IMG/VR virus record: IMGVR_UViG_3300020020_000024
Origin: an uncultured virus (IMG/VR IMGVR_UViG_3300020020_000024)
Taxonomy: Duplodnaviria; Heunggongvirae; Uroviricota; Caudoviricetes
Length of the DNA: 64,000 bases
Reading direction: 5' to 3' (one strand)
How positions within the stretch are numbered: the stretch's first letter is position 1; each line of letters begins with the position of its first letter. Positions 1 to 64,000 of the stretch are shown one piece after another. The translations under genes and the position numbers were made by a program. The notes beneath the pieces were generated by a model. It was not told the origin of the DNA, made no database searches, and saw only the letters and a program-made list of their open reading frames with translations.

Positions 1-1
1 A

Positions 2-400
2 TATACTTCTGACGAGACTTCTTGGTGCGCTCTTTTCATTAACTATCTTATCAGAATAACAGCTAAACCGCAGGTAGATGTAAAGGGTGATCGTTATAAT
101 CTTCTTCGGGCCAAGTGGCTTTTGAATTGGGGAACGAAAGTTACTGCCGGTGATGAAAAAATGGGAGACATTGTTATTATTGACCGTGATGGTGGTGGTC
201 ATGTGTTTGTACTGATAGCAAAAACAAAAGCCGGAAACTATATTGGTATTGGTGGAAACCAGGGTAATAAAGTTTCATTTGCCGAATTTGATAAAAATAG
301 AGTTCTTGGAATCAGAAGATTTTATACAACTGCACTTCCAGGATCAGCTAAACTTTATGTGGTTGATGGTACTGGTCAGTTTTCAACCAATGAAGCATGA
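2..400 (+). CDS. TIGR02594-family (CHAP/NlpC-P60-like) cell-wall peptidase, 5'-truncated by window edge
   Basis: Frame is open from base 2: YTSDETSWCALF...GDIVIIDRDGGGHV...IGGNQGNKVS. This matches the DETxWC / GHV / GGNQ signature. Confidence 0.8.
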   Translation, partial: YTSDETSWCALFINYLIRITAKPQVDVKGDRYNLLRAKWLLNWGTKVTAGDEKMGDIVIIDRDGGGHVFVLIAKTKAGNYIGIGGNQGNKVSFAEFDKNRVLGIRRFYTTALPGSAKLYVVDGTGQFSTNEA

Positions 401-465
401 GTGAAGTTATTAGTTTGAATTACAGAAAAAAATCTATTACATTACGCCCGAAGAAATCCAATGTC

Positions 466-1338
466 ATGAAAAGAAACCACAATTCAAAACGTAACCATTT
501 TTTGAACTTCGTAGGTGTTCCACCAAGTTCCGGATACTTAAATTATATGGCTGCGCAAGAAGGCTATTCTCAATCCGGTGATCCATTAGCACTATATCCA
601 AATATGTATCCAAGTGATGACGGCATTAGTGGAACACTTCTTCCAGGTGGTGGAGGTGATGCAATTGGTGCAGGTACTAGTGACCTGGGTTTGGGTAGTG
701 GCGGTATTAAACCGATTGTTCCAGAGCAAGAATTGGGTCTTGGTGCTGGTAATGCTTTGATGGAAAGCGGCGGCGGCACTACTCTTGTAAATACTCCTTA
801 CACTTACAACAATGTTGATAATGCTGATTGCCCTACTATCACTAGGATGATAGGAGAGGTAGAAAATAGCATGATAATGATAAGATTCACGCCGGAAGGT
901 TATGCTGCATGGATGGCATGGCTGCAGTATGCGTATGCAAGAAAAGAAATTATCTGTAATCCGAAATCAAGCCCTGTTGATGAATATTGTCCAAGCGGTA
1001 ATTGTGGTCAGACTACAACTGCCCCTGTTCAAACTTTTGGTGGCGGCGCTAGTGGCGGTGGAGTCATTGGGGCAGGTGTGGGTGATGGTGGTGGCGGTGT
1101 GATCGGTGCAGGTGGGGGTGTTGAAACTCTTACAAGTGGTGGTGCAGCAACTTCGCCGACAACATCTGCTCCAAAGAGTAGCGGCATTCTTGGTGGCCTT
1201 AGTGGACTGTTCGGCGGCGGCGGTGCAGGTGGTGGCAATGGACAAGCACCAACAGGTAAAGGAAAAGATTGGTTCTGGATCGTGTTTGGTGCAGTTTCAA
1301 TCACAGGATTAATAGTACATCTTTCAAAATCTGAATAA
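466..1338 (+). CDS. Gly-rich virion membrane protein with C-terminal TM anchor
   Basis: ORF 397-1338. ATG466 is preferred because it follows the leader AAATCCAATGTC, identical to the capsid gene leader. Gly-rich linkers, a Cys-bounded helical segment and a C-terminal hydrophobic helix. Confidence 0.65.
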   Translation: MKRNHNSKRNHFLNFVGVPPSSGYLNYMAAQEGYSQSGDPLALYPNMYPSDDGISGTLLPGGGGDAIGAGTSDLGLGSGGIKPIVPEQELGLGAGNALMESGGGTTLVNTPYTYNNVDNADCPTITRMIGEVENSMIMIRFTPEGYAAWMAWLQYAYARKEIICNPKSSPVDEYCPSGNCGQTTTAPVQTFGGGASGGGVIGAGVGDGGGGVIGAGGGVETLTSGGAATSPTTSAPKSSGILGGLSGLFGGGGAGGGNGQAPTGKGKDWFWIVFGAVSITGLIVHLSKSE

Positions 1339-1347
1339 AAAATATTT

Positions 1348-1680
1348 ATGGATCAAGTTATTCCAGACGGTGCAGCAACTGCACCACCAGGGCCGATAGG
1401 CGATGTATCGCAGGTTGCAGCACCGGCAGCGCCACCGATACAACAAGCTGCGCCAGTATATACTCCCCCGCCAACTCCAACGCCATCTTTTTTTTCAGGT
1501 ATAAATGTTGGTGATGTGCTTGTAGGTGCTATTGTATTTGGTGCAATGTTTACGATCATCTATTACTACCGAAAAGAAATAAAATATTCAAAAACCGAAA
1601 AGAGTGAGATTCGCCAGCAGCTTGATGAAGTTTCGCAAAATGTTCAAGCAGCACTTGGCCCGAATTATCAAAAGTACTAA
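1348..1680 (+). CDS. Pro-rich single-TM membrane protein
   Basis: Pro/Ala-rich N-terminus, TM VLVGAIVFGAMFTIIYYY, coiled C-terminus. Confidence 0.65.
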   Translation: MDQVIPDGAATAPPGPIGDVSQVAAPAAPPIQQAAPVYTPPPTPTPSFFSGINVGDVLVGAIVFGAMFTIIYYYRKEIKYSKTEKSEIRQQLDEVSQNVQAALGPNYQKY

Positions 1681-1834
1681 AACCAACCTTGTCATTTTTC
1701 ATACGCTAGATAAACCTATACCTGTGATTTCTATCACAGGTATTCCTTTTTATACATACATTTACAATACGCAAATCTCAAGATAACACAGAAACCCTGT
1801 ATATTCATGTACGGGGTTTCAAATTTAAAAGCGT

Positions 1835-2482
1835 ATGCAACCAACGATAAGAGATATTGATAAAATAGTTTTTGGCAATCCATCATTACGGGATTATAAA
1901 ATAATGCAGCAGGAATCATATCTGGACAGGTTAGTTCCTGAATTAAAAATGTTTTCACCTCCAAAAAATTCCTCTACTGCAGCCGTAAAAGAATTAGAAT
2001 CGTTGATCTCTTTTTTAAGTGAAAAAAAGGAAATACAAAATCATCTATTTGATAACGAACTACTGAATTTCATAAAAAATATTTTTGTGTCTGCTGGTGC
2101 TGATCCCGATAATATCAATCAGACAATATTGAATATTGAAAATGATGTGGCCCCTTTGATAACTAAATTGAAATATTTTTTTAATCGTCCTCGTCCATCG
2201 CAGCTGGCATGTTATTATGGACTTCATTTGTTCCCTGACTTTTCTTACTTCACAAATACTCCTTCATATCCATCCGGTCATAGCACACTTACTGCAATCA
2301 CCTGCGAAGTGTTGGGTAATCACTACCCGGAATCATATACTCAGATGAAAGATTTAACGAAAGCCGTTTCTGTTTCCAGGCTTTATATTGGTGCGCATTA
2401 TCCAAGTGATAATGATACGGCAATGATAGTTGCAAAAAAGGTGGTAGCTAATCCAGAGTTTAAATTGCGGTTCAGATTATAA
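1835..2482 (+). CDS. PAP2/acid phosphatase (haloperoxidase superfamily) protein
   Basis: All three PAP2 motifs: KYFFNRPRP, PSYPSGH, SRLYIGAHYPSD. Confidence 0.88.
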   Translation: MQPTIRDIDKIVFGNPSLRDYKIMQQESYLDRLVPELKMFSPPKNSSTAAVKELESLISFLSEKKEIQNHLFDNELLNFIKNIFVSAGADPDNINQTILNIENDVAPLITKLKYFFNRPRPSQLACYYGLHLFPDFSYFTNTPSYPSGHSTLTAITCEVLGNHYPESYTQMKDLTKAVSVSRLYIGAHYPSDNDTAMIVAKKVVANPEFKLRFRL

Positions 2483-2755
2483 ATGCGAATGGCAGTTGAG
2501 AACAACCGCCAGACACATCTAAAAATAAAAAAAATGCATCTAAATATAGTAATCTTTTCTATGATAAAATAAAGAAGGCGACTAAGAATAGCCGCCCGTT
2601 TCCAAAAAAAAATTCCTATGAAAAATCATTCAAATGTAATACTCTATTGTGGTAAACAAAATATCCATTGTATATTGGCATCGGCGTAAAACGTCCGCTT
2701 GATAAGTTAATGATGATTTGGACTTATTAACAGAATTAGTTTAACGCCCTCAGTC

Positions 2756-2787
2756 AGTAGCGGTTTTCTAATCGCTACTCTCTTTTT
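2756..2787 (+). terminator. intrinsic terminator-like hairpin
   Basis: AGTAGCGGTT-ttct-AATCGCTACT followed by ctcttttt. Confidence 0.55.
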
Positions 2788-2820
2788 ACAAACGAATTTT
2801 TTTTTCGTCAACCACCTCGT

Positions 2821-2828
2821 TAAATTTG
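2821..2828 (+). promoter_or_regulatory. Bacteroidota sigma-A -7 element (TAAATTTG)
   Basis: Matches TAnnTTTG, about 35 nt upstream of ORF 2864. Confidence 0.5.
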
Positions 2829-2863
2829 TTTCTGTTGTTTCTGAGCTAACCCCAAAAATTCTA

Positions 2864-3280
2864 ATGTCCTACTCTGCAAACCTGCATGAAAAATTTCTTG
2901 TAGCCGTAGAAACTCTTGGCCGTGAAGCGGTCAATGAGCTTTTCGACAAAGCATTGTCCGGCGACGTGCAGTTTGATAATCCCCTGGTACAAAAGGTTGT
3001 GTTAGCTGTTAGCCAGAAGATGAACATTACCGCATACGAGATCGTCAATGGTAGTGGAAGAAAAAATCACAGGAAGTATGCAATTGGTTTTTGTTGTTTT
3101 TATCTGATTAAGAATTATGAAGTAGATGCAGATGAAGTGGCACAATACTTAAAAAAAGATACATCACTTTGTTATAAGTATCTAAAAGATGTTACCAATC
3201 TTAATGGAAAATTGATAAGCGAAAGAATGTACTATGAAATAAAAATGGAATTTGATGATCTGTTTACCAAATCAAAATAA
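2864..3280 (+). CDS. DnaA C-terminal (domain IV)-like HTH DNA-binding protein
   Basis: AVSQKMNITAYEIVNGSGRK...YAIGFCCFYL...EVAQYLKKDTSLCY resembles the Bac_DnaA_C pattern. Confidence 0.55.
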   Translation: MSYSANLHEKFLVAVETLGREAVNELFDKALSGDVQFDNPLVQKVVLAVSQKMNITAYEIVNGSGRKNHRKYAIGFCCFYLIKNYEVDADEVAQYLKKDTSLCYKYLKDVTNLNGKLISERMYYEIKMEFDDLFTKSK

Positions 3281-3289
3281 AATACTGCA

Positions 3290-4369
3290 ATGAAAGAAAC
3301 TGAAAAATCCAATACTGAGAAAAACCAACAAGCCACTTCTTCTCCATCTGCGGCGGCTGGTTATAATCCAATGGGGGGAGATGTTTTTGTTCCCCCATAC
3401 GCTAAGCCTGAATCGCAATTCAATCAGGGAGAGTTGAACCAGGATATTCCAGAGCCAACTTATACCGCACCACCACGAGAATCGGGTATTCCTAACACAG
3501 AAGAAAAGCAGGAGAAGAAGCCTAAAGAGCCATACAATCCTGATATGGCAGATTTGCCAAAGGGTGAGCAAGATGATGCTGCGGAAAAAATGGCAAGGTA
3601 TCTTGTAGGATTATATGAGCAAATAAAATTGCAGGGTCGTGGTCTTATCAAGATAAGTGAACGCAAGGTCAATAAACTTGTCAATAACGGTGAGATTGAT
3701 CCATCCTTAATTGTTCCGGTTGGTATCGATGAACAAAAAACGCTTGGTGAGTTTTTCAATTTCTATAATGAACAATGTTCGCATCTATTTAAAACAACAG
3801 AAGATTTTAAAGAAGCGATCATCCCACCATTAACAAGAGAACTTGCAAAGCGTGGTCATGGTATTACCGATGCACAATTAATTTTATTCTTGTTGTTTCA
3901 GGATCTAGCATTAGCGATTCAGGAAGGCGTTAAAACAAGAATGGTGTTAACCGACATGCTAAGGTTTGCAAAAGAGCATACGCAAAATTCACGTCAGCCG
4001 GGAGCAGTACATACGCCGCCTCCACCACCCCCGCCGCCACAATCACCAGGGCCGCATCAATCAGAAACAATAGTGCAAGAACCTGCGATGACAGTAGCAG
4101 TTGCTTTACAAGATCAAATCCTTGCTAAGCATATCCCGATGGTTAATTCAGGTGATGGAATGCCTCAGTATGGTGGAGCAAGTAAACTGAGAAAATTAAA
4201 AACTGTTGCCAATCAGGAAAAAGATTCGATAAAGAAAGATAGAAAACGTGCATCAAAGGTTCTTGATGAAACCAGGGTAAGAATGCAATCAACAACGAAT
4301 GTTCCAGATGGTAAAAAAAGAAAAGCCGGCAGACCTGCTGGAAGTAAAAATAAATTTAAAAAACCTTAA
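3290..4369 (+). CDS. hypothetical protein, translationally coupled to packaging ATPase
   Basis: 359 aa with a helical core, poly-Pro tract and basic C-terminus. Its TAA overlaps the ATPase ATG. Confidence 0.7.
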   Translation: MKETEKSNTEKNQQATSSPSAAAGYNPMGGDVFVPPYAKPESQFNQGELNQDIPEPTYTAPPRESGIPNTEEKQEKKPKEPYNPDMADLPKGEQDDAAEKMARYLVGLYEQIKLQGRGLIKISERKVNKLVNNGEIDPSLIVPVGIDEQKTLGEFFNFYNEQCSHLFKTTEDFKEAIIPPLTRELAKRGHGITDAQLILFLLFQDLALAIQEGVKTRMVLTDMLRFAKEHTQNSRQPGAVHTPPPPPPPPQSPGPHQSETIVQEPAMTVAVALQDQILAKHIPMVNSGDGMPQYGGASKLRKLKTVANQEKDSIKKDRKRASKVLDETRVRMQSTTNVPDGKKRKAGRPAGSKNKFKKP

Positions 4370-5187
4370 TGGCACGGTATCCGATACTAATGGCGGTTTG
4401 TGGTAAGCGTCGTATTGGAAAATCGCACAAGACGACAGAGATCATGCGTGATTATGTGCGCAGGGGAAGAAAGGTTTTGATATTTGATGTCACCAATGAA
4501 TATTCGGATAAGTCGAAGTTTCCTGATATAAAAGCAATTGCTTTAAAAGATGTTCCATTATTTGCGGCGCAAACAAGAGCAGAGATCAGGCGTGTGGCCC
4601 CATTCTTTGATGATGGAAGAAAGATGACTCTTGATGATATGGTTAATGTGCTTAACTGGATTCTATCTGTTTACTTCAATGGACTTTTACTTGTGGAAGA
4701 TATTAACAAGTATATTGCAGATACGATGACTAAAGATGTAATGGGTGCTATGTGTACGCTTGCGCATCAGGGTGTTGATCTTATCATGCAATTCCAGTCA
4801 ATAGGTAGATTAACCACAAAGGTCTGGCAAAATATAAATGTGCTTCGTATGCACAAGAATACCGATAGCGTGGATCGTCACAGAGGTAAGTTTGAAGATA
4901 AGTATGAGTATTTAAAAGTTGCTGAGATACTGGTCAACGAAGAATATAGAACAGGTAACGTAAGATTTTTTCTTCATGTAAATTTTGATGATGAAAAAAT
5001 AATTGCTGACTTACCGGAAGAAAAAATTCGCAAAGGTATTGAGCAATACATGAGTGAGAATTATAGAACAGTAACTCAATTATCAGAGCGTAGAGATGGA
5101 AAAGGAAAGAGAATTTATAGTTATGAAGCAGCTTTTAAAACAGAGGTTGATCGCATTTACAATAACTATTTCAGACCAGCGGCTTAA
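4369..5187 (+). CDS. FtsK/HerA-superfamily (A32/P9-like) genome-packaging ATPase
   Basis: N-terminal Walker A GKRRIGKS, Walker B LLLVED, and AHQGVDLIMQFQS (H-x-G...hhhhQ motif). 272 aa, immediately upstream of the putative capsid gene. Confidence 0.8.
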   Translation: MARYPILMAVCGKRRIGKSHKTTEIMRDYVRRGRKVLIFDVTNEYSDKSKFPDIKAIALKDVPLFAAQTRAEIRRVAPFFDDGRKMTLDDMVNVLNWILSVYFNGLLLVEDINKYIADTMTKDVMGAMCTLAHQGVDLIMQFQSIGRLTTKVWQNINVLRMHKNTDSVDRHRGKFEDKYEYLKVAEILVNEEYRTGNVRFFLHVNFDDEKIIADLPEEKIRKGIEQYMSENYRTVTQLSERRDGKGKRIYSYEAAFKTEVDRIYNNYFRPAA

Positions 5188-5311
5188 CGACTGGCAAATA
5201 TATTATTTGCCACTAAGTATAAAGTATCAAAAAGCCCCTTTAAATTTATCCCTGAAATAAAAACCTACGTTGTCTGAGCAACGTAATAACTAACCCAAAA
5301 ATCCATTTATC

Positions 5312-5446
5312 ATGAAAGACGCAAAGACTTATCTCGTTATGCTTGCTGTTGGCACAGCTTCTACACTACTTGGCCTGTGGGCATACGACCAAATCAACAA
5401 AGCAAAAGTTGCTAAACCTGCAACGACTGCGACAGCCGCATCATAA
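5312..5446 (+). CDS. small membrane protein (44 aa; not in ORF track)
   Basis: MKDAKTYLVMLAVGTASTLLGLWAYDQINKAK...; preceded by an AAAATCCATTTATC leader. Confidence 0.7.
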   Translation: MKDAKTYLVMLAVGTASTLLGLWAYDQINKAKVAKPATTATAAS

Positions 5447-5514
5447 AAAAAGATCATTAAAGTTTTTTCGATATAAAATCCAATCTCTTATTTTTTAACC
5501 AAAAATCCAATGTC

Positions 5515-6192
5515 ATGAATAAGGTACAACAGTACATCAATCGTGCAAGAGGTAATTCAAGTAACCAGCACTTGAACTTCGTGAACGATCAAAAAAGTTT
5601 TATCATGCAGCCGAACCTATACGCTAATGGCGCAGGTGCTGGCCCCGCTGCTCCCGTAAAAAAATCAATGCCGTATGCGGTCGTGGTGTCTAGTGCATCA
5701 GGCTCGGCAGTAACTGATTTTGATGTTCTCGGTGCATACGAGTACATCAACAACTCCGGCTTTACTGCTGCGGGTTCACTGGTGATCGGATCAATTACGA
5801 TCAGTTCAGCGATCCCTGGCGTAAGCTACCGTGAGTTGCTGTATCAAACACAGAACAATCCGTTCATGGTGGGTCAGACTTATCTGGCTTGTTCTTCACC
5901 AACAGCCCAAGTGCTGGAAGTGTTCACCATCATCACCAAAGATGCGAACGGTACGCAGGTAAGGATACCTATCGTTCCTGCGGTTGACCCTTATCAGCAA
6001 CAAGATGGTGTGAATGTTGTTGAGCAGGAATATAATATTGATGGTTTCACGAAGCTGACTTTCGCCCGTATTCTTGCGAATGCGGTAGTGACTATCAGGT
6101 TCTACCCATCAGTTAAAATTAATCCTGCCAATCCATTGGCTGGTAAGCCTGACACGGCTGCTTACGGTAACCCTGGTGTTATTCGTCAGTAA
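5515..6192 (+). CDS. putative major capsid protein (beta-rich, single jelly-roll size)
   Basis: Follows the packaging ATPase, is non-membrane and beta-strand rich, is followed by a strong terminator, and has two paralogues in the window. The fold is inferred. Confidence 0.6.
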   Translation: MNKVQQYINRARGNSSNQHLNFVNDQKSFIMQPNLYANGAGAGPAAPVKKSMPYAVVVSSASGSAVTDFDVLGAYEYINNSGFTAAGSLVIGSITISSAIPGVSYRELLYQTQNNPFMVGQTYLACSSPTAQVLEVFTIITKDANGTQVRIPIVPAVDPYQQQDGVNVVEQEYNIDGFTKLTFARILANAVVTIRFYPSVKINPANPLAGKPDTAAYGNPGVIRQ

Positions 6193-6214
6193 TTGAAACT
6201 GAAAACCTCAACAT

Positions 6215-6250
6215 AAAGGCAAGGCGAATTGAATTTGCCTTGCCTTTTTT
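6215..6250 (+). terminator. intrinsic terminator after capsid gene
   Basis: AAAGGCAAGGCGAATT-g-AATTTGCCTTGCCTTT followed by T-run. Confidence 0.85.
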
Positions 6251-6273
6251 AGTTCATCAATAAAATTTCAGCC

Positions 6274-6669
6274 GTGATAACTATTTATGAATATATAACG
6301 AGCAACAACCCCTATGAAGCAAGGGCGTTGCTCAATAAGTACGGCATCAGTTTGCAAGGTGCAACCGATAATGTAGATGTAGCGAATTTGCTTGAACAGG
6401 GTGTTAAGCAAATTGGAGAGCCATTGTTTCTGGACATTGTTTCGCTTCATCCAGATAAGCAGTTGCTGGAAGAAGTTTCAGGGAGGATCATAACTGCACC
6501 GTCATCTGAGCAGGGTGAAAAGAAATGTTCCTGCCAGGAAAAATCGAAATCAATTGCAGATTATGTAAATACTGCATCTTCAAATAATTTCTTAATGCAA
6601 CATGGCCAGATCATTTTAATAAGTGCTTTGGTCATTGGTATTGCAATTGTAGCATCATCAAAATCTTAA
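6274..6669 (+). CDS. virion membrane protein, C-terminal TM
   Basis: NNPYEARALLNKYG N-domain similar to the next gene; C-terminal IILISALVIGIAIV. Confidence 0.7.
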   Translation: MITIYEYITSNNPYEARALLNKYGISLQGATDNVDVANLLEQGVKQIGEPLFLDIVSLHPDKQLLEEVSGRIITAPSSEQGEKKCSCQEKSKSIADYVNTASSNNFLMQHGQIILISALVIGIAIVASSKS

Positions 6670-6674
6670 TCATC

Positions 6675-7334
6675 ATGAACGCAACAAGCATTGCTAAAAT
6701 ACCTGAAAAAAGAATAGATGAAATTCTTGCCCATGTGATGTTCCAAAAGAACTCACAGGATATTCGCACTTTACTTTTTCGTAATGGTGTGCAAGGCGCA
6801 TACGAAATGAAAGATTCGGATGCAAGATACGCTTTCTTAAAAGCGATTGCAGAAAGTACAACTTTCCGCAAAGAAGTTTCCGATTATCTAACCGGAATGG
6901 TAATGGCGCAGACAGAAGAAAGAAAAGGTTTCATCATGCAACCTAGTTATCTGAATCTATTTGATGCTTCTGATCCCACTGACGTTGGTGATGTGCCTAC
7001 CTCAACAACGCCAACCACCACAACAACTGCAACGAAAACTACTTTCTGGCAGAGCCTGGGTGGTGTTGCGACTGGTGATAACCTGAGCAAACTTTTTAAT
7101 GTAGGACTTGATACACTTTCAACAAAATTGCAGTCTGATATTAATAAAGATTCTGAGGAAAGGGCGTTACAGGCGAAGATGCTAGATCTTCAAATTGCGC
7201 AACAACAAGCGGCGGCTGCGGCTGGTGGTGGAACGAGTAAGGGTTTGAGTGCCGGTGCGTGGATCGGGATCATTGCTGGTGTCGGATTACTTGGATTCGG
7301 CGTTTGGTATTTCGCAATAAGAAAGAAAAAATAA
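6675..7334 (+). CDS. virion membrane protein, Thr-rich linker, C-terminal TM + RKKK
   Basis: TTTTT linker, AWIGIIAGVGLLGFGVWYF-IRKKK. Confidence 0.75.
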   Translation: MNATSIAKIPEKRIDEILAHVMFQKNSQDIRTLLFRNGVQGAYEMKDSDARYAFLKAIAESTTFRKEVSDYLTGMVMAQTEERKGFIMQPSYLNLFDASDPTDVGDVPTSTTPTTTTTATKTTFWQSLGGVATGDNLSKLFNVGLDTLSTKLQSDINKDSEERALQAKMLDLQIAQQQAAAAAGGGTSKGLSAGAWIGIIAGVGLLGFGVWYFAIRKKK

Positions 7335-7340
7335 TTCCGT

Positions 7341-7517
7341 ATGGAAGAAACAATAAAGAGCAGCATTTGGCAAGCATCACTAGGCACTATCGGTGCTGTT
7401 GGTGCTGTTATATGGGCTGCTAATTCTGGTCACAAAGGAAAATTTTGGTGGTTCATTGGTGGTGGAATGATTGGTGGTGCAATTGGAATGATCCTGGACT
7501 CGGCCAATAAAAAATAA
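7341..7517 (+). CDS. small glycine-zipper membrane protein (58 aa; not in ORF track)
   Basis: MEETIKSSIWQASLGTIGAVGAVIWAA...WWFIGGGMIGGAIGMIL; two hydrophobic segments. Confidence 0.7.
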   Translation: MEETIKSSIWQASLGTIGAVGAVIWAANSGHKGKFWWFIGGGMIGGAIGMILDSANKK

Positions 7518-7522
7518 GTGCT

Positions 7523-7753
7523 ATGGCAGAAACAACAGAAGGAGGCAGCATGATGAACAAGATCGCTTCTATCGGCACATCGGGGCCAGAAGATGAGGCG
7601 ACACATAAAAACAAAGCAACGATAAGCGGTGCTGCTGTTGGTGGACTGTTCGGAATGTATTATGGTTATTCAAAAGAAAAAAACATGCTGGTTTGTGGGA
7701 TCGTGGGAAGTGTGATCGGTGCAGTAGTAGCCAGGGTATTTACATCTGTGTGA
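7523..7753 (+). CDS. small glycine-zipper membrane protein
   Basis: GAAVGGLFG and GIVGSVIG GxxxG helices. Confidence 0.7.
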   Translation: MAETTEGGSMMNKIASIGTSGPEDEATHKNKATISGAAVGGLFGMYYGYSKEKNMLVCGIVGSVIGAVVARVFTSV

Positions 7754-7756
7754 TAT

Positions 7757-8065
7757 ATGACAGCAAATGAAATGCATAAACAGTATTTGAAAGATGGCGG
7801 TCAGCTTGGGTTCAAAGAGTGGATTGGTCGTGAGAAGAAAAAAGACTTTATGAACTTCGACGGACAGGCCACAGTTCCAATTAATCAACCTCTCACGGAT
7901 AGTATTTACAGAACGCTCGATCAATTGCACAGAACATCCGGATATCAGGACGAGCTTTCAAATGAATACTGGCTCGGAATGAAGAAAACAAATCTCTTGA
8001 TAGGCACATCAATAGTTGTGATTGCAATCATCGCTGTTGTAGCTTATAAAAAAGGTAAAAAATGA
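7757..8065 (+). CDS. virion membrane protein, C-terminal TM + KKGKK
   Basis: FMNFDG motif; C-terminal hydrophobic helix with basic tail. Confidence 0.7.
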   Translation: MTANEMHKQYLKDGGQLGFKEWIGREKKKDFMNFDGQATVPINQPLTDSIYRTLDQLHRTSGYQDELSNEYWLGMKKTNLLIGTSIVVIAIIAVVAYKKGKK

Positions 8066-8187
8066 ACGAAGCAAAATTTGAAGTAACAGGTGCTTTAGCG
8101 GTTTTATTTATAGGCGCAGTAGGTGTGATTACACTTGTGGGCGTTAGCCTTACAATTGCTTTAATTGGTAAATCATTAAAAAAGTAA
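8062..8187 (+). CDS. small hydrophobic protein (41 aa; not in ORF track)
   Basis: MNEAKFEVTGALAVLFIGAVGVITLVGVSLTIALIGKSLKK; ATGA overlap with the previous stop. Confidence 0.65.
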   Translation: MNEAKFEVTGALAVLFIGAVGVITLVGVSLTIALIGKSLKK

Positions 8188-8190
8188 CAA

Positions 8191-8442
8191 ATGAAAACAG
8201 TATTTATTTTAGTTGCTGGTGCTGCTGCCGGATACCTTATTTGGGATTACTGTAATAAAAATAAAAAACCTTGTCCTTGTCAGCATAAAGAGGAAGAAGT
8301 AACAACAGCAATAGTTGCTATTGCGCCGAAACAAGAAATTGTTTCTGATAGTGTTGTTGAAGTATATGATGCAAGCAGGAATGCAACGTTGCCAACGCCA
8401 CAAAGACTGATTGTTGGTGCGGGATCAACTGAATGGAATTAA
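8191..8442 (+). CDS. small N-anchored membrane protein
   Basis: N-terminal hydrophobic helix, KKPCPC. Confidence 0.65.
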   Translation: MKTVFILVAGAAAGYLIWDYCNKNKKPCPCQHKEEEVTTAIVAIAPKQEIVSDSVVEVYDASRNATLPTPQRLIVGAGSTEWN

Positions 8443-8465
8443 GAAAAAAGAAGATTGTATAATTT

Positions 8466-9257
8466 ATGAGATATGTTATTGGAACAAGATACCGTTCATG
8501 TGCAATCGTCATACCTATTGAAGCAAATAAGGTATGTAACATTTTTATAGAGGTTCATGATTCAAAAGAACCTCATTGTTATTTGACAAAACGTTTCAGA
8601 ATGTTCAACCAGGGTGAGAAAAGAAACATGGTTGTACAGATGCCATTAACTGGTAACGCTGTTGTTTGTTCGATCTTTGACAACCCTGATGATAAGGATG
8701 GTAATTCGCCTAATTTTAGCTGCGGAAAAATAAAATTAATGTCATTGCCGTCACAGCTTGATGTCGTTGATATGACTAAAAACCACATGAAAGAATTTAT
8801 TCGTTTCTGTGGAAGATTTTGTTTTAATGCAGGATCGCTGCCAACATTTGAAGATAAATTTTATGTCAGCGATGCAAAACATTTTCGTATTAAATATGTA
8901 AATACGATCATGGGCGACAGCCAGGATGAACAATTGACTCCTGCAAGAATTTCAAAAGTTACAAAAGTGATCGAAGCAGCGAAGTCAAAGTTTATCAACA
9001 TGACAGTTCCAGGACGCTTTTGCATCCTGAGTCATGAATATTGTCACTTGTTCGTTAATGAAGATATGCACGACGAGTTGGAGGCTGATCTCAATGGACT
9101 CTCAATATACCTGGGCCTCGGTTTTCCGAGAATAGAAGCGAAGGAAATATTTTATAGCACCTTTTATCAGTCACCAACTGAGGATAACTTAGTAAGGTTG
9201 CAGCATATTGAGAAGTTCATGGACAGCTATGAAAACATTGAACAGAAATATTTATGA
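8466..9257 (+). CDS. HExxH zinc metalloprotease (putative virion maturation protease)
   Basis: LSHEYCH followed by ELEAD (third-ligand ExxAD); located inside the structural operon. Confidence 0.7.
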   Translation: MRYVIGTRYRSCAIVIPIEANKVCNIFIEVHDSKEPHCYLTKRFRMFNQGEKRNMVVQMPLTGNAVVCSIFDNPDDKDGNSPNFSCGKIKLMSLPSQLDVVDMTKNHMKEFIRFCGRFCFNAGSLPTFEDKFYVSDAKHFRIKYVNTIMGDSQDEQLTPARISKVTKVIEAAKSKFINMTVPGRFCILSHEYCHLFVNEDMHDELEADLNGLSIYLGLGFPRIEAKEIFYSTFYQSPTEDNLVRLQHIEKFMDSYENIEQKYL

Positions 9258-9556
9258 AATCGAATTTAGAAGTCATAAAATCCGCAATAAGTCTTATCGC
9301 TGCAGTAACGATTGTTGGTAGCGGTTATTTCCTTTATAGGAACAACATTTGGATTCCGCAAGTTGATGTTATAAAGTATGATCCGCAAGTTGGAGCAGTA
9401 GTAGTGGTGAATGCAAAAAAGATGATAGTGAAAGAGAATCAGACGATCCATGCCGGTGGAATGTGGGGAGTACGATTAAGCGGAGATGATGAGCAGATTA
9501 CAAGACTTGAACTTTTAAAAAATAATTTGGTTTACAAAACCTATCAATTGAATTAA
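9254..9556 (+). CDS. N-anchored membrane protein
   Basis: N-terminal TM plus small beta domain. Confidence 0.65.
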   Translation: MKSNLEVIKSAISLIAAVTIVGSGYFLYRNNIWIPQVDVIKYDPQVGAVVVVNAKKMIVKENQTIHAGGMWGVRLSGDDEQITRLELLKNNLVYKTYQLN

Positions 9557-9558
9557 TC

Positions 9559-9651
9559 ATGAAAAACGTTTTACTGATAGTTGCGGTAGGTCTGGCAGTA
9601 GCTGCCGGATATACTTATTTAAAAACTCGTCAGCAAAATAAAGAGTCATAA
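9559..9651 (+). CDS. 30-aa membrane peptide (not in ORF track)
   Basis: MKNVLLIVAVGLAVAAGYTYLKTRQQNKES. Confidence 0.6.
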   Translation: MKNVLLIVAVGLAVAAGYTYLKTRQQNKES

Positions 9652-9687
9652 ATTTTTTTCTTATTCTTAACCTTTAAATTTAAAATC

Positions 9688-9825
9688 ATGGCAGACAATG
9701 TAGTAACAGCAAACGCTCCTACTAAATCAAATGCAATCGCATGGGCACTCGGCGCATTAGCATTAGGTGCAGTAGTTTTCGTGGTTGCTTTCGCTTGGAA
9801 GAAAGGCGAAAAAGCTGGTGCTTAA
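9688..9825 (+). CDS. 45-aa membrane peptide (not in ORF track)
   Basis: MADNVVTANAPTKSNAIAWALGALALGAVVFVVAFAWKKGEKAGA; A-rich leader. Confidence 0.7.
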   Translation: MADNVVTANAPTKSNAIAWALGALALGAVVFVVAFAWKKGEKAGA

Positions 9826-9905
9826 TATTAACCGGGGTCATTCCCGGCACATCCATGAGGATGGCCCCTGTTATTTTATCCATCTAAATCAATTAAGCAT
9901 TTATC

Positions 9906-10472
9906 ATGAATCAAGCATACAAGTATTATAAAGAACTTCCTGGTTTGGCCAAAGGAGTTGTCGTTGTCGGTGGGTTAGCGGTGCTGACCATTGTAGGATT
10001 TAAAGCCTATAAACTTATTTCTAAGACAATAGACCGTGAGAAGGAAAAGAAAGCCGTTGATGAATCGAAAGAAGAACTCAATGATCTTGAAAATAGTGGC
10101 GTTCGTCCAAGTTATCAGGATAGCCAATATTCTGGATGGGCAGATAAAATTCACAATCAGTTTGACGGTTGCGATTTTGACTGGTCATTTGTTGCGATGG
10201 GTTCGGTAGTTGGTATTGCTACGTCATCAGTAATGAATACGCTGAGCAATTCCGGTAAGACTGTGTATGCGATCCTTAGTAACATGAACAATGATGCAGA
10301 TTTCTTATCACTTGTTAAAGCATACGGTGTAAGGACATACGATCAGTGTGGTTGGTTCATGGGAGATTTCACAGGAAATCTTTACAAGGCTGTTAATGAT
10401 GAACTCAGCGCAAATGAAATTAAAGAAATGAATACCCTACTTGCAAAGAAGGGTATTAGTTATAAATTTTAA
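9906..10472 (+). CDS. N-anchored virion protein with helical domain
   Basis: TM VVVVGGLAVLTIVGF, coiled segment, helical C-domain. Confidence 0.7.
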   Translation: MNQAYKYYKELPGLAKGVVVVGGLAVLTIVGFKAYKLISKTIDREKEKKAVDESKEELNDLENSGVRPSYQDSQYSGWADKIHNQFDGCDFDWSFVAMGSVVGIATSSVMNTLSNSGKTVYAILSNMNNDADFLSLVKAYGVRTYDQCGWFMGDFTGNLYKAVNDELSANEIKEMNTLLAKKGISYKF

Positions 10473-10481
10473 TCCAGGCAG

Positions 10482-10997
10482 ATGAAAAACATTTATTTCA
10501 ATTTTATAAATGAACCCCAGGAAGGGTCGAATCTTAATTCAGCCTACCTGAATCTGTTTGGTATTTTGGAAGGTGATACAAGAGAAGCAAAAGAAACAAG
10601 ACTCGTTCTTGACGAGGTTCGCCAGTCAATGGGGCCATATAGCACTTGTGCAGAAGCGGATCAGAAAACTATTTGGCTTTCAAATGCGCTTGCAGACGTC
10701 AATAGAAAAATTACATCAGGGGAAACAGACGCTGTTGGTAAGAGGTATAAAACAGCTTTTGAAGTACTCTTGACAGAAGTAAGCTCTTACATTACCACCA
10801 ACTGTTTGGGCAAGCAAGCCACAGGTGCAGGTACAACAGATACTGCGCAAACTGTTATGAGCACTGGAGTAACTCAAAGTACTTCAACAGTCGCTCCTGC
10901 ACCAACAAAAATAAATTATATACTGGTCGCTGGTATTTCATTTTTAGTGCTTGTCGTGGGAGGGGTTATTATGTATAAGTTGGCAAAAAAGAAATAA
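10482..10997 (+). CDS. virion membrane protein (Cys-bounded helical hairpin, Thr linker, C-terminal TM + KKK)
   Basis: Paralogous to 16807-17313 (GETDAVGKRY vs GTTDRVGLRY). Confidence 0.75.
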   Translation: MKNIYFNFINEPQEGSNLNSAYLNLFGILEGDTREAKETRLVLDEVRQSMGPYSTCAEADQKTIWLSNALADVNRKITSGETDAVGKRYKTAFEVLLTEVSSYITTNCLGKQATGAGTTDTAQTVMSTGVTQSTSTVAPAPTKINYILVAGISFLVLVVGGVIMYKLAKKK

Positions 10998-11482
10998 TGA
11001 AAAAGACATTGATAATAGTGGCCCTGGTAGCTGTCGTAGGCACGGGGCTATATTTTTATTATAAGAAACAATCTACATTACTTCAAGAAATGAGGTATGA
11101 TATTGTTGGCTTCAATGTGCAGCAGGTAACCTCTGATAAGATAATAGTGAATATGAAATTGAGGATCACAAGCGATAGCGTTTTACAAACCGAGATTACT
11201 GATTTGAATATTGATATATACGTTGATGATGTCAAAATAGGAACTGTGAATAATTTGGCGAAGTTTATTTTACCGGCAAAGGGATATACAATAGTTGACA
11301 CAAAAGTTACTATATTGCCGGGAGAAGCCAGCAAAAGTGCTTTGGATTTGGTCTATGGTTTTATCAGAACAAATGATACGAGAGTTCGTATCGAAGGCTA
11401 CGCCAAAGCAAAGATTGCCGGAATAAATATTCCAACACCAATAAGTTATTCTACAACCCTAAAAGAGATCATTGGAGGTTAA
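10997..11482 (+). CDS. LEA type-2 (WHy) domain membrane protein
   Basis: N-terminal TM; LRITSDS...ITDLNIDIYVDDVKIG...FILPAKG pattern. Confidence 0.7.
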   Translation: MKKTLIIVALVAVVGTGLYFYYKKQSTLLQEMRYDIVGFNVQQVTSDKIIVNMKLRITSDSVLQTEITDLNIDIYVDDVKIGTVNNLAKFILPAKGYTIVDTKVTILPGEASKSALDLVYGFIRTNDTRVRIEGYAKAKIAGINIPTPISYSTTLKEIIGG

Positions 11483-11487
11483 AACGT

Positions 11488-11880
11488 ATGTTAAAAAAAA
11501 TGTTAGTGAAGCCCGTTTTTAATACCACCGTACTTGATGCAATAAAAAAAGCATCCGGGCGCATTTCAGAAAAAGTGAACAGAACACAGTTAATGATTTC
11601 GCTTAAAGAAGATGGATCAAACCAGTATATGATCTGTCGTGACTATAAAGCGATAGAAGAAGTTCAATATTCGGACTTCATGGGAAGTGAACAGGATCTA
11701 GAGTTGAGCATGAACCGGGTTTTAAAAGAATTTAATTTGGAGTTTAAGATGCTTCCAAATTCAGCGATAGTGCAATTCATTTCTGATGAAAAGGGGAAAC
11801 TGAGAATGTGCCTTTATGAAAAGAACAAATATGTAAAAGATATTTTATTTGATGATATATTTCACAAGCTGGAATTGTAA
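11488..11880 (+). CDS. hypothetical protein
   Basis: Tightly packed ORF in the operon. Confidence 0.65.
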   Translation: MLKKMLVKPVFNTTVLDAIKKASGRISEKVNRTQLMISLKEDGSNQYMICRDYKAIEEVQYSDFMGSEQDLELSMNRVLKEFNLEFKMLPNSAIVQFISDEKGKLRMCLYEKNKYVKDILFDDIFHKLEL

Positions 11881-11920
11881 GAATTAAGTTTTTTACTTCC
11901 GGCAATTTAAAATCCTTTAT

Positions 11921-12475
11921 ATGAAAAAGACCAGCGTTATACTTATTGGAGTCGGTGTAGCGGGAGCAATAGCAACTATTGCTTATCTTCTTTTAAGAAA
12001 GAAACCAGCACCTGCAACAACTACGAATAATTCAACTACGACAAATAGTAGTTCTGTAACGACCGAGACTGGTGCAGGTTCAACAACTCCTGGAACTACT
12101 GCTCCGACAACCCCGGTGGTAACTGTTCCGGCATCAACACCAACTGCGCAAACTGTGATCAATCCAACATCTGACACGATTGCGACACCTGTAATAACAA
12201 ATCCAGGTGTGAAAGTTTATGCAGACAAGAATTATGTAAATATGCAGTCGTATCTGCAACCAGGGTATTATGCCAACTCTGACCATTTGAGCAGAAATGG
12301 AATCGCAAACGATTCTATCAGTTCTCTACAATTAGACCCCGGAATCAGAATGGTTATTTATGAGGGCAGAGATCGTGGCGGCAGATCACTTGAAGTAACA
12401 AAGAGTGTTCCTGATCTCAGTATATATGGCTTTGATAATATGATTACGAGTATGGACATAGTAAGAGTTCTGTAA
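11921..12475 (+). CDS. membrane-anchored Thr-rich stalk with beta/gamma-crystallin (Greek key) domain
   Basis: VKVYADKNY...NDSISSLQL and MVIYEGRDRGG...DNMITSMDI are two Greek-key motifs. Confidence 0.75.
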   Translation: MKKTSVILIGVGVAGAIATIAYLLLRKKPAPATTTNNSTTTNSSSVTTETGAGSTTPGTTAPTTPVVTVPASTPTAQTVINPTSDTIATPVITNPGVKVYADKNYVNMQSYLQPGYYANSDHLSRNGIANDSISSLQLDPGIRMVIYEGRDRGGRSLEVTKSVPDLSIYGFDNMITSMDIVRVL

Positions 12476-12518
12476 AAATATTAGTGCCTAATAAGCACAT
12501 CACATAAATTAAAGTATC

Positions 12519-12794
12519 ATGTCTTATCCTCCACAAACGGGTGTGCATACAAGAACAATAACTGGCCCGATCGTAATTTCAAAAGATGACAATGTAAAAC
12601 AAATAAGCATTTCTGTTATTTCTGGAACATGCACCGTTTTAGGGAGTATGAAATTTCAGAATGAGGAGTCAGACCCAATAACTCTTGGTGCAGCAACAAC
12701 TCCATCGCTTACTATACCTGCAACATCGGGTGGCGCACTTGATGGAATAACAATTACGCCAACGGGCAGTGCAATTATTATTGTTATGACTTAA
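12519..12794 (+). CDS. small beta-rich structural protein
   Basis: Beta-strand pattern; directly upstream of the fibre gene. Confidence 0.6.
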   Translation: MSYPPQTGVHTRTITGPIVISKDDNVKQISISVISGTCTVLGSMKFQNEESDPITLGAATTPSLTIPATSGGALDGITITPTGSAIIIVMT

Positions 12795-12811
12795 TCGTTA
12801 AAATTTATAAA

Positions 12812-14365
12812 ATGAGTTTTAATCAAAATAGTACGTTTGGTTTTGGTGGTGGTGCTGGTGGTGGTAGTGGCCCAGGTGGACTGTCAGATGCCAACAATGG
12901 TCTTTCCGTTAGTGGTGGGGCTATTGCTGTGTTAGGACAGGATATTGGTGAAGTTGGTAATCCAGGCCAATTATTAAGTGACAGGGAAATTCCTTTAAAT
13001 GCTTTTAATCTTCATATTGGAGTAATGGATACTGCCATATGGATTGAAGAAGTAAACCAGGAAATTTATATCGGAGACCCATTCGGAGTTGGAAGCGGTG
13101 CTTTACTTGAGTTGCGTACTGGCTCAGGCAGATTACAATATTACGACAACAACGGAACGTATTTAGATATTGATCCATTTTCGAGCAGGTACAGGTTTGG
13201 AGATTTTGATATTGCAAATAATGGAACACAGTTAGATATTGATGATGCTAATATATTGGTAGCGTTGGGTGATGTTGCCAGCCAGTATAGTAATTTTCAA
13301 CTACTCATTGACATCATTAATGAAGATATTTTTTTAGGAGACCCAAATTTTATTGGGCCAGTTGTTGAAATTACAGGTTTCGGAGGAGGTAGTAATCCGT
13401 TATTTGAAGCATATGTACCAAGCAATGCAGACGCCGACAGCTATATTGATTTAAGTATGTTTCATAATGGAGATGTTGTGTTTTTGTTGGATATGCAGGG
13501 ATTATCGAATCGCTATCAACTGAATTGGAGATTGGATACAAACACCGGAGATTTCTTTTCAATTGAGCGCCGTGACGGAGGTGTTTTTAGAAATCTATTT
13601 ATTGATTTTACAAATGATCTTTATGAATTTGGAGATATAAATGCACAAACTAACGGCACGCACCTTGCCATTGACGATGCGGATATGAGATTTACAATGA
13701 TTGCAACAACCTCATTTTTAAATATGCTTGACCTTAATGGATCAACAAGGTTGTACCGGATGGGTGAATTTGACAACGGTTCTGATTTTGCTTTCGTAAT
13801 GGATGCAGATAATCAAGTTTCACAAATAAAATTAGGCAACAACTATTTAGATATTAATGTACCCGCATTACGATATCAGTTTGGGGATGTTGATCAAGTA
13901 AATAATAATAGTCGGATAGATATTAACGGATCGCCTGGTAGTGCTGTTATTGCACTAGTTATCGCAGGAAACCCAATGTTTGAAGGGTTTGAAAATGGCG
14001 TTCGTGCTGAGATGGGTGATGTAGGTAATGTTGTAAATGGTACAAAGGTCAGAGTTTCTGTTAATGGCGGGATTGATACGGTCTACCAAAATCAAACTCG
14101 TGGTTTTCTACTGGACATGATTAGTTCTATTCATCAATTCGGAATATCTAATATCGGTAATCAACCTATATTAACATCGAATGGTAGTTCATTACGGATG
14201 TACACAGAACAATTTGATCAATTAATAGGAACATCAGGTACGGCATATGCCAATGGAGCAGCCGCTCAGCTAGGCACATTGACAAATGCGCCAGCTGCTG
14301 GCAATCCTACGAAGTGGCTTAAAATAAACGATAATGGCACAATAAGGCATATACCAGCTTGGTAA
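12812..14365 (+). CDS. spike/fibre protein with internal Y/F-x-(F/M/L)-G-D repeats
   Basis: Gly hinge; repeated YRFGD/YEFGD/YQFGD and NGTxLxIDD units; C-terminal TLTNAPAAGNPTKW...IPAW. Confidence 0.65.
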   Translation: MSFNQNSTFGFGGGAGGGSGPGGLSDANNGLSVSGGAIAVLGQDIGEVGNPGQLLSDREIPLNAFNLHIGVMDTAIWIEEVNQEIYIGDPFGVGSGALLELRTGSGRLQYYDNNGTYLDIDPFSSRYRFGDFDIANNGTQLDIDDANILVALGDVASQYSNFQLLIDIINEDIFLGDPNFIGPVVEITGFGGGSNPLFEAYVPSNADADSYIDLSMFHNGDVVFLLDMQGLSNRYQLNWRLDTNTGDFFSIERRDGGVFRNLFIDFTNDLYEFGDINAQTNGTHLAIDDADMRFTMIATTSFLNMLDLNGSTRLYRMGEFDNGSDFAFVMDADNQVSQIKLGNNYLDINVPALRYQFGDVDQVNNNSRIDINGSPGSAVIALVIAGNPMFEGFENGVRAEMGDVGNVVNGTKVRVSVNGGIDTVYQNQTRGFLLDMISSIHQFGISNIGNQPILTSNGSSLRMYTEQFDQLIGTSGTAYANGAAAQLGTLTNAPAAGNPTKWLKINDNGTIRHIPAW

Positions 14366-14405
14366 AAATTAGTCACTTATTTTTTAATCATATAAAAACA
14401 CGATC

Positions 14406-14633
14406 ATGGACTTAAAAGTTAAAGTCAGCAGTCTTAAAGCAGTTCCGAAGAACGCAAGAATTCCGAATCCACAGAACCCCAATCAACCAATTGTTATGCA
14501 AAAAGACATTTTGGTGATTGAGTGCGTATCTGCCGAATCGGATGAAATTGCGGCTCGGTTGTCAGTAGATGCTGAGAAGTATCCTGGTGTTAAGGATTTA
14601 AAAATCTCTCAGGAAATTACAATCACGATATAA
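14406..14633 (+). CDS. hypothetical protein (possible fibre chaperone)
   Basis: Follows the fibre gene and precedes a terminator. Confidence 0.55.
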   Translation: MDLKVKVSSLKAVPKNARIPNPQNPNQPIVMQKDILVIECVSAESDEIAARLSVDAEKYPGVKDLKISQEITITI

Positions 14634-14643
14634 AAGTCGTGCG

Positions 14644-14678
14644 GTAAGTCATAGTGATAGCATTATGACTTACTTTTT
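14644..14678 (+). terminator. intrinsic terminator
   Basis: GTAAGTCATAGTG-atag-CATTATGACTTAC-TTTTT. Confidence 0.8.
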
Positions 14679-14781
14679 ATTAAACCGATTCGTTACGAAA
14701 TCCACATATAGTAATAACCAATGTAACTACTATTAGATACAAAAGTTATTTTATATTTTGCAACGAAATCCAATATTTTTT

Positions 14782-15204
14782 ATGAGCCACTATTTATTGC
14801 AGTCAATTCTTTTGCAGGGTTTACTTGGCGACATTGAGCCTCTTTTCTTTTTATGGTGTGCATTTTGGGCATGTATAGGAGTTATTATAACACTACTTGC
14901 CGGAACAATGGTTCGTGACCCGGAAAGCAAATGCAGCCCCAGAAAATGGTCTTTTTTATATCTTATAAGAGACAATTACAAAAGGATCATTTGGAATGCA
15001 GTTCTAATCTTCATAGCAATAAGATTTTATGAAGATATTACTGGATGGGCATTAACTCATTGGTCAGCTTTATGTATTGGTCTGTCTTTTGATACAATAC
15101 TGATGATCATAAAACAGAAATCAAGCTGGCTAGATCCATCAAAAAAAGCAATTTCTAAACAACCACCGCAACCCTCTGATAATGGAAAATCTTCTAACGA
15201 ATAA
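14782..15204 (+). CDS. multi-TM membrane protein (holin-like)
   Basis: About three hydrophobic helices and a charged C-tail. ATG14782 follows the AAATCCAATATT leader. Confidence 0.55.
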   Translation: MSHYLLQSILLQGLLGDIEPLFFLWCAFWACIGVIITLLAGTMVRDPESKCSPRKWSFLYLIRDNYKRIIWNAVLIFIAIRFYEDITGWALTHWSALCIGLSFDTILMIIKQKSSWLDPSKKAISKQPPQPSDNGKSSNE

Positions 15205-15216
15205 AATTGAGGTAGC

Positions 15217-15516
15217 ATGGAAAGGAAATTAATAAACAGTCAAGTTATGCCAGACGCAGACAAGTACACTCTTGAAATCATAGGTGCAGTAATAGGATTA
15301 ATGTGCTACTTCTTATTTACAGATGGTAGTGGATTTTTCATGATCCATATTGATTGGATCGCCTACATATTCTCGGCAATAGAAGTAGGATTTGTAACAT
15401 TCTTTTCCGGTTTCCTCACATTTCTGGGTAAGAAATTCGGCGAAAAATGGTATAAAAAGCATTTTGAAAAAGGCACAAAAGGCATGAACCAGGGCCGTGA
15501 GCCAACCGATCTGTAA
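15217..15516 (+). CDS. two-TM membrane protein (holin/antiholin-like)
   Basis: Two hydrophobic helices and a basic C-tail. Confidence 0.5.
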   Translation: MERKLINSQVMPDADKYTLEIIGAVIGLMCYFLFTDGSGFFMIHIDWIAYIFSAIEVGFVTFFSGFLTFLGKKFGEKWYKKHFEKGTKGMNQGREPTDL

Positions 15517-15624
15517 GAGGAAATTAATAGTTTGAGTTACAGAACTCAAATGCTTATATTAGCGACTGATATAAGATACTGACCAGCAATGGTTGGTATC
15601 TGAACCAATAAATCCAATATTACC

Positions 15625-16329
15625 ATGAGTCCAAAAACCAAAAGGATATTATTTATCTTGGCCCCACTTGTTTTAGGCGGTGGCGTCATTTTGTATTTGA
15701 ATCGTAAAAAGAAAACTCCAGTTAATGATAGAACAGATGCTGGTGATACAGATTCAAAACAACTTCAACAAACGTTGACATCATCAGCAAATTTATTCCC
15801 ATTAAAAAAAGGTAGTCGTGGTGATCTTGTAGCTGCGTTGCAAAATGCACTTATTGCCGCTTATGGTAAGGCGTTGCTTCCTAAGTATGGTGCTGATGCT
15901 GATTGGGGAACAGAAACCGATACGGCTGTTCAATCAAAATTGGGCATTACTCAAATTGCTGATAAAACTCAATTCAATTCGATCATCACAAGTCTTAAAA
16001 CAAGTGCTGCGGCGCAGCAGATTACAAGTGCTGCAATCAGCAAAGCTCAGCAGATTTTTAATAACTGGACAAATAATGCAGCGTTAAAATTAATTGTTAC
16101 TGCACCACTCAGTGCAGCAGTAGTAACGATTGATTATAACAAGACCGCTTCTTCTACTGGTAAGTTTGAAAATGTTGCCGCTAATACGCCGCTTCCAAGA
16201 GAGCATTACCAGCCTTATCTTGTTTTGTCTAACGGTAATCTTGTGGTTAAGCATATAACTACTTACTGGATCGGTGATCCGGATGTAACGTATCTCGTAT
16301 TCAGACCTGACACAACAACCTTGATTTAA
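15625..16329 (+). CDS. membrane-anchored peptidoglycan-binding (PG_binding_1) protein
   Basis: N-terminal TM; FPLKKGSRGDLVAALQNAL...GADADWGTETDTAV. Confidence 0.8.
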   Translation: MSPKTKRILFILAPLVLGGGVILYLNRKKKTPVNDRTDAGDTDSKQLQQTLTSSANLFPLKKGSRGDLVAALQNALIAAYGKALLPKYGADADWGTETDTAVQSKLGITQIADKTQFNSIITSLKTSAAAQQITSAAISKAQQIFNNWTNNAALKLIVTAPLSAAVVTIDYNKTASSTGKFENVAANTPLPREHYQPYLVLSNGNLVVKHITTYWIGDPDVTYLVFRPDTTTLI

Positions 16330-16339
16330 AAAGCCTTGT

Positions 16340-16519
16340 ATGAAAAAAAAGTACGGAGTTATTATGGTCGTGGTAGGTGCTTTGATGGTGAGTGCAGGTT
16401 TATATCTTTTACTCAAACCAAAAAAGAAGCAAGAGGATGATTTGGCGGTAAACAATACTACTACAAATAATACATTAGTAAATAGTCTTAGTGAAGAACA
16501 ATTACTTCACGGAGATTAA
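16340..16519 (+). CDS. small N-anchored membrane protein (59 aa; not in ORF track)
   Basis: MKKKYGVIMVVVGALMVSAGLYLLLKPKKK... Confidence 0.7.
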   Translation: MKKKYGVIMVVVGALMVSAGLYLLLKPKKKQEDDLAVNNTTTNNTLVNSLSEEQLLHGD

Positions 16520-16537
16520 AATACAAATCCAATATTA

Positions 16538-16804
16538 ATGAATAAGAACACTAAAACATTTTTGCTCGTACTAGGTGTTGCGGCTGTTGGATGGATGGGA
16601 TGGCAAGCCTGGAAAAAGAAGCAACAAAGCGATGCGGTTGAGGCCGCTAAGAAAGAAGAATTGAAAGCTGGTAGTACAGCCCCGGCAACATCAACTGGTG
16701 CGCAGGTTGTAAAGGATGTTTCAGAAGGTGTAATGATCCCAACGGATCAAGTGACAAGTTATGCTACTCCTATTGAGCAGGATACTATTTCAAATGTGAT
16801 GTAA
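16538..16804 (+). CDS. N-anchored membrane protein
   Basis: TM followed by WKKK; AAATCCAATATTA leader. Confidence 0.7.
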   Translation: MNKNTKTFLLVLGVAAVGWMGWQAWKKKQQSDAVEAAKKEELKAGSTAPATSTGAQVVKDVSEGVMIPTDQVTSYATPIEQDTISNVM

Positions 16805-16806
16805 CA

Positions 16807-17313
16807 ATGAAAGAGCAAGCAAATTATATCGGTGCCGGTAGCATGGATCAGTATTTTAATATACTGCCCATAATTACCGCTATTGCTACATCGCCAGACG
16901 AGGAAGCAGAACGTTTGAAAGCATATAATGAAATAGCTGCAAAGTATCCGATCACGTCTAAGATTGATTGTTTGACGATCCGGGCCGTAATGCAAGACAT
17001 GGATGGAAATATTGAGGACATTGAAAAGCAAAGGGTTTTAGGAACTACTGACCGGGTAGGACTTCGTTACATACTAGCATATCAAAGAAGGAAATCCGAA
17101 TTTGAAAGTATATGGAATCAGATGCAATGTGCCGATAAACTAGCACAAGCTAAAGACGAACTTTTTCTCGATCAGCAATACGATCAACTTGAAAAGGTAC
17201 AGAAGTTAGGACAGGATGCAGGTAAGGCTGCAACGTATGTTATTTGGGGAATGCTTGGTCTTGTTGTTGTAGCAACCGGAATTTTCATGTATAAGAAATT
17301 AAAAAAGAAGTAA
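16807..17313 (+). CDS. virion membrane protein, C-terminal TM + KKLKKK
   Basis: Paralogue of 10482-10997. Confidence 0.75.
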   Translation: MKEQANYIGAGSMDQYFNILPIITAIATSPDEEAERLKAYNEIAAKYPITSKIDCLTIRAVMQDMDGNIEDIEKQRVLGTTDRVGLRYILAYQRRKSEFESIWNQMQCADKLAQAKDELFLDQQYDQLEKVQKLGQDAGKAATYVIWGMLGLVVVATGIFMYKKLKKK

Positions 17314-17666
17314 TGATTGATCACTCGGCCGAAATGTTAAATGCAATTGATCCTGTTTCTGCTGTTACGCAGATTGGTACTGCTACGGCTAATACCATTG
17401 CAGGAATCAGTGACATGAACAAGCGCCGGGAGTTCGACCAGGCACTTCAATCATTAACCAACAGCCAGCAGCAAGAGTTAAATGAAAAACTACTTTCTGC
17501 AAATACGCAGAATGATAGACTGCGTATCCTTTCGGAATCAATGACCAATTACCTGATAGCAAACCAGGCCAAAGGAACAACAAGCAATATTTTTTTATAC
17601 GCAATAGCAGGAGTTCTTGCTATTGGTTTATTTGTAGGTGTTATTTATTTAAGTAAGAGCAAATGA
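17313..17666 (+). CDS. virion membrane protein, coiled coil + C-terminal TM
   Basis: Gln-rich coil, FLYAIAGVLAIGLFVGVIYL. Confidence 0.7.
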   Translation: MIDHSAEMLNAIDPVSAVTQIGTATANTIAGISDMNKRREFDQALQSLTNSQQQELNEKLLSANTQNDRLRILSESMTNYLIANQAKGTTSNIFLYAIAGVLAIGLFVGVIYLSKSK

Positions 17667-17968
17667 TGAAACTAACAGTTGACGATAGAAAAACGATACT
17701 CGGTGCCGTGGCCGGATTTCTGCTTTTTGCATGTGTTATTTATTTGTTTGATACAAACAAAAACGCAGAAGAAAAAGTTTCAGAAAAAGATATTGAAGAT
17801 GTTGTTTCGGCTTACCAGGATGCAATGAGTGCAAATGAAAGTAAAGAGTTTCTGGACGAACTTAATCGGGGATTAATGAAAGAATACGGCCTAGCTGTTT
17901 CTTATCGTTCAACGGACGGAAAGTTTATTGTAAAAAATAAAGCTGGCAACACTATTAGAGTTGTATAA
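17663..17968 (+). CDS. N-anchored membrane protein
   Basis: N-terminal TM; overlaps the previous stop. Confidence 0.65.
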   Translation: MMKLTVDDRKTILGAVAGFLLFACVIYLFDTNKNAEEKVSEKDIEDVVSAYQDAMSANESKEFLDELNRGLMKEYGLAVSYRSTDGKFIVKNKAGNTIRVV

Positions 17969-17970
17969 AA

Positions 17971-18498
17971 ATGAATAATGAGCAAATTGTATATACTGCA
18001 GCCAGAGAAATGGACGTACCTGATCACGGTGCGGTTTTAGTCGTTCAACAAGCTATACATGAGTCAGCCGATTTTTCCTCTCACGTTTTTCAGACAGATA
18101 ACAACGCCTTTGGAATGAAAGTTCCTGCTGTAAGAAAGTCTCCTTACATAGCGGGGCCAAGTACTATTGTAATGGTGAGTGAGGGCAAGCAGCCATACGC
18201 TCATTATGACAGTTTATCTGATAGCGCAAAAGATCTAGTTCATTGGTTAACGTATAAAGGAATTGATTGGACTAAGATCACCAATGAAACAGAGTATGCA
18301 GCGTTTTTAAAAAAGAGTGGTTATTATGGCGATAGCCAGGATAATTATACTGATGCGTTGCTGCGTCATTATACCGAAGCAAAGAACGCCATAGGTAAGG
18401 CAATAAGGGAGAATCAGGGTGTCACTATTGCTACCGGATTAACTTTATTTGCAATGCTTGGATTTTATATTTACAAAATCGCAACGAGGAAAAAATAA
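17971..18498 (+). CDS. GH73/glucosaminidase-like muralytic enzyme with C-terminal membrane anchor
   Basis: QAIHES, NNAFGMK, YAHYDSLSDS, LKKSGYY motifs; C-terminal TM + RKK. Confidence 0.75.
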   Translation: MNNEQIVYTAAREMDVPDHGAVLVVQQAIHESADFSSHVFQTDNNAFGMKVPAVRKSPYIAGPSTIVMVSEGKQPYAHYDSLSDSAKDLVHWLTYKGIDWTKITNETEYAAFLKKSGYYGDSQDNYTDALLRHYTEAKNAIGKAIRENQGVTIATGLTLFAMLGFYIYKIATRKK

Positions 18499-18921
18499 AT
18501 GTCCGTATATACGCCTACCATAACCATTGCTTCAACTCCTGCGATAGAAATAACAGCAGCTGGCTTGACCTATGATGAATTAATTGCTTCTTTTGGCAAT
18601 TACAATTACCTTATTCGTTGTTTATTTATCCAGGCTTTAAGCATTGATCAAACATTACAGGAACTCACCTTTCAAACATATGATTCAAATGGGCAGATGT
18701 ATATCAGGACAGTATCACCACCTGTGAGCCCGTATCAATATCAGCCATCCCTTATGATGGATGTTCGTGAACAATGTATAATGATCAATGGAAGGACATC
18801 CTTATCATTCAATCTACTTCCGCTTGAAACATTAAGTTTGATGATCTATGCCGCCAGAGATTATGTTGGGGAATATCTTGAACGTTTTGGAATACCAAAT
18901 AAAATGCAGGTGCAGATATGA
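18499..18921 (+). CDS. minor capsid-like protein, paralogue of 5515-6192
   Basis: GLTYDEL / DSNG / VSPYQYQ / INGRTSLSF align with GVSYREL / DANG / VDPYQQQ / IDGFTKLTF. Confidence 0.7.
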   Translation: MSVYTPTITIASTPAIEITAAGLTYDELIASFGNYNYLIRCLFIQALSIDQTLQELTFQTYDSNGQMYIRTVSPPVSPYQYQPSLMMDVREQCIMINGRTSLSFNLLPLETLSLMIYAARDYVGEYLERFGIPNKMQVQI

Positions 18922-20162
18922 GTACTCAGGAGTTTACTATAAAGATTCGTAATAATCGAAATGCGCTGATCCCTATTTCAATATTAGGGAATCCATCTTT
19001 TAGCAGCACATTTAATGCGTTCCGAACGTTTAGTTGGGATATTACACCAGAAACTTTTGCTGATCCAAATTTTAGCATTCAAATAAAATTAAATGCCGCA
19101 CCTGCTTATACAACTTATGGTGGACAGATAAAAACATTGTCAATTGGCGGTTTAGTGGAAGCCCTTAATTTTTTAAACATTGGCCTTTTTTGGATTGAAA
19201 CATCTGGTTCAAATAGTTATATCGTTACAGCCAATGATACTTATTTATACAATGAACTTACAATAGGCAGCAACACATTCGCAATTCAATGGACTGCACG
19301 AACGCCGGCGTTTCTAGGTTCTTTTCATGGTGTTGCTTTTGGTAATGGACTTTTTGTTGCTGTTGATGGTTCAGTTAGTACAAATTTCGTTATGACCTCA
19401 CCTGATGGGATTAACTGGACTGCACAAACCACTCCATTGGGATCGGGATTAGCGGTAATATTTGACGGAAGCCAGTTCGTGGCATTATCAGGAGCAGGTG
19501 TAGCAAATCAAATATTTACCTCACCTGATGGAATTAACTGGACTCAACAAACCACACCATTTGTTATCTCCACATGGCAAGACTTGGCGTTTGGTGGTGG
19601 GGTTTATATTGCTATTGGAATAAATGGAGTGAATACGATTGTGATGACATCTCCTGATTCAGTTGTATGGACATTACAAGCTTCTCTTTCCAATATAAAT
19701 TTAAGAGCGATAACATACGCCAACGGAGGATTTGTAGGCGTTGGTTCATCGGCTGCTTTTCCAACACAATCTGTTGCCACAACAGTCAATGGTGTTGCAT
19801 GGACAATTCAAACAGCATCAGTAGGAAACGACTGGAGAGCCATTGCATTTGGTAACGGAGTATTTGTAGCGGTTTCCAACAATGGTTCAGGAGATCGTGT
19901 AATGACATCTCCTGATGGAGTTAACTGGACAACGAGATCATCTGCTGCGGATCAGACATGGCAAGTAGTAGGATATGGTAACGGAGTATTTGCAGCATTA
20001 GCTATTGCTGGCGGCGGTACTGCCCCAATGTATTCTCTTGATAACGGTGTCACCTGGACGCTGACAACTTCGCCTCCGGGGGATTGGGAATCGCTCACAT
20101 TTGGCAATGGAATGTTTGTGGCCGTGGCTCCTAATTCTACGAGGGTAATGACGTCTCCATAA
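18918..20162 (+). CDS. receptor-binding/spike protein with Asp-box (BNR) beta-propeller repeats
   Basis: About 6-7 repeats of (F/Y)GNGxFVAV...TSPDGxNWT. Confidence 0.8.
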   Translation: MSTQEFTIKIRNNRNALIPISILGNPSFSSTFNAFRTFSWDITPETFADPNFSIQIKLNAAPAYTTYGGQIKTLSIGGLVEALNFLNIGLFWIETSGSNSYIVTANDTYLYNELTIGSNTFAIQWTARTPAFLGSFHGVAFGNGLFVAVDGSVSTNFVMTSPDGINWTAQTTPLGSGLAVIFDGSQFVALSGAGVANQIFTSPDGINWTQQTTPFVISTWQDLAFGGGVYIAIGINGVNTIVMTSPDSVVWTLQASLSNINLRAITYANGGFVGVGSSAAFPTQSVATTVNGVAWTIQTASVGNDWRAIAFGNGVFVAVSNNGSGDRVMTSPDGVNWTTRSSAADQTWQVVGYGNGVFAALAIAGGGTAPMYSLDNGVTWTLTTSPPGDWESLTFGNGMFVAVAPNSTRVMTSP

Positions 20163-20215
20163 TATAATTCCCTTATCTTTAGTTCATATTTTTTAACCAA
20201 ATCAAAACAACTTTT

Positions 20216-20806
20216 ATGAAAAACCTATTTGGAAAAATTGCTCTGCTTGTTACCGTTATCGCCGCAGGTTATATGCTCTTAACTGCATTTGGCGGCACTA
20301 AAACTTTTTGGGGATGGGATGCTGCTCAAACAGGATGGGGTTGGAAAATCTTTATGATAGTCATCCTTCTTGCTACTGCTCACGTTTTTTATTATATCAC
20401 TAAGAAAGGCATATCATTCAAGGCTGCTCACGGTGCATTAATTGTTTTACTGCTCGGTATTGGATTTGGCGCAAGCACCGGATTTAAATTTACCGCAGGT
20501 GATATCAAGCAAAGGATCACTTATCTTAATACTTATGGACAGGTAACCGACACTACTATACTTTTTAAATATTATGAAGATTTTTACCACTTCAATGATA
20601 ACCCTGAATTAAAAAAGTATGTAATAAAATATCGTGAACTTCCAGGACGCAATTGCTGGAATGAACATATACTTGCATACCTGAGAGGCGATACTACTGA
20701 GACATATAAGGGTGCAAAACCAAGTAACGCACCATCTGCTGACAGTTGTGCTTTTAAATGGCATACTGGTGCATATGAAATGGACTTGAAAGTTAAATTG
20801 AGATGA
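20216..20806 (+). CDS. multi-TM membrane protein with soluble C-domain
   Basis: Three hydrophobic segments. Confidence 0.65.
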   Translation: MKNLFGKIALLVTVIAAGYMLLTAFGGTKTFWGWDAAQTGWGWKIFMIVILLATAHVFYYITKKGISFKAAHGALIVLLLGIGFGASTGFKFTAGDIKQRITYLNTYGQVTDTTILFKYYEDFYHFNDNPELKKYVIKYRELPGRNCWNEHILAYLRGDTTETYKGAKPSNAPSADSCAFKWHTGAYEMDLKVKLR

Positions 20807-21279
20807 TACACCAACTACCAGCTATATGGCAGCTTATCACCTGGGCCATGATACAGATACTTATGATCGTATTTACACGATTTGCAAGTTTGCATCATGG
20901 CCCAGCGATAAATGCTTTCAGGAAATACATACCAGTTGGCCAGATAACTGAATATGAAAACCCGTTTCATAAATGGGCATTGGGAATGGCGATTCTTGCG
21001 GACGCCTTTCTCTGTATTATCCTCTTACTACTAACCAATATTTATTTACCATTTATAATGGGTCTGATTTTAATTCTGGGATGGTATGGAGTTTTCTTTG
21101 ACAGGTGGGTAAATGAGCAGGTGCCCGGGCGCAGTAAATATCATGTCTCCGAACATTCCACGATCGACAGTTGGTTTATAAAAAAGTACGGAGCAAGGGC
21201 GGGTGAGCAGAAGCAATATTTTGGAATGGCGCTAATTATCATCCTTAACACTATCGGCATTTTTCTTATCCTTTTGTAA
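20803..21279 (+). CDS. multi-TM membrane protein
   Basis: Four hydrophobic segments; last gene before the strand switch. Confidence 0.65.
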   Translation: MIHQLPAIWQLITWAMIQILMIVFTRFASLHHGPAINAFRKYIPVGQITEYENPFHKWALGMAILADAFLCIILLLLTNIYLPFIMGLILILGWYGVFFDRWVNEQVPGRSKYHVSEHSTIDSWFIKKYGARAGEQKQYFGMALIIILNTIGIFLILL

Positions 21280-22194
21280 GTCATTACTCTTTTTCTTCTT
21301 ATCAAAGTCGCTTATCTTTTTAAGGTCATTAACGGTAATATCTCCAATGACTTTTTTCATTTCGTTCTTATCAAAGAAATATTTCAGGCAGTAATCAACC
21401 CCATATTTTCTTATTGCAATTGACTTTTCAAATTGCTGAGCATATGGTTTATTAATGACTTCCCCCGGTCTCCTAGCTGAAATTTCTGTAAACTTTTCCT
21501 CTGGCTTTTTATCCTTATTATATCTTTCTTCGGCGTACTCTCTCGACTTCTTAATAAGATCATTAGTTATTTTCAATCTTCCTGTCTTGCGTATAAAATC
21601 AAATACCATTTGATTATAAAAAGATTCTTGCCAGCCATTTTTATAATGATTGAGACATTCTGTAATGATTCCTTTAATATCTGATATTCTTTTTTCCGGC
21701 GTACTCGACATTCGCATTAGTTCCTGTTGAGCAAGTTTGTTAAGCTCACCTATTAATCTTGTGCGGTATCTATTATAGGAAGAAAGTACTTGTGTTAAAA
21801 ATAAACAGGTAAAGTGTACCGTGTGAGGAACTGTAAGGTTTTCAAGCGAACTGGTCATATACATATTAAATGCATGGTCAACATCAGATAGGGATAAGAA
21901 GTTAAAATATTTTTTTAAATGTTCTGCTTCCAGCTTTATTTGATCAGGTTCTGCGTTAAGTGATCCCATCATCTTTCTTAGGGTAGAAACCTTATCAATA
22001 ATATCTGATATTGTAAGATGCCGCAGTTTTTCAATACCGAAATAATTATTTACGATAATGCTTGCATTGAGTGGATTGGCGGCAAACCTGGCAGCGTTAA
22101 GAAATATTATTCGCTGCTGCTCCGTCTCCTGTTGTATGTTTTGCTTCTTCGACAACGCTGTTGAAGTTTGTAAAGTTTCCTCTTTTTTTGCCAT
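21232..22194 (-). CDS. hypothetical protein (possible helicase loader/replication partner)
   Basis: Directly downstream of and overlapping the initiator-like gene. Confidence 0.55.
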   Translation of the reverse strand: MAKKEETLQTSTALSKKQNIQQETEQQRIIFLNAARFAANPLNASIIVNNYFGIEKLRHLTISDIIDKVSTLRKMMGSLNAEPDQIKLEAEHLKKYFNFLSLSDVDHAFNMYMTSSLENLTVPHTVHFTCLFLTQVLSSYNRYRTRLIGELNKLAQQELMRMSSTPEKRISDIKGIITECLNHYKNGWQESFYNQMVFDFIRKTGRLKITNDLIKKSREYAEERYNKDKKPEEKFTEISARRPGEVINKPYAQQFEKSIAIRKYGVDYCLKYFFDKNEMKKVIGDITVNDLKKISDFDKKKKSNDLQKDKKNADSVKDDN

Positions 22195-22681
22195 AATGTT
22201 TTTCGCCTAAATAGTTTGCAAACTTTGTCTTGTTGAAAAGGGTCGTTGGTCTTAAATACTTTTCCATTTCAGTTCCTTTCCATTCCTGGACTTTCTTATC
22301 AATGACAGTATAAAAGTCTTGAAGTTCTAGCTTGAATTCAGTTCTTCTTTCAAGTATCATTCTAACCGGGGAAGATGTAATCAGGTTGGAAAATTTAGAG
22401 CCACTTTTATCATTAAGGTATGCAATGACATCAGAACAAAACTTCTGATCTTCGGAATTATCAATATTCTTTTTTCTATTTGTGATCGTTATTGCTGATT
22501 CGTCTGAAAAAACAGGATCTAGAAGGTCACTATCCGGAATGTTAACAGGTGCGGCATGACTGCCTGAGATATAGGTAATATCTTTTACCATGTAGGCAGA
22601 GGTTCTGCCACACATACATTTTTTTGTTTTTAATCCAGGCTTAAAGCAATCCCTGCAATTTGAGCAATAGACAAGTTTCAT
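22097..22681 (-). CDS. phage replication initiator-like protein (Zn finger + conserved phage C-terminal Phg_2220_C domain)
   Basis: CxxC...CxCG N-terminus; VIDKKVQEWKGTEMEKYLRPTTLFNKTKFANYL. Confidence 0.75.
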   Translation of the reverse strand: MKLVYCSNCRDCFKPGLKTKKCMCGRTSAYMVKDITYISGSHAAPVNIPDSDLLDPVFSDESAITITNRKKNIDNSEDQKFCSDVIAYLNDKSGSKFSNLITSSPVRMILERRTEFKLELQDFYTVIDKKVQEWKGTEMEKYLRPTTLFNKTKFANYLGEKHYGKKRGNFTNFNSVVEEAKHTTGDGAAANNIS

Positions 22682-22878
22682 TTACTTATAGGTGTTTCGC
22701 AGATTGGCCAGCATTCATAAATCTTTACCGTTACCTCTCTGCCGTGTCTTTCTGTAACTTTCCATCCCTCTTTAACTTTTTTTATTGAAGCTGTATGAGG
22801 GAGTTCTTTATAGGAGTTTTGGATAAATAGCATTACTGAAATAGTAGCAATAGCTACTAGAAAAAAACGGTTTCTCAT
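22678..22878 (-). CDS. small membrane/secreted protein
   Basis: N-terminal hydrophobic segment. Confidence 0.55.
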   Translation of the reverse strand: MRNRFFLVAIATISVMLFIQNSYKELPHTASIKKVKEGWKVTERHGREVTVKIYECWPICETPISK

Positions 22879-22929
22879 ATAAATATCAGTTTTGGTTTAT
22901 AAATAGAGCCAGTAGTAACCGATAGTGAT

Positions 22930-24765
22930 TTACAACTGAGTGGCAATCCCTACCACATTCTTATTAACGAAAATAAGATCATTGCTTCTCAATTTACTGA
23001 AATAAGTTCCAAATGTTCCACTTGTATGACTCATACCAACGGCTGCACCGATTTCTTCTCTAGTTACACTATTTGGATGCTGACGATCAATAAACCTGAG
23101 CATTTTACCAGGGCCGGAACTTTCACCAAATATTTCAATCCAAAATGAAACCCAATCATCTGGTCTGGATGGAACGTTATTCATTTCTTGCAAATGTTTC
23201 CATCCAAGTTCAGTACATACAACATCTCCATTTACTTTATCAATCAAACCATTTGAACTGAGCGTTGAAAGATGCGTTCCAAACGTTCCGCTTGTTGATG
23301 ACATATCAGCTATTGTACCCATACGAATTCGTGTGATTGCATCGGGATAATAAATACCTGCTGCGTATAACATACGAATAACGCCCGATGACTTTGTCAT
23401 CCTCTTTGCATCAAGAGCAGCACCAGCACTATCTCCATTAGTCTTATAAGCATTTTCAGTATCTGCTATAATAATAGGTTTTTTTAGTACGGGCAATGTC
23501 TTGGCGGCAAGTCTCTGATCTTGGCTCATGATCTCGGTTACGAATTCGGACTTTGATATCTCCGGTTTTACAGCTAAGACAGAAGTTGGAATTTTATGAT
23601 TAAAGTGCTTATCTATAATTGATTTTAAATCAACCATGCTTTTAAGAGCTGCATTTATTTCACTGACTAAAGCACTTGAATATTTTCTTTCTGCATTAAG
23701 GGAAAGTTTCAAATGATTAACCTTTGCCCTTTCATTTATAAATTCACTATTCTTTGATGATAATTCTTTTACAGCATTATCATACTGCTTTTGCAGTTGC
23801 CTGTCTGATATGGGTTGAGCATTTTTTGTGACCTGGACTATTCCTGATTTCTTTAATTCCGCTTTCAGCCGGGAGATTTCGTTTTTATATCCTTGCTTGG
23901 TGGTAATTTCTTTTTCTGCTTCTTCCGGAATCGATTCAAGTTTGGAAAGTATTTTTTTAATTGCCGATGGTGTTGGTGGCATGGAAACAACTTTTGTTCC
24001 CGATTTTATATGAGTTGTTTTTACTTCACCAACTCTAAACTTTATAATCTCTTTGCTGATAGCGGGGCCGAATGCGTAGAACTCTCCTTTGTCGAGATTT
24101 CTCAGATCACGAATTTCTTCTTTTGTTCGTAACCCAAGTTCATCACCAACTCTTTTTTGATCAAGCGGCAAACTAGTGCTACCCATCAATTTGTTTTTAC
24201 ATTGTGCAGCTGCGCTTTTATTCAAGATGCTAATGCGTAATGTGGCAAGTATTGCGCAGAGTCCTCTTTTCCTTCCCCTGGTGCAGAGATCAATTACTGC
24301 AGCAGTTGAAATTGCTCTTTTATCTTCTGGACAAAATAACTGCGCTTCATCAATATAAATCAAGCATGAATGACGCATGTTCTTTGGGGCATTCATTAAC
24401 GCTTCAATGAATGTTTTAACGAACTGTTCTCTTTCGTGTTGCTTGAACTCATAGAGGTCTATGATTGTAGAGATACCCGTTTCAAGTATTTTGTGAGCAA
24501 GAGCTTCCGCATACCTGATACTTAAAGGCAGGTCACCATTTTTACTAACGAGTGCAAAAGGATACTTTTCTCTAAGAGTAACAAACTCTCCTTCTGGGTC
24601 AATAATTATCTGTTGAACCATGCCGGAGCATTCTTCTGCAAGTTTTCTTATTGTCCATGATTTTCCAGAACCGCTATCTGCTTCAAGGAGGAGTTTTGTT
24701 TCTAGCAGACTTGGAAGATCTATTTTTATACCTATGTCAATGGCTTTTTCTTTCATGCTGTTCAT
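22930..24765 (-). CDS. HerA/DUF87-like ATPase with coiled coil and tandem C-terminal winged-helix-like repeats
   Basis: ADSGSGKS, IIIDPEGEF, IYIDEAQ, RGRKRG; duplicated MSxTSGTFGT(H/Y)xSxL. Confidence 0.8.
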   Translation of the reverse strand: MNSMKEKAIDIGIKIDLPSLLETKLLLEADSGSGKSWTIRKLAEECSGMVQQIIIDPEGEFVTLREKYPFALVSKNGDLPLSIRYAEALAHKILETGISTIIDLYEFKQHEREQFVKTFIEALMNAPKNMRHSCLIYIDEAQLFCPEDKRAISTAAVIDLCTRGRKRGLCAILATLRISILNKSAAAQCKNKLMGSTSLPLDQKRVGDELGLRTKEEIRDLRNLDKGEFYAFGPAISKEIIKFRVGEVKTTHIKSGTKVVSMPPTPSAIKKILSKLESIPEEAEKEITTKQGYKNEISRLKAELKKSGIVQVTKNAQPISDRQLQKQYDNAVKELSSKNSEFINERAKVNHLKLSLNAERKYSSALVSEINAALKSMVDLKSIIDKHFNHKIPTSVLAVKPEISKSEFVTEIMSQDQRLAAKTLPVLKKPIIIADTENAYKTNGDSAGAALDAKRMTKSSGVIRMLYAAGIYYPDAITRIRMGTIADMSSTSGTFGTHLSTLSSNGLIDKVNGDVVCTELGWKHLQEMNNVPSRPDDWVSFWIEIFGESSGPGKMLRFIDRQHPNSVTREEIGAAVGMSHTSGTFGTYFSKLRSNDLIFVNKNVVGIATQL

Positions 24766-25167
24766 TTATAAGAGCGAATCAATTCTTGTTAAAACATCCG
24801 AACTTGTATGCCCATCATATTCAGGTGCTTTTTCAAGTGTTTTTGCAAAGTCGCATTTTGTCCACAAACTGCTTGGTAGGTGGTAAGTAATCTGCTTTCC
24901 AGGTTCGTGATTAATACCTAGTAGAAACCAACCAGCAATTTCAACATCAGTTGAGTGTCGCTTTGACCGCCAAACAGGTGATACTTCACTTACGGATGTA
25001 ACCACTTCTGTAAATCGTTCATGAATGTGCTGGCAAAGAGAAATAAAAAGAATGTTTCTGTGATCATATAATTCATTGAAAGTATGATAGCCATCGGTTA
25101 TTTTAGATTTGTCGCAGGTTTTAATAATGAGGTTAACGGCATCCTCAACTGTACTTATCTTTTGCAT
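24766..25167 (-). CDS. WDGH-domain-like phage protein
   Basis: DGYHTFNELYDHR...QITYHLP...YDGHT. Confidence 0.65.
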   Translation of the reverse strand: MQKISTVEDAVNLIIKTCDKSKITDGYHTFNELYDHRNILFISLCQHIHERFTEVVTSVSEVSPVWRSKRHSTDVEIAGWFLLGINHEPGKQITYHLPSSLWTKCDFAKTLEKAPEYDGHTSSDVLTRIDSLL

Positions 25168-25192
25168 GTGCAGTTAATTTGGTTATGACTTT

Positions 25193-26338
25193 TTATTCTG
25201 ATTGCGCCGGCTGGCTTTGATTATATACTAATTGACGAACAGCACCTAGATAACTTTTATCATCCTTTACTGTAACAAAAATATTATGCTGTATGGGTTT
25301 GTGAAATTGAACCTTGTCTGAATCAATAGATTTCATTACGGTAAGCATTGCTTTCGCATTGAAAATAAATTCATCAATATCGAAATCCTTTTTTACATCC
25401 AAAATCATCTCAGCGTATTTACTGAACTGAGCATTATCATAAACGAATTTAAGTTGTCTTTTCCCTTCGTTTTTAATGATACCCTCACATCCGTATTCGG
25501 TTGGATTATTACCGATAACCATTTGACAAAACTCAATAATCTCAGCACGGTCAAGCGTTACGTTCCCTTCTTTCTTTAATGCAACTATTGGGCTAATATC
25601 ACGGTAAGCAGCTTCCGGTTGCGCAAATCCATAAATTGATTTACCAGTACCAAAGAAATAATATTTACCAGACTGGCTAAACTCAACCTGATCGTATTGA
25701 CAAATTACATTACATGCAGCAGGTTCAAGAACCATGTGTGGTAATGGCTTATCAAATTCTTTGTAGTACATAACCTGACCATCTCCACCCCAAACACAGT
25801 AATGAGTAGGATTGTCGGCAGCACCTAAATTGAAAATGTAAGCATACATTAGCCATGTGCGCACATCTTTTATAGGATCAGAATGATCGGCGGCGGCGGC
25901 AAGTGCTTTTAAAACTGTTTTATCAAGAACAAACACTTCTGTTTTTTCCTGTTTCTCAGGGGCTGGAAAGTTTTCGCCAAAAGGGGCAAAGAAATCCATT
26001 TTCTTTTTACCGCAAACCATGTGTACCTTATTGGTATCAATATTATCTTTCTTTATTGATGTGCTTTCAATGGTAAGTATAGCATCTGACGGAGCATTTT
26101 CAATAATGCTTGACAATGACCTTTCATCAAGAAGAACTTTTATATTCTTTATTTTTTTTGCAACCTCTGCTTCCACTTCATGAATAACAAATGATGCCAT
26201 GCTGTTTTTTGTTAACGTGCAGGTCTCACCATCATATTCAAATTTTATGTAGGCAAGTATGGGAAGGATTTTATTTTCTTTAATTGATTTGCTACGCTGA
26301 AAGAAAGCTCGGACTTCCGAAACTGAAATTGTAATCAT
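25193..26338 (-). CDS. dnaN: divergent DNA sliding clamp (Pol III beta-like)
   Basis: 381 aa; N-terminal ILPILAYIKF and C-terminal FNAKAMLTVMKSIDSDKV match beta-clamp patterns. Confidence 0.65.
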   Translation of the reverse strand: MITISVSEVRAFFQRSKSIKENKILPILAYIKFEYDGETCTLTKNSMASFVIHEVEAEVAKKIKNIKVLLDERSLSSIIENAPSDAILTIESTSIKKDNIDTNKVHMVCGKKKMDFFAPFGENFPAPEKQEKTEVFVLDKTVLKALAAAADHSDPIKDVRTWLMYAYIFNLGAADNPTHYCVWGGDGQVMYYKEFDKPLPHMVLEPAACNVICQYDQVEFSQSGKYYFFGTGKSIYGFAQPEAAYRDISPIVALKKEGNVTLDRAEIIEFCQMVIGNNPTEYGCEGIIKNEGKRQLKFVYDNAQFSKYAEMILDVKKDFDIDEFIFNAKAMLTVMKSIDSDKVQFHKPIQHNIFVTVKDDKSYLGAVRQLVYNQSQPAQSE

Positions 26339-26372
26339 GAATTGGGTGTTTTGATTTTAAAAATATTGTGAG

Positions 26373-26969
26373 TTAGTTTGCGTTCTCATTAACGACATCC
26401 TTTGCTTCGTCTCCCCATGCCGCAACAACAGCATAGATGTTATCCCCCCAACGATTCTCGGTAAATAAAACAATTGGATCGTCTGTTACAATATAGCCTT
26501 TTTTGATAGTGGCTTTGTCATTCAATGAAATCTGATTTGCAGGAGCGCAGATATAATATTTCCGTTCGTCAAGTTCTTTAATATAGCCTCTCTTAAAAAA
26601 GCTATCTTGCTTTCTTACCGCTTTTACATCTTCTTCATTGCGATAAAATTTCTCCTTATAGACAAATCTATATTCGCAATTCTGTTTGAATTGAATTATG
26701 TCATTCACTTTGTTTTCAGGAACATCACCTACGAATCGATGTAGTTCTGCCATTAACAATCCATACTTTTTACAAATTTCCTCTACCTTATCTTTTGTTA
26801 TGATTTTGTGTAATGGGTAACGTTCTCTATATCCGTTAATAGTCGCCAACATTCCAAATCCAGCAGATTGAAGTAGTGCAGGGCTGGTTTTTTTTATGCC
26901 ATCACAGGCTGCTTTAAATTCTTCAAAAATAACTTTTGAAGATACGGGGCCGTTCTTTGTTGATTTCAT
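26373..26969 (-). CDS. hypothetical phage protein
   Basis: FVGDVP, DPIVL...VAAWGDEA; phage-like. Confidence 0.6.
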   Translation of the reverse strand: MKSTKNGPVSSKVIFEEFKAACDGIKKTSPALLQSAGFGMLATINGYRERYPLHKIITKDKVEEICKKYGLLMAELHRFVGDVPENKVNDIIQFKQNCEYRFVYKEKFYRNEEDVKAVRKQDSFFKRGYIKELDERKYYICAPANQISLNDKATIKKGYIVTDDPIVLFTENRWGDNIYAVVAAWGDEAKDVVNENAN

Positions 26970-26981
26970 ATATAAAAGTTA

Positions 26982-27242
26982 TTATTCTTTTTCCAGGACA
27001 ACTCTCCATCCAACTGATTGAAGATAATTAACGAGGGTGTTAAGATTTGGATTTGGTTTTTCATCGTTTTCAAGGATGGAAATATAGCCTTGTTGCTTTC
27101 CCCCCATCTTCTCTCCAACATCTTCCTGTGATTGATTTTCACCCTTCCTGATGTTTGCCAGGGTGCTTCCGAATTTATCAAGTACTGCCTGATTTACGAT
27201 CACTCTTGAATTGCCATTTTTCTTCGTAGTAGTTTCTCCCAT
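26982..27242 (-). CDS. XRE-family HTH regulator
   Basis: SQEDVGEKMG..QGYISILEN...NPNLNTL. Confidence 0.85.
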   Translation of the reverse strand: MGETTTKKNGNSRVIVNQAVLDKFGSTLANIRKGENQSQEDVGEKMGGKQQGYISILENDEKPNPNLNTLVNYLQSVGWRVVLEKE

Positions 27243-27344
27243 ATATAAATATTAATATGTAGTAAAACTAATATAATCAAAGAATAATAGGAAAATTATT
27301 TTTAAATAGTATTTTTACCTTCAAATCACTAAAATTCAAAGACT

Positions 27345-27647
27345 ATGGAAGCAGGTCATCAAGTTGAATTAATCCCCATATATGTGCATTATATGCCCAA
27401 GCCATTAGAGCCGGGAAAACTGTACATCTCAAAGGAATTTGGTTTAGCAATACATCTCTGCTGCTGTGGATGCGGGGTAGAAACAGTAACCCCATTAACA
27501 GAAACTCGTGAAAAACCAGGAGACGGATGGGTACTAACCGAAAAAGAAGGTAAGGTTTCCTTGCAGCCATCAATTGGTAATTTTTCAGGTGAAAATCCCT
27601 ATCATGCTCATTATATTATTACTGATAATATAGCGACTTTTGTTTAG
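27345..27647 (+). CDS. DUF6527-like protein
   Basis: LEPGKLYIS...HLCCCGCG...W...VSLQPSIGN...HY. Confidence 0.7.
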   Translation: MEAGHQVELIPIYVHYMPKPLEPGKLYISKEFGLAIHLCCCGCGVETVTPLTETREKPGDGWVLTEKEGKVSLQPSIGNFSGENPYHAHYIITDNIATFV

Positions 27648-27655
27648 CTGTTTTT

Positions 27656-27913
27656 CTAAACACATTTAACTACCTTTCTTCTGTACTGATCACGTGGCCC
27701 GTAATTTTCATCTGGCCTGATAGTAATTAGTGTAGTTGAATTATTGTGTGTGCATATATAAACCTTGCCTTCTGGAATACTGTTTACATGATCTCCGACT
27801 ACTGATTTCCAGTTTTTGTCATAATTGCAAAGAACATGGCCACAAAATATACATACCTGGATTCCGTTTTCAAAAGTGCCAGCATGATGCTGTATATAAA
27901 TTAATTCTGTCAT
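27656..27913 (-). CDS. small Cys/His protein
   Basis: QVCIFCGHVL. Confidence 0.55.
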   Translation of the reverse strand: MTELIYIQHHAGTFENGIQVCIFCGHVLCNYDKNWKSVVGDHVNSIPEGKVYICTHNNSTTLITIRPDENYGPRDQYRRKVVKCV

Positions 27914-27919
27914 AAATAT

Positions 27920-28717
27920 TTAATATCGTTCATCATCTTCAATTACACCATCCCATTCACCGACGAATTTATAATCAAATCCTTTGTCAGCAAAAAAGTT
28001 ACTAATTGCTTTTATATTTCTTTTGCTTTCAAAAAAATAAATACAATCTGTGCGGTAGCAAACGAAGTCATTCCCTACCAGGGCCGCAGCTTGCTGCATG
28101 TAGCTAAAGCAGTTATAACGGATTTTTAAATAAATTCTTTTTAATTGTTCATCGCCTGAAATAATCTCAACTTGATTTGTTTTTATTCCATCTTTTAAAA
28201 CAATATATCTTTTGTCGGCACCGAGAGATGAAAGCGTAGATAACGTCAGCATTTTATTATCGATAACACGAAAGCCATGATTAAATGTATTTTCAGAAAT
28301 AACTTTCATATTACGGGCAATCTGCCAGTAAGCATTATCAAGATCAATTCCAACAATGTTGCGTTTGCTTTTTCTAAGATTTGCATTCCAATGTACTGAT
28401 GGAAGAAATGGTACTGGTCTCTTGATCGGATGTTTCGATAAATATTTCTTTGCGTCTTTCTTGACGAGTCCATAAAGAAAAAGATGCTTTAATGATTTCC
28501 GGTTCTTTTTTAATGTGAACATATATCGCTTACCCCGCCATACAAGTTCTCTACCAAAATAAGTTGATCTGAACCAGGCTTTCACTCCACTTCTTCTGAT
28601 CGTTCTTATATACATAGCCCATCCAGACAGGCCAACAAAAAATTCCTGCTGCTTGAATAACTTCTTTTTTCTAAATGAAACCTTCTCTGATTTGTGAACG
28701 TGATTATTTCTGACCAT
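27920..28717 (-). CDS. minimal family-B DNA polymerase-like (palm-only) protein
   Basis: Motif A-like GIDLDNAYW and motif C-like YRTDCIYF; no exonuclease domain. Start taken at ATG28717. Confidence 0.55.
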   Translation of the reverse strand: MVRNNHVHKSEKVSFRKKKLFKQQEFFVGLSGWAMYIRTIRRSGVKAWFRSTYFGRELVWRGKRYMFTLKKNRKSLKHLFLYGLVKKDAKKYLSKHPIKRPVPFLPSVHWNANLRKSKRNIVGIDLDNAYWQIARNMKVISENTFNHGFRVIDNKMLTLSTLSSLGADKRYIVLKDGIKTNQVEIISGDEQLKRIYLKIRYNCFSYMQQAAALVGNDFVCYRTDCIYFFESKRNIKAISNFFADKGFDYKFVGEWDGVIEDDERY

Positions 28718-29633
28718 ACCCCTTTTTGATGCGGCGACTAAGGGATGTATATTGCTTTTTACTGAGGACGTTATCATTAAATAACTCAGTGAGTCTTTTT
28801 TTCTCTTTCAAATATATTGATTTTAATTTCTGTTTTTTTTGATCTGCTGTTAAAAACATTGACCTCTCCTTGAACTTATGAATATCTTTTTCAATTTGCT
28901 GCCTTATTCTTTTAATTCTGCTTCGCTGCTGCTTCATTTCCTTTAATCTGTCCATCACATATTGCTTAACGTCTTTTGCTTGTTTTTTCTGATATTTCGT
29001 TTTTTTACGTCTTGGTATTTTTACTACTTTGGGTTCTTTCTCCGGTTCATAAACCACTACTTCTGTCGGGCCTTCCAAAACCATTTCCAGGTAGTAATTA
29101 TCAGGATGACCATTGTTTGACTTCCCCGGCAGCACCTGCACCATACCATTATACCTAAATCCTGGACTTGTGCGTTGAAATGGATTTCTATTTAGATATT
29201 GATTGATGTTGTTTGTTATCTGCGCTATGCCGGAAGCATAATAATTGTAATCGGCTGTATTGAAAATATTCGTCTCTCCAAATCCATCAGCATTTACTTT
29301 TATCATGATACACGGTGGCAGGACTCTCCAAATAAATTCAGCAACTACGAAGTATTCTATGTCTGAGTAAGTGCCTGGATCAATTGCAAGGACATTACAA
29401 CCCTTCTTCCTTGGCACCCACTGTATCTTATGAAAAATAAAATCCCGCAATGGTTTTAATCTTATGCGGGAAATACTTTGACCTCTATATGATGGATAAA
29501 TCTTTTTGCTGACGAATGAATAAAGTTCTTTGCGGCTTAGCTTTCTGTTTACTGGCAGGTTTCGGTTTATCGCACTTACCTCCTTTACTAAGAGGTTATA
29601 GATGCGTATCCCTTTGGTTCTGTTACCAGCCAT
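28704..29633 (-). CDS. highly basic hypothetical protein coupled to PolB-like gene
   Basis: K/R-rich N- and C-regions with a Tyr-rich core; overlaps the downstream start. Confidence 0.65.
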   Translation of the reverse strand: MAGNRTKGIRIYNLLVKEVSAINRNLPVNRKLSRKELYSFVSKKIYPSYRGQSISRIRLKPLRDFIFHKIQWVPRKKGCNVLAIDPGTYSDIEYFVVAEFIWRVLPPCIMIKVNADGFGETNIFNTADYNYYASGIAQITNNINQYLNRNPFQRTSPGFRYNGMVQVLPGKSNNGHPDNYYLEMVLEGPTEVVVYEPEKEPKVVKIPRRKKTKYQKKQAKDVKQYVMDRLKEMKQQRSRIKRIRQQIEKDIHKFKERSMFLTADQKKQKLKSIYLKEKKRLTELFNDNVLSKKQYTSLSRRIKKGYGQK

Positions 29634-29782
29634 TCCTGAGATGAAATTTTAAATTGTGTGATTAGCAAAAACGGGGAGACAACATAACAATCAATCTTCA
29701 TAAATTCAAACTAATAACTTCTACTAATGTGAAAAATGTTAAATCGTTGAACTTGTGCCTATTGAGAAATTGTCAACCGGGG

Positions 29783-30052
29783 TTAAGCGGCAATTCGCTT
29801 GGTTATTAAAGTATAAATATCATAGTGATCAAAAAAGTTACAAATTTTAATCATCATTTCATACTTTGGGAATGCGATTGCTCCCGTCCATCGTCGTACA
29901 CGATCCTTGCTTTCGCTCATTTGTTCTGCGAAGTCATCAGTAGTTAAACCTTTTTTCTTTAAAAGAGTTTGCAGGTTGTCAGCAAATACTTTTCTGTCTG
30001 CTGTTGTAGTTGCTTCTTTTTGTTTTATTGAATTCTTAGAGGGCGATTTCAT
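29783..30052 (-). CDS. XRE-family HTH regulator
   Basis: FADNLQTLLKKKGLT..FAE...VRRW...FP. Confidence 0.8.
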   Translation of the reverse strand: MKSPSKNSIKQKEATTTADRKVFADNLQTLLKKKGLTTDDFAEQMSESKDRVRRWTGAIAFPKYEMMIKICNFFDHYDIYTLITKRIAA

Positions 30053-30078
30053 AAAGAAATGTATTTTAAAATAGCGGT

Positions 30079-31821
30079 TTAGATATGCGGTTTAGATTTA
30101 ATTTTCTTTTTAGGTTTATTATTCTGTATGATCTTTTCAACTTTATCAATCCGTGTTCCGATCCATTCCATAACATCTTTAGTCATCCCATTACCTATTG
30201 CCTGGTATCTTAATGTATCAGGACTTGTTTTCTTTTTATTCCAGGGAATGTTTGTATGATTGTCTGGATAGCCTTGTAATCTTTCACATTCAACCGGGGT
30301 TAATCTTCTTATTACTGATGTTACAGATGCTACTGCAGCCACGATCTGTTGTTGTTCCTGTGACTGCGGTGATCTTGAATCAAGGTTATGTTTTGTAAGA
30401 GTAGGAGAAGTTTGTTTTACGAATTGATAATTGCTTTCTGCTTTTGATCGTAAAGCCTGGGCCGTATCGTTTTCGATCTGACCACCACCGCTTGCCCATT
30501 GTATCTGCTTAGACTCTCCTGCAATTATATGCTGCTGGCCACCCTTAGCAAGTGTTGGAGATGGATCGCCGGTCTTTGGGTTGCTTCTATTCTCTGGACT
30601 TGTTAATTGTGCGGCAGGATAAACAATAGGATTAATAAAACTGAGTGAGTTGCCGCCACTATTCTTTGCTTGTATAGTTGCTGATAGTTCTTCGTTGACT
30701 GTCATGTTGCGAACATCGAGTGATTTTGCATCTTGAATTATAAAAGTTTCCGATTCAAAATCCTGGCGGTTGTTATGTCCTTTGATTGCAGTAGATACAT
30801 TTATTTCACCCTTTGTGTTATTGCCACCAAATGCAACAAGGTGAGAAAAGTTTTGTCGCTGATCTTGACCACTTACACCTTGCAATCTTGCATAACTTGC
30901 ATCAAGAGTTGCCGTTTGTTCTGCTGGCCATTTCTTTTCATCAACAACTAAATTATTATCCAGGCCTCGGTCAGAATAAGGTTTTCTTGAAACAGAATCA
31001 GCTACTAAATTATCATTCCATCCTCTTGCAGAATTTTGTTTTGTAGCAATAGGAGAAGCAGTTTCATTTATTGCTGATCCACGATTGCTTGAAGGATCGC
31101 TCTCAGTTGTGCTGGCAGTTCCCGGCCTCTCCTTTCTGCTCGGCGTAATATTCCCATACAGGCTTTCCGGCTCAAACAATACTGCGAAAGGTGGTCGCCA
31201 GTCGTTTCCAAGATGTCCGACAACAAAGACTCTACGGCGTCTTTGTGGCACTCCGAAATATTTATAGTCCAGCACCCTGAATGCGCAACTATACCCGCAT
31301 TCCTGAAAACCTGTAAGCAGGGCTGCAAAATCTGAACTTTGTATAATGGTGTCGGCATCGGTTGTTCTTCCTCTTGCGTTAATTGTTTTATTTCCTTTAA
31401 CTCCTTTTTTTCTTTTTCTGTTAGTGGTATCTTTTTTACTTTCCTTTTCATCTGAGAAAGAACTAAAAACACCGGGAACATTTTCCCATACGAACCATTT
31501 GGGTTGTTTTCTGAGTAGAATTCTGCAAAAGACAAGGGATAGGTTACCACGCTGGTCATCCAATCCACCTCTGAGACCTGCGACTGAGAATGCTTGACAG
31601 GGAGTTCCTCCAACAATAAGTTCGGGGTTTGTTTCATTGAAAATTTTCTTTTTAGTGAGTTTGCACATATCGCCAAGATTGGGAACATGCGGCCAATGAT
31701 GTTTAAGAACGGCTGAGGGGAATGGTTCAATTTCTGAGAACCATAATGCTTGCCAGCCGAGAGACTGTTCCCATGCAAGTGTTTCAGTACCTAATCCAGT
31801 TGCTACGCTTCCGTAAGTCAT
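30079..31821 (-). CDS. dcm: C5 DNA cytosine methyltransferase with long repetitive variable region
   Basis: GGTPCQAFS (IV), ENVPG (VI), QRRRRVF (VIII), RRLTPVECERLQG (IX), IGNG (X). Confidence 0.92.
   Translation of the reverse strand: MTYGSVATGLGTETLAWEQSLGWQALWFSEIEPFPSAVLKHHWPHVPNLGDMCKLTKKKIFNETNPELIVGGTPCQAFSVAGLRGGLDDQRGNLSLVFCRILLRKQPKWFVWENVPGVFSSFSDEKESKKDTTNRKRKKGVKGNKTINARGRTTDADTIIQSSDFAALLTGFQECGYSCAFRVLDYKYFGVPQRRRRVFVVGHLGNDWRPPFAVLFEPESLYGNITPSRKERPGTASTTESDPSSNRGSAINETASPIATKQNSARGWNDNLVADSVSRKPYSDRGLDNNLVVDEKKWPAEQTATLDASYARLQGVSGQDQRQNFSHLVAFGGNNTKGEINVSTAIKGHNNRQDFESETFIIQDAKSLDVRNMTVNEELSATIQAKNSGGNSLSFINPIVYPAAQLTSPENRSNPKTGDPSPTLAKGGQQHIIAGESKQIQWASGGGQIENDTAQALRSKAESNYQFVKQTSPTLTKHNLDSRSPQSQEQQQIVAAVASVTSVIRRLTPVECERLQGYPDNHTNIPWNKKKTSPDTLRYQAIGNGMTKDVMEWIGTRIDKVEKIIQNNKPKKKIKSKPHI
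31068..31778 (-). CDS. overprinted alternative-frame ORF inside dcm (possible second MTase polypeptide)
   Basis: 236-codon ORF ending ...LSDILETTGDHLSQYCLSRKACMGILRRAERRGRELP; possible start at ATG31358. Confidence 0.55.
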   Translation of the reverse strand: MHGNSLSAGKHYGSQKLNHSPQPFLNIIGRMFPILAICANSLKRKFSMKQTPNLLLEELPVKHSQSQVSEVDWMTSVVTYPLSFAEFYSENNPNGSYGKMFPVFLVLSQMKRKVKKIPLTEKEKKELKEIKQLTQEEEQPMPTPLYKVQILQPCLQVFRNAGIVAHSGCWTINISECHKDAVESLLSDILETTGDHLSQYCLSRKACMGILRRAERRGRELPAQLRAILQAIVDQQ

Positions 31822-31823
31822 TA

Positions 31824-32291
31824 TTATTTTTTAAATACGATATATGAAAATCCGTGTTCATTTGTAAATTGAAATTCTTCTACATGGCAACTCATGTACC
31901 TGCCCCAATCGGTTACGATTCCTGGACGAAACAAACAGGATGTTGCTAATTGCAAATCATCATTGAGAATTAAAATTATATATCCATCTTGCTTGCATAC
32001 ATCAACCAACTGATGAAGTGTTCTCCAAAACAAAGGATCGGCATTTAGGCAATCACAAAGAACTACGTCAAAATGATCAGATGGCAATCTCCAATCATAC
32101 CACTTATCATCTTTTCTTACATAAGTGCTACCCGAATTCTTACTAAGGGTTTCATAGACATCTTTATTGTCTAAAACTGGTTTGTAATTATAACCTTGTT
32201 TACCACCGCCTACATGAAGAATTTTTGATTCTCTTGGTATGTATCTGTTTTTAAAAAGATCGTAAACTGTTTTAGGGATATTATTATTCAT
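31824..32291 (-). CDS. divergent class I SAM-methyltransferase-fold protein
   Basis: KILHVGGG, FDVVLC, CKQDGYIIL. Confidence 0.5.
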   Translation of the reverse strand: MNNNIPKTVYDLFKNRYIPRESKILHVGGGKQGYNYKPVLDNKDVYETLSKNSGSTYVRKDDKWYDWRLPSDHFDVVLCDCLNADPLFWRTLHQLVDVCKQDGYIILILNDDLQLATSCLFRPGIVTDWGRYMSCHVEEFQFTNEHGFSYIVFKK

Positions 32292-33417
32292 TGATATTGG
32301 TTTTCTTCGGATGTTCTTGCATCAAGATAAGGGCAAAAACGGCATAATTCAAAATATCAAAATAGTTTGCGTCAATGCCTTCGCTTTTTGTAGTATTTAC
32401 GTTTAAAAGCTGCCTGATCCGGTTAAGTTTCATGATGATAATATCAACAAAACTCGTCTGCGTCATTTCCCTCCATGCTTCTCCGTAATCATGATTCTTA
32501 TCCATCATTAAAAACTTTGCTCTGTTTGTTGCATAGTCATACATTCCAGATAACTGATTTAATTCAATTTCTTTTGAATCCTGGTCGGTTAATCCTAGTT
32601 GTATCAAACCAATTACAGAATAGTTAACTACACCTATGAATTCAGAACGAATGCTATCGGGTATTTTCTGTTCACCAGCAACCTGGATTGTTCTGATACG
32701 TTTAGTTTTAATATAAATTTGATCCACGATCGACAGGGTTCTTAAAACTCTCCATGCAGTACCGTAATCCTTTGCCTTTTCCATAAAAATTAATTTACAG
32801 TCAGCGATGGCAGTTCCATATTGTTGATCAGTAGTAGGCGGTTGTTGCTGGTCATTATTTACTACGGCCCCGGTAGATTTTGAACTAGTTGTATCTAAAT
32901 TAGTTGGATCGAAATCGTTAACAAGTTTCAGAAAATCGTTAAGTGAAATAGGAGGCGCACCAGGAAATTTTACATTGATATGTGCAACATAACTTCTGTA
33001 TGCAATTGCAAGTGATTTTAAATCGCTGCTTTCATAGGCATATTTTACATAGGTCATTATCATCTGCTCATGAATAACATCAGCCTCAGTCTTTGACATA
33101 AACATTTCTTTGAATTGTTCAATAGTAGGTACAACACAATCAGGATGGTTGGTTTCAAGATCAGCACAGAATTTATTGTAGCTATGCAGCAATCTTGGCA
33201 TCTCAATATCTGGTTTCGGCTCAACAGCAGACAAGTGTTTTACCTTATCACGATGCATTTGCCTTATAGCATATTCTGACAAAGCATTTTTGTCTTTCTT
33301 TTTAACAAGAATCATAAGAGCATCATCACTTAACTCTTGGATAGAAATAGGGATGATGTCTTTTTTAGTAGATTTTTTTGAAGATTTTCTTTTTGCAGTT
33401 TTTATTCTCGTTGCCAT
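32284..33417 (-). CDS. tandem DUF1599 (nucleotide-modification-associated domain 1) protein with N-terminal extension
   Basis: KAKDYGTAWR...IYIKTKRI and KNHDYGEAWR...DILNYAVFALI. Confidence 0.85.
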   Translation of the reverse strand: MATRIKTAKRKSSKKSTKKDIIPISIQELSDDALMILVKKKDKNALSEYAIRQMHRDKVKHLSAVEPKPDIEMPRLLHSYNKFCADLETNHPDCVVPTIEQFKEMFMSKTEADVIHEQMIMTYVKYAYESSDLKSLAIAYRSYVAHINVKFPGAPPISLNDFLKLVNDFDPTNLDTTSSKSTGAVVNNDQQQPPTTDQQYGTAIADCKLIFMEKAKDYGTAWRVLRTLSIVDQIYIKTKRIRTIQVAGEQKIPDSIRSEFIGVVNYSVIGLIQLGLTDQDSKEIELNQLSGMYDYATNRAKFLMMDKNHDYGEAWREMTQTSFVDIIIMKLNRIRQLLNVNTTKSEGIDANYFDILNYAVFALILMQEHPKKTNINE

Positions 33418-33450
33418 TATTTGGGATTTTTATAGGTGAAAATATTTTTA

Positions 33451-33738
33451 TTATTTAATTGCTTCAACTTGCGAAATGTGCATATACTGCGGTTTCTTTA
33501 TGCCATCCCACTTTACACAAATTGTTGCATCAGAAAAATGATTAATTGCTCCTTTTAAAAAGTCAACGACTTTGCCCCTTTTTTTTCTATTCCAATTTCC
33601 TTGCATTACTAAACCGAACTCCGATAATTTAACCCGACAGCCTATTTCGTGTGGTTTCTTTATGCCAACACTATTTTTTTGCTGACAGTACGCTTCAACG
33701 ATTGCCATTGCTTCTCTGAACTGTTGAGCAGTTATCAT
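33451..33738 (-). CDS. hypothetical protein (SH3-like)
   Basis: IGCRVKL...GKVV...VKWDG. Confidence 0.55.
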   Translation of the reverse strand: MITAQQFREAMAIVEAYCQQKNSVGIKKPHEIGCRVKLSEFGLVMQGNWNRKKRGKVVDFLKGAINHFSDATICVKWDGIKKPQYMHISQVEAIK

Positions 33739-34301
33739 TATTTTAGTTCTGAATATCTAAGTTGTAATTCAATAAAAAATTTAATATCAATTTTCCACCA
33801 CTCACAGAACTTAATGATAAGGGCAATTACATAGCCCCAATCAATATGAAACAAGCCTTGCTTATGGGCGGCTAGGATAAATTGGTTAAGCAATAGTAAA
33901 TCTTCCCCAATACTTCCAGATGATACCCTGCGACACTCTCTTGAATATAGAGGTTCTGAGTATGCTTGCATGTAATCAAGTATCTTCAAGAACACACTTA
34001 CAACTTTTGCTTCAAGTGTTGGAATAAAATAAGTCTCATGCCATATCCGGAACGCACTACTATCACTTGCTTTATCAAAGGGGCCGCAGTCTTTCCATTC
34101 GTCAAAGTCAACCTTCTCATATGTATCACCTTTCAAGTGTCTTGACAGAACGCCGCCAAGCTCAGAAATGATGACCATTATGATCTCAGCACGGTTCTTA
34201 TTTGGCTTATCTTGCCAATAGCCATGTTTATATGAAAGTTCATGAACCCGTTGCTGGTAATTGAAAATATCCTCAATGTTTATTGTATTTTCTATTGTCA
34301 T
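33738..34301 (-). CDS. divergent MazG/dimeric NTP-pyrophosphatase-like protein
   Basis: VHELSYKHGYW...IISELG; helical; ends IELQLRYS. Confidence 0.5.
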   Translation of the reverse strand: MTIENTINIEDIFNYQQRVHELSYKHGYWQDKPNKNRAEIIMVIISELGGVLSRHLKGDTYEKVDFDEWKDCGPFDKASDSSAFRIWHETYFIPTLEAKVVSVFLKILDYMQAYSEPLYSRECRRVSSGSIGEDLLLLNQFILAAHKQGLFHIDWGYVIALIIKFCEWWKIDIKFFIELQLRYSELK

Positions 34302-35389
34302 AAATTTGCTTTTTTAAGTAGCCTGGAATCAAATTGATTTTCACTAGCAAATAATTTACGATATTGGGTATAGCCACGAAAATTTCCACACCATCCGTAT
34401 TCTTTTACATAAATCTTTTTACCATCTTCATACATATAATCAAAATGATGAAGGATTTGATATTTCTTTGAATATATCTGTTCGTAAAAATCATGCGGCA
34501 TTGAAACTACTTTGTGATGAACAAACCACTCTTTCATTGTCATTACCCTGGCGCAATGTTCAAATGGACTCCAGTGCTTAGACGTTGCCAGCCGATTATG
34601 AAGTTTTACAAGGCTATCAAAATTCATTTCCTTTTCTCCGTCACCAACTACTGTGTAACTTGTTTGGGCGCATCTTGCAGTAGCAATTTTTATTTTTGCC
34701 TTTATAATGAGTTCATCTGCATTATCAGCACCATTGCTTGCTTTTAGATCGGGCAGCATTATAGCAGCTAACATCTCAGCGTTCTCAGCCGTATCAATTT
34801 TATCTCCAAATGGAATATGCCACTCACCTTCTTTCAATTGCTTTGGTGTGTTGTTATTGAACGACTCCAGCATCATTTCCGCAAGCTTGCTAATATGTAT
34901 ATCGGCTGCACCATCAGCCCGTAGCGCAAAAAAGTTTTCCCACTCTGTTGCACTTAATAAAGCGGTGTGGTACATAAATGGTTCAAGTAGTCTGTTACAC
35001 ATTTGTTTGGTAAGACCAAGTATGGTCATTTGTTCTGCGGCCTTAATTGCTGCATCTCTTGCCTCCAACCAGGTTTGTTTAAATACAGATGTGCGGGTAT
35101 ATGTTTGTGAACCATCAGGGCTTTCGCAAACATCGGTATCATTAAAATATTCTGTTCCCTGCATTCCTTTATGTTCCTTCATCCAAGCCATAGGAATGAA
35201 CGGATTTTCCTCAACAGCCGCAACCATTTTTTTAAATGGGATCGCCCTGCTGCTGGCACTATTGCGGGTCAGCATACGATGGGTGTTTAATTCGGCCAGG
35301 ATATAACGGGGAAAAGTAGTAAGAGGGGTAATGAGGCGGCAACCCATAGGGCTGACGCTATCAGCAACAATGTTTAAAGAAAAACTCAT
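34298..35389 (-). CDS. thyX: FAD-dependent thymidylate synthase (ThyX/Thy1-like)
   Basis: PRYILAELNTHRMLTRNSASSRAIP, KQMCNRLLEPF, HWSPFEH. Confidence 0.85.
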   Translation of the reverse strand: MSFSLNIVADSVSPMGCRLITPLTTFPRYILAELNTHRMLTRNSASSRAIPFKKMVAAVEENPFIPMAWMKEHKGMQGTEYFNDTDVCESPDGSQTYTRTSVFKQTWLEARDAAIKAAEQMTILGLTKQMCNRLLEPFMYHTALLSATEWENFFALRADGAADIHISKLAEMMLESFNNNTPKQLKEGEWHIPFGDKIDTAENAEMLAAIMLPDLKASNGADNADELIIKAKIKIATARCAQTSYTVVGDGEKEMNFDSLVKLHNRLATSKHWSPFEHCARVMTMKEWFVHHKVVSMPHDFYEQIYSKKYQILHHFDYMYEDGKKIYVKEYGWCGNFRGYTQYRKLFASENQFDSRLLKKANL

Positions 35390-35405
35390 AGCAATTGATT
35401 TTGTT

Positions 35406-35726
35406 TTAAATAGTAATTATTTCATCGAAATTATGTTCAAGTAATGGCGACAAAGTATATGGTTGTAATATGACTATTAGATTGATGTTTCGATCCCTTC
35501 TTGCAATCAGCATTTGATGAAGTCTCATTCTTGTAGTAAAAGTGAATTTACTAGCTTCAATATACGAGAGATCAATAATTAAATCTTCGTCTTTAAGTGT
35601 AATGAAATTAAATGACGTCATCTTTTTGTAAGATGAAAACCATTCAGGAATAATGATCTGTTTGAAAAACTCAATTGAATCTTCCGTCTCCAAAACAAAA
35701 CAAAATGCAGTTCCTCTGATAGTCAT
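35406..35726 (-). CDS. hypothetical protein
   Basis: Packed ORF in the operon. Confidence 0.55.
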   Translation of the reverse strand: MTIRGTAFCFVLETEDSIEFFKQIIIPEWFSSYKKMTSFNFITLKDEDLIIDLSYIEASKFTFTTRMRLHQMLIARRDRNINLIVILQPYTLSPLLEHNFDEIITI

Positions 35727-36028
35727 TTCTTATGCGTTAAAATCATACGATGATTGAGCCACAGACTCCACAGATCTAGAAATGCTTTTTTCACTATCGC
35801 ACGATCCAATCTTGCATAAGCAATTCTTAATTCGGTAAAATGTTTGCTGGCGATAAAATCTAGCTGACGGGTATTCTTACAACGGGATATTTGCCCCTTG
35901 ATCTTGTTCACTTCTAAGTGAAAGTCCGACGCAAGATTTCTTTTTGGTTTTTCAGAAGCTGTTGGATTTGCTCCAAGCATGAATATCCAGAAGGCGATAC
36001 ATGCAAGCAGCAATATTAATACGCTCAT
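35723..36028 (-). CDS. N-anchored membrane protein
   Basis: N-terminal TM. Confidence 0.55.
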   Translation of the reverse strand: MSVLILLLACIAFWIFMLGANPTASEKPKRNLASDFHLEVNKIKGQISRCKNTRQLDFIASKHFTELRIAYARLDRAIVKKAFLDLWSLWLNHRMILTHKK

Positions 36029-36429
36029 TTTTTATTCTTCTCATTGGGTCTGAATGATGACTTAGTAAATAAATGCTTTTCATCCTTCTCTCCGATAACC
36101 GCTTTATAATGACGAAAAAAATAATCAACTGATGTTATATATGCTGTGTCTTTATGATCTCCAAAGTATTGAAAAAATAAGGCAATATGATAAAAGTACA
36201 AAGCCATTCTATACCCAATTAAGTCACCAACAACTACCTTGTTATCCACATTTCCGGCTTCAATAAGGGGTATAACTGTCTTATGAATATCTTTCCAATG
36301 ATTGAGTATTTTAACACCACCTATCCAGAATCTTTTCTGCTCTTTTGTAGGGAACGTTTTGATGATTTTGATATAATCATCAGTAGCAATTATAAGTGGC
36401 TTAATTATATTTGTTTCAAATACTATCAT
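36025..36429 (-). CDS. hypothetical protein
   Basis: Coupled ORF. Confidence 0.55.
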   Translation of the reverse strand: MIVFETNIIKPLIIATDDYIKIIKTFPTKEQKRFWIGGVKILNHWKDIHKTVIPLIEAGNVDNKVVVGDLIGYRMALYFYHIALFFQYFGDHKDTAYITSVDYFFRHYKAVIGEKDEKHLFTKSSFRPNEKNKK

Positions 36430-37925
36430 AAGTCAGCAAACATACCAAAACTTTGTTCAATTCTTTTATCCTTCAACTTCACATATTTTGGATTTAACTC
36501 TACTCCAATATAGTCACGGTTTAATCCTTTTGCAACTACGGCTACTGTTCCTGACCCCATAAAAGGATCTAGAATTACCGCAGGTTTTATAGGGTGCTGA
36601 TCGAGAGGGATTTTTGGTTCGTAAACCGTGTACTCGTTCTTTTCACCCTCAATATAAAGCGGATCGGTTTTAGTCAATTTCTTTTTAACAAATTTTCCAT
36701 GACATTCGCAGGTAGGCTCCCATCCAACAGATTTATAAACATTCATCATGCCTTCTGCAAATACACTATTCTCCGTGCTTTTGTCGCCACGATATCGCTT
36801 AACGGTCTCGGTAGATTTTTTACTGATTGCTTTTTTGTTTTGTACCTGACCATCTTTTACGAGTATTCTTTTCCAGGGTTTACCGCAGTCAGCACAGCAA
36901 CCCTTTTCACTTGATGCAGCCTTTATACATATACGAGGAAGTTCTTCGGGGAATACAGCAAAATGAGCATCTTTATATGGTTTATTATTAATGACCCAAA
37001 CACTTCTTTTGTTACGCAGATATTCACCATTCGGCCCGCGCAGCCAACGTTCATGACCGCTTGCATGAAAAGTATTTTCAACCTGTCCTGGAACAAAAGC
37101 GCCGTTGTATTTTGTTGCGGGTTTCATCATGGTTGTTTTCCTGCCATCAAAATTTGCTTCCTCCATGATCGCATAAGTATCGAAATAATAACGGTTGGTT
37201 TTTGTGAACATGAAAAGATATTCATGACTCTTTGTGCAACGATCCTTTACTGATTCAGGAAGCGGATTATCTTTTTGCCATATAATATCCTGACGCAAGT
37301 ACCAACCTTCTGTTTTAAACATCTCTGTGAAATTCCAGAGATCAATTGTATTTTTTAAAGTTGAGATGTACGCTAAATTCTTTTCATCTATTGCTTGTTG
37401 CAGCATTGCAGACCAATCAGAAAGCACACTATGAGAAATAACGCTCGATCCACGCAGCGCCAGGGCCACCGACCAGGGAACACCAAACAAATCCTTTGGC
37501 TTTATATTATCATTTTCTCCCGGCGCAGCATTACCACCATCATAGCGGCCTGAGCCACGATCAATGCGTTTTGATTTACTGAATTTAGGAGATGGTTTTG
37601 ATGGAGGCGCATTCCCTTTATTTTCTCTATCTCCATTAAACGATTGTGCCTTTCCATAGTTATCTCCCCAATAAGCAGCATAGGTGTCACCAAGATTCAA
37701 AAAGAAAACGCCAGTAGGTTTTAATATACGTTGTACTTCTTTAAACACCTGCATTTGATTGCGGATATATTCATATATCGTTGTTTCAAGACCAAGTTGA
37801 CCTTTTATATCATAGTCACGAAGTTGAAAATAGGGTGGACTTGTTATACAACAGTCGGCATAGTTATCATCAAACTTTTTTAATTCCAATCTGGCGTCGC
37901 CAGTAAGGATCAGATTTCTTTTCAT
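36426..37925 (-). CDS. N4/N6 DNA methyltransferase (beta class)
   Basis: TSPPY, LRQDIIW.K, HFAVFP, ILDPFMGSGT. Confidence 0.92.
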   Translation of the reverse strand: MKRNLILTGDARLELKKFDDNYADCCITSPPYFQLRDYDIKGQLGLETTIYEYIRNQMQVFKEVQRILKPTGVFFLNLGDTYAAYWGDNYGKAQSFNGDRENKGNAPPSKPSPKFSKSKRIDRGSGRYDGGNAAPGENDNIKPKDLFGVPWSVALALRGSSVISHSVLSDWSAMLQQAIDEKNLAYISTLKNTIDLWNFTEMFKTEGWYLRQDIIWQKDNPLPESVKDRCTKSHEYLFMFTKTNRYYFDTYAIMEEANFDGRKTTMMKPATKYNGAFVPGQVENTFHASGHERWLRGPNGEYLRNKRSVWVINNKPYKDAHFAVFPEELPRICIKAASSEKGCCADCGKPWKRILVKDGQVQNKKAISKKSTETVKRYRGDKSTENSVFAEGMMNVYKSVGWEPTCECHGKFVKKKLTKTDPLYIEGEKNEYTVYEPKIPLDQHPIKPAVILDPFMGSGTVAVVAKGLNRDYIGVELNPKYVKLKDKRIEQSFGMFADL

Positions 37926-37941
37926 TTATGATTGGTGCTTT

Positions 37942-38562
37942 TTATGCTACGCCAAGATGTTTCAGGTTATCGTAGTATCGCTGGTAAATATATACGGGGT
38001 TGACATCTTTCTTTTCGATGTCGCTATAATCTGCCTGTTGTGTCGCAATCAAAGGGTAAGTGCAGTAGCTGTTCCCCTCTGGCTGGATCAGACTTTCCAG
38101 AAGCATATCAAAAGGTAAGTTGCGATTATGCTGAGCCTTCTTTAACACTTTCAATATACCTCTATTGCTATAAGCGACTGCATGAGTACTTCTGCCTTCT
38201 GTGATTGATAATAAATTATTATCAACGAAAGGAGGGAATGGTTTATGTGTATTGACACCCAAATAAAGCAAATCCCATCTTCTGGAATCTATTTGTGTTA
38301 TCACATTAGGCATATAGCCAGATGGGTCGCATAATAATTTCACATCATCTTCAAATACTAAAATTCGGTCGAAGTGCATACATGAGTTAAAAAGATCAAG
38401 CATAGTTCTGAACAATCCCTTTGCTCCATCTTCATCTTTTATGGCAGGAATAACCTGGTACGGAATGTTCCATTTCTTCAACTCGGTTTCAGATTTTTCA
38501 AGCCGATCTCTGCGCTCCGGCAGATTAATTAAAAAGATTCTATTAAAATAATTCGTCCACAT
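37942..38562 (-). CDS. glycosyltransferase family 25-like
   Basis: INLPERRDR, LVFEDD, WDLLYLG, STHAVAYS, YSDIE. Confidence 0.85.
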   Translation of the reverse strand: MWTNYFNRIFLINLPERRDRLEKSETELKKWNIPYQVIPAIKDEDGAKGLFRTMLDLFNSCMHFDRILVFEDDVKLLCDPSGYMPNVITQIDSRRWDLLYLGVNTHKPFPPFVDNNLLSITEGRSTHAVAYSNRGILKVLKKAQHNRNLPFDMLLESLIQPEGNSYCTYPLIATQQADYSDIEKKDVNPVYIYQRYYDNLKHLGVA

Positions 38563-38570
38563 AAAGTATT

Positions 38571-38882
38571 TTATTGTTGTTTATCGTCGTCTGCTTCTCC
38601 TTCAATCATTTTTTCAATCAGTTCTTTTACTTCGTCCATTTTTATATGACCAAGTGCTTCAAATGCCATCCTTTCCCATTCTTCAAGTTTTTCTTCACCG
38701 ATCTCTTTACAAAGCTCATTTCTTAGGCGAACAGTAACTTTTTTAAATACAATATTATTTAACCCCTGTGTCGGCTGTGTGACAGAAATCCCCAATGCCA
38801 TGAAGTAATTATTGAATAAATCATTTACAGACATTGTAACTGCCAACTTAAATTCAATTTTAATAATTTTATCTTCTTCCAT
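38571..38882 (-). CDS. hypothetical protein
   Basis: Start ATG38882 follows an AAATCCAATACT leader. Confidence 0.55.
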   Translation of the reverse strand: MEEDKIIKIEFKLAVTMSVNDLFNNYFMALGISVTQPTQGLNNIVFKKVTVRLRNELCKEIGEEKLEEWERMAFEALGHIKMDEVKELIEKMIEGEADDDKQQ

Positions 38883-38892
38883 AGTATTGGAT

Positions 38893-39399
38893 TTATAGTT
38901 TTTTAAATTCTTCAAGTAGCGTGATGACTTGTGATTTTGCAAGAAACTCGTTGCTGTCACCATGCCTCATTGTGTAAAACTGTGAAGCTGTTGGCTTTTC
39001 TTTTTCCTTCTCTTTTTTGTCTGGAATGTGAACCTGTCCGGTATTTACATAAAGACGATCCCATTGGGGGCAATTGAAAAACGGAATTGCTTCTTCGATG
39101 AACACAAGTAAACGAGTTCCATCAGATGCCAATTCTAGTGCGGCAGAAATGCCATTTTGGGTTAGGTAATCCCCTTTGATCATTTTTATTTTTGGCTGTT
39201 GATACTCACTAAACATATCAGCAGGATAGAGAGAAGCCAACTTATGTACGTTGTCATAGCTTTGTTTGTCTCCCTTCTGCAAATAGAACAGAAACTGAAT
39301 TGATTCAGGAGAGCCAGCCTGTTTAAATGCAGACTTCACAACATCCGTAATTTCGTCTGTAATCGGATTGGAAATAAGTACAGAAATTTCTTTTTTCAT
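38893..39399 (-). CDS. hypothetical protein (possible degenerate GT-A fold)
   Basis: ISVLIS N-terminal strand; lies between two glycosyltransferases. Confidence 0.45.
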   Translation of the reverse strand: MKKEISVLISNPITDEITDVVKSAFKQAGSPESIQFLFYLQKGDKQSYDNVHKLASLYPADMFSEYQQPKIKMIKGDYLTQNGISAALELASDGTRLLVFIEEAIPFFNCPQWDRLYVNTGQVHIPDKKEKEKEKPTASQFYTMRHGDSNEFLAKSQVITLLEEFKKL

Positions 39400-39413
39400 A
39401 ATTTTTTATTTTA

Positions 39414-39704
39414 TTATACTCTTGGCGGCCAATGCCATGAACGTTCTTGTGTTAGATCATCATTATATTTAACGGAAGTCAATCTTGCTGTTTCGTCGTG
39501 ATCGAAAAACACTACTAGGTTGCAGGTCATTCCGTCAACGTTAACAACAATTGCTGCTGCTATCTCCCCACCACCATTATACATCCCCTTTTCTTGTGAT
39601 GATGGTACATAGTGAACTATACGTCCTATTGAGGGCGGCATCGGTGCTAGTGTGGGTTCGTGGCCATTTTCAATTGTTTTCTTTTTTTGATCGTTCTTCT
39701 CCAT
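39414..39704 (-). CDS. conserved phage protein
   Basis: PSIGRIVHYV...AAIV...NLVVF...WHWPPRV. Confidence 0.65.
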   Translation of the reverse strand: MEKNDQKKKTIENGHEPTLAPMPPSIGRIVHYVPSSQEKGMYNGGGEIAAAIVVNVDGMTCNLVVFFDHDETARLTSVKYNDDLTQERSWHWPPRV

Positions 39705-39722
39705 TTTCTTATAATTTAAAAT

Positions 39723-40373
39723 TTAAAAATCAAGTTGGCCCGGAATGTGACAAACAAGATAACCAGCAGATTCGGATCGCTGATAGTTATAAAACTTTGT
39801 TTGCAGAAAATCAATAAATCTCCAATCATGTCCGTAATCATCACTCCAATTCGGGCCTAATATTTTTCTATGTGCAATACAACTTGTGCCGATCCTTCCT
39901 TCCGATAATATTGAATGACGTCTGCGTTTGTTGCTCAGATCGGCAGACTCTGCTACAAAATCGTCCATATAAATCCAGTCAGGCATAATACCTCCGCTAA
40001 ATGCTTCTGCTATATTACGCAGGTGCCCGGGCAAAAAAACATCATCGGTATCGAGATAACATATTATTTCTCCAGTAGCACTTTTAATTCCCTGATTCCT
40101 GATAAAGCCGGAAAAAGGTGACTGCTTCTGCAATATTAAAAGTTGACCTTTTTTCAAAGCTGTTACAAGTTGTATAGGTGCTGTTTTCATTTCTAATGAC
40201 CTTATTAAATCAATTGTATCCTGACATCCATCTGAAACTATTATCAATTCTTTATTTTGGTAAGATTGGTCTGCGAAAGAGTTTACAGCCCGTATAAATT
40301 TAGATTTCCGGTTACTTGCCGCATTTGGATAGTCACCAAGATATGATGCCATAATAACGCTTATCTTTTGCAT
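39723..40373 (-). CDS. glycosyltransferase family 2
   Basis: ISVIMASY, ELIIVSDG, RNQGI, YLDTDD. Confidence 0.88.
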   Translation of the reverse strand: MQKISVIMASYLGDYPNAASNRKSKFIRAVNSFADQSYQNKELIIVSDGCQDTIDLIRSLEMKTAPIQLVTALKKGQLLILQKQSPFSGFIRNQGIKSATGEIICYLDTDDVFLPGHLRNIAEAFSGGIMPDWIYMDDFVAESADLSNKRRRHSILSEGRIGTSCIAHRKILGPNWSDDYGHDWRFIDFLQTKFYNYQRSESAGYLVCHIPGQLDF

Positions 40374-40376
40374 ATG

Positions 40377-40535
40377 CTATTTTTTTTCTGATAAATTATT
40401 TCGTGTAAGATTAAGAGTAATTAATACGGACAACGTAACGAGACAAACAGATTTAAATGAAAATATTTCAGCAGATACTGATAAAACTAAGTTTGATATC
40501 ACATTAATTATTATTAATAATAAGAGATTTTTCAT
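40377..40535 (-). CDS. small two-TM protein (52 aa; not in ORF track)
   Basis: MKNLLLLIIINVISNLVLSV...VCLVTLSVLITLNL; fills the gap between neighbouring genes. Confidence 0.5.
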   Translation of the reverse strand: MKNLLLLIIINVISNLVLSVSAEIFSFKSVCLVTLSVLITLNLTRNNLSEKK

Positions 40536-40730
40536 TTAAAGTCTTATTGGCTGTGGGATGTTATAAACAGATTTTGAAACAAGTATAGTATTATCTTCTT
40601 TAAATACTTTTATCATTGCTTTTTTAGTATCGTAATTCCAGGTCATCTCGTTATGTCTGGCCATGGCCGCAAGAACTTCATTGCAGTCTTTCTCGTCGTC
40701 AAATTCAATGATTATTTTATTTTTTGCCAC
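40536..40730 (-). CDS. hypothetical protein
   Basis: Packed ORF. Confidence 0.5.
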   Translation of the reverse strand: MAKNKIIIEFDDEKDCNEVLAAMARHNEMTWNYDTKKAMIKVFKEDNTILVSKSVYNIPQPIRL

Positions 40731-40733
40731 AAG

Positions 40734-40937
40734 TTATTTTTTTTCCTGATAAACAGACCAATCGGTTTCCCATTCTTCCGAAGTACGATATGCCCAAAAA
40801 GCATTTGGACTGAGACTGTAACCCATTTCGTCAATGTAAATAGTTCCTTTCATTGTAATAAATTCATGAGCATCAAAGAACCTGTGAGTAACTTTCTCAC
40901 CTTTTCCCATCGCCTCTATTGCCTGTTCTTTTGTCAT
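40734..40937 (-). CDS. small phage protein (possible DUF2829-like)
   Basis: MTKEQAIEAMGKGEKVTHR...ETDW. Confidence 0.5.
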   Translation of the reverse strand: MTKEQAIEAMGKGEKVTHRFFDAHEFITMKGTIYIDEMGYSLSPNAFWAYRTSEEWETDWSVYQEKK

Positions 40938-40949
40938 GGTTACTTGCTA

Positions 40950-41420
40950 CTATTTAGCAGATTTTAAAGCAGGATAAAATTTTATTCTAACCTTTGATTT
41001 TGCTGGCAATGAAAAATTAAAGGTGCTATATCGGTCAATGGTAAATTCTTTTTTACACAACCGTAGCCTGTTATTTAACGGAACTGTATCAAAGGGAGTG
41101 TTGACCGTGACGTTTCCGTTTGTTCCATGTATTACACCATGTAAATATGATCCTACTACTAATTCATCATCACTATCTGATAATATTTCAAAGAGGACAA
41201 TATTAAAGATTGTTTTATTATTGGCAAATTCATATCTAATATCACCATATGTGATACCTGCAATCGGACAAGTTATAGATAAATCAGGTGGTAACCCGCT
41301 TTTTATAGCACCTAAATCAAATAAAGAAACCGATTGATTTGCATCGCCTTTATTTTCTACATCAATTGTGTACGGCATTCTATTTGAGAGTTCATCTAAA
41401 TACATTAAGATATTGTCCAT
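40950..41420 (-). CDS. displaced paralogue of the putative major capsid protein
   Basis: MPY..V / LGA / IAGITY / NN / NG / EFTID / VRIKFYP align with 5515-6192. Confidence 0.7.
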   Translation of the reverse strand: MDNILMYLDELSNRMPYTIDVENKGDANQSVSLFDLGAIKSGLPPDLSITCPIAGITYGDIRYEFANNKTIFNIVLFEILSDSDDELVVGSYLHGVIHGTNGNVTVNTPFDTVPLNNRLRLCKKEFTIDRYSTFNFSLPAKSKVRIKFYPALKSAK

Positions 41421-41426
41421 AGTTTT

Positions 41427-41885
41427 TTATTTAGTAGATATATAAATAGCAGCACCAGTTGCAACAATTGCCCCACCAATTGCCCACCGCTTTGCTCTTT
41501 TCTGTCGCTTAACTTCCTTTTCTAATTCAGCATTTTTTATCTGCAACAACTTGCCGGCAAGATCAGAGTTGGCTAGTTGTGTTGTTTTAATGTTGATAAG
41601 TTCTCTATTGGCCGAATCAAGTTTTTCGCTTTTATATAAAGCAATATCAGCATTATCCAGCGCTCTCTGCTGATCAGATGTTTTAGCTTCAAGTATTAAA
41701 ACCTTTTGTTTAAATACTGTCAGGCTATCCTTAACACGAAGGGAATTTTGTACTAATGGTACAGGCAAACAAAGCATACTATCTTTTGACGGCAATGTAT
41801 CAGTTACCAAAGTATTCCGTGAATTTGCGGCGAAGGCTGTCGCCAAAAAGATCGTTATAACGAGGGGAAATGTTTTTAAGTTCAT
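41427..41885 (-). CDS. signal-peptide coiled-coil protein with C-terminal hydrophobic tail (spanin-like partner)
   Basis: Signal peptide, coiled coil, WAIGGAIVATGAAIY; overlaps the upstream gene by 86 nt. Confidence 0.5.
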   Translation of the reverse strand: MNLKTFPLVITIFLATAFAANSRNTLVTDTLPSKDSMLCLPVPLVQNSLRVKDSLTVFKQKVLILEAKTSDQQRALDNADIALYKSEKLDSANRELINIKTTQLANSDLAGKLLQIKNAELEKEVKRQKRAKRWAIGGAIVATGAAIYISTK

Positions 41886-42249
41886 TATTGAGGTTATTTA
41901 ATTGGTTATCGTATCTGGAAATCTTGTTGTTTAATATTCTGCGTTCATCCCTAAGCAATGCAATGTCTTTCCTGAGACTATCTGTATATAGTATGATACT
42001 ATCAGCATGGGTTTGCAGTTTTGCATTTTCCTGGCGCAAACTATCAACGACCTGCTGAACGTTGCCGCTTGATGATCCTTTTTTGAGTGCGGTAACACCG
42101 AGAACAACGATAACAATCAAGCCAGCCGCTACAATTATAAGTAAAGCAAATATCAATCTGAATCTTTTTTCAATATCAGTTTTTATATGAGAATTATTGC
42201 TAATAGTATCAACCCTGTCGGCAGTAATATTTGTTTCTTTATTATCCAT
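41800..42249 (-). CDS. TM + coiled-coil protein (i-spanin-like)
   Basis: N-proximal TM followed by a long heptad region. Confidence 0.55.
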   Translation of the reverse strand: MDNKETNITADRVDTISNNSHIKTDIEKRFRLIFALLIIVAAGLIVIVVLGVTALKKGSSSGNVQQVVDSLRQENAKLQTHADSIILYTDSLRKDIALLRDERRILNNKISRYDNQLNNLNNELKNISPRYNDLFGDSLRRKFTEYFGN

Positions 42250-42254
42250 AGTAA

Positions 42255-42773
42255 TTAATTTTTTCTTATTTGAATTTCCTGATCCATCTTCTGCATGTCT
42301 TTTGCTATGTTATTTGATGTGTCATAGATTGATTGTATGCGGCTTGTTGATTTGACATCATCCTCGTCCTCTATTTGGCAACCATTAAGTAAGCCTTCAA
42401 GACAAAAGGCAGTCCAAACAAAATTATCTATTCCGAATGATTGAAAGATTTTAAGTATGCGGTAGCCCAAATTGTTAATATTTTCCCGGCCTATTGATTG
42501 AAGAAAGGTGTACTGCCTTTCTGTAATATCCTGGTTAACGATCAATGAGTTTTTATTTTTGAAGCCTTCTGAAAATATATTTGCAAGATCACCAAGAACC
42601 TGGATGCAACTTGCAACAGACTTCAATTCCCGATAGGAAATAAATGTTCTTGTGATAAATGTATCTTCTGCTACTGCAGCCCATGTAAAATTCTCAATTT
42701 TATAAGACTTGAAAACTCTTTCCAGATCATTAGCCATCTTTGTGGCTTCTTTTTTTGTAATCGCTCTGATCAT
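42255..42773 (-). CDS. hypothetical protein with internal duplication
   Basis: FKSYKIENFTWAA vs FQSFGIDNFVWTA. Confidence 0.6.
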   Translation of the reverse strand: MIRAITKKEATKMANDLERVFKSYKIENFTWAAVAEDTFITRTFISYRELKSVASCIQVLGDLANIFSEGFKNKNSLIVNQDITERQYTFLQSIGRENINNLGYRILKIFQSFGIDNFVWTAFCLEGLLNGCQIEDEDDVKSTSRIQSIYDTSNNIAKDMQKMDQEIQIRKN

Positions 42774-43522
42774 TATTTATCTTTTTTAGTTCTGCTATTA
42801 ATTACTTGCCTCACATCTTTCCAGGAAAATTTTGTTCTTATACTTTGTTTCCTTTTCCCTTTTACCTTCTTACTCTTTCCTTTCGATAGTCCTTTATCTT
42901 TTTTCTCTTGCTCTTTACGCTTTTTATATTCGTCAACCCATTCTCCACTCATTAGCTTCCGGTAATCAAATTCAACTCCAACCGTATCGTGAACTGTTAT
43001 CTTTTCACCCAGAAACCCCAACAACTCATTGTTATAAAGAACGGCGATTTCATCTATTTTAAAATCACCTTCAACAAACCTTTTACCCCTATCTGTGATC
43101 GCCCAATAACCAGATGACTTTTTATTTGGGTCGTCGGTTTCTTCCTGTGCTTTCTTTCTGATAAGTTTCCAATGGGCAAATTTTGAAAAATCAGCACTCT
43201 GGGCATTCGTTAGTTTTAGTTCCTGGTCATAATGAAAGAAAATTTTATGTGGTTGTAATTTATCCATTTTATACAACTTAAAAAGAGCATCGGCCATTGA
43301 TTCAGTTATATTACGGGGATAAATTTCAGCGTGTTGGCCACACGAAGGGCAGGTGCATCCTTGCCATAATTCTTCTTCTGTAAGGATAGCATATTGCTTT
43401 GGCTTAGGCTTTTCCTGAGTAGCTAATTTGGTCAGGTCTTTTACAATTCGGTCAGCATCAGTAACGAAATAACCTTCTGCTCTTAAAATGCTGACAATGT
43501 TCTTTTCAATCTTTTTACTCAT
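42773..43522 (-). CDS. Zn-ribbon + winged-helix DNA-binding protein
   Basis: CTCPSCGQ...DFSKFAHWKLI...GYWAITDRGKRF. Confidence 0.6.
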   Translation of the reverse strand: MSKKIEKNIVSILRAEGYFVTDADRIVKDLTKLATQEKPKPKQYAILTEEELWQGCTCPSCGQHAEIYPRNITESMADALFKLYKMDKLQPHKIFFHYDQELKLTNAQSADFSKFAHWKLIRKKAQEETDDPNKKSSGYWAITDRGKRFVEGDFKIDEIAVLYNNELLGFLGEKITVHDTVGVEFDYRKLMSGEWVDEYKKRKEQEKKDKGLSKGKSKKVKGKRKQSIRTKFSWKDVRQVINSRTKKDK

Positions 43523-43979
43523 GTGATACCTGTTGTTGAGTTAACTCATTAATTATTTTTCTTCTAGTTTCAATTTCATCTTTGACCACGACAAATGCTT
43601 TTTTTAGACTAACTCCAATATAAAGACCGATTATCCCGATCATTTTGTCATTCATCAATTTATTATTTCTTGAAAATATATGTCCATCAATTAACAGTAT
43701 ACCACCTGCCTTTACTCCAAGCCACTTTATTTCAAATTTTTTTTCCAAATGAATCGCCCAAAATCCATCGGGGGCAGTTTTCCAACTATTAGCAGGTATC
43801 GCTAGGGCCATCTCAACTGCCTTTTCCTCTATTGTTGATGTCTTTGATTTGTTTTCTTCAATCTTTTTATTCACGAATTCTTTATGCCTTCTTTTCATTA
43901 GTATGCTTCCCCTCACATATAGAATTATGGTTGCAATTGCGGCAATTACTAATACGATAAGAATAATTTGTGGGTTCAT
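43515..43979 (-). CDS. N-anchored membrane protein
   Basis: N-terminal TM. Confidence 0.6.
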   Translation of the reverse strand: MNPQIILIVLVIAAIATIILYVRGSILMKRRHKEFVNKKIEENKSKTSTIEEKAVEMALAIPANSWKTAPDGFWAIHLEKKFEIKWLGVKAGGILLIDGHIFSRNNKLMNDKMIGIIGLYIGVSLKKAFVVVKDEIETRRKIINELTQQQVSHE

Positions 43980-43991
43980 AGATAACTTGTT

Positions 43992-44468
43992 TTATATTTC
44001 TGTAAGTTGAAAGCTATCTCTTATTAATTTTCTGAATACATAAGATTTTATAGTTGCAATAGTGCTTGCATTGTGTTCAAGCGACCAGGTGTGAGCGACT
44101 AGCAAGTAAGGAGGTTGCTTGTCATCAGGGCATGTCTTTACCTTACAGTCAGCAAGCCTACCTTCGGTTGGTTTTAACCCACACTCATGAAGCGAACATA
44201 GGCCATTTTGTAAAAAAGGACAACAACCTCTTTGATGGTCGTATCCTATCTGATACATTTCAATTATGGGGATGCCGTATTTTACACCAGCAGCCCACGC
44301 CGTCCGGAATATTTTATCGCCATGTCCAGCCGCAATAAGTTTAATAATATCTTCCGGTGTGCCAAGACAAGGAGCAGTCTTACACATATTAACGCACAAA
44401 TCGCATGTGCATGAATTTTCCTTTGTGCAGGAAGATTCTTTTATATACTCTTGCTCAGTCATTCTCAA
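43992..44468 (-). CDS. YkgJ-like cysteine-cluster protein
   Basis: CTCDLCVNMC...CPFLQNGLCSLH...KP. Confidence 0.65.
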   Translation of the reverse strand: MRMTEQEYIKESSCTKENSCTCDLCVNMCKTAPCLGTPEDIIKLIAAGHGDKIFRTAWAAGVKYGIPIIEMYQIGYDHQRGCCPFLQNGLCSLHECGLKPTEGRLADCKVKTCPDDKQPPYLLVAHTWSLEHNASTIATIKSYVFRKLIRDSFQLTEI

Positions 44469-44793
44469 AAAATAATTCAGGAAAGTTAGCCTGGATCATT
44501 TCCTCAACGGTACTATATAATCCCGCAGGAGATCGTAACGCATCAAGGTAAGTCCGGTTGATATTCTTTTTTATTAACAATAATCTCAGATTCAAATTTG
44601 GACAACGTTGTTCATCTTGTTTCATTAGCCATCCTACACACACATGGCCGTCTTTTTTATGACAATGATAAACTGCGCCCCATTGTTCGTCCTGCTCCAT
44701 CAACTTTTTAAATTCTTCCTTGTGCCACATCTGCAAAGGAGCGTCTAGTCGGTATGGACAATTATCACAAGGTTGTTTACGATGCAAATCCAC
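44455..44793 (-). CDS. DUF6283-like Cys/His protein
   Basis: PCDNCPYRLD...CH...CVGWL. Confidence 0.6.
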   Translation of the reverse strand: MDLHRKQPCDNCPYRLDAPLQMWHKEEFKKLMEQDEQWGAVYHCHKKDGHVCVGWLMKQDEQRCPNLNLRLLLIKKNINRTYLDALRSPAGLYSTVEEMIQANFPELFFEND

Positions 44794-45059
44794 TATAACT
44801 GTTTTTGCTCCTTCTTTGCATTTATAACATCTCTTATGATAGCCGCTTCTTCAAAATTACTATCCTCTACCTGTTGATTCATCATACTAATAAGATCATC
44901 AACTGACATGTCATGATAAGAAACGGTTGGTTTTTCTGTGGTCTTTTCATCAGTATTTGAATGCCTCATTAATGCAAAACCAAATAAAGCGCCTCCTAGA
45001 AATATTGCTAGATATAAAAGACCATTGGACTGCATTGATTTTTGTTTTTTTGTATTCAT
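44793..45059 (-). CDS. TM protein with UVR (UvrB/C) motif
   Basis: QVEDSNFEEAAIIRDVI. Confidence 0.6.
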   Translation of the reverse strand: MNTKKQKSMQSNGLLYLAIFLGGALFGFALMRHSNTDEKTTEKPTVSYHDMSVDDLISMMNQQVEDSNFEEAAIIRDVINAKKEQKQL

Positions 45060-45062
45060 AGA

Positions 45063-45689
45063 TTATTGGTTGAATGCTTTTACATAAATCTCTTTTCCAG
45101 GAAGTCCACCCCATTTGTCTATAAATCGTTGTTGATTGCTCATGAAGTTGCGATTTAAAAACCTGTCCTTTTGAACGCTTTGACTGACCCGGAATATCTC
45201 AGGATCTAAATAAGAGGTTCTATAAATATCAATTTGTGCTTGAACCATTCGCCAGCTATAATCGCTGTCCTCAAAATAGGCAATCTCAAAACCTTCATCA
45301 AAGTCTCCTACTTTTTCAAAGGTTTCTTTGTTGATTATAAATATGCACCATTGTTTTTCGCTTACATGAAATCCGTGTTGTTGTTCCGTAAGATACCCGT
45401 CTATCTGATCCTGATTTTTACCCAAATAAATATCATCATTCAAAATGATAGCATGGTCACACTTCTCAAATATTTTTTTACACAATAAATTCCAGCTGGC
45501 TGCTACACCTAAGTTACGACCATAATTCAATATCGTCATGTTGTGATGCGCCGCAATACCCTGGTTTCCGTTATCAAGCACAACTACCTGCGTTGATGGG
45601 AAATCAGCAGCATATAGCCCCAATGAACTCACCAATAGATCATAACGATTGACTGTTGGGATACCAATCCCGAAAGTTTGAGAACTCAT
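45063..45689 (-). CDS. glycosyltransferase family 2
   Basis: IPTVNR, VLDNG, NLGVAASWN, LNDDI, GDFDE, YFEDSDY. Confidence 0.88.
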   Translation of the reverse strand: MSSQTFGIGIPTVNRYDLLVSSLGLYAADFPSTQVVVLDNGNQGIAAHHNMTILNYGRNLGVAASWNLLCKKIFEKCDHAIILNDDIYLGKNQDQIDGYLTEQQHGFHVSEKQWCIFIINKETFEKVGDFDEGFEIAYFEDSDYSWRMVQAQIDIYRTSYLDPEIFRVSQSVQKDRFLNRNFMSNQQRFIDKWGGLPGKEIYVKAFNQ

Positions 45690-46069
45690 TTTTCAATTTC
45701 TTTTGGGTAATTATATTGCTCAAAATATCTTGTTACATCAGCGATCCTTTCAAGATTTAGAGGACTCAGTGTTTTCGATAATGCTTTTGTAAATTCTTTT
45801 ACAAATAATTGTTTATCAAAATCTGGAACAATTTCAATAAGTTTTTCAATGGCTTCTCTATCTGCCCTCTTTAAATCTTTATGCTGGCCCAGGTAAAACA
45901 GTTGATAAAAACTGAATCGTTGAAAGGTCTCAGAGTATTCTAGTAAAACAGGACTGTACTCTATGAGTCTTTCGGAATGACTCACTCTTGCAATATACCT
46001 ATGTGTCAATTTTGGATTAACAACAATTATGTATTCCAGGTCGTATTCTACTTCTTGAATAAAGTTCAT
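45686..46069 (-). CDS. hypothetical protein; probable inactive paralogue of the 8466 protease domain
   Basis: ARVS...IE...RF...KRAD aligns with ARIS...IE...RF..HEYCH...LEAD, but HExxH is absent. Confidence 0.5.
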   Translation of the reverse strand: MNFIQEVEYDLEYIIVVNPKLTHRYIARVSHSERLIEYSPVLLEYSETFQRFSFYQLFYLGQHKDLKRADREAIEKLIEIVPDFDKQLFVKEFTKALSKTLSPLNLERIADVTRYFEQYNYPKEIEK

Positions 46070-46137
46070 TATAAATGTTTTTTTTAAAATCCTAATTCTT
46101 TTAACTTTTGTGACCTACTTCTCATTTCAGCGATGAA

Positions 46138-46560
46138 TTAAGTATAAACTTTTTCATCAGTAGCAATATCGCTTGAATAGCCCTTAGCAGTAGAAGCAAT
46201 GTATTTTAATGCCAGCCTCTTTGAATCGGAAATATGCTTATAAAGTTCCTCTGCTCCTTCCAGAATGTCACCATTTCTTATATGATTTAAAGCTTGTCCA
46301 ACCATACTTGCATGTACGCTTTTTTCAACAAAACAATCAACATCGTCAGTATAGTTTAGTAGGCAATGACCTGCGAAGCAAGCAATGCATCTTCTTCTAC
46401 TTCTTTTCTGATCCGTTGTTCCTTCACGCTTACCCCAGGTTTGCATATCTATAATATGCCCTGAGTCTTTAGCTGCAATGAGATCATTAACGGCTAACAG
46501 TATAATATCAGAAAGCGGAAGTTGTACTAATTCCTGAATTGTGGAAGGATGGTGCGGCAT
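46138..46560 (-). CDS. hypothetical protein (possibly prematurely terminated)
   Basis: CIACFAG motif; frame continues for 17 codons after the TAA. Confidence 0.55.
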   Translation of the reverse strand: MPHHPSTIQELVQLPLSDIILLAVNDLIAAKDSGHIIDMQTWGKREGTTDQKRSRRRCIACFAGHCLLNYTDDVDCFVEKSVHASMVGQALNHIRNGDILEGAEELYKHISDSKRLALKYIASTAKGYSSDIATDEKVYT

Positions 46561-46592
46561 ATATAACTATCGAAGTTTGTTTAAGGGATTAT

Positions 46593-46600
46593 CAAATATA
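46593..46600 (-). promoter_or_regulatory. Bacteroidota -7 element TATATTTG
   Basis: TAnnTTTG about 33 nt upstream of ORF 46560. Confidence 0.6.
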
Positions 46601-46650
46601 TATATAAATATTAATTGATGAAATATTTTTTCGTGGCCAAAGCAACAATA

Positions 46651-46677
46651 AAAAACCGCACCTAGTATGTGCGGTTA
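46651..46677 (-). terminator. intrinsic terminator
   Basis: Minus strand AACCGCAC-n-GTGCGGTT followed by T-run. Confidence 0.7.
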
Positions 46678-46720
46678 TATGAAAACAAAAGAAAACAACC
46701 TAGTGAAACCTAATCTATAT

Positions 46721-47290
46721 TTATAATACTCCAATAATAGCGATTCCGATTTTAAAACGCCCTGCTTGACCAGTACCATAACTTGCAGATAGTTTAAAAA
46801 AGCCATTCTTTTTTAATTCTCCATCATCACCAAAATCTGGCACCCAAGTAGTTATTGCCGCCCCAAAAGAAGGATAAATGTTGTTGTAGCCACCTAAGAG
46901 GTCAAGTTCGTTTGTGGGTTGTCCTTTATGTTCTCTGCCCATCGTAGCGTAACGACAATCGGCGAACATCTGCACAAATCCCCAATCTTTCTTTTTCACA
47001 TTTACATACATCCTTGCCCCTAAATCAAGCACAGTCCAATGACGATTCGCATCCTGATTGCTAACATAGGCATCCATTGTAAAAGCAGGATAAATTGTAG
47101 CGTTTTCTTGCATGATGCCTGTTTCAAGACTACCGTAAAACTCCTTGTAATTAGTAACGCCAAAACCACCACCAATTAATAATTTCAAAGGACGTGATTG
47201 ATCTTGTGCAAAAGTAAATGCGGGAGTTGTAAGTAAGATAAAGAACAATGTTCTTAAAAATTTGCTGTTGTTTTTTGTAAAAGTTTTCAT
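46721..47290 (-). CDS. signal-peptide protein, outer-membrane beta-barrel-like
   Basis: AFTFA-Q signal cleavage site; alternating Gly/aromatic strands. Confidence 0.55.
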   Translation of the reverse strand: MKTFTKNNSKFLRTLFFILLTTPAFTFAQDQSRPLKLLIGGGFGVTNYKEFYGSLETGIMQENATIYPAFTMDAYVSNQDANRHWTVLDLGARMYVNVKKKDWGFVQMFADCRYATMGREHKGQPTNELDLLGGYNNIYPSFGAAITTWVPDFGDDGELKKNGFFKLSASYGTGQAGRFKIGIAIIGVL

Positions 47291-47399
47291 TTTAATAAGG
47301 TTTAATTTTTTACTAACCGAATACTAAAGTAATATGCAGAAAAGAAAGATTATAGCATTTGCATCATTAATAAATGTTAATATCTATATAGTAGTATAT

Positions 47400-47885
47400 C
47401 TACGATATGGGTCGCCATTTATGCACAACCCATGCAGAGCGAAAATCGCCGTTTTCAAAGGAGAAAAGATCATCACTAGCTACATAAATACCAGTTCGCC
47501 AGATTTCATCCTCAGCCATAAAATCAACCTTCTGACCGTCATGTGGAAGTGTATTCCGATCCATTGAGATTTTAACAGTTCCTGAAATATCGGTCGTATT
47601 TAATCGCCTGGGTTGTCTTGCTTTCTTTTTACGCTTCTCCATTTTATCAGAAGCGTCAAGTATGTATTCGGTAAGGCCACGTTTCGGATCAAGTTTGTAA
47701 GCGATATGCAATAGGATCGCAGCACAGTCGCCAATTTCTTCCTTAATGTTTTTGTTATCTTTTAAGCCAATAGCTATTGCCAGTTCAATAATTTCTTCAC
47801 CAAGTTTTTTCATCTTATCTGTCAAAGGAATATTCCCAACATACTTTTCAAATACCGCAAGGGCTTGATGTTCTCCGTTAGTCAT
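47400..47885 (-). CDS. MazG-like nucleotide pyrophosphohydrolase with C-terminal extension
   Basis: KLGEEIIEL...IKEEIGDC. Confidence 0.75.
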   Translation of the reverse strand: MTNGEHQALAVFEKYVGNIPLTDKMKKLGEEIIELAIAIGLKDNKNIKEEIGDCAAILLHIAYKLDPKRGLTEYILDASDKMEKRKKKARQPRRLNTTDISGTVKISMDRNTLPHDGQKVDFMAEDEIWRTGIYVASDDLFSFENGDFRSAWVVHKWRPIS

Positions 47886-47890
47886 GATTT

Positions 47891-48469
47891 TTATTTAGAT
47901 GTGATTTCAGCAAGTTCAATAGGCTTAAACATTGCAACAGGTCTTGGAAATTCATCCATCTTATCTTTAATAATAACTCTTACTCCTTTTCCAAGATCAC
48001 CAAAAAGGCCATATACCTTCCAATTACATTTTCTGCCATCCACTTCAATTCCTGAATTACATTCCTGGTAATCTGTGGTCTCCCCATCACAACATGGACA
48101 GATATATTTACCGGACGGGAACTTGTCTCTGAAAGATTGTATTGTATCAAGAATAATTACATTTGATAAATCAGGTAAGTAAGAATCATTAAACCAATTA
48201 GTATAGTTCACTCTCCTTGCTTTTGCATAGGTGGTTAAAAATTCTAAATCCGATTTGCCAATAATATTGGAATACTGCGGTATTCTTTCTGAGATAAATT
48301 TTATGCAACCAATAACCCTTTCTTCTCCTGTTTTCCCCGGCCATCCGTTATATACTTCTAAAATAATTTCATTAAGCATGTCTGCATCACGAAGCTCAAC
48401 AGGTAATATTTGCTTTGCATCAATACAAGTTGATGGCAGTAGATTGGCGTCTGTAATTTTATCTTGCAT
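47891..48469 (-). CDS. Zn-finger phage protein
   Basis: YICPCC...QEC...CNWKVYGLFG; start taken at MQDK. Confidence 0.6.
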   Translation of the reverse strand: MQDKITDANLLPSTCIDAKQILPVELRDADMLNEIILEVYNGWPGKTGEERVIGCIKFISERIPQYSNIIGKSDLEFLTTYAKARRVNYTNWFNDSYLPDLSNVIILDTIQSFRDKFPSGKYICPCCDGETTDYQECNSGIEVDGRKCNWKVYGLFGDLGKGVRVIIKDKMDEFPRPVAMFKPIELAEITSK

Positions 48470-48479
48470 TTTGTTTATT

Positions 48480-48614
48480 TTATAATTCTTCTCCGTAAGC
48501 ATCTTTAGACGCACGACAATTTTCACATTCTATCCCACTTGTGTTTGTGTACCAGCATTGGGAGCAGTACCATTTTTTACATAATTGTTGAATGCGAATA
48601 ATTAAATACTTCAT
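48480..48614 (-). CDS. 44-aa RanBP2-like zinc-finger mini-protein (not in ORF track)
   Basis: WYCSQCWYTNTSGIECENC; fills the gap between ORFs. Confidence 0.6.
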   Translation of the reverse strand: MKYLIIRIQQLCKKWYCSQCWYTNTSGIECENCRASKDAYGEEL

Positions 48615-48617
48615 AAA

Positions 48618-48917
48618 TCATTTTTTAGTTATTCCTTTTTCTGAATATTCTTCTTCTGCTGCATTTTCTTCATACTCCTTATGGTCAAATGGTTTTTCTT
48701 TTTCCCCAGGAACATATTTCCAATAACCTTTCATGGGGCCACCTGCTGTAAATACAACAGTTCCTTCATCACCAGGATTTGGTAGTATGGTGTTATCGTG
48801 ACCAGTTAGCACATAACCTTCATTGTTTTCTGTACCTACGCAAACAATCAACGATGGAGATACACTTTCTATTCTGACCTTATGCGTTGTTCCGAATTGA
48901 ACAAATTGTTTTATCAT
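48618..48917 (-). CDS. hypothetical protein
   Basis: Packed ORF. Confidence 0.55.
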   Translation of the reverse strand: MIKQFVQFGTTHKVRIESVSPSLIVCVGTENNEGYVLTGHDNTILPNPGDEGTVVFTAGGPMKGYWKYVPGEKEKPFDHKEYEENAAEEEYSEKGITKK

Positions 48918-49507
48918 AATTCTAAAAGTTTAGAGAGTTTTTTTAATTCAAGGTCAATAAGCTGATCCCAATCAGTTCTGACCTGTTTCTTCTTATGATA
49001 CGATTCGATTTTCTTTATAATACCAAGAATCTCTAGTTTCCGTGTATCAATAGTAATAACAAATGGCTGGCTATCTTCAACACTATCTTCGTCCGACCGT
49101 AACGTATCAGACGGTTGAGCATATTTTGTGATAGTTTGATTTGCATTAGTGATTCTTTGTTTATCTCGATCAGAAAAAATATCTGGATGTTGCTCCATTT
49201 TCTGTTCACTCATTTTAACGACATGGTAAAGCATAAGTCGTGTTTCAAACCTTTCTATTGCGTAATTAGAATTAAAATTTTTGAACGCATCCGTATTGTC
49301 TAGATCTTCCAAAGCTGTATTAACGATAGCGTGTTTTTTCCAATCAAGCAATACAAGAGCGATTGCAAGTCGTTCAATCCTGGCCTCCTCAGCATTGCCC
49401 ACTACAACTAATGACCAATGCTTGTCTTTTGCCTTGATGATAATTCTAACATCCTGAATTTGCTCTAAATCGAAAGCGGATATCTTTTCTTTATTTAGCT
49501 GATCCAT
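48914..49507 (-). CDS. hypothetical protein
   Basis: Packed ORF. Confidence 0.55.
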   Translation of the reverse strand: MDQLNKEKISAFDLEQIQDVRIIIKAKDKHWSLVVVGNAEEARIERLAIALVLLDWKKHAIVNTALEDLDNTDAFKNFNSNYAIERFETRLMLYHVVKMSEQKMEQHPDIFSDRDKQRITNANQTITKYAQPSDTLRSDEDSVEDSQPFVITIDTRKLEILGIIKKIESYHKKKQVRTDWDQLIDLELKKLSKLLEL

Positions 49508-49530
49508 TGTTATTGAATAGTTTAATTATA

Positions 49531-50160
49531 TTAGCTTCCTGTATTTTGTAGATATTCCTGATTTTGGGAATGGTGATTAAGCTTACTTGATAAATCGTAG
49601 TTTTGGTACAGCAATATGAATGTAAGCAGAAATGGCATTTTACCTCTAATGATTTTCAATGCTCTTTGTTTTTGCTTACGAACAGACCCAGAAGTAGTTC
49701 CCATGATGCCTGCAATTTCTTCACAATTATTTTGTTCAAAAAAATAAAGTTTAATTACTTGTTGCATTCTAGGGGAAAGCAATTCAATATGGTCAACTAT
49801 TTGTCTGATCATTTCAGCAAAAGCAACTTCGTCAAAATATTCAAAATCATTGGTGCTGTTATTTATTATATACGATTTTGCCTTTAAAACAACCTTCTTT
49901 TTCCTTAATATATCAATACATCCATTACGAACAGATGTATATAGAAATGACTTTATAGTTTCTGGTCTTTTTATTTTTGGGCTATTCCATAATCCTACAA
50001 AACAATCCTGAACAATGTCCTTTGCTTCTTCCTCATTATTTAATATAGAATTGGCAAAGTAACAAAGAGCAGTATAATATTGCCTGAATAAGAAATCAAA
50101 TCCAGCTTGGTTTCCATTTTTGAAGGCCACGATCAATGCTTCATTAGGTAGCTTATTCAT
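49531..50160 (-). CDS. ECF sigma-70 factor (Bacteroidetes-type)
   Basis: FDFLFRQYY.ALCYFA, AKDIVQDCFVGLW, SFLYTSVRN, LSPRMQQVI, EIAGIMG. Start taken at MNKL. Confidence 0.9.
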   Translation of the reverse strand: MNKLPNEALIVAFKNGNQAGFDFLFRQYYTALCYFANSILNNEEEAKDIVQDCFVGLWNSPKIKRPETIKSFLYTSVRNGCIDILRKKKVVLKAKSYIINNSTNDFEYFDEVAFAEMIRQIVDHIELLSPRMQQVIKLYFFEQNNCEEIAGIMGTTSGSVRKQKQRALKIIRGKMPFLLTFILLYQNYDLSSKLNHHSQNQEYLQNTGS

Positions 50161-50188
50161 AACCGTATTTTTAATTAAAAATATTATT

Positions 50189-50602
50189 TTACTGTTGTCC
50201 ATTATTGGGTATTAAAGCGGTGTTTAAAGCCGTCTTAGCATCTATGATCTGCCCTTTTACATTGGCTATTTCGCCCCTGATCTCTAAAAGCAATTCTTGG
50301 TTAGGACAATTATGTTCAATAACATCGGCACATTTTGTAAGCATATCCGATACTTTCATTAATCTAAAGGCTGACCGATTTAATGTAGTCGCAAGTAACG
50401 GCGCTGTATCATAAAATTGTTTTAATCCAGCATCTTCAAAAATTGAATCCTGCCATTGTTGCCTGTGACCTTCTCTTGTTTCTTCTATACCAAACTTTGG
50501 GCAATTGTGTCCACTTGATTTGTGCAACCCTCCACCGGCACCACAGTTGGCGCACACATCAATACTTCTTGGATAAACCTCTGTGCCTAATTCGATTTCC
50601 AT
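50189..50602 (-). CDS. hypothetical protein (CxxC..H..C)
   Basis: CANCG...H...C. Confidence 0.55.
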   Translation of the reverse strand: MEIELGTEVYPRSIDVCANCGAGGGLHKSSGHNCPKFGIEETREGHRQQWQDSIFEDAGLKQFYDTAPLLATTLNRSAFRLMKVSDMLTKCADVIEHNCPNQELLLEIRGEIANVKGQIIDAKTALNTALIPNNGQQ

Positions 50603-50616
50603 AATAATGTTATTTT

Positions 50617-51099
50617 TTACGCAACTGCATAGCTGCGGTCAACTAAATTGATTTCAAGTTTATTCATAACAAACTCTGGGTTTTCACGGAAAGTTTTTAA
50701 TATTTCAGTAAGAATTGGGAAATCATTGGTGTAATGACAAATAATTTCCTTCATTAGATTTTCCTGGTCTTTAAAAAGTTCTGTTATTCCTTTGTGGTCA
50801 GTAATCTTACTCCATAGTGATTCCAATTCGGCTGCTACTACTTTTTCAAGTTCTGGAATCAATAAATTGATTCTGTTTTTGAGATCGTGACGGTAATACT
50901 TCGTTTCTTTTAATTCGTCCATTAGAGAAAGCAGTCCTTCACATTGCATTATTGCATGTAAGTAAAGATGACTATGATTAGGAATATTCATAATACTACT
51001 TTTGTTCGTCGTCTTTTTCAAATACAAGTTTTGCAAACTCAAAACCGGCGCATGGCCTACCAGCATCTTTGAATTGCGGGGTATGGCAATTGAACCCAC
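50617..51099 (-). CDS. hypothetical protein
   Basis: True start probably MNIP, downstream of the listed start. Confidence 0.5.
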   Translation of the reverse strand: MGSIAIPRNSKMLVGHAPVLSLQNLYLKKTTNKSSIMNIPNHSHLYLHAIMQCEGLLSLMDELKETKYYRHDLKNRINLLIPELEKVVAAELESLWSKITDHKGITELFKDQENLMKEIICHYTNDFPILTEILKTFRENPEFVMNKLEINLVDRSYAVA

Positions 51100-51286
51100 C
51101 CTCAGCCATCAGCATGTATGCAGCATTATCGGCAGCCATGAAATAAGTCAGGTTGTGTTCCTGCTCCCATTTGAAGGCGCAGGTATCGCACATCTTCCCG
51201 CATTCACCAAGTTTACCTTGTTGCTTAGCTTTCTCAGCCCCCGCTTTCGCCAGTTGTGATATTGATTCTGCGTAACTGACTATCAT
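50996..51286 (-). CDS. small Cys/His protein
   Basis: MCDTCAF...FNCH...CAGF. Confidence 0.6.
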   Translation of the reverse strand: MIVSYAESISQLAKAGAEKAKQQGKLGECGKMCDTCAFKWEQEHNLTYFMAADNAAYMLMAEGGFNCHTPQFKDAGRPCAGFEFAKLVFEKDDEQK

Positions 51287-52050
51287 TATTTATCAATTGT
51301 AATAAGACAAGAAGCGACATTTGCGCCACTCTCTTTAAATGTATCCTGCGGTAAATCATCAATATTTGAATTGAGATTGTTTAGCCACCTTTCAAACTCT
51401 TTTTCTTTTTTCGTACTCACAATACGAAAATGATTTGAACACACTGTAACGATCCGGCCACCTGGAGCGCAGACTTCATACATCATCCTGATATGATCAA
51501 TATCCTGGTTCTTTGCAAATGGAGGATTGGCGATAATAATATCGAATAATAAGTTTTTTTGTTTATACTTTTTGATATCCAAAAAGTTATTGCAGATAAG
51601 TCTGCCGTCGTCACTAATATTTTCAAGTAGTTCGTGTTTGGTTGTATCAAGCTCACAGTACCAGTAAAGATTTTTACAACCGTTCCGGTGAGCAGCATGG
51701 ATTAAAGCACCTTCTCCGGCATGTGGTTCAAGAAATGTGACAGGAGGCTTTTTTAATCTTGCACTTGGAAAAGCCAAACCAATCATGTGATCAGATAAAC
51801 CCTTTGGGGTATAAAATGATTGAAACTCTTTTTGCAAGTTTCTTTTTACTCCACCCGCTACCTGGGCCACAAGATCAGTAGGATCATGAGGAAACAAAAA
51901 CCCTTGTTCTTTTTTATTCCAAGCACCACCTATTTTTTGTAATGTAGTTGATACTTGAAGATATAGCGGTCTTTCTAATTGAACATCTGGCAGCTTAACC
52001 AGTTTTCCTTTAATTGTACATTGCTTTAATACTTCTTCTTTTGTTTCCAT
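51286..52050 (-). CDS. N6-adenine methyltransferase-like protein
   Basis: FYTP, LEPHAGEGA, IIANPPF, FKESG. Confidence 0.85.
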   Translation of the reverse strand: METKEEVLKQCTIKGKLVKLPDVQLERPLYLQVSTTLQKIGGAWNKKEQGFLFPHDPTDLVAQVAGGVKRNLQKEFQSFYTPKGLSDHMIGLAFPSARLKKPPVTFLEPHAGEGALIHAAHRNGCKNLYWYCELDTTKHELLENISDDGRLICNNFLDIKKYKQKNLLFDIIIANPPFAKNQDIDHIRMMYEVCAPGGRIVTVCSNHFRIVSTKKEKEFERWLNNLNSNIDDLPQDTFKESGANVASCLITIDK

Positions 52051-52058
52051 GATTGTTT

Positions 52059-52403
52059 TTATTTTATCTTTTTAACGATTGCGTAATTTTTTGATTGGTC
52101 TAGCTTCATAATATTCATTCCAAGTAAAAAAGCCTCACACCAGGAAATATTTGATTTATCCATGAATGTGATTATTAGCTGGTTACTGACTATTTCTTTT
52201 GTACTAAATAAATAAACGTAATGCTCAATAGGATTCAACAGTATTCGACGATCCAAGCCGGTTGATCTCAGAGCGTATTCAAGATGGCCATACCTTCTTG
52301 TAAGATTCTTATTTGTGATAATATCAAAACGGTAGGCGTCGTCCTCAACTTCAATCGCAAAAATGCTTTTTAGGATTTCTTTAATATTAACTGTCTTTGC
52401 CAT
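52059..52403 (-). CDS. hypothetical protein
   Basis: Packed ORF. Confidence 0.5.
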   Translation of the reverse strand: MAKTVNIKEILKSIFAIEVEDDAYRFDIITNKNLTRRYGHLEYALRSTGLDRRILLNPIEHYVYLFSTKEIVSNQLIITFMDKSNISWCEAFLLGMNIMKLDQSKNYAIVKKIK

Positions 52404-53055
52404 TTAGCTTTAGTTTTTTTTCAGTTATATCTTGACATACTAACTCAAATGCAGTAAACACTTTTCTCATTACAGCAAATGAATGTTGCTTCCCGTCTGA
52501 TAGTTCATCAATTGCTTTTGTCCAAATCTCTCTTGGTTTCATCCAAAGCTGACTCATTTTTTCCTCTGTATCAACCTTACCGTTAAAAGCTCCATAACTA
52601 AAAAATGTATCGGTCTTGAAAAAGCAGAACCTTGCGTTTGATTTTATTTCTTCTTGTAAAATAAATTGCTTTATTACAGGTATGGTCATTGATATTAAAT
52701 TATCAATTGCTGGTTTTGCTTTAAGAATTTGAGCAGCCAGCTTGCCAGCAAGTATGAACTTTTCAAGTGTGTTAGGATCGTCGTTTTCCAGGAATCTTGC
52801 CTTATAGTGACATTCCTTTTCTTCTTCATTTGTAATAGTAACAAATATATAAAGCAAATTGTTGGCCATGCAGTACCACCCATCTTTTGCACGACGAACA
52901 TATGTAAAACATAGCGGTTCACAGTTTTCACTTACCTCTGAAAGATGAATAATTTTGTTGATCATTGCTGCATGATTCTTAAAATCAAGACTACTGCATT
53001 CTTCTTCCGTCGCAAATGGTTTTACCAGTTCGATCATTTCTTCTGTTATAATCAT
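52387..53055 (-). CDS. hypothetical protein
   Basis: 222-aa ORF. Confidence 0.6.
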   Translation of the reverse strand: MIITEEMIELVKPFATEEECSSLDFKNHAAMINKIIHLSEVSENCEPLCFTYVRRAKDGWYCMANNLLYIFVTITNEEEKECHYKARFLENDDPNTLEKFILAGKLAAQILKAKPAIDNLISMTIPVIKQFILQEEIKSNARFCFFKTDTFFSYGAFNGKVDTEEKMSQLWMKPREIWTKAIDELSDGKQHSFAVMRKVFTAFELVCQDITEKKLKLNGKDS

Positions 53056-53140
53056 CTTTCTTTTTTAATTTTTTAAAATTTAGCCAGGGCATTGATATGC
53101 CCCGGCATCTATTCTATTTTTACAAAAAAACCCTCTTTAG

Positions 53141-53413
53141 TCAATTCCATTTTACACCATCTTCCCATTCTATTTCCATTGTTCCTTGTGGCCATCGATG
53201 CCACATATCAAGTATGCAGGTAAGGTCAGACAGATCAGATAGCTTATTATATTGCTTATAATCCTTTGCATCGTCGGCTATTTTCATTTGCTCTTTTACT
53301 TTTTTATGAAGCATAGTAAAATTTAGTTTGCCAACCTGCTGCCTCAAAATTGTTAGCCGATGTGTCTCTGACATCTTAGCTAGGCTGCGTACCAGTTTAT
53401 CAGTAGCTTTCAT
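53141..53413 (-). CDS. hypothetical protein
   Basis: ORF on the coding strand. Confidence 0.5.
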   Translation of the reverse strand: MKATDKLVRSLAKMSETHRLTILRQQVGKLNFTMLHKKVKEQMKIADDAKDYKQYNKLSDLSDLTCILDMWHRWPQGTMEIEWEDGVKWN

Positions 53414-53648
53414 TTCCTATTGCGTCAATCTTTTTATCCAAACGATCAATTTTTTCATTCAATTTTATAAGTCCATTTTCATCGTTTATAAATCGCAATT
53501 GCAACATATACCAATTAGCCATAAGCCAATATGCGAACAGTTTTATTGATTTTATAAAAACGATACCTACTCCCATAGTGATAGAATAAACATTAATACA
53601 GTAATGAAAACAATACCGATTGCGAATCCGAATAGAAACCACGCCGTT

Positions 53649-53888
53649 TTAACTTGCTTCATATTTTACTTTTTTAGCAGGTTGCGTTCTTGCTTGCTTA
53701 ATAAATTCATTTATCTTTCCAGATTCAATTAACAAATAAGTAAAGAATGCGTAATAGTATCTGTGCTTACTATTACTATGAGATGCCATATCATCGAACA
53801 GATCACGCTTAAATTTAGCATCTATGTCATAAACCAATCCAGACTCTTTAATTATTGTTGAGTTCTGCTTCATATGCTTTTCTTGCAT
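53649..53888 (-). CDS. hypothetical protein
   Basis: ORF on the coding strand. Confidence 0.5.
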   Translation of the reverse strand: MQEKHMKQNSTIIKESGLVYDIDAKFKRDLFDDMASHSNSKHRYYYAFFTYLLIESGKINEFIKQARTQPAKKVKYEAS

Positions 53889-54324
53889 TTTTAATTTCTA
53901 CTGCATAATCCCTTTGCACCTGCTCCCAAAATTCAGGTCTCACTCTTACATCATAGCCAGCGAATACCTTAGTTCTTTGAACATTCTCCATTTGTCTAGC
54001 ATTACGCTTCTTTTTTTCCAGGTCTAGAAGTTTCTCTAATGCCTCTGATCCTGGAACTTTAATCATTTTATTGAAATTGCTCTGTGGCAGAGTGGCGATG
54101 TAATCAAATTTGAATTTCATAAAATCAAACCTTGCATCCTTGCCGTATATTTCCAGGCATATCGCTAATGCAAGTTGAGCAGCACCGCTACCAGGGTAAC
54201 CCCAATTGAACTCAGATGACATCTTTGATCGTTCAAGACTTTTTTTAATAGCAAGTTTTTTACCATTCAGATAAACATACTTCTTGAAATAATTTCCTCT
54301 GAGTTGAATTGTGATCAGTTTCAT
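53848..54324 (-). CDS. DUF6166-like protein
   Basis: FNWGYPGSGAAQLALAI. Confidence 0.7.
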   Translation of the reverse strand: MKLITIQLRGNYFKKYVYLNGKKLAIKKSLERSKMSSEFNWGYPGSGAAQLALAICLEIYGKDARFDFMKFKFDYIATLPQSNFNKMIKVPGSEALEKLLDLEKKKRNARQMENVQRTKVFAGYDVRVRPEFWEQVQRDYAVEIKNARKAYEAELNNN

Positions 54325-54509
54325 ACGTTAATTGATTCTTTAAAAAGGGGCATCCCGCATCCGGGTCAGCCCCACCATTAAACCTCAACCTAAGCCTTAT
54401 GCAAAGTCATTTAAAGAGAGCCTACCGATTAAGGAACGGCTCTCTCATTAACCGTCCATGTTAATATATTGAAGAAAGACCCTACCGCCCATGCGGATCG
54501 GGCCTTCCT

Positions 54510-55328
54510 TTACAACCTATTTTGTTGCGCCATCTTTTCTGCTGACATGGTTTTAGAATAAAAATATCCGTTGTATTGCTGCTTAGCCCACGCAGCAAGA
54601 TCATCTGATATGGTAGGCATTTCCAAAATAACAGCAACCATTGATTCTAATACACTGGCCCGATCGGAAACCTGCGAAGCAAACTCCTGGACTTCTTCTA
54701 AGTTTTTAAGGTTTGCATCAGGGAAGTGAATATTATTGATTTTACCATTTGTGAATATGTGAATACCACAATTATTCTTTAGCCAGAAACTAATTTCTCC
54801 GTTATGAATAAGAATATAGTTGACTGATTTTTTTAAAACTGGATTTGAAAGGTAGTGTCTGCCAACCTTATTGGTATTATCTATCCGTTCTTGCTGAATG
54901 GTTGTGATGTGTTGTTCTCTTGCATGGTAATGCTTTACCCCCAGGTCTATCAGAGCCTTTAATTTATCAGCATCAATTTCTTTGTTAATATTAATCCTAA
55001 TTACATAATTCTTTGTGACGTCAACTGTCATTGTTCTCATTGCAATAAAACGATTCTTCCTGATAGTGGTCTTTCTTGTATAAGCATTTGCTCCAGCATA
55101 AGAAGCGTTATCAAAGTTTATGGTAAATACAGCATCTTTTATTTTTATTTCGTTGGTATGCAGCTTGGATTCAATTTCAAAGTCAAGTGACTCTAAGAAT
55201 GAAATGAATTTGCTACCGTAAATATTATCGTCTGCACGGGTTTCAAACTCCCTGTTTTTGTCATTGATCTCAAACATTGTAGTATGCTTCTTTGTCATCT
55301 TTCTTGTTTCTAAAAAATCAGTAGTCAT
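54510..55328 (-). CDS. hypothetical protein
   Basis: 272-aa ORF. Confidence 0.65.
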   Translation of the reverse strand: MTTDFLETRKMTKKHTTMFEINDKNREFETRADDNIYGSKFISFLESLDFEIESKLHTNEIKIKDAVFTINFDNASYAGANAYTRKTTIRKNRFIAMRTMTVDVTKNYVIRININKEIDADKLKALIDLGVKHYHAREQHITTIQQERIDNTNKVGRHYLSNPVLKKSVNYILIHNGEISFWLKNNCGIHIFTNGKINNIHFPDANLKNLEEVQEFASQVSDRASVLESMVAVILEMPTISDDLAAWAKQQYNGYFYSKTMSAEKMAQQNRL

Positions 55329-55330
55329 GA

Positions 55331-55561
55331 TTACTCCGGTATTGGTTTTGTGAAAAATGAAACAATCTTAGCTTCCCTTTTGACAATAGTAACTTTGTTC
55401 TTTACAAAAGGTTTCATGTGCGTCAGAAGGTCTGATTCGTTTTCGGTATATGCAGCACCCGCTACCACACACAAGCAACCTGCTAGTGCCATCTCGTTTG
55501 ATTTCTCACAATCCCTTACGAGTCTATTTATTTTATCAATTAAAATATCTCTTGCATTCAT
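55331..55561 (-). CDS. hypothetical protein
   Basis: Start taken at MNARD. Confidence 0.5.
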   Translation of the reverse strand: MNARDILIDKINRLVRDCEKSNEMALAGCLCVVAGAAYTENESDLLTHMKPFVKNKVTIVKREAKIVSFFTKPIPE

Positions 55562-55571
55562 ATAAGTAGCT

Positions 55572-56465
55572 TTATAAGAATGAACTGATTTGATCCCTGA
55601 GATTAAGCAACTGTTCTCTTGTGAATCTGCCGATAACTTCAATATCTTTCACAACTTCAAAGTCTGGCTCTTGCCCTGTATAACTTTCTTCTGAGGTAAC
55701 ATAATATTTCGTCTCTGCTTCATCGTATCCCGCATTAATAGCCTGATTGGTTTCATCTGCAACAGGTGTGCCAACGGTTTTGTATTTCACCAATACATAT
55801 AATTCGCTTGTCTCAATGTTAGACATAGTGCCTGATGCGATAATCTTATTTACTTTATCATTCCTGTCGTTGACATGCTTTACAACATCATCAATCATAC
55901 CATCATCTATTAATTGCTTCATGGTATTGTGCCATACGCCTTTTTGCGCATAACCAAATACTTTATCATCTTTTAGAACTGAAAAGGTTCTGATATTATT
56001 CCTCATTGAATATATCTCTGCATCATGTACTGCCCTTCCAAGTTCTTGTACCGTCTTTTGTTGTTTTAATCCCCTGATTATTATTATCTCCTTCTGTCGT
56101 GGATAAGATAATTCCTCTTGTACATAGAACTTGTTTTCTACGGCCATATCCCATGCCATATTCCAAAGGTTAATATCAAGAGCATCCTGTCTGCTTTTTT
56201 CCGTATGTGCATATTCGTAATCGCTTGGCATTGTTGGTCTGCGTCCAACTACGTTTATAAACGCTTCGTCCATTGTCATATTAGCATCAAGATATTCATG
56301 TGAGGCACAAGAATCTTTTTCATTGTCATTTTTAGTAATGACTTCATTTATCTGCTTCCTACTAAGATCACGACGAAGTATTCTTGAAAATTCTTTAGCA
56401 AGTGTTATTTGTAGTTGTAAGTCGCCGATAACCGGAGAGGTTGATTTATTGTTTGTTGTTGTCAT
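55572..56465 (-). CDS. hypothetical phage protein
   Basis: CASHEYLDANMTMDEAF...WNMAW motif. Confidence 0.65.
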   Translation of the reverse strand: MTTTNNKSTSPVIGDLQLQITLAKEFSRILRRDLSRKQINEVITKNDNEKDSCASHEYLDANMTMDEAFINVVGRRPTMPSDYEYAHTEKSRQDALDINLWNMAWDMAVENKFYVQEELSYPRQKEIIIIRGLKQQKTVQELGRAVHDAEIYSMRNNIRTFSVLKDDKVFGYAQKGVWHNTMKQLIDDGMIDDVVKHVNDRNDKVNKIIASGTMSNIETSELYVLVKYKTVGTPVADETNQAINAGYDEAETKYYVTSEESYTGQEPDFEVVKDIEVIGRFTREQLLNLRDQISSFL

Positions 56466-56485
56466 GTTGTAAAGGTTATATTGAA

Positions 56486-56785
56486 TTAAGAAATTCTTTT
56501 TACATCAGCACCCATCCCCGGTTCATGTCTCTCACCAACTTCTAGTTTGACTATGGCTTGCCAATCAGGGTCAGACATAAATTCAAAAATGTCTTTAACA
56601 TCAACTGCGTCCATGTTTACTACAAGTATTTCTATAAGGGAACTTGGCTCGTTTGAATCAACTGAATAAGTTCTTGAAGTAAATTCGTCAAGTGTGAGAT
56701 TATACTTTTCACAGAATTTCTTCTTTGTGTCATCGCTGAGTTTGGCGATCAGGTTCGCAACGTGATTTTCGTGGTTGTATGTCAT
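56486..56785 (-). CDS. hypothetical protein, first gene after an early-type promoter
   Basis: ORF downstream of TATATTTG. Confidence 0.6.
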   Translation of the reverse strand: MTYNHENHVANLIAKLSDDTKKKFCEKYNLTLDEFTSRTYSVDSNEPSSLIEILVVNMDAVDVKDIFEFMSDPDWQAIVKLEVGERHEPGMGADVKRIS

Positions 56786-56815
56786 ACGCTGTAAAGGTTA
56801 AAGCAATACAATAAT

Positions 56816-56823
56816 CAAATATA
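56816..56823 (-). promoter_or_regulatory. Bacteroidota -7 element TATATTTG
   Basis: TAnnTTTG with TTG about 21 nt upstream. Confidence 0.6.
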
Positions 56824-56845
56824 TATATTTATATATAATAATGCC

Positions 56846-56879
56846 AACAGTCACGAAAAAATATTTCGTGACTGTTTTT
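56846..56879. terminator. strong hairpin (terminator-like)
   Basis: AACAGTCACGAAA-aaata-TTTCGTGACTGTT. Confidence 0.7.
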
Positions 56880-56889
56880 GGCTTTATTG

Positions 56890-57270
56890 TTAGAATCCGT
56901 AGGGGTTTGTTGTTCTGACCTTTAATGTTGAATGAAAAGGAGCAATAATGGTAGCCCTGATCCACATATTAGGTACAAAGAGAGCGGGTGTGCCATTTTC
57001 ATCAGAATGGCCAACTAAGAAAATGTTATATGCAAATGGTTCAAGAGTAAATGTTTCTGTAATACCAACTGACAATAATTCAATTTCGATAGTGATCGTT
57101 TGGTCAGTATAATTCGTAAGAGCCACGCTATAACCAGCGTAATCGCTGTAAGAGTTATAATCTATGAATTCCATACGGAACGCACGATTTGAAGAAGCGT
57201 TTTTTTTCTGAGCATTAACGTTGCTGGTGAATGCTGCAAGTACTAAAAGTACGATAGTAAGTTTTTTCAT
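56890..57270 (-). CDS. secreted protein with signal peptide
   Basis: MKKLTIVLLVLAAFTSNVNA-Q. Confidence 0.7.
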   Translation of the reverse strand: MKKLTIVLLVLAAFTSNVNAQKKNASSNRAFRMEFIDYNSYSDYAGYSVALTNYTDQTITIEIELLSVGITETFTLEPFAYNIFLVGHSDENGTPALFVPNMWIRATIIAPFHSTLKVRTTNPYGF

Positions 57271-57300
57271 TGTTGTAAAGTTTAGAGTTAAAAGGATTAT

Positions 57301-57320
57301 CAAATGTATATATATACATT
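57301..57320 (-). promoter_or_regulatory. -7 element TACATTTG overlapped by an 18-bp palindrome
   Basis: AATGTATATATATACATT perfect palindrome at 57303-57320. Confidence 0.55.
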
Positions 57321-57412
57321 AGCTAATACTATCTTTTTTGCAAAAATATTTTTACAACACGCATTTGGCTATACAACTTCGTTATATAACAGGAGATTAG
57401 AGGGATTAGTAA

Positions 57413-58117
57413 TTATACGTTAGTGCGGATCGCAGCAAGGATAGCCCCATCCTGGCCTACGAATTTCTTTATATAGGCTCTTGTTTCTTCAACCTTTAAT
57501 TTGCTTACGATTGTAGCGGTATCTGCATTTTTGAGACCAGCAAGAATAATTTCTTTAGTGTAGTTTCCGTATCCACGATTATATAAAATAATAACGTGAT
57601 CGAGTTTGTAATCACCGAAATCCTTTTTGGTTTTTGCCATCAGTTGGGCAAGGTGCATTGTGCCCATCCATATACTGAATTCAGGGATCAGTAGTGATTC
57701 ATATATTTTCTTTTTCCAGGACAAAGTAAGTAGCGGAACAAAGCCACCAATCTTTAAAAAGTCGGGAAGGTATTTTTGAATAATACTTGCTTCTGCCGGT
57801 TTCAGACTTGCTGCCTGGTCTTTTATTGTTTGGTATGCAGTAGCAACTTGCATTTGCATGAGACCATAAGAACATCCATAATTTGATTTGTCTAGTGTGG
57901 AGCAGCCATAGCTTATAGCTTTGGGATCTAGTGCAGTATTTTCAATGATCATGAAACCAACAACAAAGTTTTTGTCAATACCAACTGTATCAGCTGCTGC
58001 CCTGATTACTGACCCATAGTTTGTTTTGATTTTATTTGCTGCTACAACGGCATCCCTGCTGAAAGTATCTGAATACTTTTCGTTGATCATTGGGAATTGA
58101 ATATAATTAGTTGCCAT
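57413..58117 (-). CDS. SLT-family lytic transglycosylase
   Basis: MIIEN (catalytic E), YGLMQM, YNRGYG, ETRAYI. Confidence 0.8.
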   Translation of the reverse strand: MATNYIQFPMINEKYSDTFSRDAVVAANKIKTNYGSVIRAAADTVGIDKNFVVGFMIIENTALDPKAISYGCSTLDKSNYGCSYGLMQMQVATAYQTIKDQAASLKPAEASIIQKYLPDFLKIGGFVPLLTLSWKKKIYESLLIPEFSIWMGTMHLAQLMAKTKKDFGDYKLDHVIILYNRGYGNYTKEIILAGLKNADTATIVSKLKVEETRAYIKKFVGQDGAILAAIRTNV

Positions 58118-58119
58118 GA

Positions 58120-58260
58120 TTATTCTATTCCTTTTGTGTTTCTTAATTCTGCTCTATCTTCTTCTGAAAGTTTGTTTGGTCTGCGGATAAAGAAGTACCA
58201 TCCAGCAACGCCGCCTAAAACCAAGACGGAACTAATGATGATCGCTACCTTAATTTTCAT
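58120..58260 (-). CDS. small N-anchored membrane protein
   Basis: MKIKVAIIISSVLVLGGVAGWYFFIRR. Confidence 0.65.
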   Translation of the reverse strand: MKIKVAIIISSVLVLGGVAGWYFFIRRPNKLSEEDRAELRNTKGIE

Positions 58261-58369
58261 ATAAAATGTGTGGATGCGGCTAAAAATAAGTAAAAAAAAT
58301 TGAAGCCAGCAACTGTTATTTGCCAGAGTTGGTGGCAAATAATAATTCAATGTTTAATCCGTCAATCTT

Positions 58370-58845
58370 TATATTAGTTCCTTGATTTGGGTAAAGGAAG
58401 TAATGCTTCTTTTAAGGAACAACAAACGGATGTCTTTGCAGTAGGCATCCGTTCTCCTTTTAAAAATCAAAAACAATTGTATCTTTATTGCGCTAACTTT
58501 TTTTAAAGTTGGCTTTTTCTGTTATAATATCATAATAATATTTTTAACTCTCTCATTGGACATACCTGTTGTTATAAGCAGCCTCTTTATTAGGGGCTGT
58601 TTCTTTTTTATTATATTTACCTCGTAGTTTTTCATAGGATATTGAACATAACCAGGATCACCTGCCATTTTTATGGTGGGTGATTTTTTATAACTACAAC
58701 TTTTTAAAAATATTTTTTACAAGATTTGGGTAATTTCTATATAACTTAGGATTGTAATTCTTCCTCAAACTTGCCATAGTTTAGATTAATTACATCGTCC
58801 TGAAATTATAAACCCCCGATTTCCATCGAGGGTTTTGTTTTATAT
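58370..58845 (+). ncRNA. array of four candidate small RNAs / terminator units
   Basis: Four hairpins with + strand T-tracts (58425-58453, 58576-58602, 58657-58684, 58810-58835) in an ORF-free gap between minus-strand genes. Confidence 0.4.
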
Positions 58846-58862
58846 ACCGTCCAAGTATAATA

Positions 58863-59387
58863 TTATTTCACCTGATAAATAACAGCGTTCTTGAAAGTGT
58901 AAGTGTTTGATGCCTGACCTGAGATGAATGTAAGTTCTATTCTTTGTTGTGTGGTAGTGTTGACTGCGACTGTTGCAGCAGTTGGACTGATGATCGGCGC
59001 TATCGCTTGTTTATCTCCAAATAAAGAACCAATAGCAGTTCCACCTGCCCCAATTGATCTTATGGTAATCAAACCACGAAAGAACGAAGGCACCGCAGTA
59101 GTTCCTACCGATCCGGTAAGTGACGCCGCAATGTTTCCTGTAAGAGTTGTATTGCCGATCCTGATCCTGATAGTCGGGGTTGCTGCGTTCGTTCCCGCTT
59201 GTATGCAGTATGCTTCAATTGCAAATGTTGAACCTACTGCAAGTTCACCCACAGCAGCTATATAAGAAACAACAACTGTTTCGGTATTAGCAATAGCAGC
59301 ATCAGCATTAAGAATGCCTCTGCCTCCAACCTCTCCAAAGGTTGCAATTCTATTTGATCCTGTTCCTTTCGGGCCTAAAAAATCCAT
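58863..59387 (-). CDS. beta-rich structural/fibre-associated protein
   Basis: Ala/Thr/Gly-rich with a beta-sandwich pattern. Confidence 0.6.
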   Translation of the reverse strand: MDFLGPKGTGSNRIATFGEVGGRGILNADAAIANTETVVVSYIAAVGELAVGSTFAIEAYCIQAGTNAATPTIRIRIGNTTLTGNIAASLTGSVGTTAVPSFFRGLITIRSIGAGGTAIGSLFGDKQAIAPIISPTAATVAVNTTTQQRIELTFISGQASNTYTFKNAVIYQVK

Positions 59388-59388
59388 A

Positions 59389-60465
59389 TTATCCGATTAT
59401 AATTACTAGGTAAGTATTTGATGCCGGAGCGACAGCAAATGTAATCGTAACCGCATTGACGCTATTACGAACCACATCAGCGTAAACCTCTGCATGTGTA
59501 GAAGCATCTCTTATAGATACAGCGACATCTCTTGTGTTTAAGTTATGCGTACAAACTATTGCAGTAGCTACGCCGTCTCCAATAGAAAATGTTTTCTTCT
59601 GTGTAAAATTTGCAAGGCCAGCAGGAGTCACGGCCCTGGTTGCATCTGATTTCGCTTCTACCTCAGCTTGTGTTGCAAGTTCAACTATCCCTTGTGTCGT
59701 TAATGTTGCGGTGTCAACATTTGCTTGAACTACTACCCAATTAGCACCAACACCAGCATGAGTGCCAGCAGCAGATGAATCCGTAATACAATACAATGTA
59801 TCACCAGCAGTAACATCAACACCTGATGCGCCACCGATTTTACCAGCTACTGTTACCTTGTAAACATGACCAGCATTAGCAGCAGGGTAATTAGGGTTTG
59901 CGCTACAATCAATACCGCCTTTGAATACTAGCGCATCGTTTGCATTGAGTAAGGCATCGATGTATGCCTTAACCGCTTTTTGTGTTGCGAATCTTGCATC
60001 GCTGTTTGCAGTCAATGCTACATCAGTATCGGCAACGTTAGCTGCCAGCATAGCAATAGTCAAATTACTGATCGTGTTATTTGAAGCATTGATCGTTTTA
60101 TTTGTCAATGGTTCGGCCCCTGCTGGTGTTATGTAATCTGTACCAGCAACAGCAGCAGCAACAATACCAGCAGCAATCTTTACAATACCTGCGGTTGTAT
60201 ATGCGGAGATTGTTTTATTAGCACCACCAGCAACTATTAATTCACCGGCACCACCAGCGTTTACGGCTCTTGTAACTGCGTTAACGACGCCAGCACCTAA
60301 ATAGATCCATGTAGTATCCTGGTAGCAACCAAACTGTTTTAGTGTAGTATCATAATAAACCAAGCCTTCTATTGGAGAACCTGGTGCAGCAGGAAGATTT
60401 TGTATAACTGCGTTTAGTAATTCTGTTCTTGTTAAATCGATTCCATTTAAAAACGATGCTGACAT
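59389..60465 (-). CDS. fibre-like structural protein
   Basis: LTNKTI, ATQKAVKAY, GIVELATQAE and THNLNTRDV motifs typical of phage fibres. Confidence 0.7.
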   Translation of the reverse strand: MSASFLNGIDLTRTELLNAVIQNLPAAPGSPIEGLVYYDTTLKQFGCYQDTTWIYLGAGVVNAVTRAVNAGGAGELIVAGGANKTISAYTTAGIVKIAAGIVAAAVAGTDYITPAGAEPLTNKTINASNNTISNLTIAMLAANVADTDVALTANSDARFATQKAVKAYIDALLNANDALVFKGGIDCSANPNYPAANAGHVYKVTVAGKIGGASGVDVTAGDTLYCITDSSAAGTHAGVGANWVVVQANVDTATLTTQGIVELATQAEVEAKSDATRAVTPAGLANFTQKKTFSIGDGVATAIVCTHNLNTRDVAVSIRDASTHAEVYADVVRNSVNAVTITFAVAPASNTYLVIIIG

Positions 60466-60492
60466 AATATTGGATTTTAATAGTAAAAAAAA

Positions 60493-60945
60493 TTAACCTA
60501 AATATACTTTACCGCTAAATGCGGCACGAAATATAACTGTGATAGAGTTTGGATTAACGTATTCAACATCACCATAAACCTTTCTGCCGGTACTATCAAC
60601 AATTGTTACACTAGGAAAATAATTTAAGTTGTGATTAATATTCCAGGTTGTTGCTGGCACTCCTTGTGTATGAGTATAAGTGCCACCACCCGAACTGCCT
60701 GGATCACCTTTTAAATCAATTAATGCAACAAGATCATTCCAGTTTACATCGCCAATATATCTCCATTGAATATGAGTTGATGATTTTTGAAGATCTACTT
60801 CTCTGCCATCTGATCCTGGAACTGAATTTCGATTTCCGATATTTCTTAACCAATCAAAGGCAAATAAATCAGTCCAGTCATCACTTTCACCACCACTCCA
60901 TTGGATATGAGTTGGCGTGATTCTTAATTTTATATCCTGTGGCAT
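60493..60945 (-). CDS. fibre-associated protein (THIQW repeats, collagen-like LKGDPG, HNLN domain)
   Basis: Two THIQW...WxDL repeats; WNINHNLNYFPSVTIVDSTG. Confidence 0.65.
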   Translation of the reverse strand: MPQDIKLRITPTHIQWSGGESDDWTDLFAFDWLRNIGNRNSVPGSDGREVDLQKSSTHIQWRYIGDVNWNDLVALIDLKGDPGSSGGGTYTHTQGVPATTWNINHNLNYFPSVTIVDSTGRKVYGDVEYVNPNSITVIFRAAFSGKVYLG

Positions 60946-61076
60946 TGCGGTTAGCTGGTAAATAACGGGGGAGTATATATCCGAAATATATAAAAAAAAC
61001 GTGACAACATTCTTCTTTTATGATAAATGCCTGTAAATTCATGTAGTCAATCCAATTAATCACCTAATAATCAATC

Positions 61077-61346
61077 ATGAGAAAGTTTATAGCATCAGCA
61101 ATTTTGCTATCCCTTTTCTCAGTAGCGATGGTGGGCAATTGTTTTGCTTATAGTTTTTCGGTTGAAAAAGTATTGGTAATAAAAAAGCAGATTACTGCTG
61201 AGGCAATCGCTGAACCAATGTTTTTCTATACAAAGCCGATGAACAAGCACGAACAAAGGAAGTACCATCTTGCAGCCGGAGTAAACCAAAGGGTTGAAAC
61301 TCGCTGCAACAGTCCTACTGAAAGGCATTTGCAAAATTCATATTAA
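61077..61346 (+). CDS. small secreted protein
   Basis: Signal peptide; followed by a hairpin at about 61374-61403. Confidence 0.5.
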   Translation: MRKFIASAILLSLFSVAMVGNCFAYSFSVEKVLVIKKQITAEAIAEPMFFYTKPMNKHEQRKYHLAAGVNQRVETRCNSPTERHLQNSY

Positions 61347-61429
61347 AAAAATGTAGTAAAGAAAAAACAACTGATCCCTGCTTACCTGCGGGGATTTGTT
61401 TTTATTGATTATCCGAAATTAATTTTCCC

Positions 61430-61437
61430 TACATTTG
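61430..61437 (+). promoter_or_regulatory. Bacteroidota -7 element TACATTTG
   Basis: 27 nt upstream of the methyltransferase ATG. Confidence 0.6.
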
Positions 61438-61464
61438 AAACCGACATAAATACCACCTTCGTTC

Positions 61465-63984
61465 ATGATTAAGATACTGCACGGTAAAATGGAAATCAGA
61501 CTAAAAGAATTTCCAGATAATTATTTTGATAGTGTTGTTACAGATTCTCCGTATGGTCTCGGTGAAGAACCAAATGTAATTGAAGTATTAAGAGACTGGC
61601 TCGATCATGGTTATCACGAAGTAAAAAATAACGGTGGATTCATGAATGCTGAGTGGGATAAATTTGTTCCGCAACCAAACGCATGGAAAGAAGTTTACAG
61701 AGTGCTTAAACCAGGTGGCCACTTAGTTACGTTCGCAGGCACACGGACATATGATTGGATGGTTATGAGTTTGAGGATCGCAGGATTTGAAATAAGAGAT
61801 CAGTTGGATTGGTTGTATGGATGTTTAAGTAATGATACGGAAGTGCTTACTGAAAAAGGATGGATTTCTTATAAAAATCTTAACACAATTGACTATGATA
61901 AGATAATGTGTTATGATATTTTGGACGACAGTATCCATTTTGAAAGACCACAAAAATGGAATGAATACCAAATCAAAGATACCTGTTACCGAATACAATC
62001 TGATAGTACAGACCAAATCGTCACCAGAAATCATCGTTGCCTTATTGAACGAAAAGGAAAGCTATTATTTGAGTTTGCTGAGAAAGCCGCACGGGAACAA
62101 CAAGCGAATATACCCATTCTGGAAAGCATGTCGTGTTTGCGGGAAACCTTTTATGACTCATACCAAAGAACAAGCAAGCAGAAACAAATGTTGTTCAAGG
62201 AAATGCCAGACAGCAATTTTAATAAACCGGAGAAAACGTGCAGTAAAATATTTAATAGAGAAAAAATGCGCTGTTTGTGGGGAAAGATACAAAGCAAGAC
62301 AAGACAGGGAATCAAAATATTGTTCTGCAACATGCAATGGAAAAGTACAAGCATTGGGCTTAATAAAACATTCTCACAAGGGTCATTTGAGTTGGACAAA
62401 AGAAACAAAGTTGAAATTCAAGAAAAGAATGAAGGGGGCTTCAAATCCATCTTGGAAAGGGGGCGTAACATATCGAAACAGGAAAGGTGTTTACCGTCAA
62501 TGGAAGATAAAATATATAAAGTGTCCAGTAGAATACGCATCAATGAGCAGGAAAGACGGGTATATAACGGAGTACAGATTGAAAGTGGCGCAACAACTAC
62601 GACGAGTATTAACAAGAATAGAGGTTGTTCATCATATAGATCACAATCCAGAGAACAACGATATAGCGAATCTGATGTTATTCAAAAACAATGCAGATCA
62701 CAAGAAATACGAAGCGGGGTACGATATAAAACCACTCTGGCAACCATCACTCCATTTGAATATAGCGGCATAGTTTTTTGTCCTACTGTATCTACTGGTG
62801 CTTTTGTAGCAAGAAGAAATGGAATGATTTTTATAACCGGAAATTCAGGATTTCCAAAATCACTCAACGTAAGTAAAGCTATTGATGCAAAATTCGGTGC
62901 TGAAAGAGAAGTGATCGGTAAAAGAAAACATCCTACTTTAAAAAATCCGGAAAAAATAATGGAAAGTAAAAGTGCTGTTCATACGCTTGCTGATACTTGG
63001 CAACGTGAATGGCCTATTACTGCAGCCGCCACAGATGAAGCAAAGAAATGGCAGGGATGGGGAACGGCATTGAAGCCCGGGCACGAACCGATATGTCTTG
63101 CAAGAAAACCATTATCAGAAAAAAACATTGCTGAAAATATTTTGAAATGGGGAACAGGCGCTATCAATATTGATGAAAGTAGAATCGGATTTGCAGATGA
63201 TGAAGATAAGGATAGTGCAGTATGGGGCAGAGGCACTGATATTGGTGGTGGAAATTTTGTTGGTTCTACTAAGTCATCAGGCAAAACAAATGTAGAACCT
63301 AATAAAGCAGGGCGATGGCCGGCAAATGTGATTCTTAGTCATCATCAAAATTGTGTTGATGAAATTCAAGAATGGAAATGCGTTGATGATTGTCCGATTA
63401 AAATTCTTAATGATCAAGCACCATCTACTGGCGCTGTTTCAATGATCAAAAAAGGCAGCTACGGTGTGAGCCAAAACACATACAACGATTACGCATACAA
63501 AGGTGATGATGGAAGAACATTCAGGGGTGATATTACCGGGGCCAGCAGATTCTTTTATTGTGCGAAGGCAGATACACAGGAAAGGAATATGGGGCTTGAT
63601 AAAGACAAGTATAAAAAAATAATCAATCATGGCATTCATGATACTTGTGAAATATGCGGAGGAAGAATATTCCAGGCCCAGGGTTTTCCTGGAACTTGTA
63701 TTTGTGATGAACCAACAAGGCAAGGGAAAATAGTTAAAGGGAATTTTCATCCAACTGTAAAGCCTGTTGCCCTCATGCAATGGTTAGTAAATTTAATAAC
63801 TCCTATCAACGGAAAAGTTCTCGATCCGTTTAATGGAACTGGTTCAACCGGGATCGCTTGTAAGATTGATGATTTTGAATATATAGGGATTGAACAAGAA
63901 AAAGTTTTCTGTGATATCAGCGTGGATAGAATAAATGGCTGGATATATCAAAAAAAGAATTTAGTAGGTGATATGTTTGATTAA
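61465..63984 (+). CDS. N4/N6 DNA methyltransferase containing an intein
   Basis: VTDSPYG, LKPGGHL, WLYG|SGFPKS, ALKPGHEPI, HPTVKP, VLDPFNGTGSTG. Confidence 0.9.
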   Translation: MIKILHGKMEIRLKEFPDNYFDSVVTDSPYGLGEEPNVIEVLRDWLDHGYHEVKNNGGFMNAEWDKFVPQPNAWKEVYRVLKPGGHLVTFAGTRTYDWMVMSLRIAGFEIRDQLDWLYGCLSNDTEVLTEKGWISYKNLNTIDYDKIMCYDILDDSIHFERPQKWNEYQIKDTCYRIQSDSTDQIVTRNHRCLIERKGKLLFEFAEKAAREQQANIPILESMSCLRETFYDSYQRTSKQKQMLFKEMPDSNFNKPEKTCSKIFNREKMRCLWGKIQSKTRQGIKILFCNMQWKSTSIGLNKTFSQGSFELDKRNKVEIQEKNEGGFKSILERGRNISKQERCLPSMEDKIYKVSSRIRINEQERRVYNGVQIESGATTTTSINKNRGCSSYRSQSREQRYSESDVIQKQCRSQEIRSGVRYKTTLATITPFEYSGIVFCPTVSTGAFVARRNGMIFITGNSGFPKSLNVSKAIDAKFGAEREVIGKRKHPTLKNPEKIMESKSAVHTLADTWQREWPITAAATDEAKKWQGWGTALKPGHEPICLARKPLSEKNIAENILKWGTGAINIDESRIGFADDEDKDSAVWGRGTDIGGGNFVGSTKSSGKTNVEPNKAGRWPANVILSHHQNCVDEIQEWKCVDDCPIKILNDQAPSTGAVSMIKKGSYGVSQNTYNDYAYKGDDGRTFRGDITGASRFFYCAKADTQERNMGLDKDKYKKIINHGIHDTCEICGGRIFQAQGFPGTCICDEPTRQGKIVKGNFHPTVKPVALMQWLVNLITPINGKVLDPFNGTGSTGIACKIDDFEYIGIEQEKVFCDISVDRINGWIYQKKNLVGDMFD
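61822..62844 (+). mobile_element. intein (341 aa)
   Basis: Block A CLSNDTEVLTEKGW, block B VTRNHR, blocks F/G YSGIVFCPTV...FITGN followed by Ser+1. Removal restores WLYGSGFPKS. Confidence 0.92.
61913..62773 (+). CDS. HNH homing endonuclease with Zn-ribbon repeats, +1 frame inside intein
   Basis: CRVCGKPF..CCSRKC, CAVCG..YCSATC, NPSWKGG, GYITEYRL, EVVHHIDHNPENNDIANL. Confidence 0.85.
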   Translation: MIFWTTVSILKDHKNGMNTKSKIPVTEYNLIVQTKSSPEIIVALLNEKESYYLSLLRKPHGNNKRIYPFWKACRVCGKPFMTHTKEQASRNKCCSRKCQTAILINRRKRAVKYLIEKKCAVCGERYKARQDRESKYCSATCNGKVQALGLIKHSHKGHLSWTKETKLKFKKRMKGASNPSWKGGVTYRNRKGVYRQWKIKYIKCPVEYASMSRKDGYITEYRLKVAQQLRRVLTRIEVVHHIDHNPENNDIANLMLFKNNADHKKYEAGYDIKPLWQPSLHLNIAA

Positions 63985-64000
63985 TATGAAATATAAAGTT

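Follow-up and report, generated by a model that had tools for sequence, protein, structure and literature searches.

An asparagine-centred motif shared by a putative capsid protein and membrane-anchored proteins of an apparently undescribed virus family: a candidate cleavage or docking signal

What reads a short asparagine-centred peptide that recurs in a putative capsid protein and in a series of membrane-anchored proteins encoded around it? The question is posed by a window of 64,000 nt, the whole stretch of DNA analysed here, which forms part of a contig of 132,863 nt. An earlier note on this DNA had listed 11 strings of the aromatic-x-N-hydrophobic type, together with the pentapeptide FIMQP common to the capsid protein and the protein encoded from position 6675, and all of them are found at the places that it gave (Table 1). 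Its start at 466 for the first carrier corresponds to an internal ATG within the longer ORF. The carriers lie in a co-oriented module on the plus strand (1-21.3 kb; 35 ORFs, 6,253 aa), and the remainder of the window (64 ORFs, 12,393 aa) served as the comparison set.

For the pattern [FYH][LFM]N[FYLI], the module has 10 copies where 1.35 are expected, a count reached in none of 500 shuffles, and the rest of the window has one where 3.05 are expected; the broad pattern of the earlier note gives 47 against 25.0 inside (0/500 shuffles) and 45 against 47.8 outside, these window patterns having been fitted post hoc to data already inspected. As a partial control for such fitting, each of the 20 residues was placed at @ in aromatic-hydrophobic-@-hydrophobic; Asn is the top central residue in the module (14 vs 4.5, z 4.3) and ranks below sixth elsewhere in the window. 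Counts of exact tripeptides across the window do not pick the motif out.

Table 1. Features of the module discussed in the text (window positions).
Feature	Position	Strand	Remarks
C-terminally anchored Gly-rich protein	397..1338	+	FLNFVG 499-516, YLNYMA 535-552
P-loop ATPase, candidate packaging ATPase	4369..5187	+	adjoins capsid gene; in 70/70 long loci
Putative major capsid protein	5515..6192	+	HLNFVN 5569-5586, FIMQP 5599-5613, YANGAG 5620-5637
Terminator-like hairpin, strong	6215..6247	+	immediately 3' of capsid gene; 15-pair stem, then T run
Core tail-anchored protein	6274..6669	+	weak copy YVNTAS 6562-6579, immediately ahead of anchor
Tail-anchored protein	6675..7334	+	FIMQP 6930-6944 (shared with capsid arm), YLNLFD 6948-6965
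Tail-anchored protein	7757..8065	+	FMNFDG 7847-7864
Two-domain HExxH protein	8466..9257	+	HEYCH 9033-9047, ELEAD 9075-9089
Tail-anchored protein	10482..10997	+	two N-terminal copies: YFNFIN 10494-10511, YLNLFG 10545-10562
Tail-anchored protein	16807..17313	+	YFNILP 16852-16869
Tail-anchored protein	17313..17666	+	MLNAID 17334-17351
Paralogue of capsid jelly-roll part	18499..18921	+	140 aa, without N-terminal arm; BLASTP

Across relatives, the comparison covers 144 loci, 70 of them long. The aromatic-x-N-hydrophobic peptide of the capsid arm is present in 102/120 homologues, the misses being mostly near variants such as TLNFVG, and the family of the protein at 6274, found in 68/70 long loci, carries [FY]-x-[NG]-hydrophobic-x-[GA] at one juxtamembrane stretch in 124/127 members. 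With these two families left out, the 946 non-redundant proteins encoded 3' of the capsid gene (274 clusters) hold 138 copies against 30.9 expected (z 19.9, ~4.5-fold), spread over 122 proteins and 41 unrelated clusters. Replacement of N by Q, D, S or T, or reversal of the motif, gives no enrichment in the same set (z <=2.1); the reversed motif, of identical composition, is counted 32 times against 30.8 expected. The earlier claim of a shared motif is thereby strengthened on two counts, conservation in homologues and enrichment in relatives. Across the family the consensus is [FY]-x-N-[A/F/V/L/M]-x-G, and the form in the lineage of the window is aromatic-[L/M/F]-N-hydrophobic. The residue following Asn is A in 91/201 copies and F in 35/201, and a minority of copies have Gly in place of Asn (e.g. 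FLGADG, FFGANG). The preferred form shifts in several proteins at once between lineages, which points to one common reader. On these observations the peptide is a genuine short linear motif, maintained by selection.

Conservation at the level of the individual carriers is more variable. Neither the protein at 397 nor that at 10482 has an orthologue among the 144 loci, and the protein at 17313 finds matches in only 2 of them. The exact YLNL position of the 6675 protein is not kept in loci L001 and L002, and many members of its family have motif copies at approximately residues 75-110. Orthologues of the 7757 protein exhibit FVNFEG, FNNADG, FYNADG, FQNFDG and FENADG, with conservation being partial, as some lineages are without the motif and two alternative positions are used. 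The L002 orthologue of the 16807 protein does not keep the motif position and has YSYADG at residue 42 instead.

The earlier note had seen the motif mainly in C-terminally anchored proteins and not in N-terminally anchored ones. By a crude hydropathy assignment, 7/8 single C-terminally anchored proteins of the window carry it versus 1/6 single N-terminally anchored proteins, and in relatives the strict motif is found in 116/561 C-anchored proteins, 23/354 N-anchored proteins and 48/875 proteins without a transmembrane segment. The bias is thus upheld, but not the exclusion, as one N-anchored family in relatives has the motif; in this family, Lys is commoner after the transmembrane segment than before it. 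In C-anchored proteins, the motif lies N-terminal of the anchor (119/201 instances), and all copies are predicted to be on the cytoplasmic, capsid-facing side of the membrane. The sites fall in disordered or linker stretches, either separating a folded domain from a membrane anchor or at the very N-terminus: in 23 of the 194 proteins with the motif, a copy begins no later than residue 12, and 10 of the 194 have tandem copies.

The virus family appears to be large and undescribed, and its members are probably tailless, membrane-containing phages. No HK97-type capsid, portal or terminase is detected with Pfam and PHROGs in the window, and a search confined to PF05065, PF03237 and PF04860 found none of them in five near-complete relatives (77-102 kb). 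The matches of the P-loop ATPase are weak and restricted to the vicinity of Walker A (DUF87, E 0.0063, below the cut-off; HerA 8xau, E 0.0084). The putative capsid protein has 502 homologues, and tblastn of it against 50,697 phage records gives no match. Its layout is an N-terminal helix, a disordered arm that bears the motifs and a jelly-roll-like beta sandwich; in the AF2 model, the core (residues 54-200) is an eight-plus-strand beta sandwich, and the arm (residues 15-51) has pLDDT <50. Fold matches are weak (PR772 chain O, Z 5.5; PBCV-1, 5.4; phiCjT23, 5.1; FLiP, 5.0; PM2, 4.9), and in Foldseek TNF/C1q-like knobs and PRD1 P5 rank first, all with E >0.001. Conservation of the arm spans ~30 residues and extends beyond the motif hexamer, and F[IV]xQP is a second element common to the arm and the 6675 family in the lineage of the window (SFIRQP and DFVDQP in the L065 orthologue of the latter). 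K180 and several acidic residues of the capsid protein are invariant.

A candidate reader is encoded in long loci, 2.5-8.1 kb 3' of the capsid gene. The HExxH protein, present in 69/70 long loci with the sole exception being incomplete, comprises an N-terminal CBM-like beta sandwich (residues 1-100) and a C-terminal M48-like zincin domain, and has 1,819 homologues, all confined to this virus family. The HExxH...ExxxD signature is intact in 91/91 homologues, and an alignment of 43 sequences shows no variation at H190, E191, H194, E204 and D208; the spacing from HExxH to the Glu of ExxxD, the putative third zinc ligand, is only 9 residues. In the AF2 model (pLDDT 94), the C-terminal domain (model residues 109-257) aligns with BepA (6sar_A) over 120 residues at Z 8.6 and rmsd 4.2, a modest match, as Z below ~13 can reflect an arrangement common among helical domains; the putative Zn peptidase 3c37_B follows at Z 6.7. 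Structural hints from the ESM Atlas likewise favour Peptidase_M48, with PF01435-cluster rows at TM 0.58-0.59. At the sequence level, no match is found in Pfam, PF01435 included (E up to 0.01), or in NCBIfam, and no relevant match among PDB sequences (E up to 10). We consider the protein a credible zinc peptidase, its activity being deduced from these features, and a core gene product of the family. It has neither signal peptide nor transmembrane segment and would therefore be found in the compartment where the motifs lie. The other protease families searched for, Peptidase_C48 and Peptidase_S78, are missing from all five near-complete relatives. The earlier note placed the protease in the same operon; the genes do share a co-oriented module, but terminator-like hairpins lie between the capsid and HExxH genes, so that 'same co-oriented module' is the safer wording.

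A shared assembly factor probably recognizes the motif as a mark on the putative capsid protein and on many small membrane proteins. The motif would then be a short linear signal, placed in flexible parts of the capsid arm and of anchored virion membrane proteins and read by a single factor, for which we tentatively rank the two-domain zincin first, although at less than even probability and with docking almost as likely. The zincin would cut at, or adjacent to, the invariant Asn; scission of the Asn-hydrophobic bond would place the hydrophobic residue at P1', where gluzincins usually favour such residues. As the particle matures, such cuts would shorten the capsid arm and release domains from their anchors. 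The place of the zincin in the core gene set, its intact catalytic motif and the lack of a rival among the protease families searched count for this proposal, as does the SPN3US precedent described below. Against it, a cut at the copies that begin by residue 12 would take off no more than a few residues, the conservation of the whole arm and the shared F[IV]xQP are explained at least equally well by an extended binding surface, and the zincin could act in entry, lysis or host takeover instead. The modest M48 fold match, the absent sequence matches and the hairpins between the capsid and zincin genes are also counted on this side. The cleavage-or-docking signal of the earlier note is partly sustained in that a selected motif (41 clusters), its position in capsid-facing flexible segments and the lineage-wide shift suggestive of a common reader all agree with it.

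It is quite possible, if a little less so, that the motif is never cut and serves as a docking or sorting signal, fitting into a pocket of the assembled capsid protein or of another coat-side factor. Tail-anchored proteins would thereby be recruited into a virus-specific membrane patch and the membrane tethered to the shell; the capsid arm would use the same pocket on a neighbouring subunit, and the zincin would have an unrelated job. The uniformly capsid-facing prediction accords with docking, as do the ~30-residue conservation of the arm, the copying of a longer arm stretch (F[IV]xQP plus motif) by the 6675 family and the disorder of the arm in the monomer model, expected if it becomes ordered only upon binding. 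Tandem and extreme N-terminal copies are what multivalent hooks would show, but the tandem copies do not discriminate between cleavage and docking, because multiple copies are reported in cleaved propeptides of SPN3US also (PMC10052503). Docking assigns no role to the peptidase encoded mid-module, for all its strict conservation. Readers of another kind are unlikely, whether host factors (such as a chaperone for the targeting or insertion of tail-anchored proteins), modifying enzymes or host proteases: the bias towards tail-anchored proteins and the several glycosyltransferases encoded elsewhere in the window would suit them, but the best-conserved copies are in the capsid protein, which has no anchor, and the lineage-wide shift in form favours a virus-encoded, co-evolving reader. 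Moreover, S/T stands two residues after Asn in only 68/201 copies, and the motif is thus not an N-x-S/T sequon.

Chemistry of the Asn itself is more doubtful still. Asparagine peptide lyases, in which Asn attacks its own peptide bond, operate in the coats of nodaviruses, tetraviruses, picornaviruses and reoviruses, and HK97 forms an isopeptide cross-link to a capsid Lys; by analogy, the motif might self-cleave in the assembled shell or be joined to a capsid Lys. Asn is the defining residue of the motif, the A or F that often follows it recalls the N-A and N-F bonds of nodavirus and tetravirus coats, and the invariance of K180 and of several acidic residues in the capsid protein counts on the same side. 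Known lyases, however, cut inside a folded context of the same protein, whereas the copies here lie in many unrelated disordered segments, and those with Gly for Asn are incompatible with such chemistry at their own positions. Least probable of all is that linkers rich in Asn, Gly and aromatic residues produce the strings incidentally, without specific function. The post hoc definition of the patterns and the silence of the tripeptide counts speak for it, but the flat reversal and the loss of the excess with Q, D, S or T for N, together with column-level conservation in the capsid and 6274 families, leave it close to refuted.

Among known systems, the prohead protease gp21 of T4 cuts at LxE. 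In SPN3US, one prohead protease (gp245) cuts many head proteins at AXE, with several motif copies within single propeptides (PMC10052503). The present module resembles T4- and phiKZ-like prohead maturation in having one short consensus that recurs in the putative major capsid protein and in numerous further proteins of the particle, mostly N-terminal and sometimes multi-copy, with a protease encoded among the structural genes. In T4- and phiKZ-like phages, which have tails, the enzyme is a serine protease and cuts after Glu, whereas the candidate here is an M48-like zinc enzyme with a beta-sandwich domain, the key residue is Asn, the carriers are mostly membrane-anchored, HK97 capsid, portal and terminase are not detected, and cleavage is only proposed. 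Adenoviruses, poxviruses and asfarviruses process many virion proteins at one consensus of the Gly-Gly/Ala-Gly type. They have jelly-roll capsids and, in pox- and asfarviruses, membranes; the present family would be like them in its jelly-roll-like putative capsid protein, its probable membrane and the sharing of one consensus among many probable virion proteins, but their enzymes are Ulp1/adenain-type cysteine proteases of eukaryotic viruses, and no Peptidase_C48 match is found here in the five near-complete relatives.

M48 enzymes (BepA, HtpX, Ste24) typically act on membrane or membrane-associated proteins. The HExxH protein is like these and minimal gluzincins in its HExxH helix, its downstream Glu in an ExxxD-like motif and its fold alignment to BepA, and unlike M48 in the missing sequence-level match, the 9-residue gap, its solubility and its N-terminal sandwich. 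The sites of viral Asn lyases (nodavirus N-A, tetravirus N-F, picornavirus VP0, reovirus mu1) likewise place Asn before a small or hydrophobic residue in the coat protein of an icosahedral virus, but are single and inside a folded coat, against dozens of unrelated disordered segments here. Vesicle coats read the cargo sorting signals NPxY and YxxPhi, which are also short aromatic/Asn peptides in cytoplasmic parts of membrane proteins; the present motif could in a similar manner be read by a membrane-shaping coat, although this is a working analogy for a bacterial virus, with no homology and hypothetical binding.

Finally, BLASTP aligns the capsid paralogue further downstream in the module with the L001 and L002 capsid proteins at 26-28% identity over ~140 residues (E 5e-9).

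A short Asn-centred peptide recurs in the disordered N-terminal arm of the putative capsid protein and in many small anchored proteins of the + strand module, and is very probably a functional linear motif, recognised by a common factor on the side of the virion membrane that faces the capsid. The strings that the earlier note had listed for these virion proteins were all found in place, and the pattern [FYH][LFM]N[FYLI] occurs 10 times in the module versus 1.35 expected, a count matched by 0 of 500 shuffles, with one occurrence on the - strand arm versus 3.05 expected. The loosest pattern of that note gives 47 occurrences in the module (25.0 expected) and 45 on the other arm (47.8 expected). 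As these patterns had been fitted to the data after viewing, each of the 20 residues was tried at the central position: with an aromatic-hydrophobic pair before it and a hydrophobic residue after it, Asn is the most over-represented in the module (14 versus 4.5 expected, z 4.3), and lies outside the top six on the other arm. Exact tripeptide enrichment within the window did not flag the degenerate motif; in the related locus L002, ADG ranks third among exact tripeptides (9 versus 1.68 expected). The string FFNFYN of the 3290 protein is not conserved in orthologues, and was treated as a chance occurrence.

Conservation of the motif differs among families. In the 6274 family (named, as are the others, by ORF start), the copy YVNTAS, which had been called weaker, aligns with a column block [FY]-[LMI]-N-[AFV]-x-G found in nearly all members, and the motif (N or G allowed) lies in the 55 residues before the anchor in 124 of 127. 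In the 7757 family, FMNFDG is matched by FVNFEG, FNNADG, FYNADG, FQNFDG and FENADG in orthologues, with two alternative positions and with absence from some lineages. The 6675 and 16807 copies do not keep their position, and nearby copies occur in the same families; the 397, 10482 and 17313 carriers have too few orthologues for a verdict on conservation. The pattern [FYWM]-x-N-[AFVMLYI]-x-G was then defined on the capsid and 6274 families and counted in proteins of other clusters, made non-redundant by tripeptide overlap. Downstream of the capsid gene, 138 copies were observed versus 30.9 expected, spread over 122/946 proteins and 41/274 clusters; the z of 19.9 is inflated by within-cluster homology, so that the 41-cluster spread and the flat controls (N replaced by Q, D, S or T, or the motif reversed at the same composition; z -0.4 to 2.1) are the stronger evidence. 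Upstream of the capsid gene the counts are 38 and 23.4 (z 3.1). The enrichment in homologues that the earlier note had proposed to look for is present.

Among 201 non-capsid copies the logo is [ED]-[GE]-[YF]-x-N-[A>F>V,L,M]-[S/D/G/T]-G, flanked by polar residues; Ser or Thr stands two residues after Asn in just 68 of them, and an N-glycosylation sequon was rejected. Of 194 carriers, 23 start the motif within the first 12 residues and 10 repeat it within 25 residues, and in three families a folded N-domain is followed by the motif, a variable linker and the anchor. The reported preference for C-anchored proteins is borne out in the window, where crude hydropathy places the motif in 7/8 single C-anchored and 1/6 single N-anchored proteins of the module. 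Across the relatives, with ORFs called by a simple longest-ORF rule and anchors by hydropathy only, the strict motif occurs in 116/561 C-anchored proteins, 23/354 N-anchored proteins and 48/875 proteins without a TM. The reported absence from N-anchored proteins does not extend to the relatives, as one N-anchored family carries the motif; Lys is commoner after its TM than before it, and therefore, by the positive-inside rule, the motif-bearing part should be cytoplasmic here also. A multi-copy family of N-anchored proteins (60-150 aa; L008, L009, L012, L015, L035, L044 and L058; e.g. L008 14292-14531) has a fixed NSEGF[FY][GN]A[SN]G about 10 residues past the anchor and then a Cys-rich CxxC...DGS.Y domain, with several tandem paralogues per genome.

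The 225-aa protein that carries the arm is the best-conserved gene of the + module (502 homologues). In its AF2 model an N-terminal helix and a disordered arm (residues 15-51, pLDDT <50) lead into a jelly-roll-like sandwich, whose fold matches to viral jelly rolls are weak (Z <=6); the Foldseek PDB, VIA wide and BFVD searches returned weak, generic jelly-roll or TNF-like rows only, and ESM Atlas no usable match. A strong terminator-like hairpin lies directly 3' of the gene, and a 140-aa paralogue of the jelly-roll part alone is encoded further downstream, a possible vertex (penton) protein or second capsid protein. Taken together, the conservation, the model, the weak jelly-roll matches, the hairpin and the paralogue make a capsid protein the most likely identity. 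The arm has a fixed order of amphipathic helix, motif, second copy, variable Gly/Ala/Pro linker and first beta strand. The first copy reads HLNFVDD in the lineage of the window and F-[SA]-N-A-D-G-F-I-D-D in other loci, and the second LYANGAG or FFxA[DN]G. Aromatic-x-N-hydrophobic is found within residues 11-45 of 102 of 120 capsid homologues, the other 18 being mostly near variants or truncated entries. NADGFIDDD was also considered as an EF-hand-like calcium loop and rejected, since positions 1 and 12 misfit and the acidic tail is, by eye, specific to the capsid arm. The remark that FIMQP precedes the motif in both the capsid protein and the 6675 protein holds in the form F[IV]xQP in both genomes available for the lineage, for the capsid arm as for the 6675 family (in L065 at 3722-4399 and 4806-5537, the 6675 orthologue there having it twice).

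The form of the motif changes between lineages. In the window it is aromatic-[L/M/F]-N-[F/L/Y/I], and only some copies have Gly three positions on; in distant relatives it is aromatic-x-N-A-x-G. The change of form is common to the capsid arm and the other carriers. Such a concerted change across many proteins argues for one co-evolving reader.

A candidate for an enzyme that acts on the motif is the HExxH protein (zincin), in which H190, E191, H194, E204 and D208 are invariant among 43 aligned homologues and HExxH...ExxxD is intact in 91/91. It has neither signal peptide nor anchor, and AF2 models it with confidence (pLDDT 94). The N-terminal domain (residues 1-100) is a CBM-like beta sandwich (7kwc, Z 8.9, rmsd 2.3, 88 residues aligned), with a possible role in holding the enzyme in the shell or in binding the motif, and residues 109-257 align to the M48 peptidase BepA (6sar_A, Z 8.6, rmsd 4.2, 120 aligned) and to the putative Zn peptidase 3c37_B (Z 6.7). 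In ESM Atlas, Peptidase_M48 is named for minorities of the neighbouring clusters. Profile and PDB sequence searches, a PDB profile search included, gave no profile match and no relevant PDB match; Foldseek matched the N-terminal sandwich alone in PDB, and no row there reached E <=0.001. Clustering the family at 90% identity gives 1,819 clusters, and at 50% it gives 846, all unnamed and of ~260 aa. A search with the zincin profile found no bridge to a named peptidase family among the 150 strongest full-length members of the 846. Peptidase_C48 and Peptidase_S78 are absent from 5/5 relatives.

That the zincin cuts the motif is a serious possibility, if short of probable. The P1' pocket of gluzincins accommodates hydrophobic residues, which the residue after Asn would suit, and M48 enzymes habitually work on membrane proteins. 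The strict conservation of the zincin is in keeping with cleavage, as is the pairing, in known systems, of a shared consensus with a protease encoded in the same module. Several consensus copies in one propeptide are normal for such maturation systems, as work on SPN3US shows (PMC10052503), and tandem copies of the motif are therefore no argument against cleavage. Almost as likely, the motif may be a docking or sorting signal that is never cut, which would be consistent with the conservation of the entire capsid arm, the longer stretch common to this arm and the 6675 family, the copies at extreme N-termini and the need of membrane-containing viruses to choose their membrane cargo. Docking and cleavage are compatible, as a protein can dock first and be clipped later. 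Asn self-cleavage or cross-linking is less likely than either, as are a reader supplied by the host and mere chance.

A scheme that joins docking and clipping by the zincin is, with all of its steps taken together, rather unlikely. The jelly-roll capsid protein would recognise hooks of the form [FY]-x-N-hydrophobic-x-G, borne by tail-anchored proteins on their cytoplasmic parts, and this would select entrants to the internal membrane of the virion and staple this membrane to the shell; the N-terminal arm of the capsid protein would use the same pocket and so link capsomers, and the conserved zincin would then clip the hooks, such that the particle passes from assembly to an infectious, metastable state. 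If true, the motif would be the first sorting signal defined for the membrane of a prokaryotic virus, and the maturation system the first in this virus type to rely on a metallopeptidase. How membrane-containing phages choose the proteins of their internal membrane and fasten it to the capsid is largely unknown, and the motif offers a compact, directly testable sequence rule that marks the capsid arm and dozens of small membrane proteins, accompanied by a strictly conserved candidate peptidase. As a cleavage site it would bring maturation at consensus sites to a new catalytic class and a new type of virus, and as a docking signal it would be a viral analogue of cargo selection by vesicle coats; under either reading it provides a handle for annotating featureless virion proteins in metagenomes.

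The window, which covers about half of its 132,863-nt contig, and 144 related loci appear to belong to a large undescribed family, probably of tailless, membrane-containing phages of 77-133 kb. Two arms make up the window, a + strand arm from 1 to ~21.3 kb with 35 tightly packed ORFs, rich in small proteins with a single hydrophobic anchor, and a - strand arm with genes for DNA methyltransferases, ThyX, a sliding-clamp-like protein, a sigma factor and a HerA-like ATPase. Genes for an HK97-type capsid, a portal, a terminase or a tail were not found in the window, and PF05065, PF03237 and PF04860, of the HK97-type capsid/portal/terminase set, were found in 0/5 relatives (77-102 kb, CheckV 94-100% complete). 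Isolated phages gave no match to 4369-9257 (blastn) or to the capsid protein (tblastn). Our literature search found no description of such a group, which may still have been published elsewhere. The conserved core consists of PAP2, a 330-420-aa protein without known function, the P-loop ATPase, the small jelly-roll protein, a tail-anchored protein and the zincin, and public data hold at least 502 clusters of the capsid protein beside those of the zincin. Of the loci fetched, 70 are >=15 kb (long loci); the HExxH gene of L102 was recovered by tblastn (E 1.3e-52), and L107, the one long locus where it was not found, stops 6.1 kb past the start of the capsid gene. Only L065 among the loci with context belongs to the lineage of the window (capsid protein 66% identical; <=50% in all others). 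Relatives occur in seven MAG bins (Sediminibacterium, Flavobacteriales, Ignavibacteria, Chlamydiales, Chlamydiae, Gammaproteobacteria and Opitutia), of uncertain host assignment.

Features of the window and occurrence of the core genes among the 70 long loci.
Feature	Coordinates	Arm or strand	Observation	Long loci
CHAP-domain end	2-400	+ arm		
PAP2 phosphatase	1835-2482	+ arm	Pfam E 2.6e-11	68/70
3290 protein	3290-4369		Proline-rich middle, basic AT-hook-like C-terminal tail; no family match	69/70
P-loop ATPase	4369-5187	+ arm		70/70
225-aa beta-rich protein (putative capsid protein)	5515-6192	+ arm		70/70
F[IV]xQP just before Asn motif	5599-5613; 6930-6944			
6274 family	start 6274			68/70
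HExxH protein (zincin)	8466-9257	+ arm		68/70 by BLASTP; 69/70 after adding L102
Zincin N-terminal domain	8466-8765		Small jelly-roll/CBM-like; weak matches to viral turret/cement jelly rolls (4ind Z 6.7, 3j4u Z 6.1)	
N-anchored protein	11921-12475		Thr/Pro-rich linker, C-terminal beta/gamma-crystallin domain (Pfam E 7e-8)	
Large beta-rich protein	12812-14365		Gly-rich N-terminus, internal repeats	
Glucosaminidase	17971-18498	+ arm		
Capsid protein paralogue	18499-18921		140 aa; without N-terminal arm	
Large beta-rich protein	18918-20162		Propeller-like repeats ('MTSPDG.NWT', about eight); BamI_Bacteroidota match weak at E 1.2e-4, far below cut-off	
HerA/DUF87-type ATPase, second and larger	22930-24765	-	611 aa, Pfam E 5.2e-9	
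DNA methyltransferases (at least four; C5 and N6/N4 types)	30079-31821; 36426-37925; 51286-52050; 61465-63984			

A lipid-phosphate phosphatase (PAP2) in the virion module suggests remodelling of the virus membrane. Possible roles of the 3290 protein are those of scaffold, genome-associated protein and terminal protein. Both the 611-aa ATPase and the small ATPase beside the capsid gene match PHROG 2666 ('terminase large subunit'), and either may package DNA. The methyltransferases, accompanied by ThyX, DUF1599 and MazG-like genes, point to a heavy investment in DNA modification and nucleotide metabolism. The beta-rich protein at 12812-14365 resembles a spike or fibre, a likeness drawn from its repeats and from its L065 counterpart, which ends in Asn-rich repeats. 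To our knowledge, a beta/gamma-crystallin domain, as found in the N-anchored protein at 11921-12475, is unusual in a phage virion module.

Follow-up and report, generated by a model that had tools for sequence, protein, structure and literature searches.

The + strand of positions 1-21279 of the window (the whole 64,000-nucleotide stretch analysed, part of a contig of 132,863 bp) probably represents the late virion-morphogenesis module of a ~133-kb dsDNA virus of the PRD1/STIV plan, whose host is probably a member of the Bacteroidota and which would belong to an undescribed lineage of large viruses of this style. A first-pass annotation had proposed a large, membrane-containing virus of tailless type from an uncharacterised lineage, and this interpretation is supported by the jelly-roll fold predicted for the capsid candidate and by the absence of tailed-phage hallmark genes from the scans described below. 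All features given here with coordinates up to 21279 lie on the + strand.

The packaging ATPase and the jelly-roll proteins

The 272-aa product of 4369-5187 is a P-loop ATPase (Walker A GKRRIGKS, Walker B LLLVED) and a candidate for the genome-packaging ATPase, with B204/A32-like features within the FtsK/HerA superfamily. In a Foldseek search of the PDB with its AF2 model (pLDDT 93.4), the genome-packaging NTPase B204 of STIV and STIV2 fills ranks 1-14 (E 5.9e-10 to 1.3e-8, TM by target 0.64-0.71), the first other match being SIR2/HerA (E 1.9e-6), and VirB4, TcpA and Zot structures follow at E ~1e-5, which leaves B204 three orders of magnitude in E-value ahead of HerA, FlaH, Zot and VirB4. At the level of sequence no similarity to STIV B204 was detected, HerA (8xau, E 0.0043) being the best PDB profile match, and Pfam recognises DUF87 in 34 of 40 homologues and Zot in 19 of them. 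As modelled, the protein is a packaging ATPase of the PRD1/STIV type, structurally closest to B204, which we take to be the only solved packaging ATPase of that lineage, and the A32/P9-like packaging ATPase of the first-pass annotation is thus found at 4369-5187. Given the structural class of the model, it would pump the genome into a preformed particle via a special vertex. The gene directly 5' of it (3290-4369) is not the ATPase gene; it encodes a separate 359-aa protein that has homologues at the same position in the four relatives compared (G001-G004) and no family in Pfam or PHROG scans. Its disordered N-terminus, followed by a poly-Pro linker and a basic 'KKRKAGRPAGSKNKFKKP' tail, is suggestive of what is possibly a DNA-binding accessory for packaging or scaffolding. 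Between the ATPase and the capsid candidate, a 44-aa hydrophobic mini-protein can tentatively be read from the sequence (5312-5446), with a mean hydropathy of ~1.5 by hand calculation, under the threshold of the scan for membrane proteins.

The resemblance to secretion ATPases bears on a different origin of the locus, in which a non-viral, linear plasmid-like or vesicle-forming mobile element would use a Zot/VirB4/TcpA-like ATPase and membrane proteins as a transfer or secretion apparatus. The Zot assignments in nearly half of the homologues, the matches to VirB4, TcpA and Zot structures, the abundance of membrane proteins in the module and the polyvalent-protein domains of relatives (DUF2958, ART-PolyVal and Zeta_toxin), which are typical of conjugative elements and phages, would all suit such an element. 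However, B204 precedes every secretion ATPase by about 1000-fold in E-value, relaxase, coupling-protein and VirB-type families are absent from the general PHROG and Pfam output for the window and its relatives, and lysins, spike or fibre domains, jelly-roll paralogues, many HNH and homing endonucleases and a virus-type module for replication and nucleotide modification (PHROG and Pfam scans) accompany the ATPase, so that we regard a mobile element as very unlikely.

For a virus of the PRD1/STIV plan, the candidate for the major capsid protein is the 225-aa product of 5515-6192. AF2 predicts with confidence the jelly roll that the first-pass annotation had expected here, as a single domain with a core at residues 51-200 (pLDDT ~85-95) made of eight strands and two helices. 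The gene is followed by the strong intrinsic terminator that had likewise been noticed (6215-6247; 15-bp stem with 6 GC pairs, 3-nt loop and T run), and its product is 39-48% identical to homologues in conserved position in G001-G004. A database clustered at 90% identity yields 502 homologues at E<=1e-3, and at 50% identity the family falls into 944 clusters or more, not one of which is named; none of its members occurs among 50,697 GenBank phage records and no description of it was found in the literature searched. The best VIA Z score of the model (6.7) is to the carbohydrate-binding module of AlgX, level with a nepovirus capsid, ahead of PR772 chain O (6.1), the FLiP major capsid protein (5.3) and PRD1 P31 (4.7). 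In Foldseek, the PRD1 spike P5 and knobs of the TNF/C1q type rank first, all with E of at least 1.3e-3, and the BFVD matches are collagen/C1q-like knobs and minor tail proteins at E ~1e-3. Because these fold matches are generic, the case for a shell-forming major capsid protein is drawn from conservation and gene context, and since TNF/C1q knobs score like capsid proteins, a trimeric knob or a decoration protein is conceivable as well. Judging from its fold, high conservation, position beside the ATPase and own terminator, the protein would form the icosahedral shell. Viruses of the PRD1/STIV plan characteristically have a jelly-roll major capsid protein, double or, in Helvetiavirae, single, with the jelly rolls oriented vertically within pseudo-hexameric capsomers.

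A 140-aa paralogue of the capsid candidate is encoded 12 kb away at 18499-18921, the relationship being evident from profile alignment of the two families (hhalign probability 97.7%, E 2.1e-12 over 102 columns) and from a BLASTP match to the capsid homologue of G004 (E 8.6e-8). The stop of its gene overlaps the start of that for a 414-aa repeat protein (18918-20162), a spike candidate with repeated 'MTSPDG.NWT' or propeller-like 'SPDG.NWT' units and weak EPTP/BNR matches in Pfam. The paralogue is a candidate for the penton at the vertices or for a further capsid protein, and paralogy and gene order suggest that it and the translationally coupled repeat protein may form vertex or spike complexes. 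In relatives the jelly-roll paralogues number as many as six, one form in G005 being a tandem of two domains that is not an orthologue of the conserved capsid candidate, for which AF2 predicts one jelly roll only; the family therefore appears to serve more than one role.

This multiplicity, together with the prominence of spike and knob proteins among the strongest fold matches, would also fit a particle of another design, enveloped, pleomorphic or with a different shell protein, with a role for the 225-aa protein at the vertices, in a turret or on the surface, and we know of no precedent for a shell of single jelly rolls with a 157-residue core holding 133 kb. Against this design, which we judge distinctly unlikely, stands the gene core common to the window and G001-G004 (PAP2, 359-aa protein, ATPase, jelly roll, a small transmembrane protein, a protein with an HExxH motif and the 140-aa paralogue), which holds no further conserved beta-rich candidate, and the 225-aa protein, conserved, encoded beside the ATPase and followed by its terminator, has the traits to be expected of a major structural protein.

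Membrane proteins, lytic enzymes and spike candidates

The module had been annotated as 3290-21279, of which the start has to be moved, as two membrane proteins, a PAP2 gene and a 138-aa gene precede it at 397-3280. These encode a 313-aa Gly-rich tail-anchored and a 110-aa Pro-rich single-pass membrane protein (397-1680; hydrophobicity scan and sequence), a PAP2-superfamily phosphatase (1835-2482; PF01569, E 2.6e-11) with 27-36% identity to homologues in all four relatives compared (BLASTP), and a 138-aa protein (2864-3280) that is conserved with G003 (BLASTP E 2.9e-8) and has no PHROG or Pfam family.

When ORFs were scanned for a hydrophobic 19-mer on the Kyte-Doolittle scale, the lenient threshold of >=1.6 assigned 22 of the 35 ORFs of the + strand module (397-21279) to the membrane, one of the 22 being a small ORF one base out of frame. 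At >=1.9 the figure is 16 of 35 vs five of 67 in the - strand region (Fisher p=1.3e-5), and a similar enrichment is seen in the syntenic module of G003 (22 of 62 ORFs vs 13 of 159, p=2.6e-6). The figure of about 20 membrane proteins given earlier thus holds (16-22 of 35), whereas the Lys-rich tails ascribed to them are confined to about five: eight proteins of the module are tail-anchored (transmembrane segment <=12 aa from the C-terminus), four of which have K-rich ends (RKKK, KKGKK, AKKK and KKLKKK), and a glucosaminidase described below ends in TRKK. After the terminator, five small proteins are encoded together (131, 219, 76, 102 and 83 aa; 6274-8442), four of them tail-anchored and single-pass and the fifth with a hydrophobic N-terminal stretch, the 131-aa and 76-aa proteins being kept in relatives. 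Further along, five of six ORFs at 9254-12475 have a single transmembrane segment, this group including an LEA_2 protein (10997-11482; PF03168, E 3.4e-6) and, at 11921-12475, a beta/gamma-crystallin repeat protein; seven more small ORFs, mostly with a predicted transmembrane segment, lie at 14758-17968, and two multi-pass membrane proteins (20216-21279) are the last genes of the module. The enrichment and the analogy with PRD1 and PM2 suggest a possible internal membrane of the virion, and the ~16-22 small single-pass proteins, many of them tail-anchored, may reside in such a lipid layer, specific to the virus and enclosed by the shell.

The product of 17971-18498 is a GH73 glucosaminidase (PF01832, E 1.4e-11) whose C-terminal part includes a hydrophobic anchor, a candidate for a membrane-tethered lytic enzyme; the GH73 gene had been annotated earlier, as had that for the LEA-2 protein, and both identifications hold. 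The peptidoglycan-binding gene of the same annotation is present as an ORF (15625-16329), with a weak assignment (E 2e-6 to PHROG endolysin families for residues 22-103; Pfam PG_binding_1 E 0.77 only). At the edge of the window, an ORF that begins upstream of it (2-400) has a C-terminal CHAP-like peptidase domain, which at E 2.9e-17 matches phrog_1259 ('baseplate hub subunit and tail lysozyme') over profile positions 1025-1143 of 1179 only and Pfam CHAP under the cut-off (E 0.0013); its homologue in G003 is a stand-alone 175-aa protein. By the same analogy with PRD1 and PM2, the GH73 enzyme and the other lysins may act in wall penetration or exit. The 263-aa protein at 8466-9257, which has an HExxH motif (SHEYCH) and is 32-39% identical to homologues in all four relatives, finds nothing in Pfam even at E 1, and low-scoring ESM Atlas matches to DUF4344/M48 peptidases and GH16/CBM sandwiches offer the lead that it is probably a beta-sandwich joined to a zincin-like metallopeptidase. 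The spike genes reported earlier correspond to the 414-aa repeat protein and to a 517-aa Gly-rich protein (12812-14365), a fibre or spike candidate on account of its sequence repeats, with no family in PHROGs or Pfam.

Tailed-phage hallmarks in the window and its relatives

TerL, portal, HK97 capsid, sheath, tube and tape measure all went undetected when the 104 ORFs of the window were scanned with PHROGs and Pfam, in line with the earlier statement that terminase, portal, HK97 capsid and tape measure are lacking in the 64 kb. The search in the virus's own genome covered these 64 kb of the contig, the other 69 kb of which lie outside the window, and was extended to three relatives of 102-132 kb that carry matching synteny of ATPase, jelly roll and membrane proteins, in which TerL, portal and HK97 capsid are also absent. 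No Caudoviricetes hallmark was recognised in 137 ORFs >=110 aa of G003:C9, 83 ORFs >=130 aa of G004:C1 or 74 ORFs of G001 and G002, and scanning of all six frames of G005, G003:C9, G004:C1, G001 and G002 with Pfam gave no match to Terminase_6N, TerL_ATPase, Phage_capsid or Phage_portal. Identical scans were positive for three of the four families (Terminase_6N, capsid and portal) on contig C29 from the same MAG as G003:C9, a positive control from within the data. Very divergent versions of portal and HK97 capsid, which the folding of each ORF would bring out, may have escaped such scans.

The only 'terminase large subunit' label in the window is that of phrog_2666, weakly matched by two HerA-type ATPases, the packaging ATPase candidate (E 6.7e-5) and a 611-aa HerA-like protein at 22930-24765 (E 1.5e-13). 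An ORF of G002 that matches three TerL-labelled PHROGs (best E 1e-41) was rejected as TerL, since Pfam identifies it as an AAA_5 ATPase with a LAGLIDADG/intein insert, to which we attribute the PHROG matches. The ESM Atlas neighbours carry an automatic Uroviricota label.

A tailed phage of the Caudoviricetes would account for these observations if its TerL, portal and HK97 capsid were too divergent or lay outside the window and if the ATPase, jelly rolls and membrane proteins were accessory, serving as decoration or receptor-binding knobs, in superinfection exclusion or in lysis. The 225-aa fold is as close to TNF/C1q knobs and PRD1 P5 as it is to capsid proteins, large ORFs of the relatives (529-1664 aa) have no assignable fold, and tail-fibre, baseplate-hub and tail-lysozyme PHROGs are matched, in each case over part of a long profile only and by lysin- or knob-type ORFs; for tail tube, sheath, tape measure and baseplate nothing beyond partial profiles was matched in the window, G003:C9 or G004:C1. 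In phages, knobs that bind receptors generally rank with the proteins of lowest conservation, and we know of no B204-type ATPase that is part of a tailed phage. Here the genes conserved most strongly encode the B204-like ATPase and the jelly roll, and what the window and G001-G004 have in common includes no large protein resembling TerL or a portal. Genome size speaks for a tailed phage, as 100-133 kb is usual for these and without precedent among prokaryotic jelly-roll viruses, whose genomes measure 7-18 kb according to PMC5894146. With the hallmark genes absent from the three relatives and recovered from C29, we consider a tailed phage unlikely and infer a tailless virion of the PRD1/STIV plan.

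The relatives place this virus in an unnamed lineage that is widespread in metagenomes, with genomes of ~100-133 kb. G005 (102 kb) is rated 100% by CheckV, and G003:C9 (132,486 bp) has an 11-bp tandem repeat at both ends in inverted orientation, telomere-like, and therefore looks like a complete linear genome. Indirect signs suggest that the host probably belongs to the Bacteroidota: Shine-Dalgarno sequences are not used, TAnnTTTG repeats resemble promoters, and two MAG bins point the same way.

Comparison with known viruses

Turriviridae (STIV, STIV2) provide the closest structure of the ATPase (B204, E 5.9e-10, TM by target ~0.7) and share the overall plan, in which a small ATPase of the FtsK/HerA class is combined with a jelly-roll capsid protein and with membrane proteins. 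STIV has an archaeal host, a ~17 kb genome and a major capsid protein with a double jelly roll, in contrast to the ~133 kb, probably bacterial host and single jelly-roll capsid candidate found here.

Tectiviridae (PRD1, PR772) likewise combine a packaging ATPase, jelly-roll structural proteins, many small membrane proteins and virion-type lytic enzymes, and the small jelly-roll gene beside a spike gene recalls penton P31 and spike P5 of PRD1; P31 matches the 225-aa model at Z 4.7-6.1, and P5 is its top Foldseek match. Inverted repeats also end G003:C9, there as short 11-bp tandem arrays. However, tectiviral linear genomes of ~15 kb are about nine times smaller than that of the candidate virus, no protein-primed family B DNA polymerase or major capsid protein with a double jelly roll was recognised in the window or G003:C9 (PHROGs, Pfam), and the window matches no tectivirus structural PHROG apart from the generic phrog_2666; the tectiviral combination of ~15 kb, inverted terminal repeats and protein-primed polymerase is thus not present.

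Two single jelly-roll major capsid proteins and an internal membrane are described for Helvetiavirae (Sphaerolipoviridae, Simuloviridae, Matsushitaviridae) in the sources cited (PMC12642351, PMC12643093). The larger and smaller paralogues, the A32-like ATPase and the proposed internal membrane resemble this design, whereas helvetiaviral genomes measure 16-31 kb, their hosts are haloarchaea or Thermus and their two capsid genes are adjacent, beside that of the ATPase, unlike the distant paralogues here, of which the smaller is coupled to the spike gene; no window protein shows sequence similarity to known members via PHROGs or PDB. Finnlakeviridae (FLiP, phiCjT23) are membrane-containing, tailless Bacteroidota viruses with jelly-roll capsids. 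Their capsid chains match the 225-aa model at Z 5.3-5.4, not above background, and they differ in an ssDNA genome of ~9 kb, a major capsid protein with a double jelly roll and the lack of a B204-like packaging ATPase.

Taken together, we see even chances that these are the first bacterial viruses above 100 kb without any tailed-phage machinery, a global, unnamed clade of icosahedral Bacteroidota viruses with an internal membrane, a single jelly-roll capsid protein with paralogues including tandem forms, B204/A32-type packaging and linear genomes with telomere-like inverted tandem repeats. If so, they would far exceed any known bacterial virus of jelly-roll build, offer a living example of the transition from single to double jelly roll and form the prokaryotic counterpart, in size and complexity, of the large eukaryotic jelly-roll viruses.

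The candidate packaging ATPase and the jelly-roll protein

The first-pass annotation, a reading of the sequence, had proposed the assembly module of a large, tailless, membrane-containing Bacteroidota virus, and all of the features that it listed were found at or near the positions it gave, within the + strand block of the window (1-21279). The 272-aa ATPase (4369-5187, + strand; Walker A GKRRIGKS, Walker B LLLVED) shows weak HerA/FtsK signals by sequence methods: it matches phrog_2666 (E 6.7e-5), DUF87 is found in 34 of 40 and Zot in 19 of 40 of its homologues, and its profile matches a HerA structure at E 0.0043. Single-sequence searches of the PDB returned nothing meaningful for this protein or for the jelly-roll protein encoded next to it. 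The AF2 model of the ATPase is confident (pLDDT 93.4), and ranks 1-14 of the Foldseek search against the PDB are all the B204 genome-packaging NTPase of STIV and STIV2 (E 5.9e-10 to 1.3e-8; TM by target 0.64-0.71), followed by SIR2/HerA (1.9e-6) and by FlaH, Zot, VirB4 and TcpA (about 1e-5). Since B204 represents the A32/P9-type packaging ATPases among solved structures, the earlier call of an A32/P9-like enzyme is supported by structure comparison.

The 225-aa capsid candidate (5515-6192, + strand) is encoded a short way downstream, and the strong terminator described after its gene is indeed there, with a 15-bp stem (6215-6247, + strand). Its AF2 model, built on a 63-sequence alignment, consists of an N-terminal helix, a disordered Gly/Ala/Pro linker (residues 13-50), a core of residues 51-200 (pLDDT about 85-95) that forms an eight-strand beta-sandwich with two helices, and a disordered tail. 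The expectation of a jelly roll was thus borne out by AF2 and Foldseek, without finer resolution. The top Foldseek matches comprise a Bdellovibrio fibre, TNF and C1q besides the PRD1 spike P5 (E 1.3e-3), and an all-against-representatives fold search gave Z scores of at most 6.7, with capsid and penton chains mixed with carbohydrate-binding modules; the virus chains include nepovirus, PR772 chain O (6.1), PBCV-1, phiCjT23, FLiP (5.3), PM2 (4.9) and PRD1 P31 (4.7). A BFVD fold search yielded only weak knob- or collagen-type rows (E about 1e-3), and ESM Atlas scores of up to 0.78 were uninformative. Because the fold searches give a jelly roll and no more, the capsid part of the earlier claim rests on gene context and not on the fold. 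Conservation in the lineage is highest for the ATPase and for the 225-aa protein, which keeps 39-48% identity in relatives whose remaining proteins can hardly be aligned; its gene lies next to the ATPase gene and has its own terminator, and the shared core contains no other conserved beta-rich protein; for these reasons we infer that it forms the shell.

A 140-aa protein (18499-18921) is a paralogue of the 225-aa protein (hhalign 97.7%, E 2.1e-12, 102 columns), and the stop of its gene overlaps the start of the gene for the 414-aa repeat protein, the spike candidate (18918-20162). This arrangement is as expected of a penton-plus-spike pair; alternatively, the paralogue may be a second capsid protein. 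A few family members contain two tandem jelly rolls, namely P0252 (397 aa) and P0281 (411 aa). In the 102-kb relative G005, which has six jelly-roll family matches in all, a 397-aa tandem protein with a DPYQQQ motif in each copy (L038:8001-9194) is encoded near a single-domain paralogue of 154 aa (L038:5424-5888). The tandem protein was considered as the MCP of the lineage and rejected, since G005 also has an ordinary 233-aa orthologue near the ATPase, to which the tandem protein is an additional paralogue.

Search for tailed-phage genes

Tailed-phage genes, the finding that would weigh most heavily against a tailless virus, were looked for in the window and in five relatives with the same gene order and were not detected. 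None of the 104 window ORFs matched terminase, portal, HK97 capsid, sheath, tube or tape-measure families. The relatives comprise G001 and G002 (39-42 kb, CheckV 52-55% complete), the contigs G003:C9 (132,486 bp) and G004:C1 (101,828 bp), and G005 (102,228 bp, CheckV 100%). PHROG searches found no hallmark genes in 137 ORFs of G003:C9 (all those of at least 110 aa, of 223 ORFs of at least 60 aa), in 83 ORFs of at least 130 aa of G004:C1 (four ORFs across fetch joints left out) or in 74 of the 128 ORFs of G001 and G002, mostly outside the shared module. A six-frame Pfam scan of the contigs of the five relatives likewise found no Terminase_6N, TerL_ATPase, Phage_capsid or Phage_portal. The same scan detected a trio of Terminase_6N, portal and capsid on C29, a contig of the MAG that holds G003:C9, and therefore works in the assembly from which that contig comes. 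A particle without a tail is the reading that we favour.

Some matches might be taken to point to a tail, as both the window and the relatives have partial-profile PHROG matches labelled tail fibre, baseplate hub and tail lysozyme. The baseplate hub/tail lysozyme match of the first window ORF was rejected as tail evidence because it is confined to the final 120 positions of the profile; a CHAP-like region and a stand-alone 175-aa gene in G003 also argue against it. An 833-aa ORF of G002 matches three TerL-labelled PHROGs (best E 1e-41) and also intein-prone helicase-loader and primase PHROGs; it was dismissed as a TerL, since Pfam identifies an AAA_5 ATPase into which a LAGLIDADG/intein element is inserted. 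Intein/LAGLIDADG insertions in G002 affect a glycosyltransferase-like ORF (L007:22-1338) and an AAA_5 (MoxR-type) ATPase (L007:6615-9113), and free-standing HNH and homing endonuclease genes are numerous in the relatives. Among the large ORFs of the relatives, several (529-1664 aa) are without family assignment and could be read the other way; some large ORFs carry the polyvalent-protein domains DUF2958, DUF5661, ART-PolyVal and Zeta_toxin.

Membrane proteins, genome layout and host

At a strict hydropathy cut-off, membrane proteins are predicted for 16 of the 35 ORFs of the + strand module versus 5 of 67 in the - strand region (Fisher p=1.3e-5), and the syntenic module of G003 shows the same excess (22/62 versus 13/159, p=2.6e-6); the particle may accordingly contain a membrane. 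The first-pass annotation had described numerous membrane proteins with Lys-rich tails: their number was confirmed and eight proteins are tail-anchored, but Lys-rich tails occur in only about five. The LEA_2 (10997-11482) and GH73 (17971-18498) genes on the + strand pass the Pfam cut-offs as anticipated, while the peptidoglycan-binding region (15625-16329, + strand) exists with weak support. A conserved 359-aa protein with a basic tail (3290-4369, + strand) is separate from the ATPase and has no family match in PHROGs or Pfam. Every relative compared also conserves a 263-aa HExxH-motif protein (8466-9257, + strand) that is without a Pfam model and belongs to a large virus-only family of its own (Atlas clusters of 66-115 members), its ESM Atlas leads being weak and limited to peptidase and beta-sandwich. 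Copies of the motif CTTATTTTTTAAYCA at 5487-5501, 14376-14390 and 20185-20199 each precede a + strand start codon by 14-17 nt, one of these starts being that of the capsid gene; the motif was rejected as a late-gene motif, as it is not commoner than in shuffles (4 found versus 2.1 expected).

A long - strand block (21232-60945) follows, and the window ends in a short + strand part. Family scans of the window ORFs assign replication, nucleotide-modification and host-takeover functions to this block, including a Phg_2220_C replication initiator, a sliding-clamp-like protein, a ThyX-like enzyme, DUF1599, MazG, several DNA methyltransferases, glycosyltransferases and a sigma-70-family factor. A second HerA/DUF87 ATPase of 611 aa (22930-24765, - strand; PF01935 E 5e-9, phrog_2666 E 1.5e-13) adjoins the initiator, a WDGH-domain protein and the sliding-clamp-like protein, and BLASTP found no homologues of it in G003 or G004. 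Four DNA methyltransferase-like genes (one C5, two N6/N4, one Eco57I-like; 30079-37925, 51286-52050 and 61465-63984) co-occur with the ThyX-like enzyme, a double DUF1599 'nucleotide modification' protein, a pyrophosphatase and MazG, a gene set which suggests that the virus DNA may be heavily modified. The sigma-70-family factor, with regions 2 and 4 (49531-50202, - strand), is a candidate switch for late-gene transcription. Two long non-coding gaps measure 512 nt (58351-58862, with an AT-rich palindrome at 58691-58732) and 413 nt (27243-27655); no Rfam family was found over the window, these gaps included, and ARAGORN found no tRNA genes in it.

Evidence for a Bacteroidota host is indirect. 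A Shine-Dalgarno core precedes 7 of 103 window genes, which equals background, and the leaders are A-rich, a combination typical of Bacteroidota. Three intergenic regions of the - strand block (46579-46631, 56811-56843 and 57287-57339) contain an AT-rich repeat of 33-53 nt that carries TAnnTTTG in gene orientation, the Bacteroidota -7 promoter consensus; the repeats probably serve several genes as common promoters of this type in the early or middle phase. Among six MAG records with relatives, two are labelled Sediminibacterium and Flavobacteriales and four are assigned to other phyla, so that binning is unreliable as host evidence.

The 225-aa protein is recorded on a 132,863-bp contig, which makes the window about half of its contig. 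A search with an exact 40-mer for the remainder of this contig found nothing in viral, metagenome and genome collections. G003:C9 is close to it in length, has 30-35% GC throughout and phage-like genes end to end, and bears inverted terminal repeats (L019:1-90 and L025:12300-12486) in which four to five copies of the 11-bp unit GGGAATTTCGT in inverted orientation are followed by G-rich repeats; the contig is apparently a whole linear genome capped by telomere-like ends. A tRNA-like stretch lies just inside its right end.

Distribution and comparison with known viruses

In a 90%-identity database, 502 of 871 candidates are homologues of the 225-aa protein at E<=1e-3 (contigs up to 157,760 bp) and 348 of 627 are homologues of the ATPase (contigs up to 177,213 bp), none with an informative name. 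The closest relatives reach 72% identity, on contigs of up to 86 kb. A profile search of 1.84 billion representatives found at least 944 clusters (50% identity) of the jelly-roll family at E<=1e-3 and 485 at <=1e-10. A protein-guided metagenome scan yielded only distant relatives, on contigs of 1.7 kb and on a single one of 29 kb. Neither tblastn with the ATPase and jelly roll nor blastn with window positions 1-8000 gave a match in 50,697 GenBank phage records. Full-text searches of open-licence papers and bioRxiv found no description of a comparable lineage, though an earlier one may exist elsewhere; moraphages, the subject of the nearest title, were considered and rejected, as PMC12619734 presents them as tailed jumbo phages that reach 307 kb.

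Most likely, a membrane vesicle that carries the small proteins coded by the virus would be the base on which capsomers of the jelly-roll protein are put together, along with vertices made of its paralogue and bearing spikes; a linear genome would then be packaged by the B204-like ATPase, and the membrane-tethered GH73 and other lysins may act at entry or exit. The analysis shows the fold classes, the paralogy, the pattern of conservation, the excess of membrane proteins and a lack of detectable tailed-phage genes, from which the capsid role, the membrane and the tailless form are inferred. If this is true, the lineage would expose a blind spot, its jelly-roll family being nameless in protein databases and absent from the GenBank phage records, with Atlas neighbours auto-labelled as tailed phages, and it would offer a tractable Bacteroidota system for the assembly and DNA delivery of large membrane-containing capsids.

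Characterised prokaryotic viruses that combine a jelly-roll capsid with an FtsK/HerA packaging ATPase all have small genomes, and within this structural lineage only eukaryotic viruses are known to have giant genomes; a bacterial lineage of 100-133 kb with this module would mean that prokaryotic viruses, too, can build on this design at large scale. Prokaryotic double jelly-roll viruses span 7-18 kb in a 2018 metagenomic census (PMC5894146), and sphaerolipoviruses reach about 30 kb. PRD1, STIV, PM2 and the sphaerolipoviruses share the design proposed here, but the lineage fully shows no defining feature of any one of these families, and compared with their genomes of 30 kb and 15 kb its own is about four to nine times the size. 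The individual parts are well known, whereas a genome of this scale, a single jelly-roll candidate that has several paralogues, and telomere-like ends are unfamiliar in this company.

Follow-up and report, generated by a model that had tools for sequence, protein, structure and literature searches.

The 64,000-nt stretch of DNA analyzed here (the window), from an uncultured virus of the Caudoviricetes, carries on its minus strand two overlapping genes, an upstream one that encodes a very basic protein (here called the partner) and a downstream one whose product resembles the catalytic core of a DNA polymerase (the palm protein; Table 1). The initial annotation had described an ORF of about 265 aa with the motifs GIDLDNAYW and YRTDCIYF, translationally coupled to the gene ahead of it, and both parts of that description are borne out; the palm ATG sits 14 nt within the partner reading frame, and hence the genes overlap. 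A scan for promoter and terminator motifs gave 15 promoter-like sites (13.4 expected) and no terminators, which is not above the result with shuffled sequences. A sliding-clamp-like protein (phrog_947, 4.3e-11) is encoded 1.6 kb downstream of the pair. The 64-kb window contains no tRNA gene, and its one tandem repeat is trivial.

Table 1 Features of the partner-palm locus (positions are those of the window)
Feature	Position	Strand	Remarks
Partner gene, 309 aa	28704-29633	minus	Basic N-terminus, acidic Tyr-rich center, Lys-rich C-terminus
Palm gene, 265 aa	27920-28717	minus	Putative exonuclease-less PolB-like polymerase core; GIDLDNAYW and YRTDCIYF
Longest palm ORF, 285 aa	27920-28777	minus	Possible alternative
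Partner/palm gene overlap, 14 nt	28704-28717	minus	Palm ATG 28717-28715; partner stop TAA 28706-28704
Motif A-like GIDLDNAYW, residues 123-131	28325-28351	minus	D125 invariant; Y130 and W131 at least 90% conserved
Lys155 codon	28253-28255	minus	Candidate motif B lysine; at least 90% conserved
Motif C-like YRTDCIYF, residues 221-228	28034-28057	minus	D224 invariant, at beta-hairpin turn
Partner Tyr180 codon, motif P-x-N-Y-Y	29094-29096	minus	Candidate priming residue; at least 90% conserved
Partner Thr121 codon, motif G-x-T-x-I-F-N	29271-29273	minus	Alternative candidate priming residue; at least 90% conserved
Cys-rich ORF, 85 aa	27656-27913	minus	Starts 6 nt past palm stop; maybe co-transcribed
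149-nt gap, HTH gene to partner gene	29634-29782	minus	Likely start of the unit
Upstream HTH gene	29783-30052		Neighbor of partner gene

The palm protein is a member of a large unannotated viral family. An exhaustive profile search found 506 representatives (clusters at 50% identity) at E ≤ 0.001, 145 at ≤ 1e-10 and 55 at ≤ 1e-30, and at least 421 metagenome loci carry the family; the nearest relatives of the window protein are 39% and 42% identical to it (best in the viral and metagenome collections). No cultured carrier was found, as tblastn of the palm protein (P0001) and of P0018 gave no match in 50,697 phage records. The window protein matches no Pfam or PHROG family (the sole row returned for both window proteins was phrog_31909, with an E value of 0.083), and 122 members of the family show no consistent Pfam or PHROGs family either. 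The PF03175 and PF00136 profiles had no match in the phage records searched, and PDB sequence searches with profiles A1 and A3 found nothing, while profile A2 found only designed helical repeat proteins that align with a Lys-rich tail. Longer, fused forms of the palm protein were sought at 654-2000 aa and did not turn up, a negative of little weight. A relationship to family-B DNA polymerases (PolB), which the initial annotation had proposed, thus fails at the level of sequence profiles: Pfam gives no match, and hhalign comparison of the family with the phi29 polymerase and with a four-member alignment of the phi29, PRD1, Bam35c and Cp-1 polymerases (the pPolB alignment below) gives a probability below 1%.

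Individual motifs nevertheless recall PolB enzymes. Asp125 and Asp224 are invariant in the 122 aligned members, and V85, Y130, W131, A134, I140, K155 and M207 are at least 90% conserved. D125 and Y130 occupy the places of the catalytic Asp and the steric-gate Tyr in the PolB motif A DxxSLYPS, and their D-x4-Y spacing equals that of D246 and Y251 in the pPolB alignment. The candidate motif B lysine, K155, is followed by xxRLAALSxLG, in which the N, S and Y of the motif B consensus Kx3NSxYG are not kept. In motif C the family has Y-[RK]-T-D-C where YxDTDS is expected; only the second Asp survives, as the invariant D224, and the first is substituted, exactly as first noticed. PMC11161782 describes PolBs that remain active without the first Asp of DTD, as well as pPolBs without an exonuclease, so the loss of that Asp is compatible with activity. 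Only 120 or so residues precede motif A in the palm protein, and no exonuclease family is present among the Pfam matches of the window protein and the 122 members, in keeping with the earlier statement that the ORF has no exonuclease. The TPR1 insertion, which in phi29-type enzymes lies between motifs A and B and binds the terminal protein, is also absent (30 residues separate D125 from K155, versus 134 between D246 and K380 in the pPolB alignment). The motif B to motif C spacing, where TPR2 would lie, is 69 residues versus 75 in the pPolBs, and a hairpin at residues 169-186 is modeled there at low confidence.

The ESM Atlas model of the palm protein (pTM 0.70) superimposes on clusters of PF03175 (DNA_pol_B_2) with TM 0.59 over 222 residues (25-265) and TM 0.60 over 217, and on PF00136 clusters with TM 0.54 over 192 and 0.51 over 169; the same two families are the nearest named Atlas clusters by features (PF03175, 0.87; PF00136, 0.84), and the three clusters nearest the palm family are reported to be 100% viral. 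Foldseek against BFVD returned six matches at E ≤ 0.001 (best 3.8e-5, probability 1.00); two of these are unnamed, and the other four bear the names of DNA polymerases or PolB-like proteins. Against the PDB no match reached E ≤ 0.001, and the top rows were nearly all PolB or reverse-transcriptase (RT) polymerases. In the model motif A lies on a strand (121-127) that leads into a helix, and D224 sits at the turn of a beta-hairpin, in agreement with a right-hand palm, where the motif A strand ends in Asp and the motif C hairpin has Asp at its turn. There is no exonuclease domain, no TPR1 and no space for a normal thumb. The structural comparisons therefore favor the family-B palm that had been suspected from the motifs, and they point to a protein that resembles the polymerase half of these enzymes, a likeness which no sequence profile supports.

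The partner (pI 10.16, 65 K+R) is as basic as had been stated, and its Tyr-rich core is confirmed, but that core is itself acidic. Residues 1-75 form a basic helical N-terminus (pI 11.5), residues 76-205 the acidic core (pI 5.1) with 10 of the protein's 19 tyrosines, and residues 206-309 Lys-rich long helices that end in a SHOCT-like motif; SHOCT (PF09851) was matched in 8 of 48 family members. Tyr180 is nearly invariant in 48 sequences (92% of 52 rows). The window partner has no Pfam or PHROGs match, and its models are poor (pLDDT 60.5; Atlas pTM 0.27) and have no meaningful fold match in BFVD or the ESM Atlas. Comparison by hhalign with the terminal proteins PRD1 P8 and phi29 p3 gave a probability below 1%; the established families of terminal proteins are not known to resemble one another either.

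The two genes travel together. Of 61 loci, 50 showed a same-strand partner homolog immediately ahead of the palm gene when searched with the first HMM, and 60 did so once the search had gone through three iterations. With 506 family representatives and this adjacency, the pairing is far beyond chance, and between the 20-37 kb section of the window and the related loci only the partner and palm genes are shared. The proposal that the two form their own unit needs correction, in that the 85-aa Cys-rich ORF of the window begins only 6 nt past the palm stop codon; BLASTP found no counterpart of that ORF in the related loci, and it is not conserved with the pair. Among 59 loci, 44 have RecT (PF03837) downstream of the pair, and 46 have a co-occurring family of 264 aa there. 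Both are absent from the 64-kb window and so are not obligate partners, and where they occur they also fit a role in recombination or repair.

The ends of related genomes are informative. The 25 IMG/VR records of relatives comprise 4 with inverted terminal repeats (ITRs), 21 classed as linear and none with direct terminal repeats (DTRs), whereas IMG/VR overall holds 15,211 DTR and 624 ITR contigs by the figures quoted from the CheckV paper (PMC8116208). Direct comparison of contig ends found ITRs in 10 of 28 relative contigs, from 8 lineages, and direct repeats in none; many of the 18 contigs without ITRs are incomplete. The repeats are 653, 127, 132-133 and 123 bp long in G016, G018, G021 and G022, respectively. 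Four others (G002, G003, G014 and G024) have the signature of a collapsed ITR, an exact inverted match of 48-114 nt that touches the contig terminus, and the G014 repeat is confirmed across genomes by G013; in G026 both ends bear inverted arrays built from an 11-nt unit. Weak inverted matches seen in G006, G015 and G027 are short, imperfect or not terminal and were not counted. The relatives' genomes are 50-146 kb in size, and in them the pair usually lies within 10 kb of one end and reads inward: among 23 contigs of at least 30 kb, de-duplicated at 90% palm identity, 14 have an end less than 10 kb away on the upstream side of the pair (3.7 expected) and one has such an end on the downstream side. 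The terminal inverted repeats anticipated by the initial annotation are thus found in relatives, and the window's own phage would presumably have ITR ends as well. Neither end of the window lies closer than 28 kb to the pair, which counts against a role at genome ends, as do the relatives without ITRs. Two other kinds of linear genome were considered and rejected. Hairpin telomeres do not agree with the absence of protelomerase from all 25 records or with repeat matches that occur only between opposite contig ends, and exact ITRs of 123-904 bp on genomes of 50-146 kb argue against a Mu-like transposable phage.

No polymerase candidate other than the pair is present in the 25 viral records. PF00476, PF00136 and PF07733 were absent from all of them, including nine with a completeness of 90% or more, as was Prim-Pol, and PF03175 was absent from 5 of 5 phage records; no record encodes PolA, PolB or Pol III alpha. 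Linear ITR genomes with no other recognizable DNA polymerase are the setting expected for protein-primed replication or patching of ends. The conserved pairing, the relatives' linear ITR genomes and the lack of another polymerase together suggest that the pair may copy or finish genome ends from a protein primer, and we give about an even chance to its being a reduced terminal-protein and polymerase module that serves linear ITR genomes of 50-146 kb, with protein priming the conjectural part. Under such a scheme both genes would constitute one replication module, in which the 265-aa protein would be a miniature, proofreading-less DNA polymerase with Asp125, Tyr130, Lys155 and Asp224 at its core, and the 309-aa basic protein its obligate partner. 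The partner would bind the genome ends and offer a hydroxyl group, perhaps that of Tyr180 or Thr121, onto which the small polymerase would add the first nucleotide, and synthesis would then begin at the inverted terminal repeats of the linear phage genome. This could serve strand-displacement replication of the whole genome or the completion of the ends once the host replisome has copied the interior; the latter seems more plausible, since the former would have 50-146 kb genomes copied without proofreading. Catalytic activity, physical interaction of the two proteins, protein priming and the identity of the priming residue are all inferred here. The end-patching idea of the initial annotation is supported in part: it keeps its PolB-like palm, invariant aspartates, strict pairing and linear ITR relatives, but not a partner that resembles the phi29 or PRD1 terminal proteins. 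The further proposal that this is a new protein-primed system, with the smallest known PolB-type polymerase (~250 aa) and a new terminal-protein family, which starts at the ITRs of 50-146 kb tailed phages, is more tentative.

The most substantial competitor, in our judgment unlikely, is a two-subunit specialized DNA polymerase that works without protein priming in recombination-dependent replication or repair. The small enzyme would extend DNA or RNA primers or start de novo like the primer-independent PolBs, the basic partner would bind DNA as a subunit that stands in for the missing thumb or serves as a processivity factor, and the association with ITR genomes would reflect phage lineage only. 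The frequent RecT and 264-aa neighbors suit such an enzyme, as do the Lys-rich helices in the partner's C-terminal third, the lack of TPR1, the sliding-clamp-like protein encoded near the pair and the pair's distance from the window ends. However, RecT and the 264-aa family are missing from the window itself, no second polymerase candidate accompanies the pair in the 25 records, its position near one end of ITR genomes is far more frequent than expected, and its gene order is that of terminal-protein-then-polymerase operons.

Two further readings are less likely still. One, a nucleotidyltransferase with no part in genome replication, is improbable; it might make polymers without a template or from a protein primer, in the manner of AbiK/Abi-P2 or defense RTs, and act in host takeover or counter-defense. 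Against it, the BFVD and Atlas comparisons favor PolB over RT, the RVT_1 match is no better than chance given 122 scans, the nearest Atlas clusters are reported as exclusively viral, and the pair lies in an early or replication region and not among defense genes. A catalytically dead, PolB-derived scaffold that organizes other replication proteins, comparable to the herpesvirus helicase-primase accessory subunit, would account for the substituted first Asp of DTD and for the appearance of herpesvirus helicase-primase subunits in the BFVD results (E 1.1e-3 to 2e-2). It is nonetheless very improbable, as the two expected metal-binding aspartates are invariant, Y130 and K155 are highly conserved, and activity without the first Asp is on record in PMC11161782.

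If the protein-primed reading is correct, protein-primed replication or end patching would extend to large tailed phages, and a minimal PolB catalytic core of ~250 residues would be defined, which would bear on the evolution of polymerases and be of interest as a compact enzyme. It would also give a function to a widespread unannotated phage gene pair (506 representatives, at least 421 metagenome loci) and explain why phages that carry it assemble as ITR-ended linear contigs and not as circles. A literature search, which covered texts apart from their supplementary files, found no description of the family.

Among known systems, Streptomyces Tap/Tpg is similar in concept only, in that a linear replicon is copied from inside and its ends are completed by terminal-protein-primed synthesis. 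Neither Tap nor Tpg is a polymerase, and a cellular polymerase does the synthesis. The piPolBs of pipolins are full-length enzymes with an exonuclease domain and are not known to have a dedicated basic partner gene. Like the palm protein, they are divergent PolBs without the first Asp of DTD and are carried by a mobile element; they are mentioned in PMC11161782. Loss of the exonuclease with retention of the palm is paralleled in the pPolB derivatives of the mavirus virophage and in the Tlr1-like (pPolB-S1H) proteins, which also lack the first Asp of motif C and for which activity is retained or predicted (PMC11161782). These proteins come from eukaryotic viruses, carry fused TP and vOTU domains and retain both TPR1 and TPR2, whereas in the present pair a separate gene encodes the putative primer protein, no protease domain is present and the hosts are bacteria. 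The polymerases of PRD1, Bam35c, Cp-1 and phi29 are 553-735 aa long by annotated coordinates, have a 3'-5' exonuclease, TPR1 and TPR2 and match PF03175, in contrast to a palm protein of ~250 aa that lacks the exonuclease and TPR1 and has no profile match, and the partner has no similarity by hhalign to the PRD1 and phi29 terminal proteins. The genomes of these four phages are 15-19 kb, as against 50-146 kb in the relatives that carry the pair. A survey of dsDNA viruses places protein-primed systems only in genomes <50 kb (PMC4889955), a range that the relatives exceed, and this counts against the preferred reading. The architecture is nonetheless the same: in the annotations of PRD1, Bam35c, Cp-1 and phi29 the polymerase gene, close to one end of the genome, is directly preceded or overlapped by the gene for the terminal protein, and the pair likewise places the gene for a protein of roughly 230-310 aa directly upstream of the polymerase-like gene, often overlapping it, in an operon near the end of a linear ITR genome with few other replication genes.

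Two minus-strand ORFs fill positions 27920-29633 of the window, with the basic partner as the upstream member and the PolB-like palm gene following it (see table). As the initial annotation proposed, they are coupled: the palm ATG (28717) lies within the last codons of the partner gene, whose TAA stop occupies 28706-28704, giving a 14-nt overlap. The ORF of about 265 aa with the motifs GIDLDNAYW and YRTDCIYF (residues 123-131 and 221-228) is also borne out. The pair was thought to form its own unit, and the two genes do overlap, but an 85-aa Cys-rich ORF starts only 6 nt past the palm gene, so it could belong to the unit as a third, though non-conserved, gene. Neither window protein has a Pfam or PHROGs match.

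Features of the window discussed in the text
Feature	Position	Strand	Basis or match
Partner ORF, 309 aa	28704-29633	-	ORF scan
Palm ORF, 265 aa from the ATG at 28717 (form of collection entry P0001); open from 28777, 285 aa	27920-28717	-	ORF scan and protein collection
DUF6527 gene	27345-27647	+	
Sliding-clamp-like gene	25193-26338	-	phrog_947, 4.3e-11
HerA/DUF87-type ATPase, 611 aa	22930-24765	-	Also matches 'terminase large subunit' PHROG
Nucleotide-modification cluster	32284-35389	-	Two-DUF1599-domain protein, pyrophosphatase-like protein, ThyX-like thymidylate synthase homologue
DNA methyltransferase genes (at least four)	30079-31821, 36426-37925, 51286-52050, 61465-63984		
Three ORFs of a probable virion protein family	5461-6189 and 18499-20162	+	Family in 27/59 related loci

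The palm protein belongs to a large, unannotated, viral family. A word-indexed search found only two relatives. With an exhaustive profile search the family grew to 506 representatives at E ≤ 0.001 (145 of them at ≤ 1e-10, 55 at ≤ 1e-30), almost all with lengths of 220-300 aa. In an alignment of 122 members D125 and D224 never vary, and conservation is 90% or higher at V85, Y130, W131, A134, I140, K155 and M207; the consensus is TDLNxAYWxIA ... KxxRLAALSxLG ... Y[RK]TDCIYY. There is no consistent Pfam match among the 122 (the lone RVT_1 match, in one member at 0.0024, is at chance level), and one member matches a PHROG, itself of unknown function. No match was found by tblastn of two members against 50,697 phage records, nor any description of such a family in a literature search. 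The three ESM Atlas clusters nearest to the palm protein by features are 100% viral, most commonly Uroviricota.

The AlphaFold model of the palm protein, built from three input sequences, is poor (pLDDT 49.6). Residues 121-252 are modelled better (about 70) and show the order of elements of a palm: first a strand that ends at D125/D127, then helices, a hairpin and a long helix, and after these a second hairpin, which has D224 at its turn, followed by a helix and a strand. Foldseek with this model gave six BFVD matches at E ≤ 0.001. The best is an Enterococcus phage protein named 'DNA polymerase B-like protein' (3.8e-5, probability 1.00), several DNA polymerases of phages also rank at the top, and lower rows hold crAss-type polymerases, a divergent PolB and herpesvirus helicase-primase subunits. 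The Atlas's own, independent model of the exact protein (pTM 0.70) aligns through residues 25-265 with PF03175 (DNA_pol_B_2) clusters, at TM 0.59 (222 residues) and 0.60 (217 residues), and it aligns with PF00136 clusters at 0.54 and 0.51. The suggested likeness to PolB palms holds in BFVD and the Atlas. Nothing in the PDB reached E ≤ 0.001, and the entries listed there are almost all family-B polymerases or reverse transcriptases, those of retrons included; the relation is invisible to sequence profiles. On structure and motifs only, we conclude that the protein is a predicted right-hand polymerase palm that most resembles the polymerase portion of family-B enzymes. As first described, the protein is without an exonuclease domain, and it has only about 40 residues after motif C. 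It also lacks TPR1, the insertion that binds terminal protein in phi29-type enzymes: 30 residues separate D125 from K155, versus 134 in phi29, PRD1, Bam35c and Cp-1.

The partner was described as very basic with a Tyr-rich core; its overall pI is indeed 10.16 (11.5 for the N-terminus) and its centre holds 10 of 19 Tyr, but that centre is acidic (pI 5.1). The C-terminus is Lys-rich. Close relatives are few. With a profile iterated on fetched loci, 60 of 61 loci have a co-oriented homologue directly upstream of the palm gene (50 of 61 with the first HMM); at the remaining locus, a 4.6-kb contig, the palm match itself is weak. Among 48 sequences, T121 and Y180 are the only positions conserved at 90% or more, and eight of the 48 match the SHOCT domain at their C-terminus. 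Searches of BFVD and the Atlas with poor models of the partner (pLDDT 60.5; Atlas pTM 0.27) gave no similar protein, nor was any resemblance found to PRD1 or phi29 terminal proteins. One 352-aa homologue (P0005) has a tandem duplication of its first ~70 residues, a basic helical N-terminal domain.

The pair was found at 53 loci in IMG/VR, at 6 on contigs of MAGs or genomes, and at no fewer than 421 in metagenomes. The two genes are all that the window's 20-37 kb region shares with related loci; RecT (44/59 loci) and a 264-aa family (46/59), frequent downstream neighbours elsewhere, are absent from the window. The pair's position is strongly biased towards the contig end that lies upstream of it: among 35 IMG/VR contigs ≥30 kb long, 23 have the palm gene <10 kb from that end and 3 have it <10 kb from the downstream end (14 of 23, with 3.7 expected, and 1 after de-duplication at 90% identity). 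In G001, a 96% complete relative, the partner gene begins 87 nt from the contig end.

IMG/VR assigns 4 of 25 records to 'inverted terminal repeats' and the other 21 to 'linear'; the direct-repeat class is empty. When both 3-kb ends of 28 contigs were compared, exact ITRs were found in G016 (653 bp), G018 (127 bp), G021 (132-133 bp) and G022 (123 bp), and a 48-nt terminal inverted match in G002. In G003, G014 and G024 the last 50-114 nt of one end recur, exactly and in reverse complement, 0.4-0.9 kb inside the other end, as expected of an ITR collapsed by the assembler. A second genome bears out the G014 repeat: the right end of G013 runs on into the reverse complement of the G014 left end. At each end of contig C9 of G026 (132,486 bp; MAG titled Sediminibacterium sp.) an 11-nt unit forms arrays, in inverted orientation. 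In all, 10 of 28 contigs (8 lineages) have ITRs and none a DTR; the predicted terminal inverted repeats are thus seen in relatives. One CheckV count for IMG/VR gives 15,211 DTR versus 624 ITR contigs (PMC8116208).

Several termini have features of their own. The inner edge of the ~0.7-kb G003 repeat (L066:640-696, L067:2944-3000) takes in the ribosome-binding region plus four to five initial codons, so the inward-reading first genes of both ends start identically and then diverge. In G022 (67.8 kb, 100% complete) a tRNA-Leu (anticodon AAG) lies inside the ITR (L186:8-82, L187:2919-2993), reads outward and ends 7 nt short of each contig end. The C9 arrays (L200:1-90, L201:2810-3000; unit GGGAATTTCGT) are followed by G-rich repeats, a telomere-like terminus on a phage-sized contig; its right end has two arrays, so that the left contig end does not show the full length of the repeat.

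The window is phage DNA, encoding a sigma factor, lysis enzymes, a Phg_2220_C replication-initiation-like protein and, just downstream of the pair, a sliding clamp-like protein and a HerA/FtsK-type ATPase. A lone opposite-strand DUF6527 gene interrupts the minus-strand block between pair and clamp gene. The ThyX/DUF1599/pyrophosphatase cluster and several methyltransferase genes suggest that the phage DNA is modified. The probable virion protein family is a further link, besides the pair, between this phage and the ITR-bearing group, and the longest contig with an identical palm protein is 132,863 bp.

No DNA polymerase family matched the window ORFs scanned. In relatives, PF00476, PF00136 and PF07733 were found in 0/25 records (nine at least 90% complete), PF03175 in 0/5, Prim-Pol and protelomerase in 0/25 each and DnaB in 2/25; a PHROG scan of 71 G001 ORFs gave no polymerase, primase or helicase except the helicase-like region of a giant DarB-like protein. 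Because the layout is that of terminal-protein/polymerase genes, the linear genomes end in ITRs and no other polymerase was found, the most economical mechanism would be protein-primed initiation at the genome ends, the small polymerase priming on the partner. The pair might replicate the whole genome; a survey (PMC4889955) describes protein-primed systems as confined to genomes <50 kb. We lean towards the initial proposal that it would complete the ends after internal replication by the host, since the genomes are 50-146 kb, proofreading is lacking and a replication-initiation-like gene is present.

Against protein priming stand the missing TPR1, a partner with no detectable link to known terminal proteins, and the window itself, where the pair is internal and the contig ends lie out of view. 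Competing readings are a two-subunit polymerase for repair or recombination, which the frequent RecT neighbour would fit and the end-biased position speaks against; a non-replicative nucleotidyltransferase, against which the PolB-like fold speaks; and a dead scaffold, against which the invariant D125 and D224 speak. One account (PMC11161782) describes PolBs without the first Asp of DTD as catalytically active and notes exonuclease-less pPolBs in mavirus and Tlr1-like proteins.

The gene order has known parallels. In PRD1, Bam35c, Cp-1 and phi29, as annotated, the polymerase gene directly follows, or is overlapped by, the terminal-protein gene, within 0.2-3.7 kb of a genome end. Unlike their polymerases the palm protein is without TPR1, but the pair repeats their layout, in phages with linear, ITR-ended genomes. 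Terminal protein plus PolB is a known kind of system, and we rate the pair as a variant of it whose function we infer.
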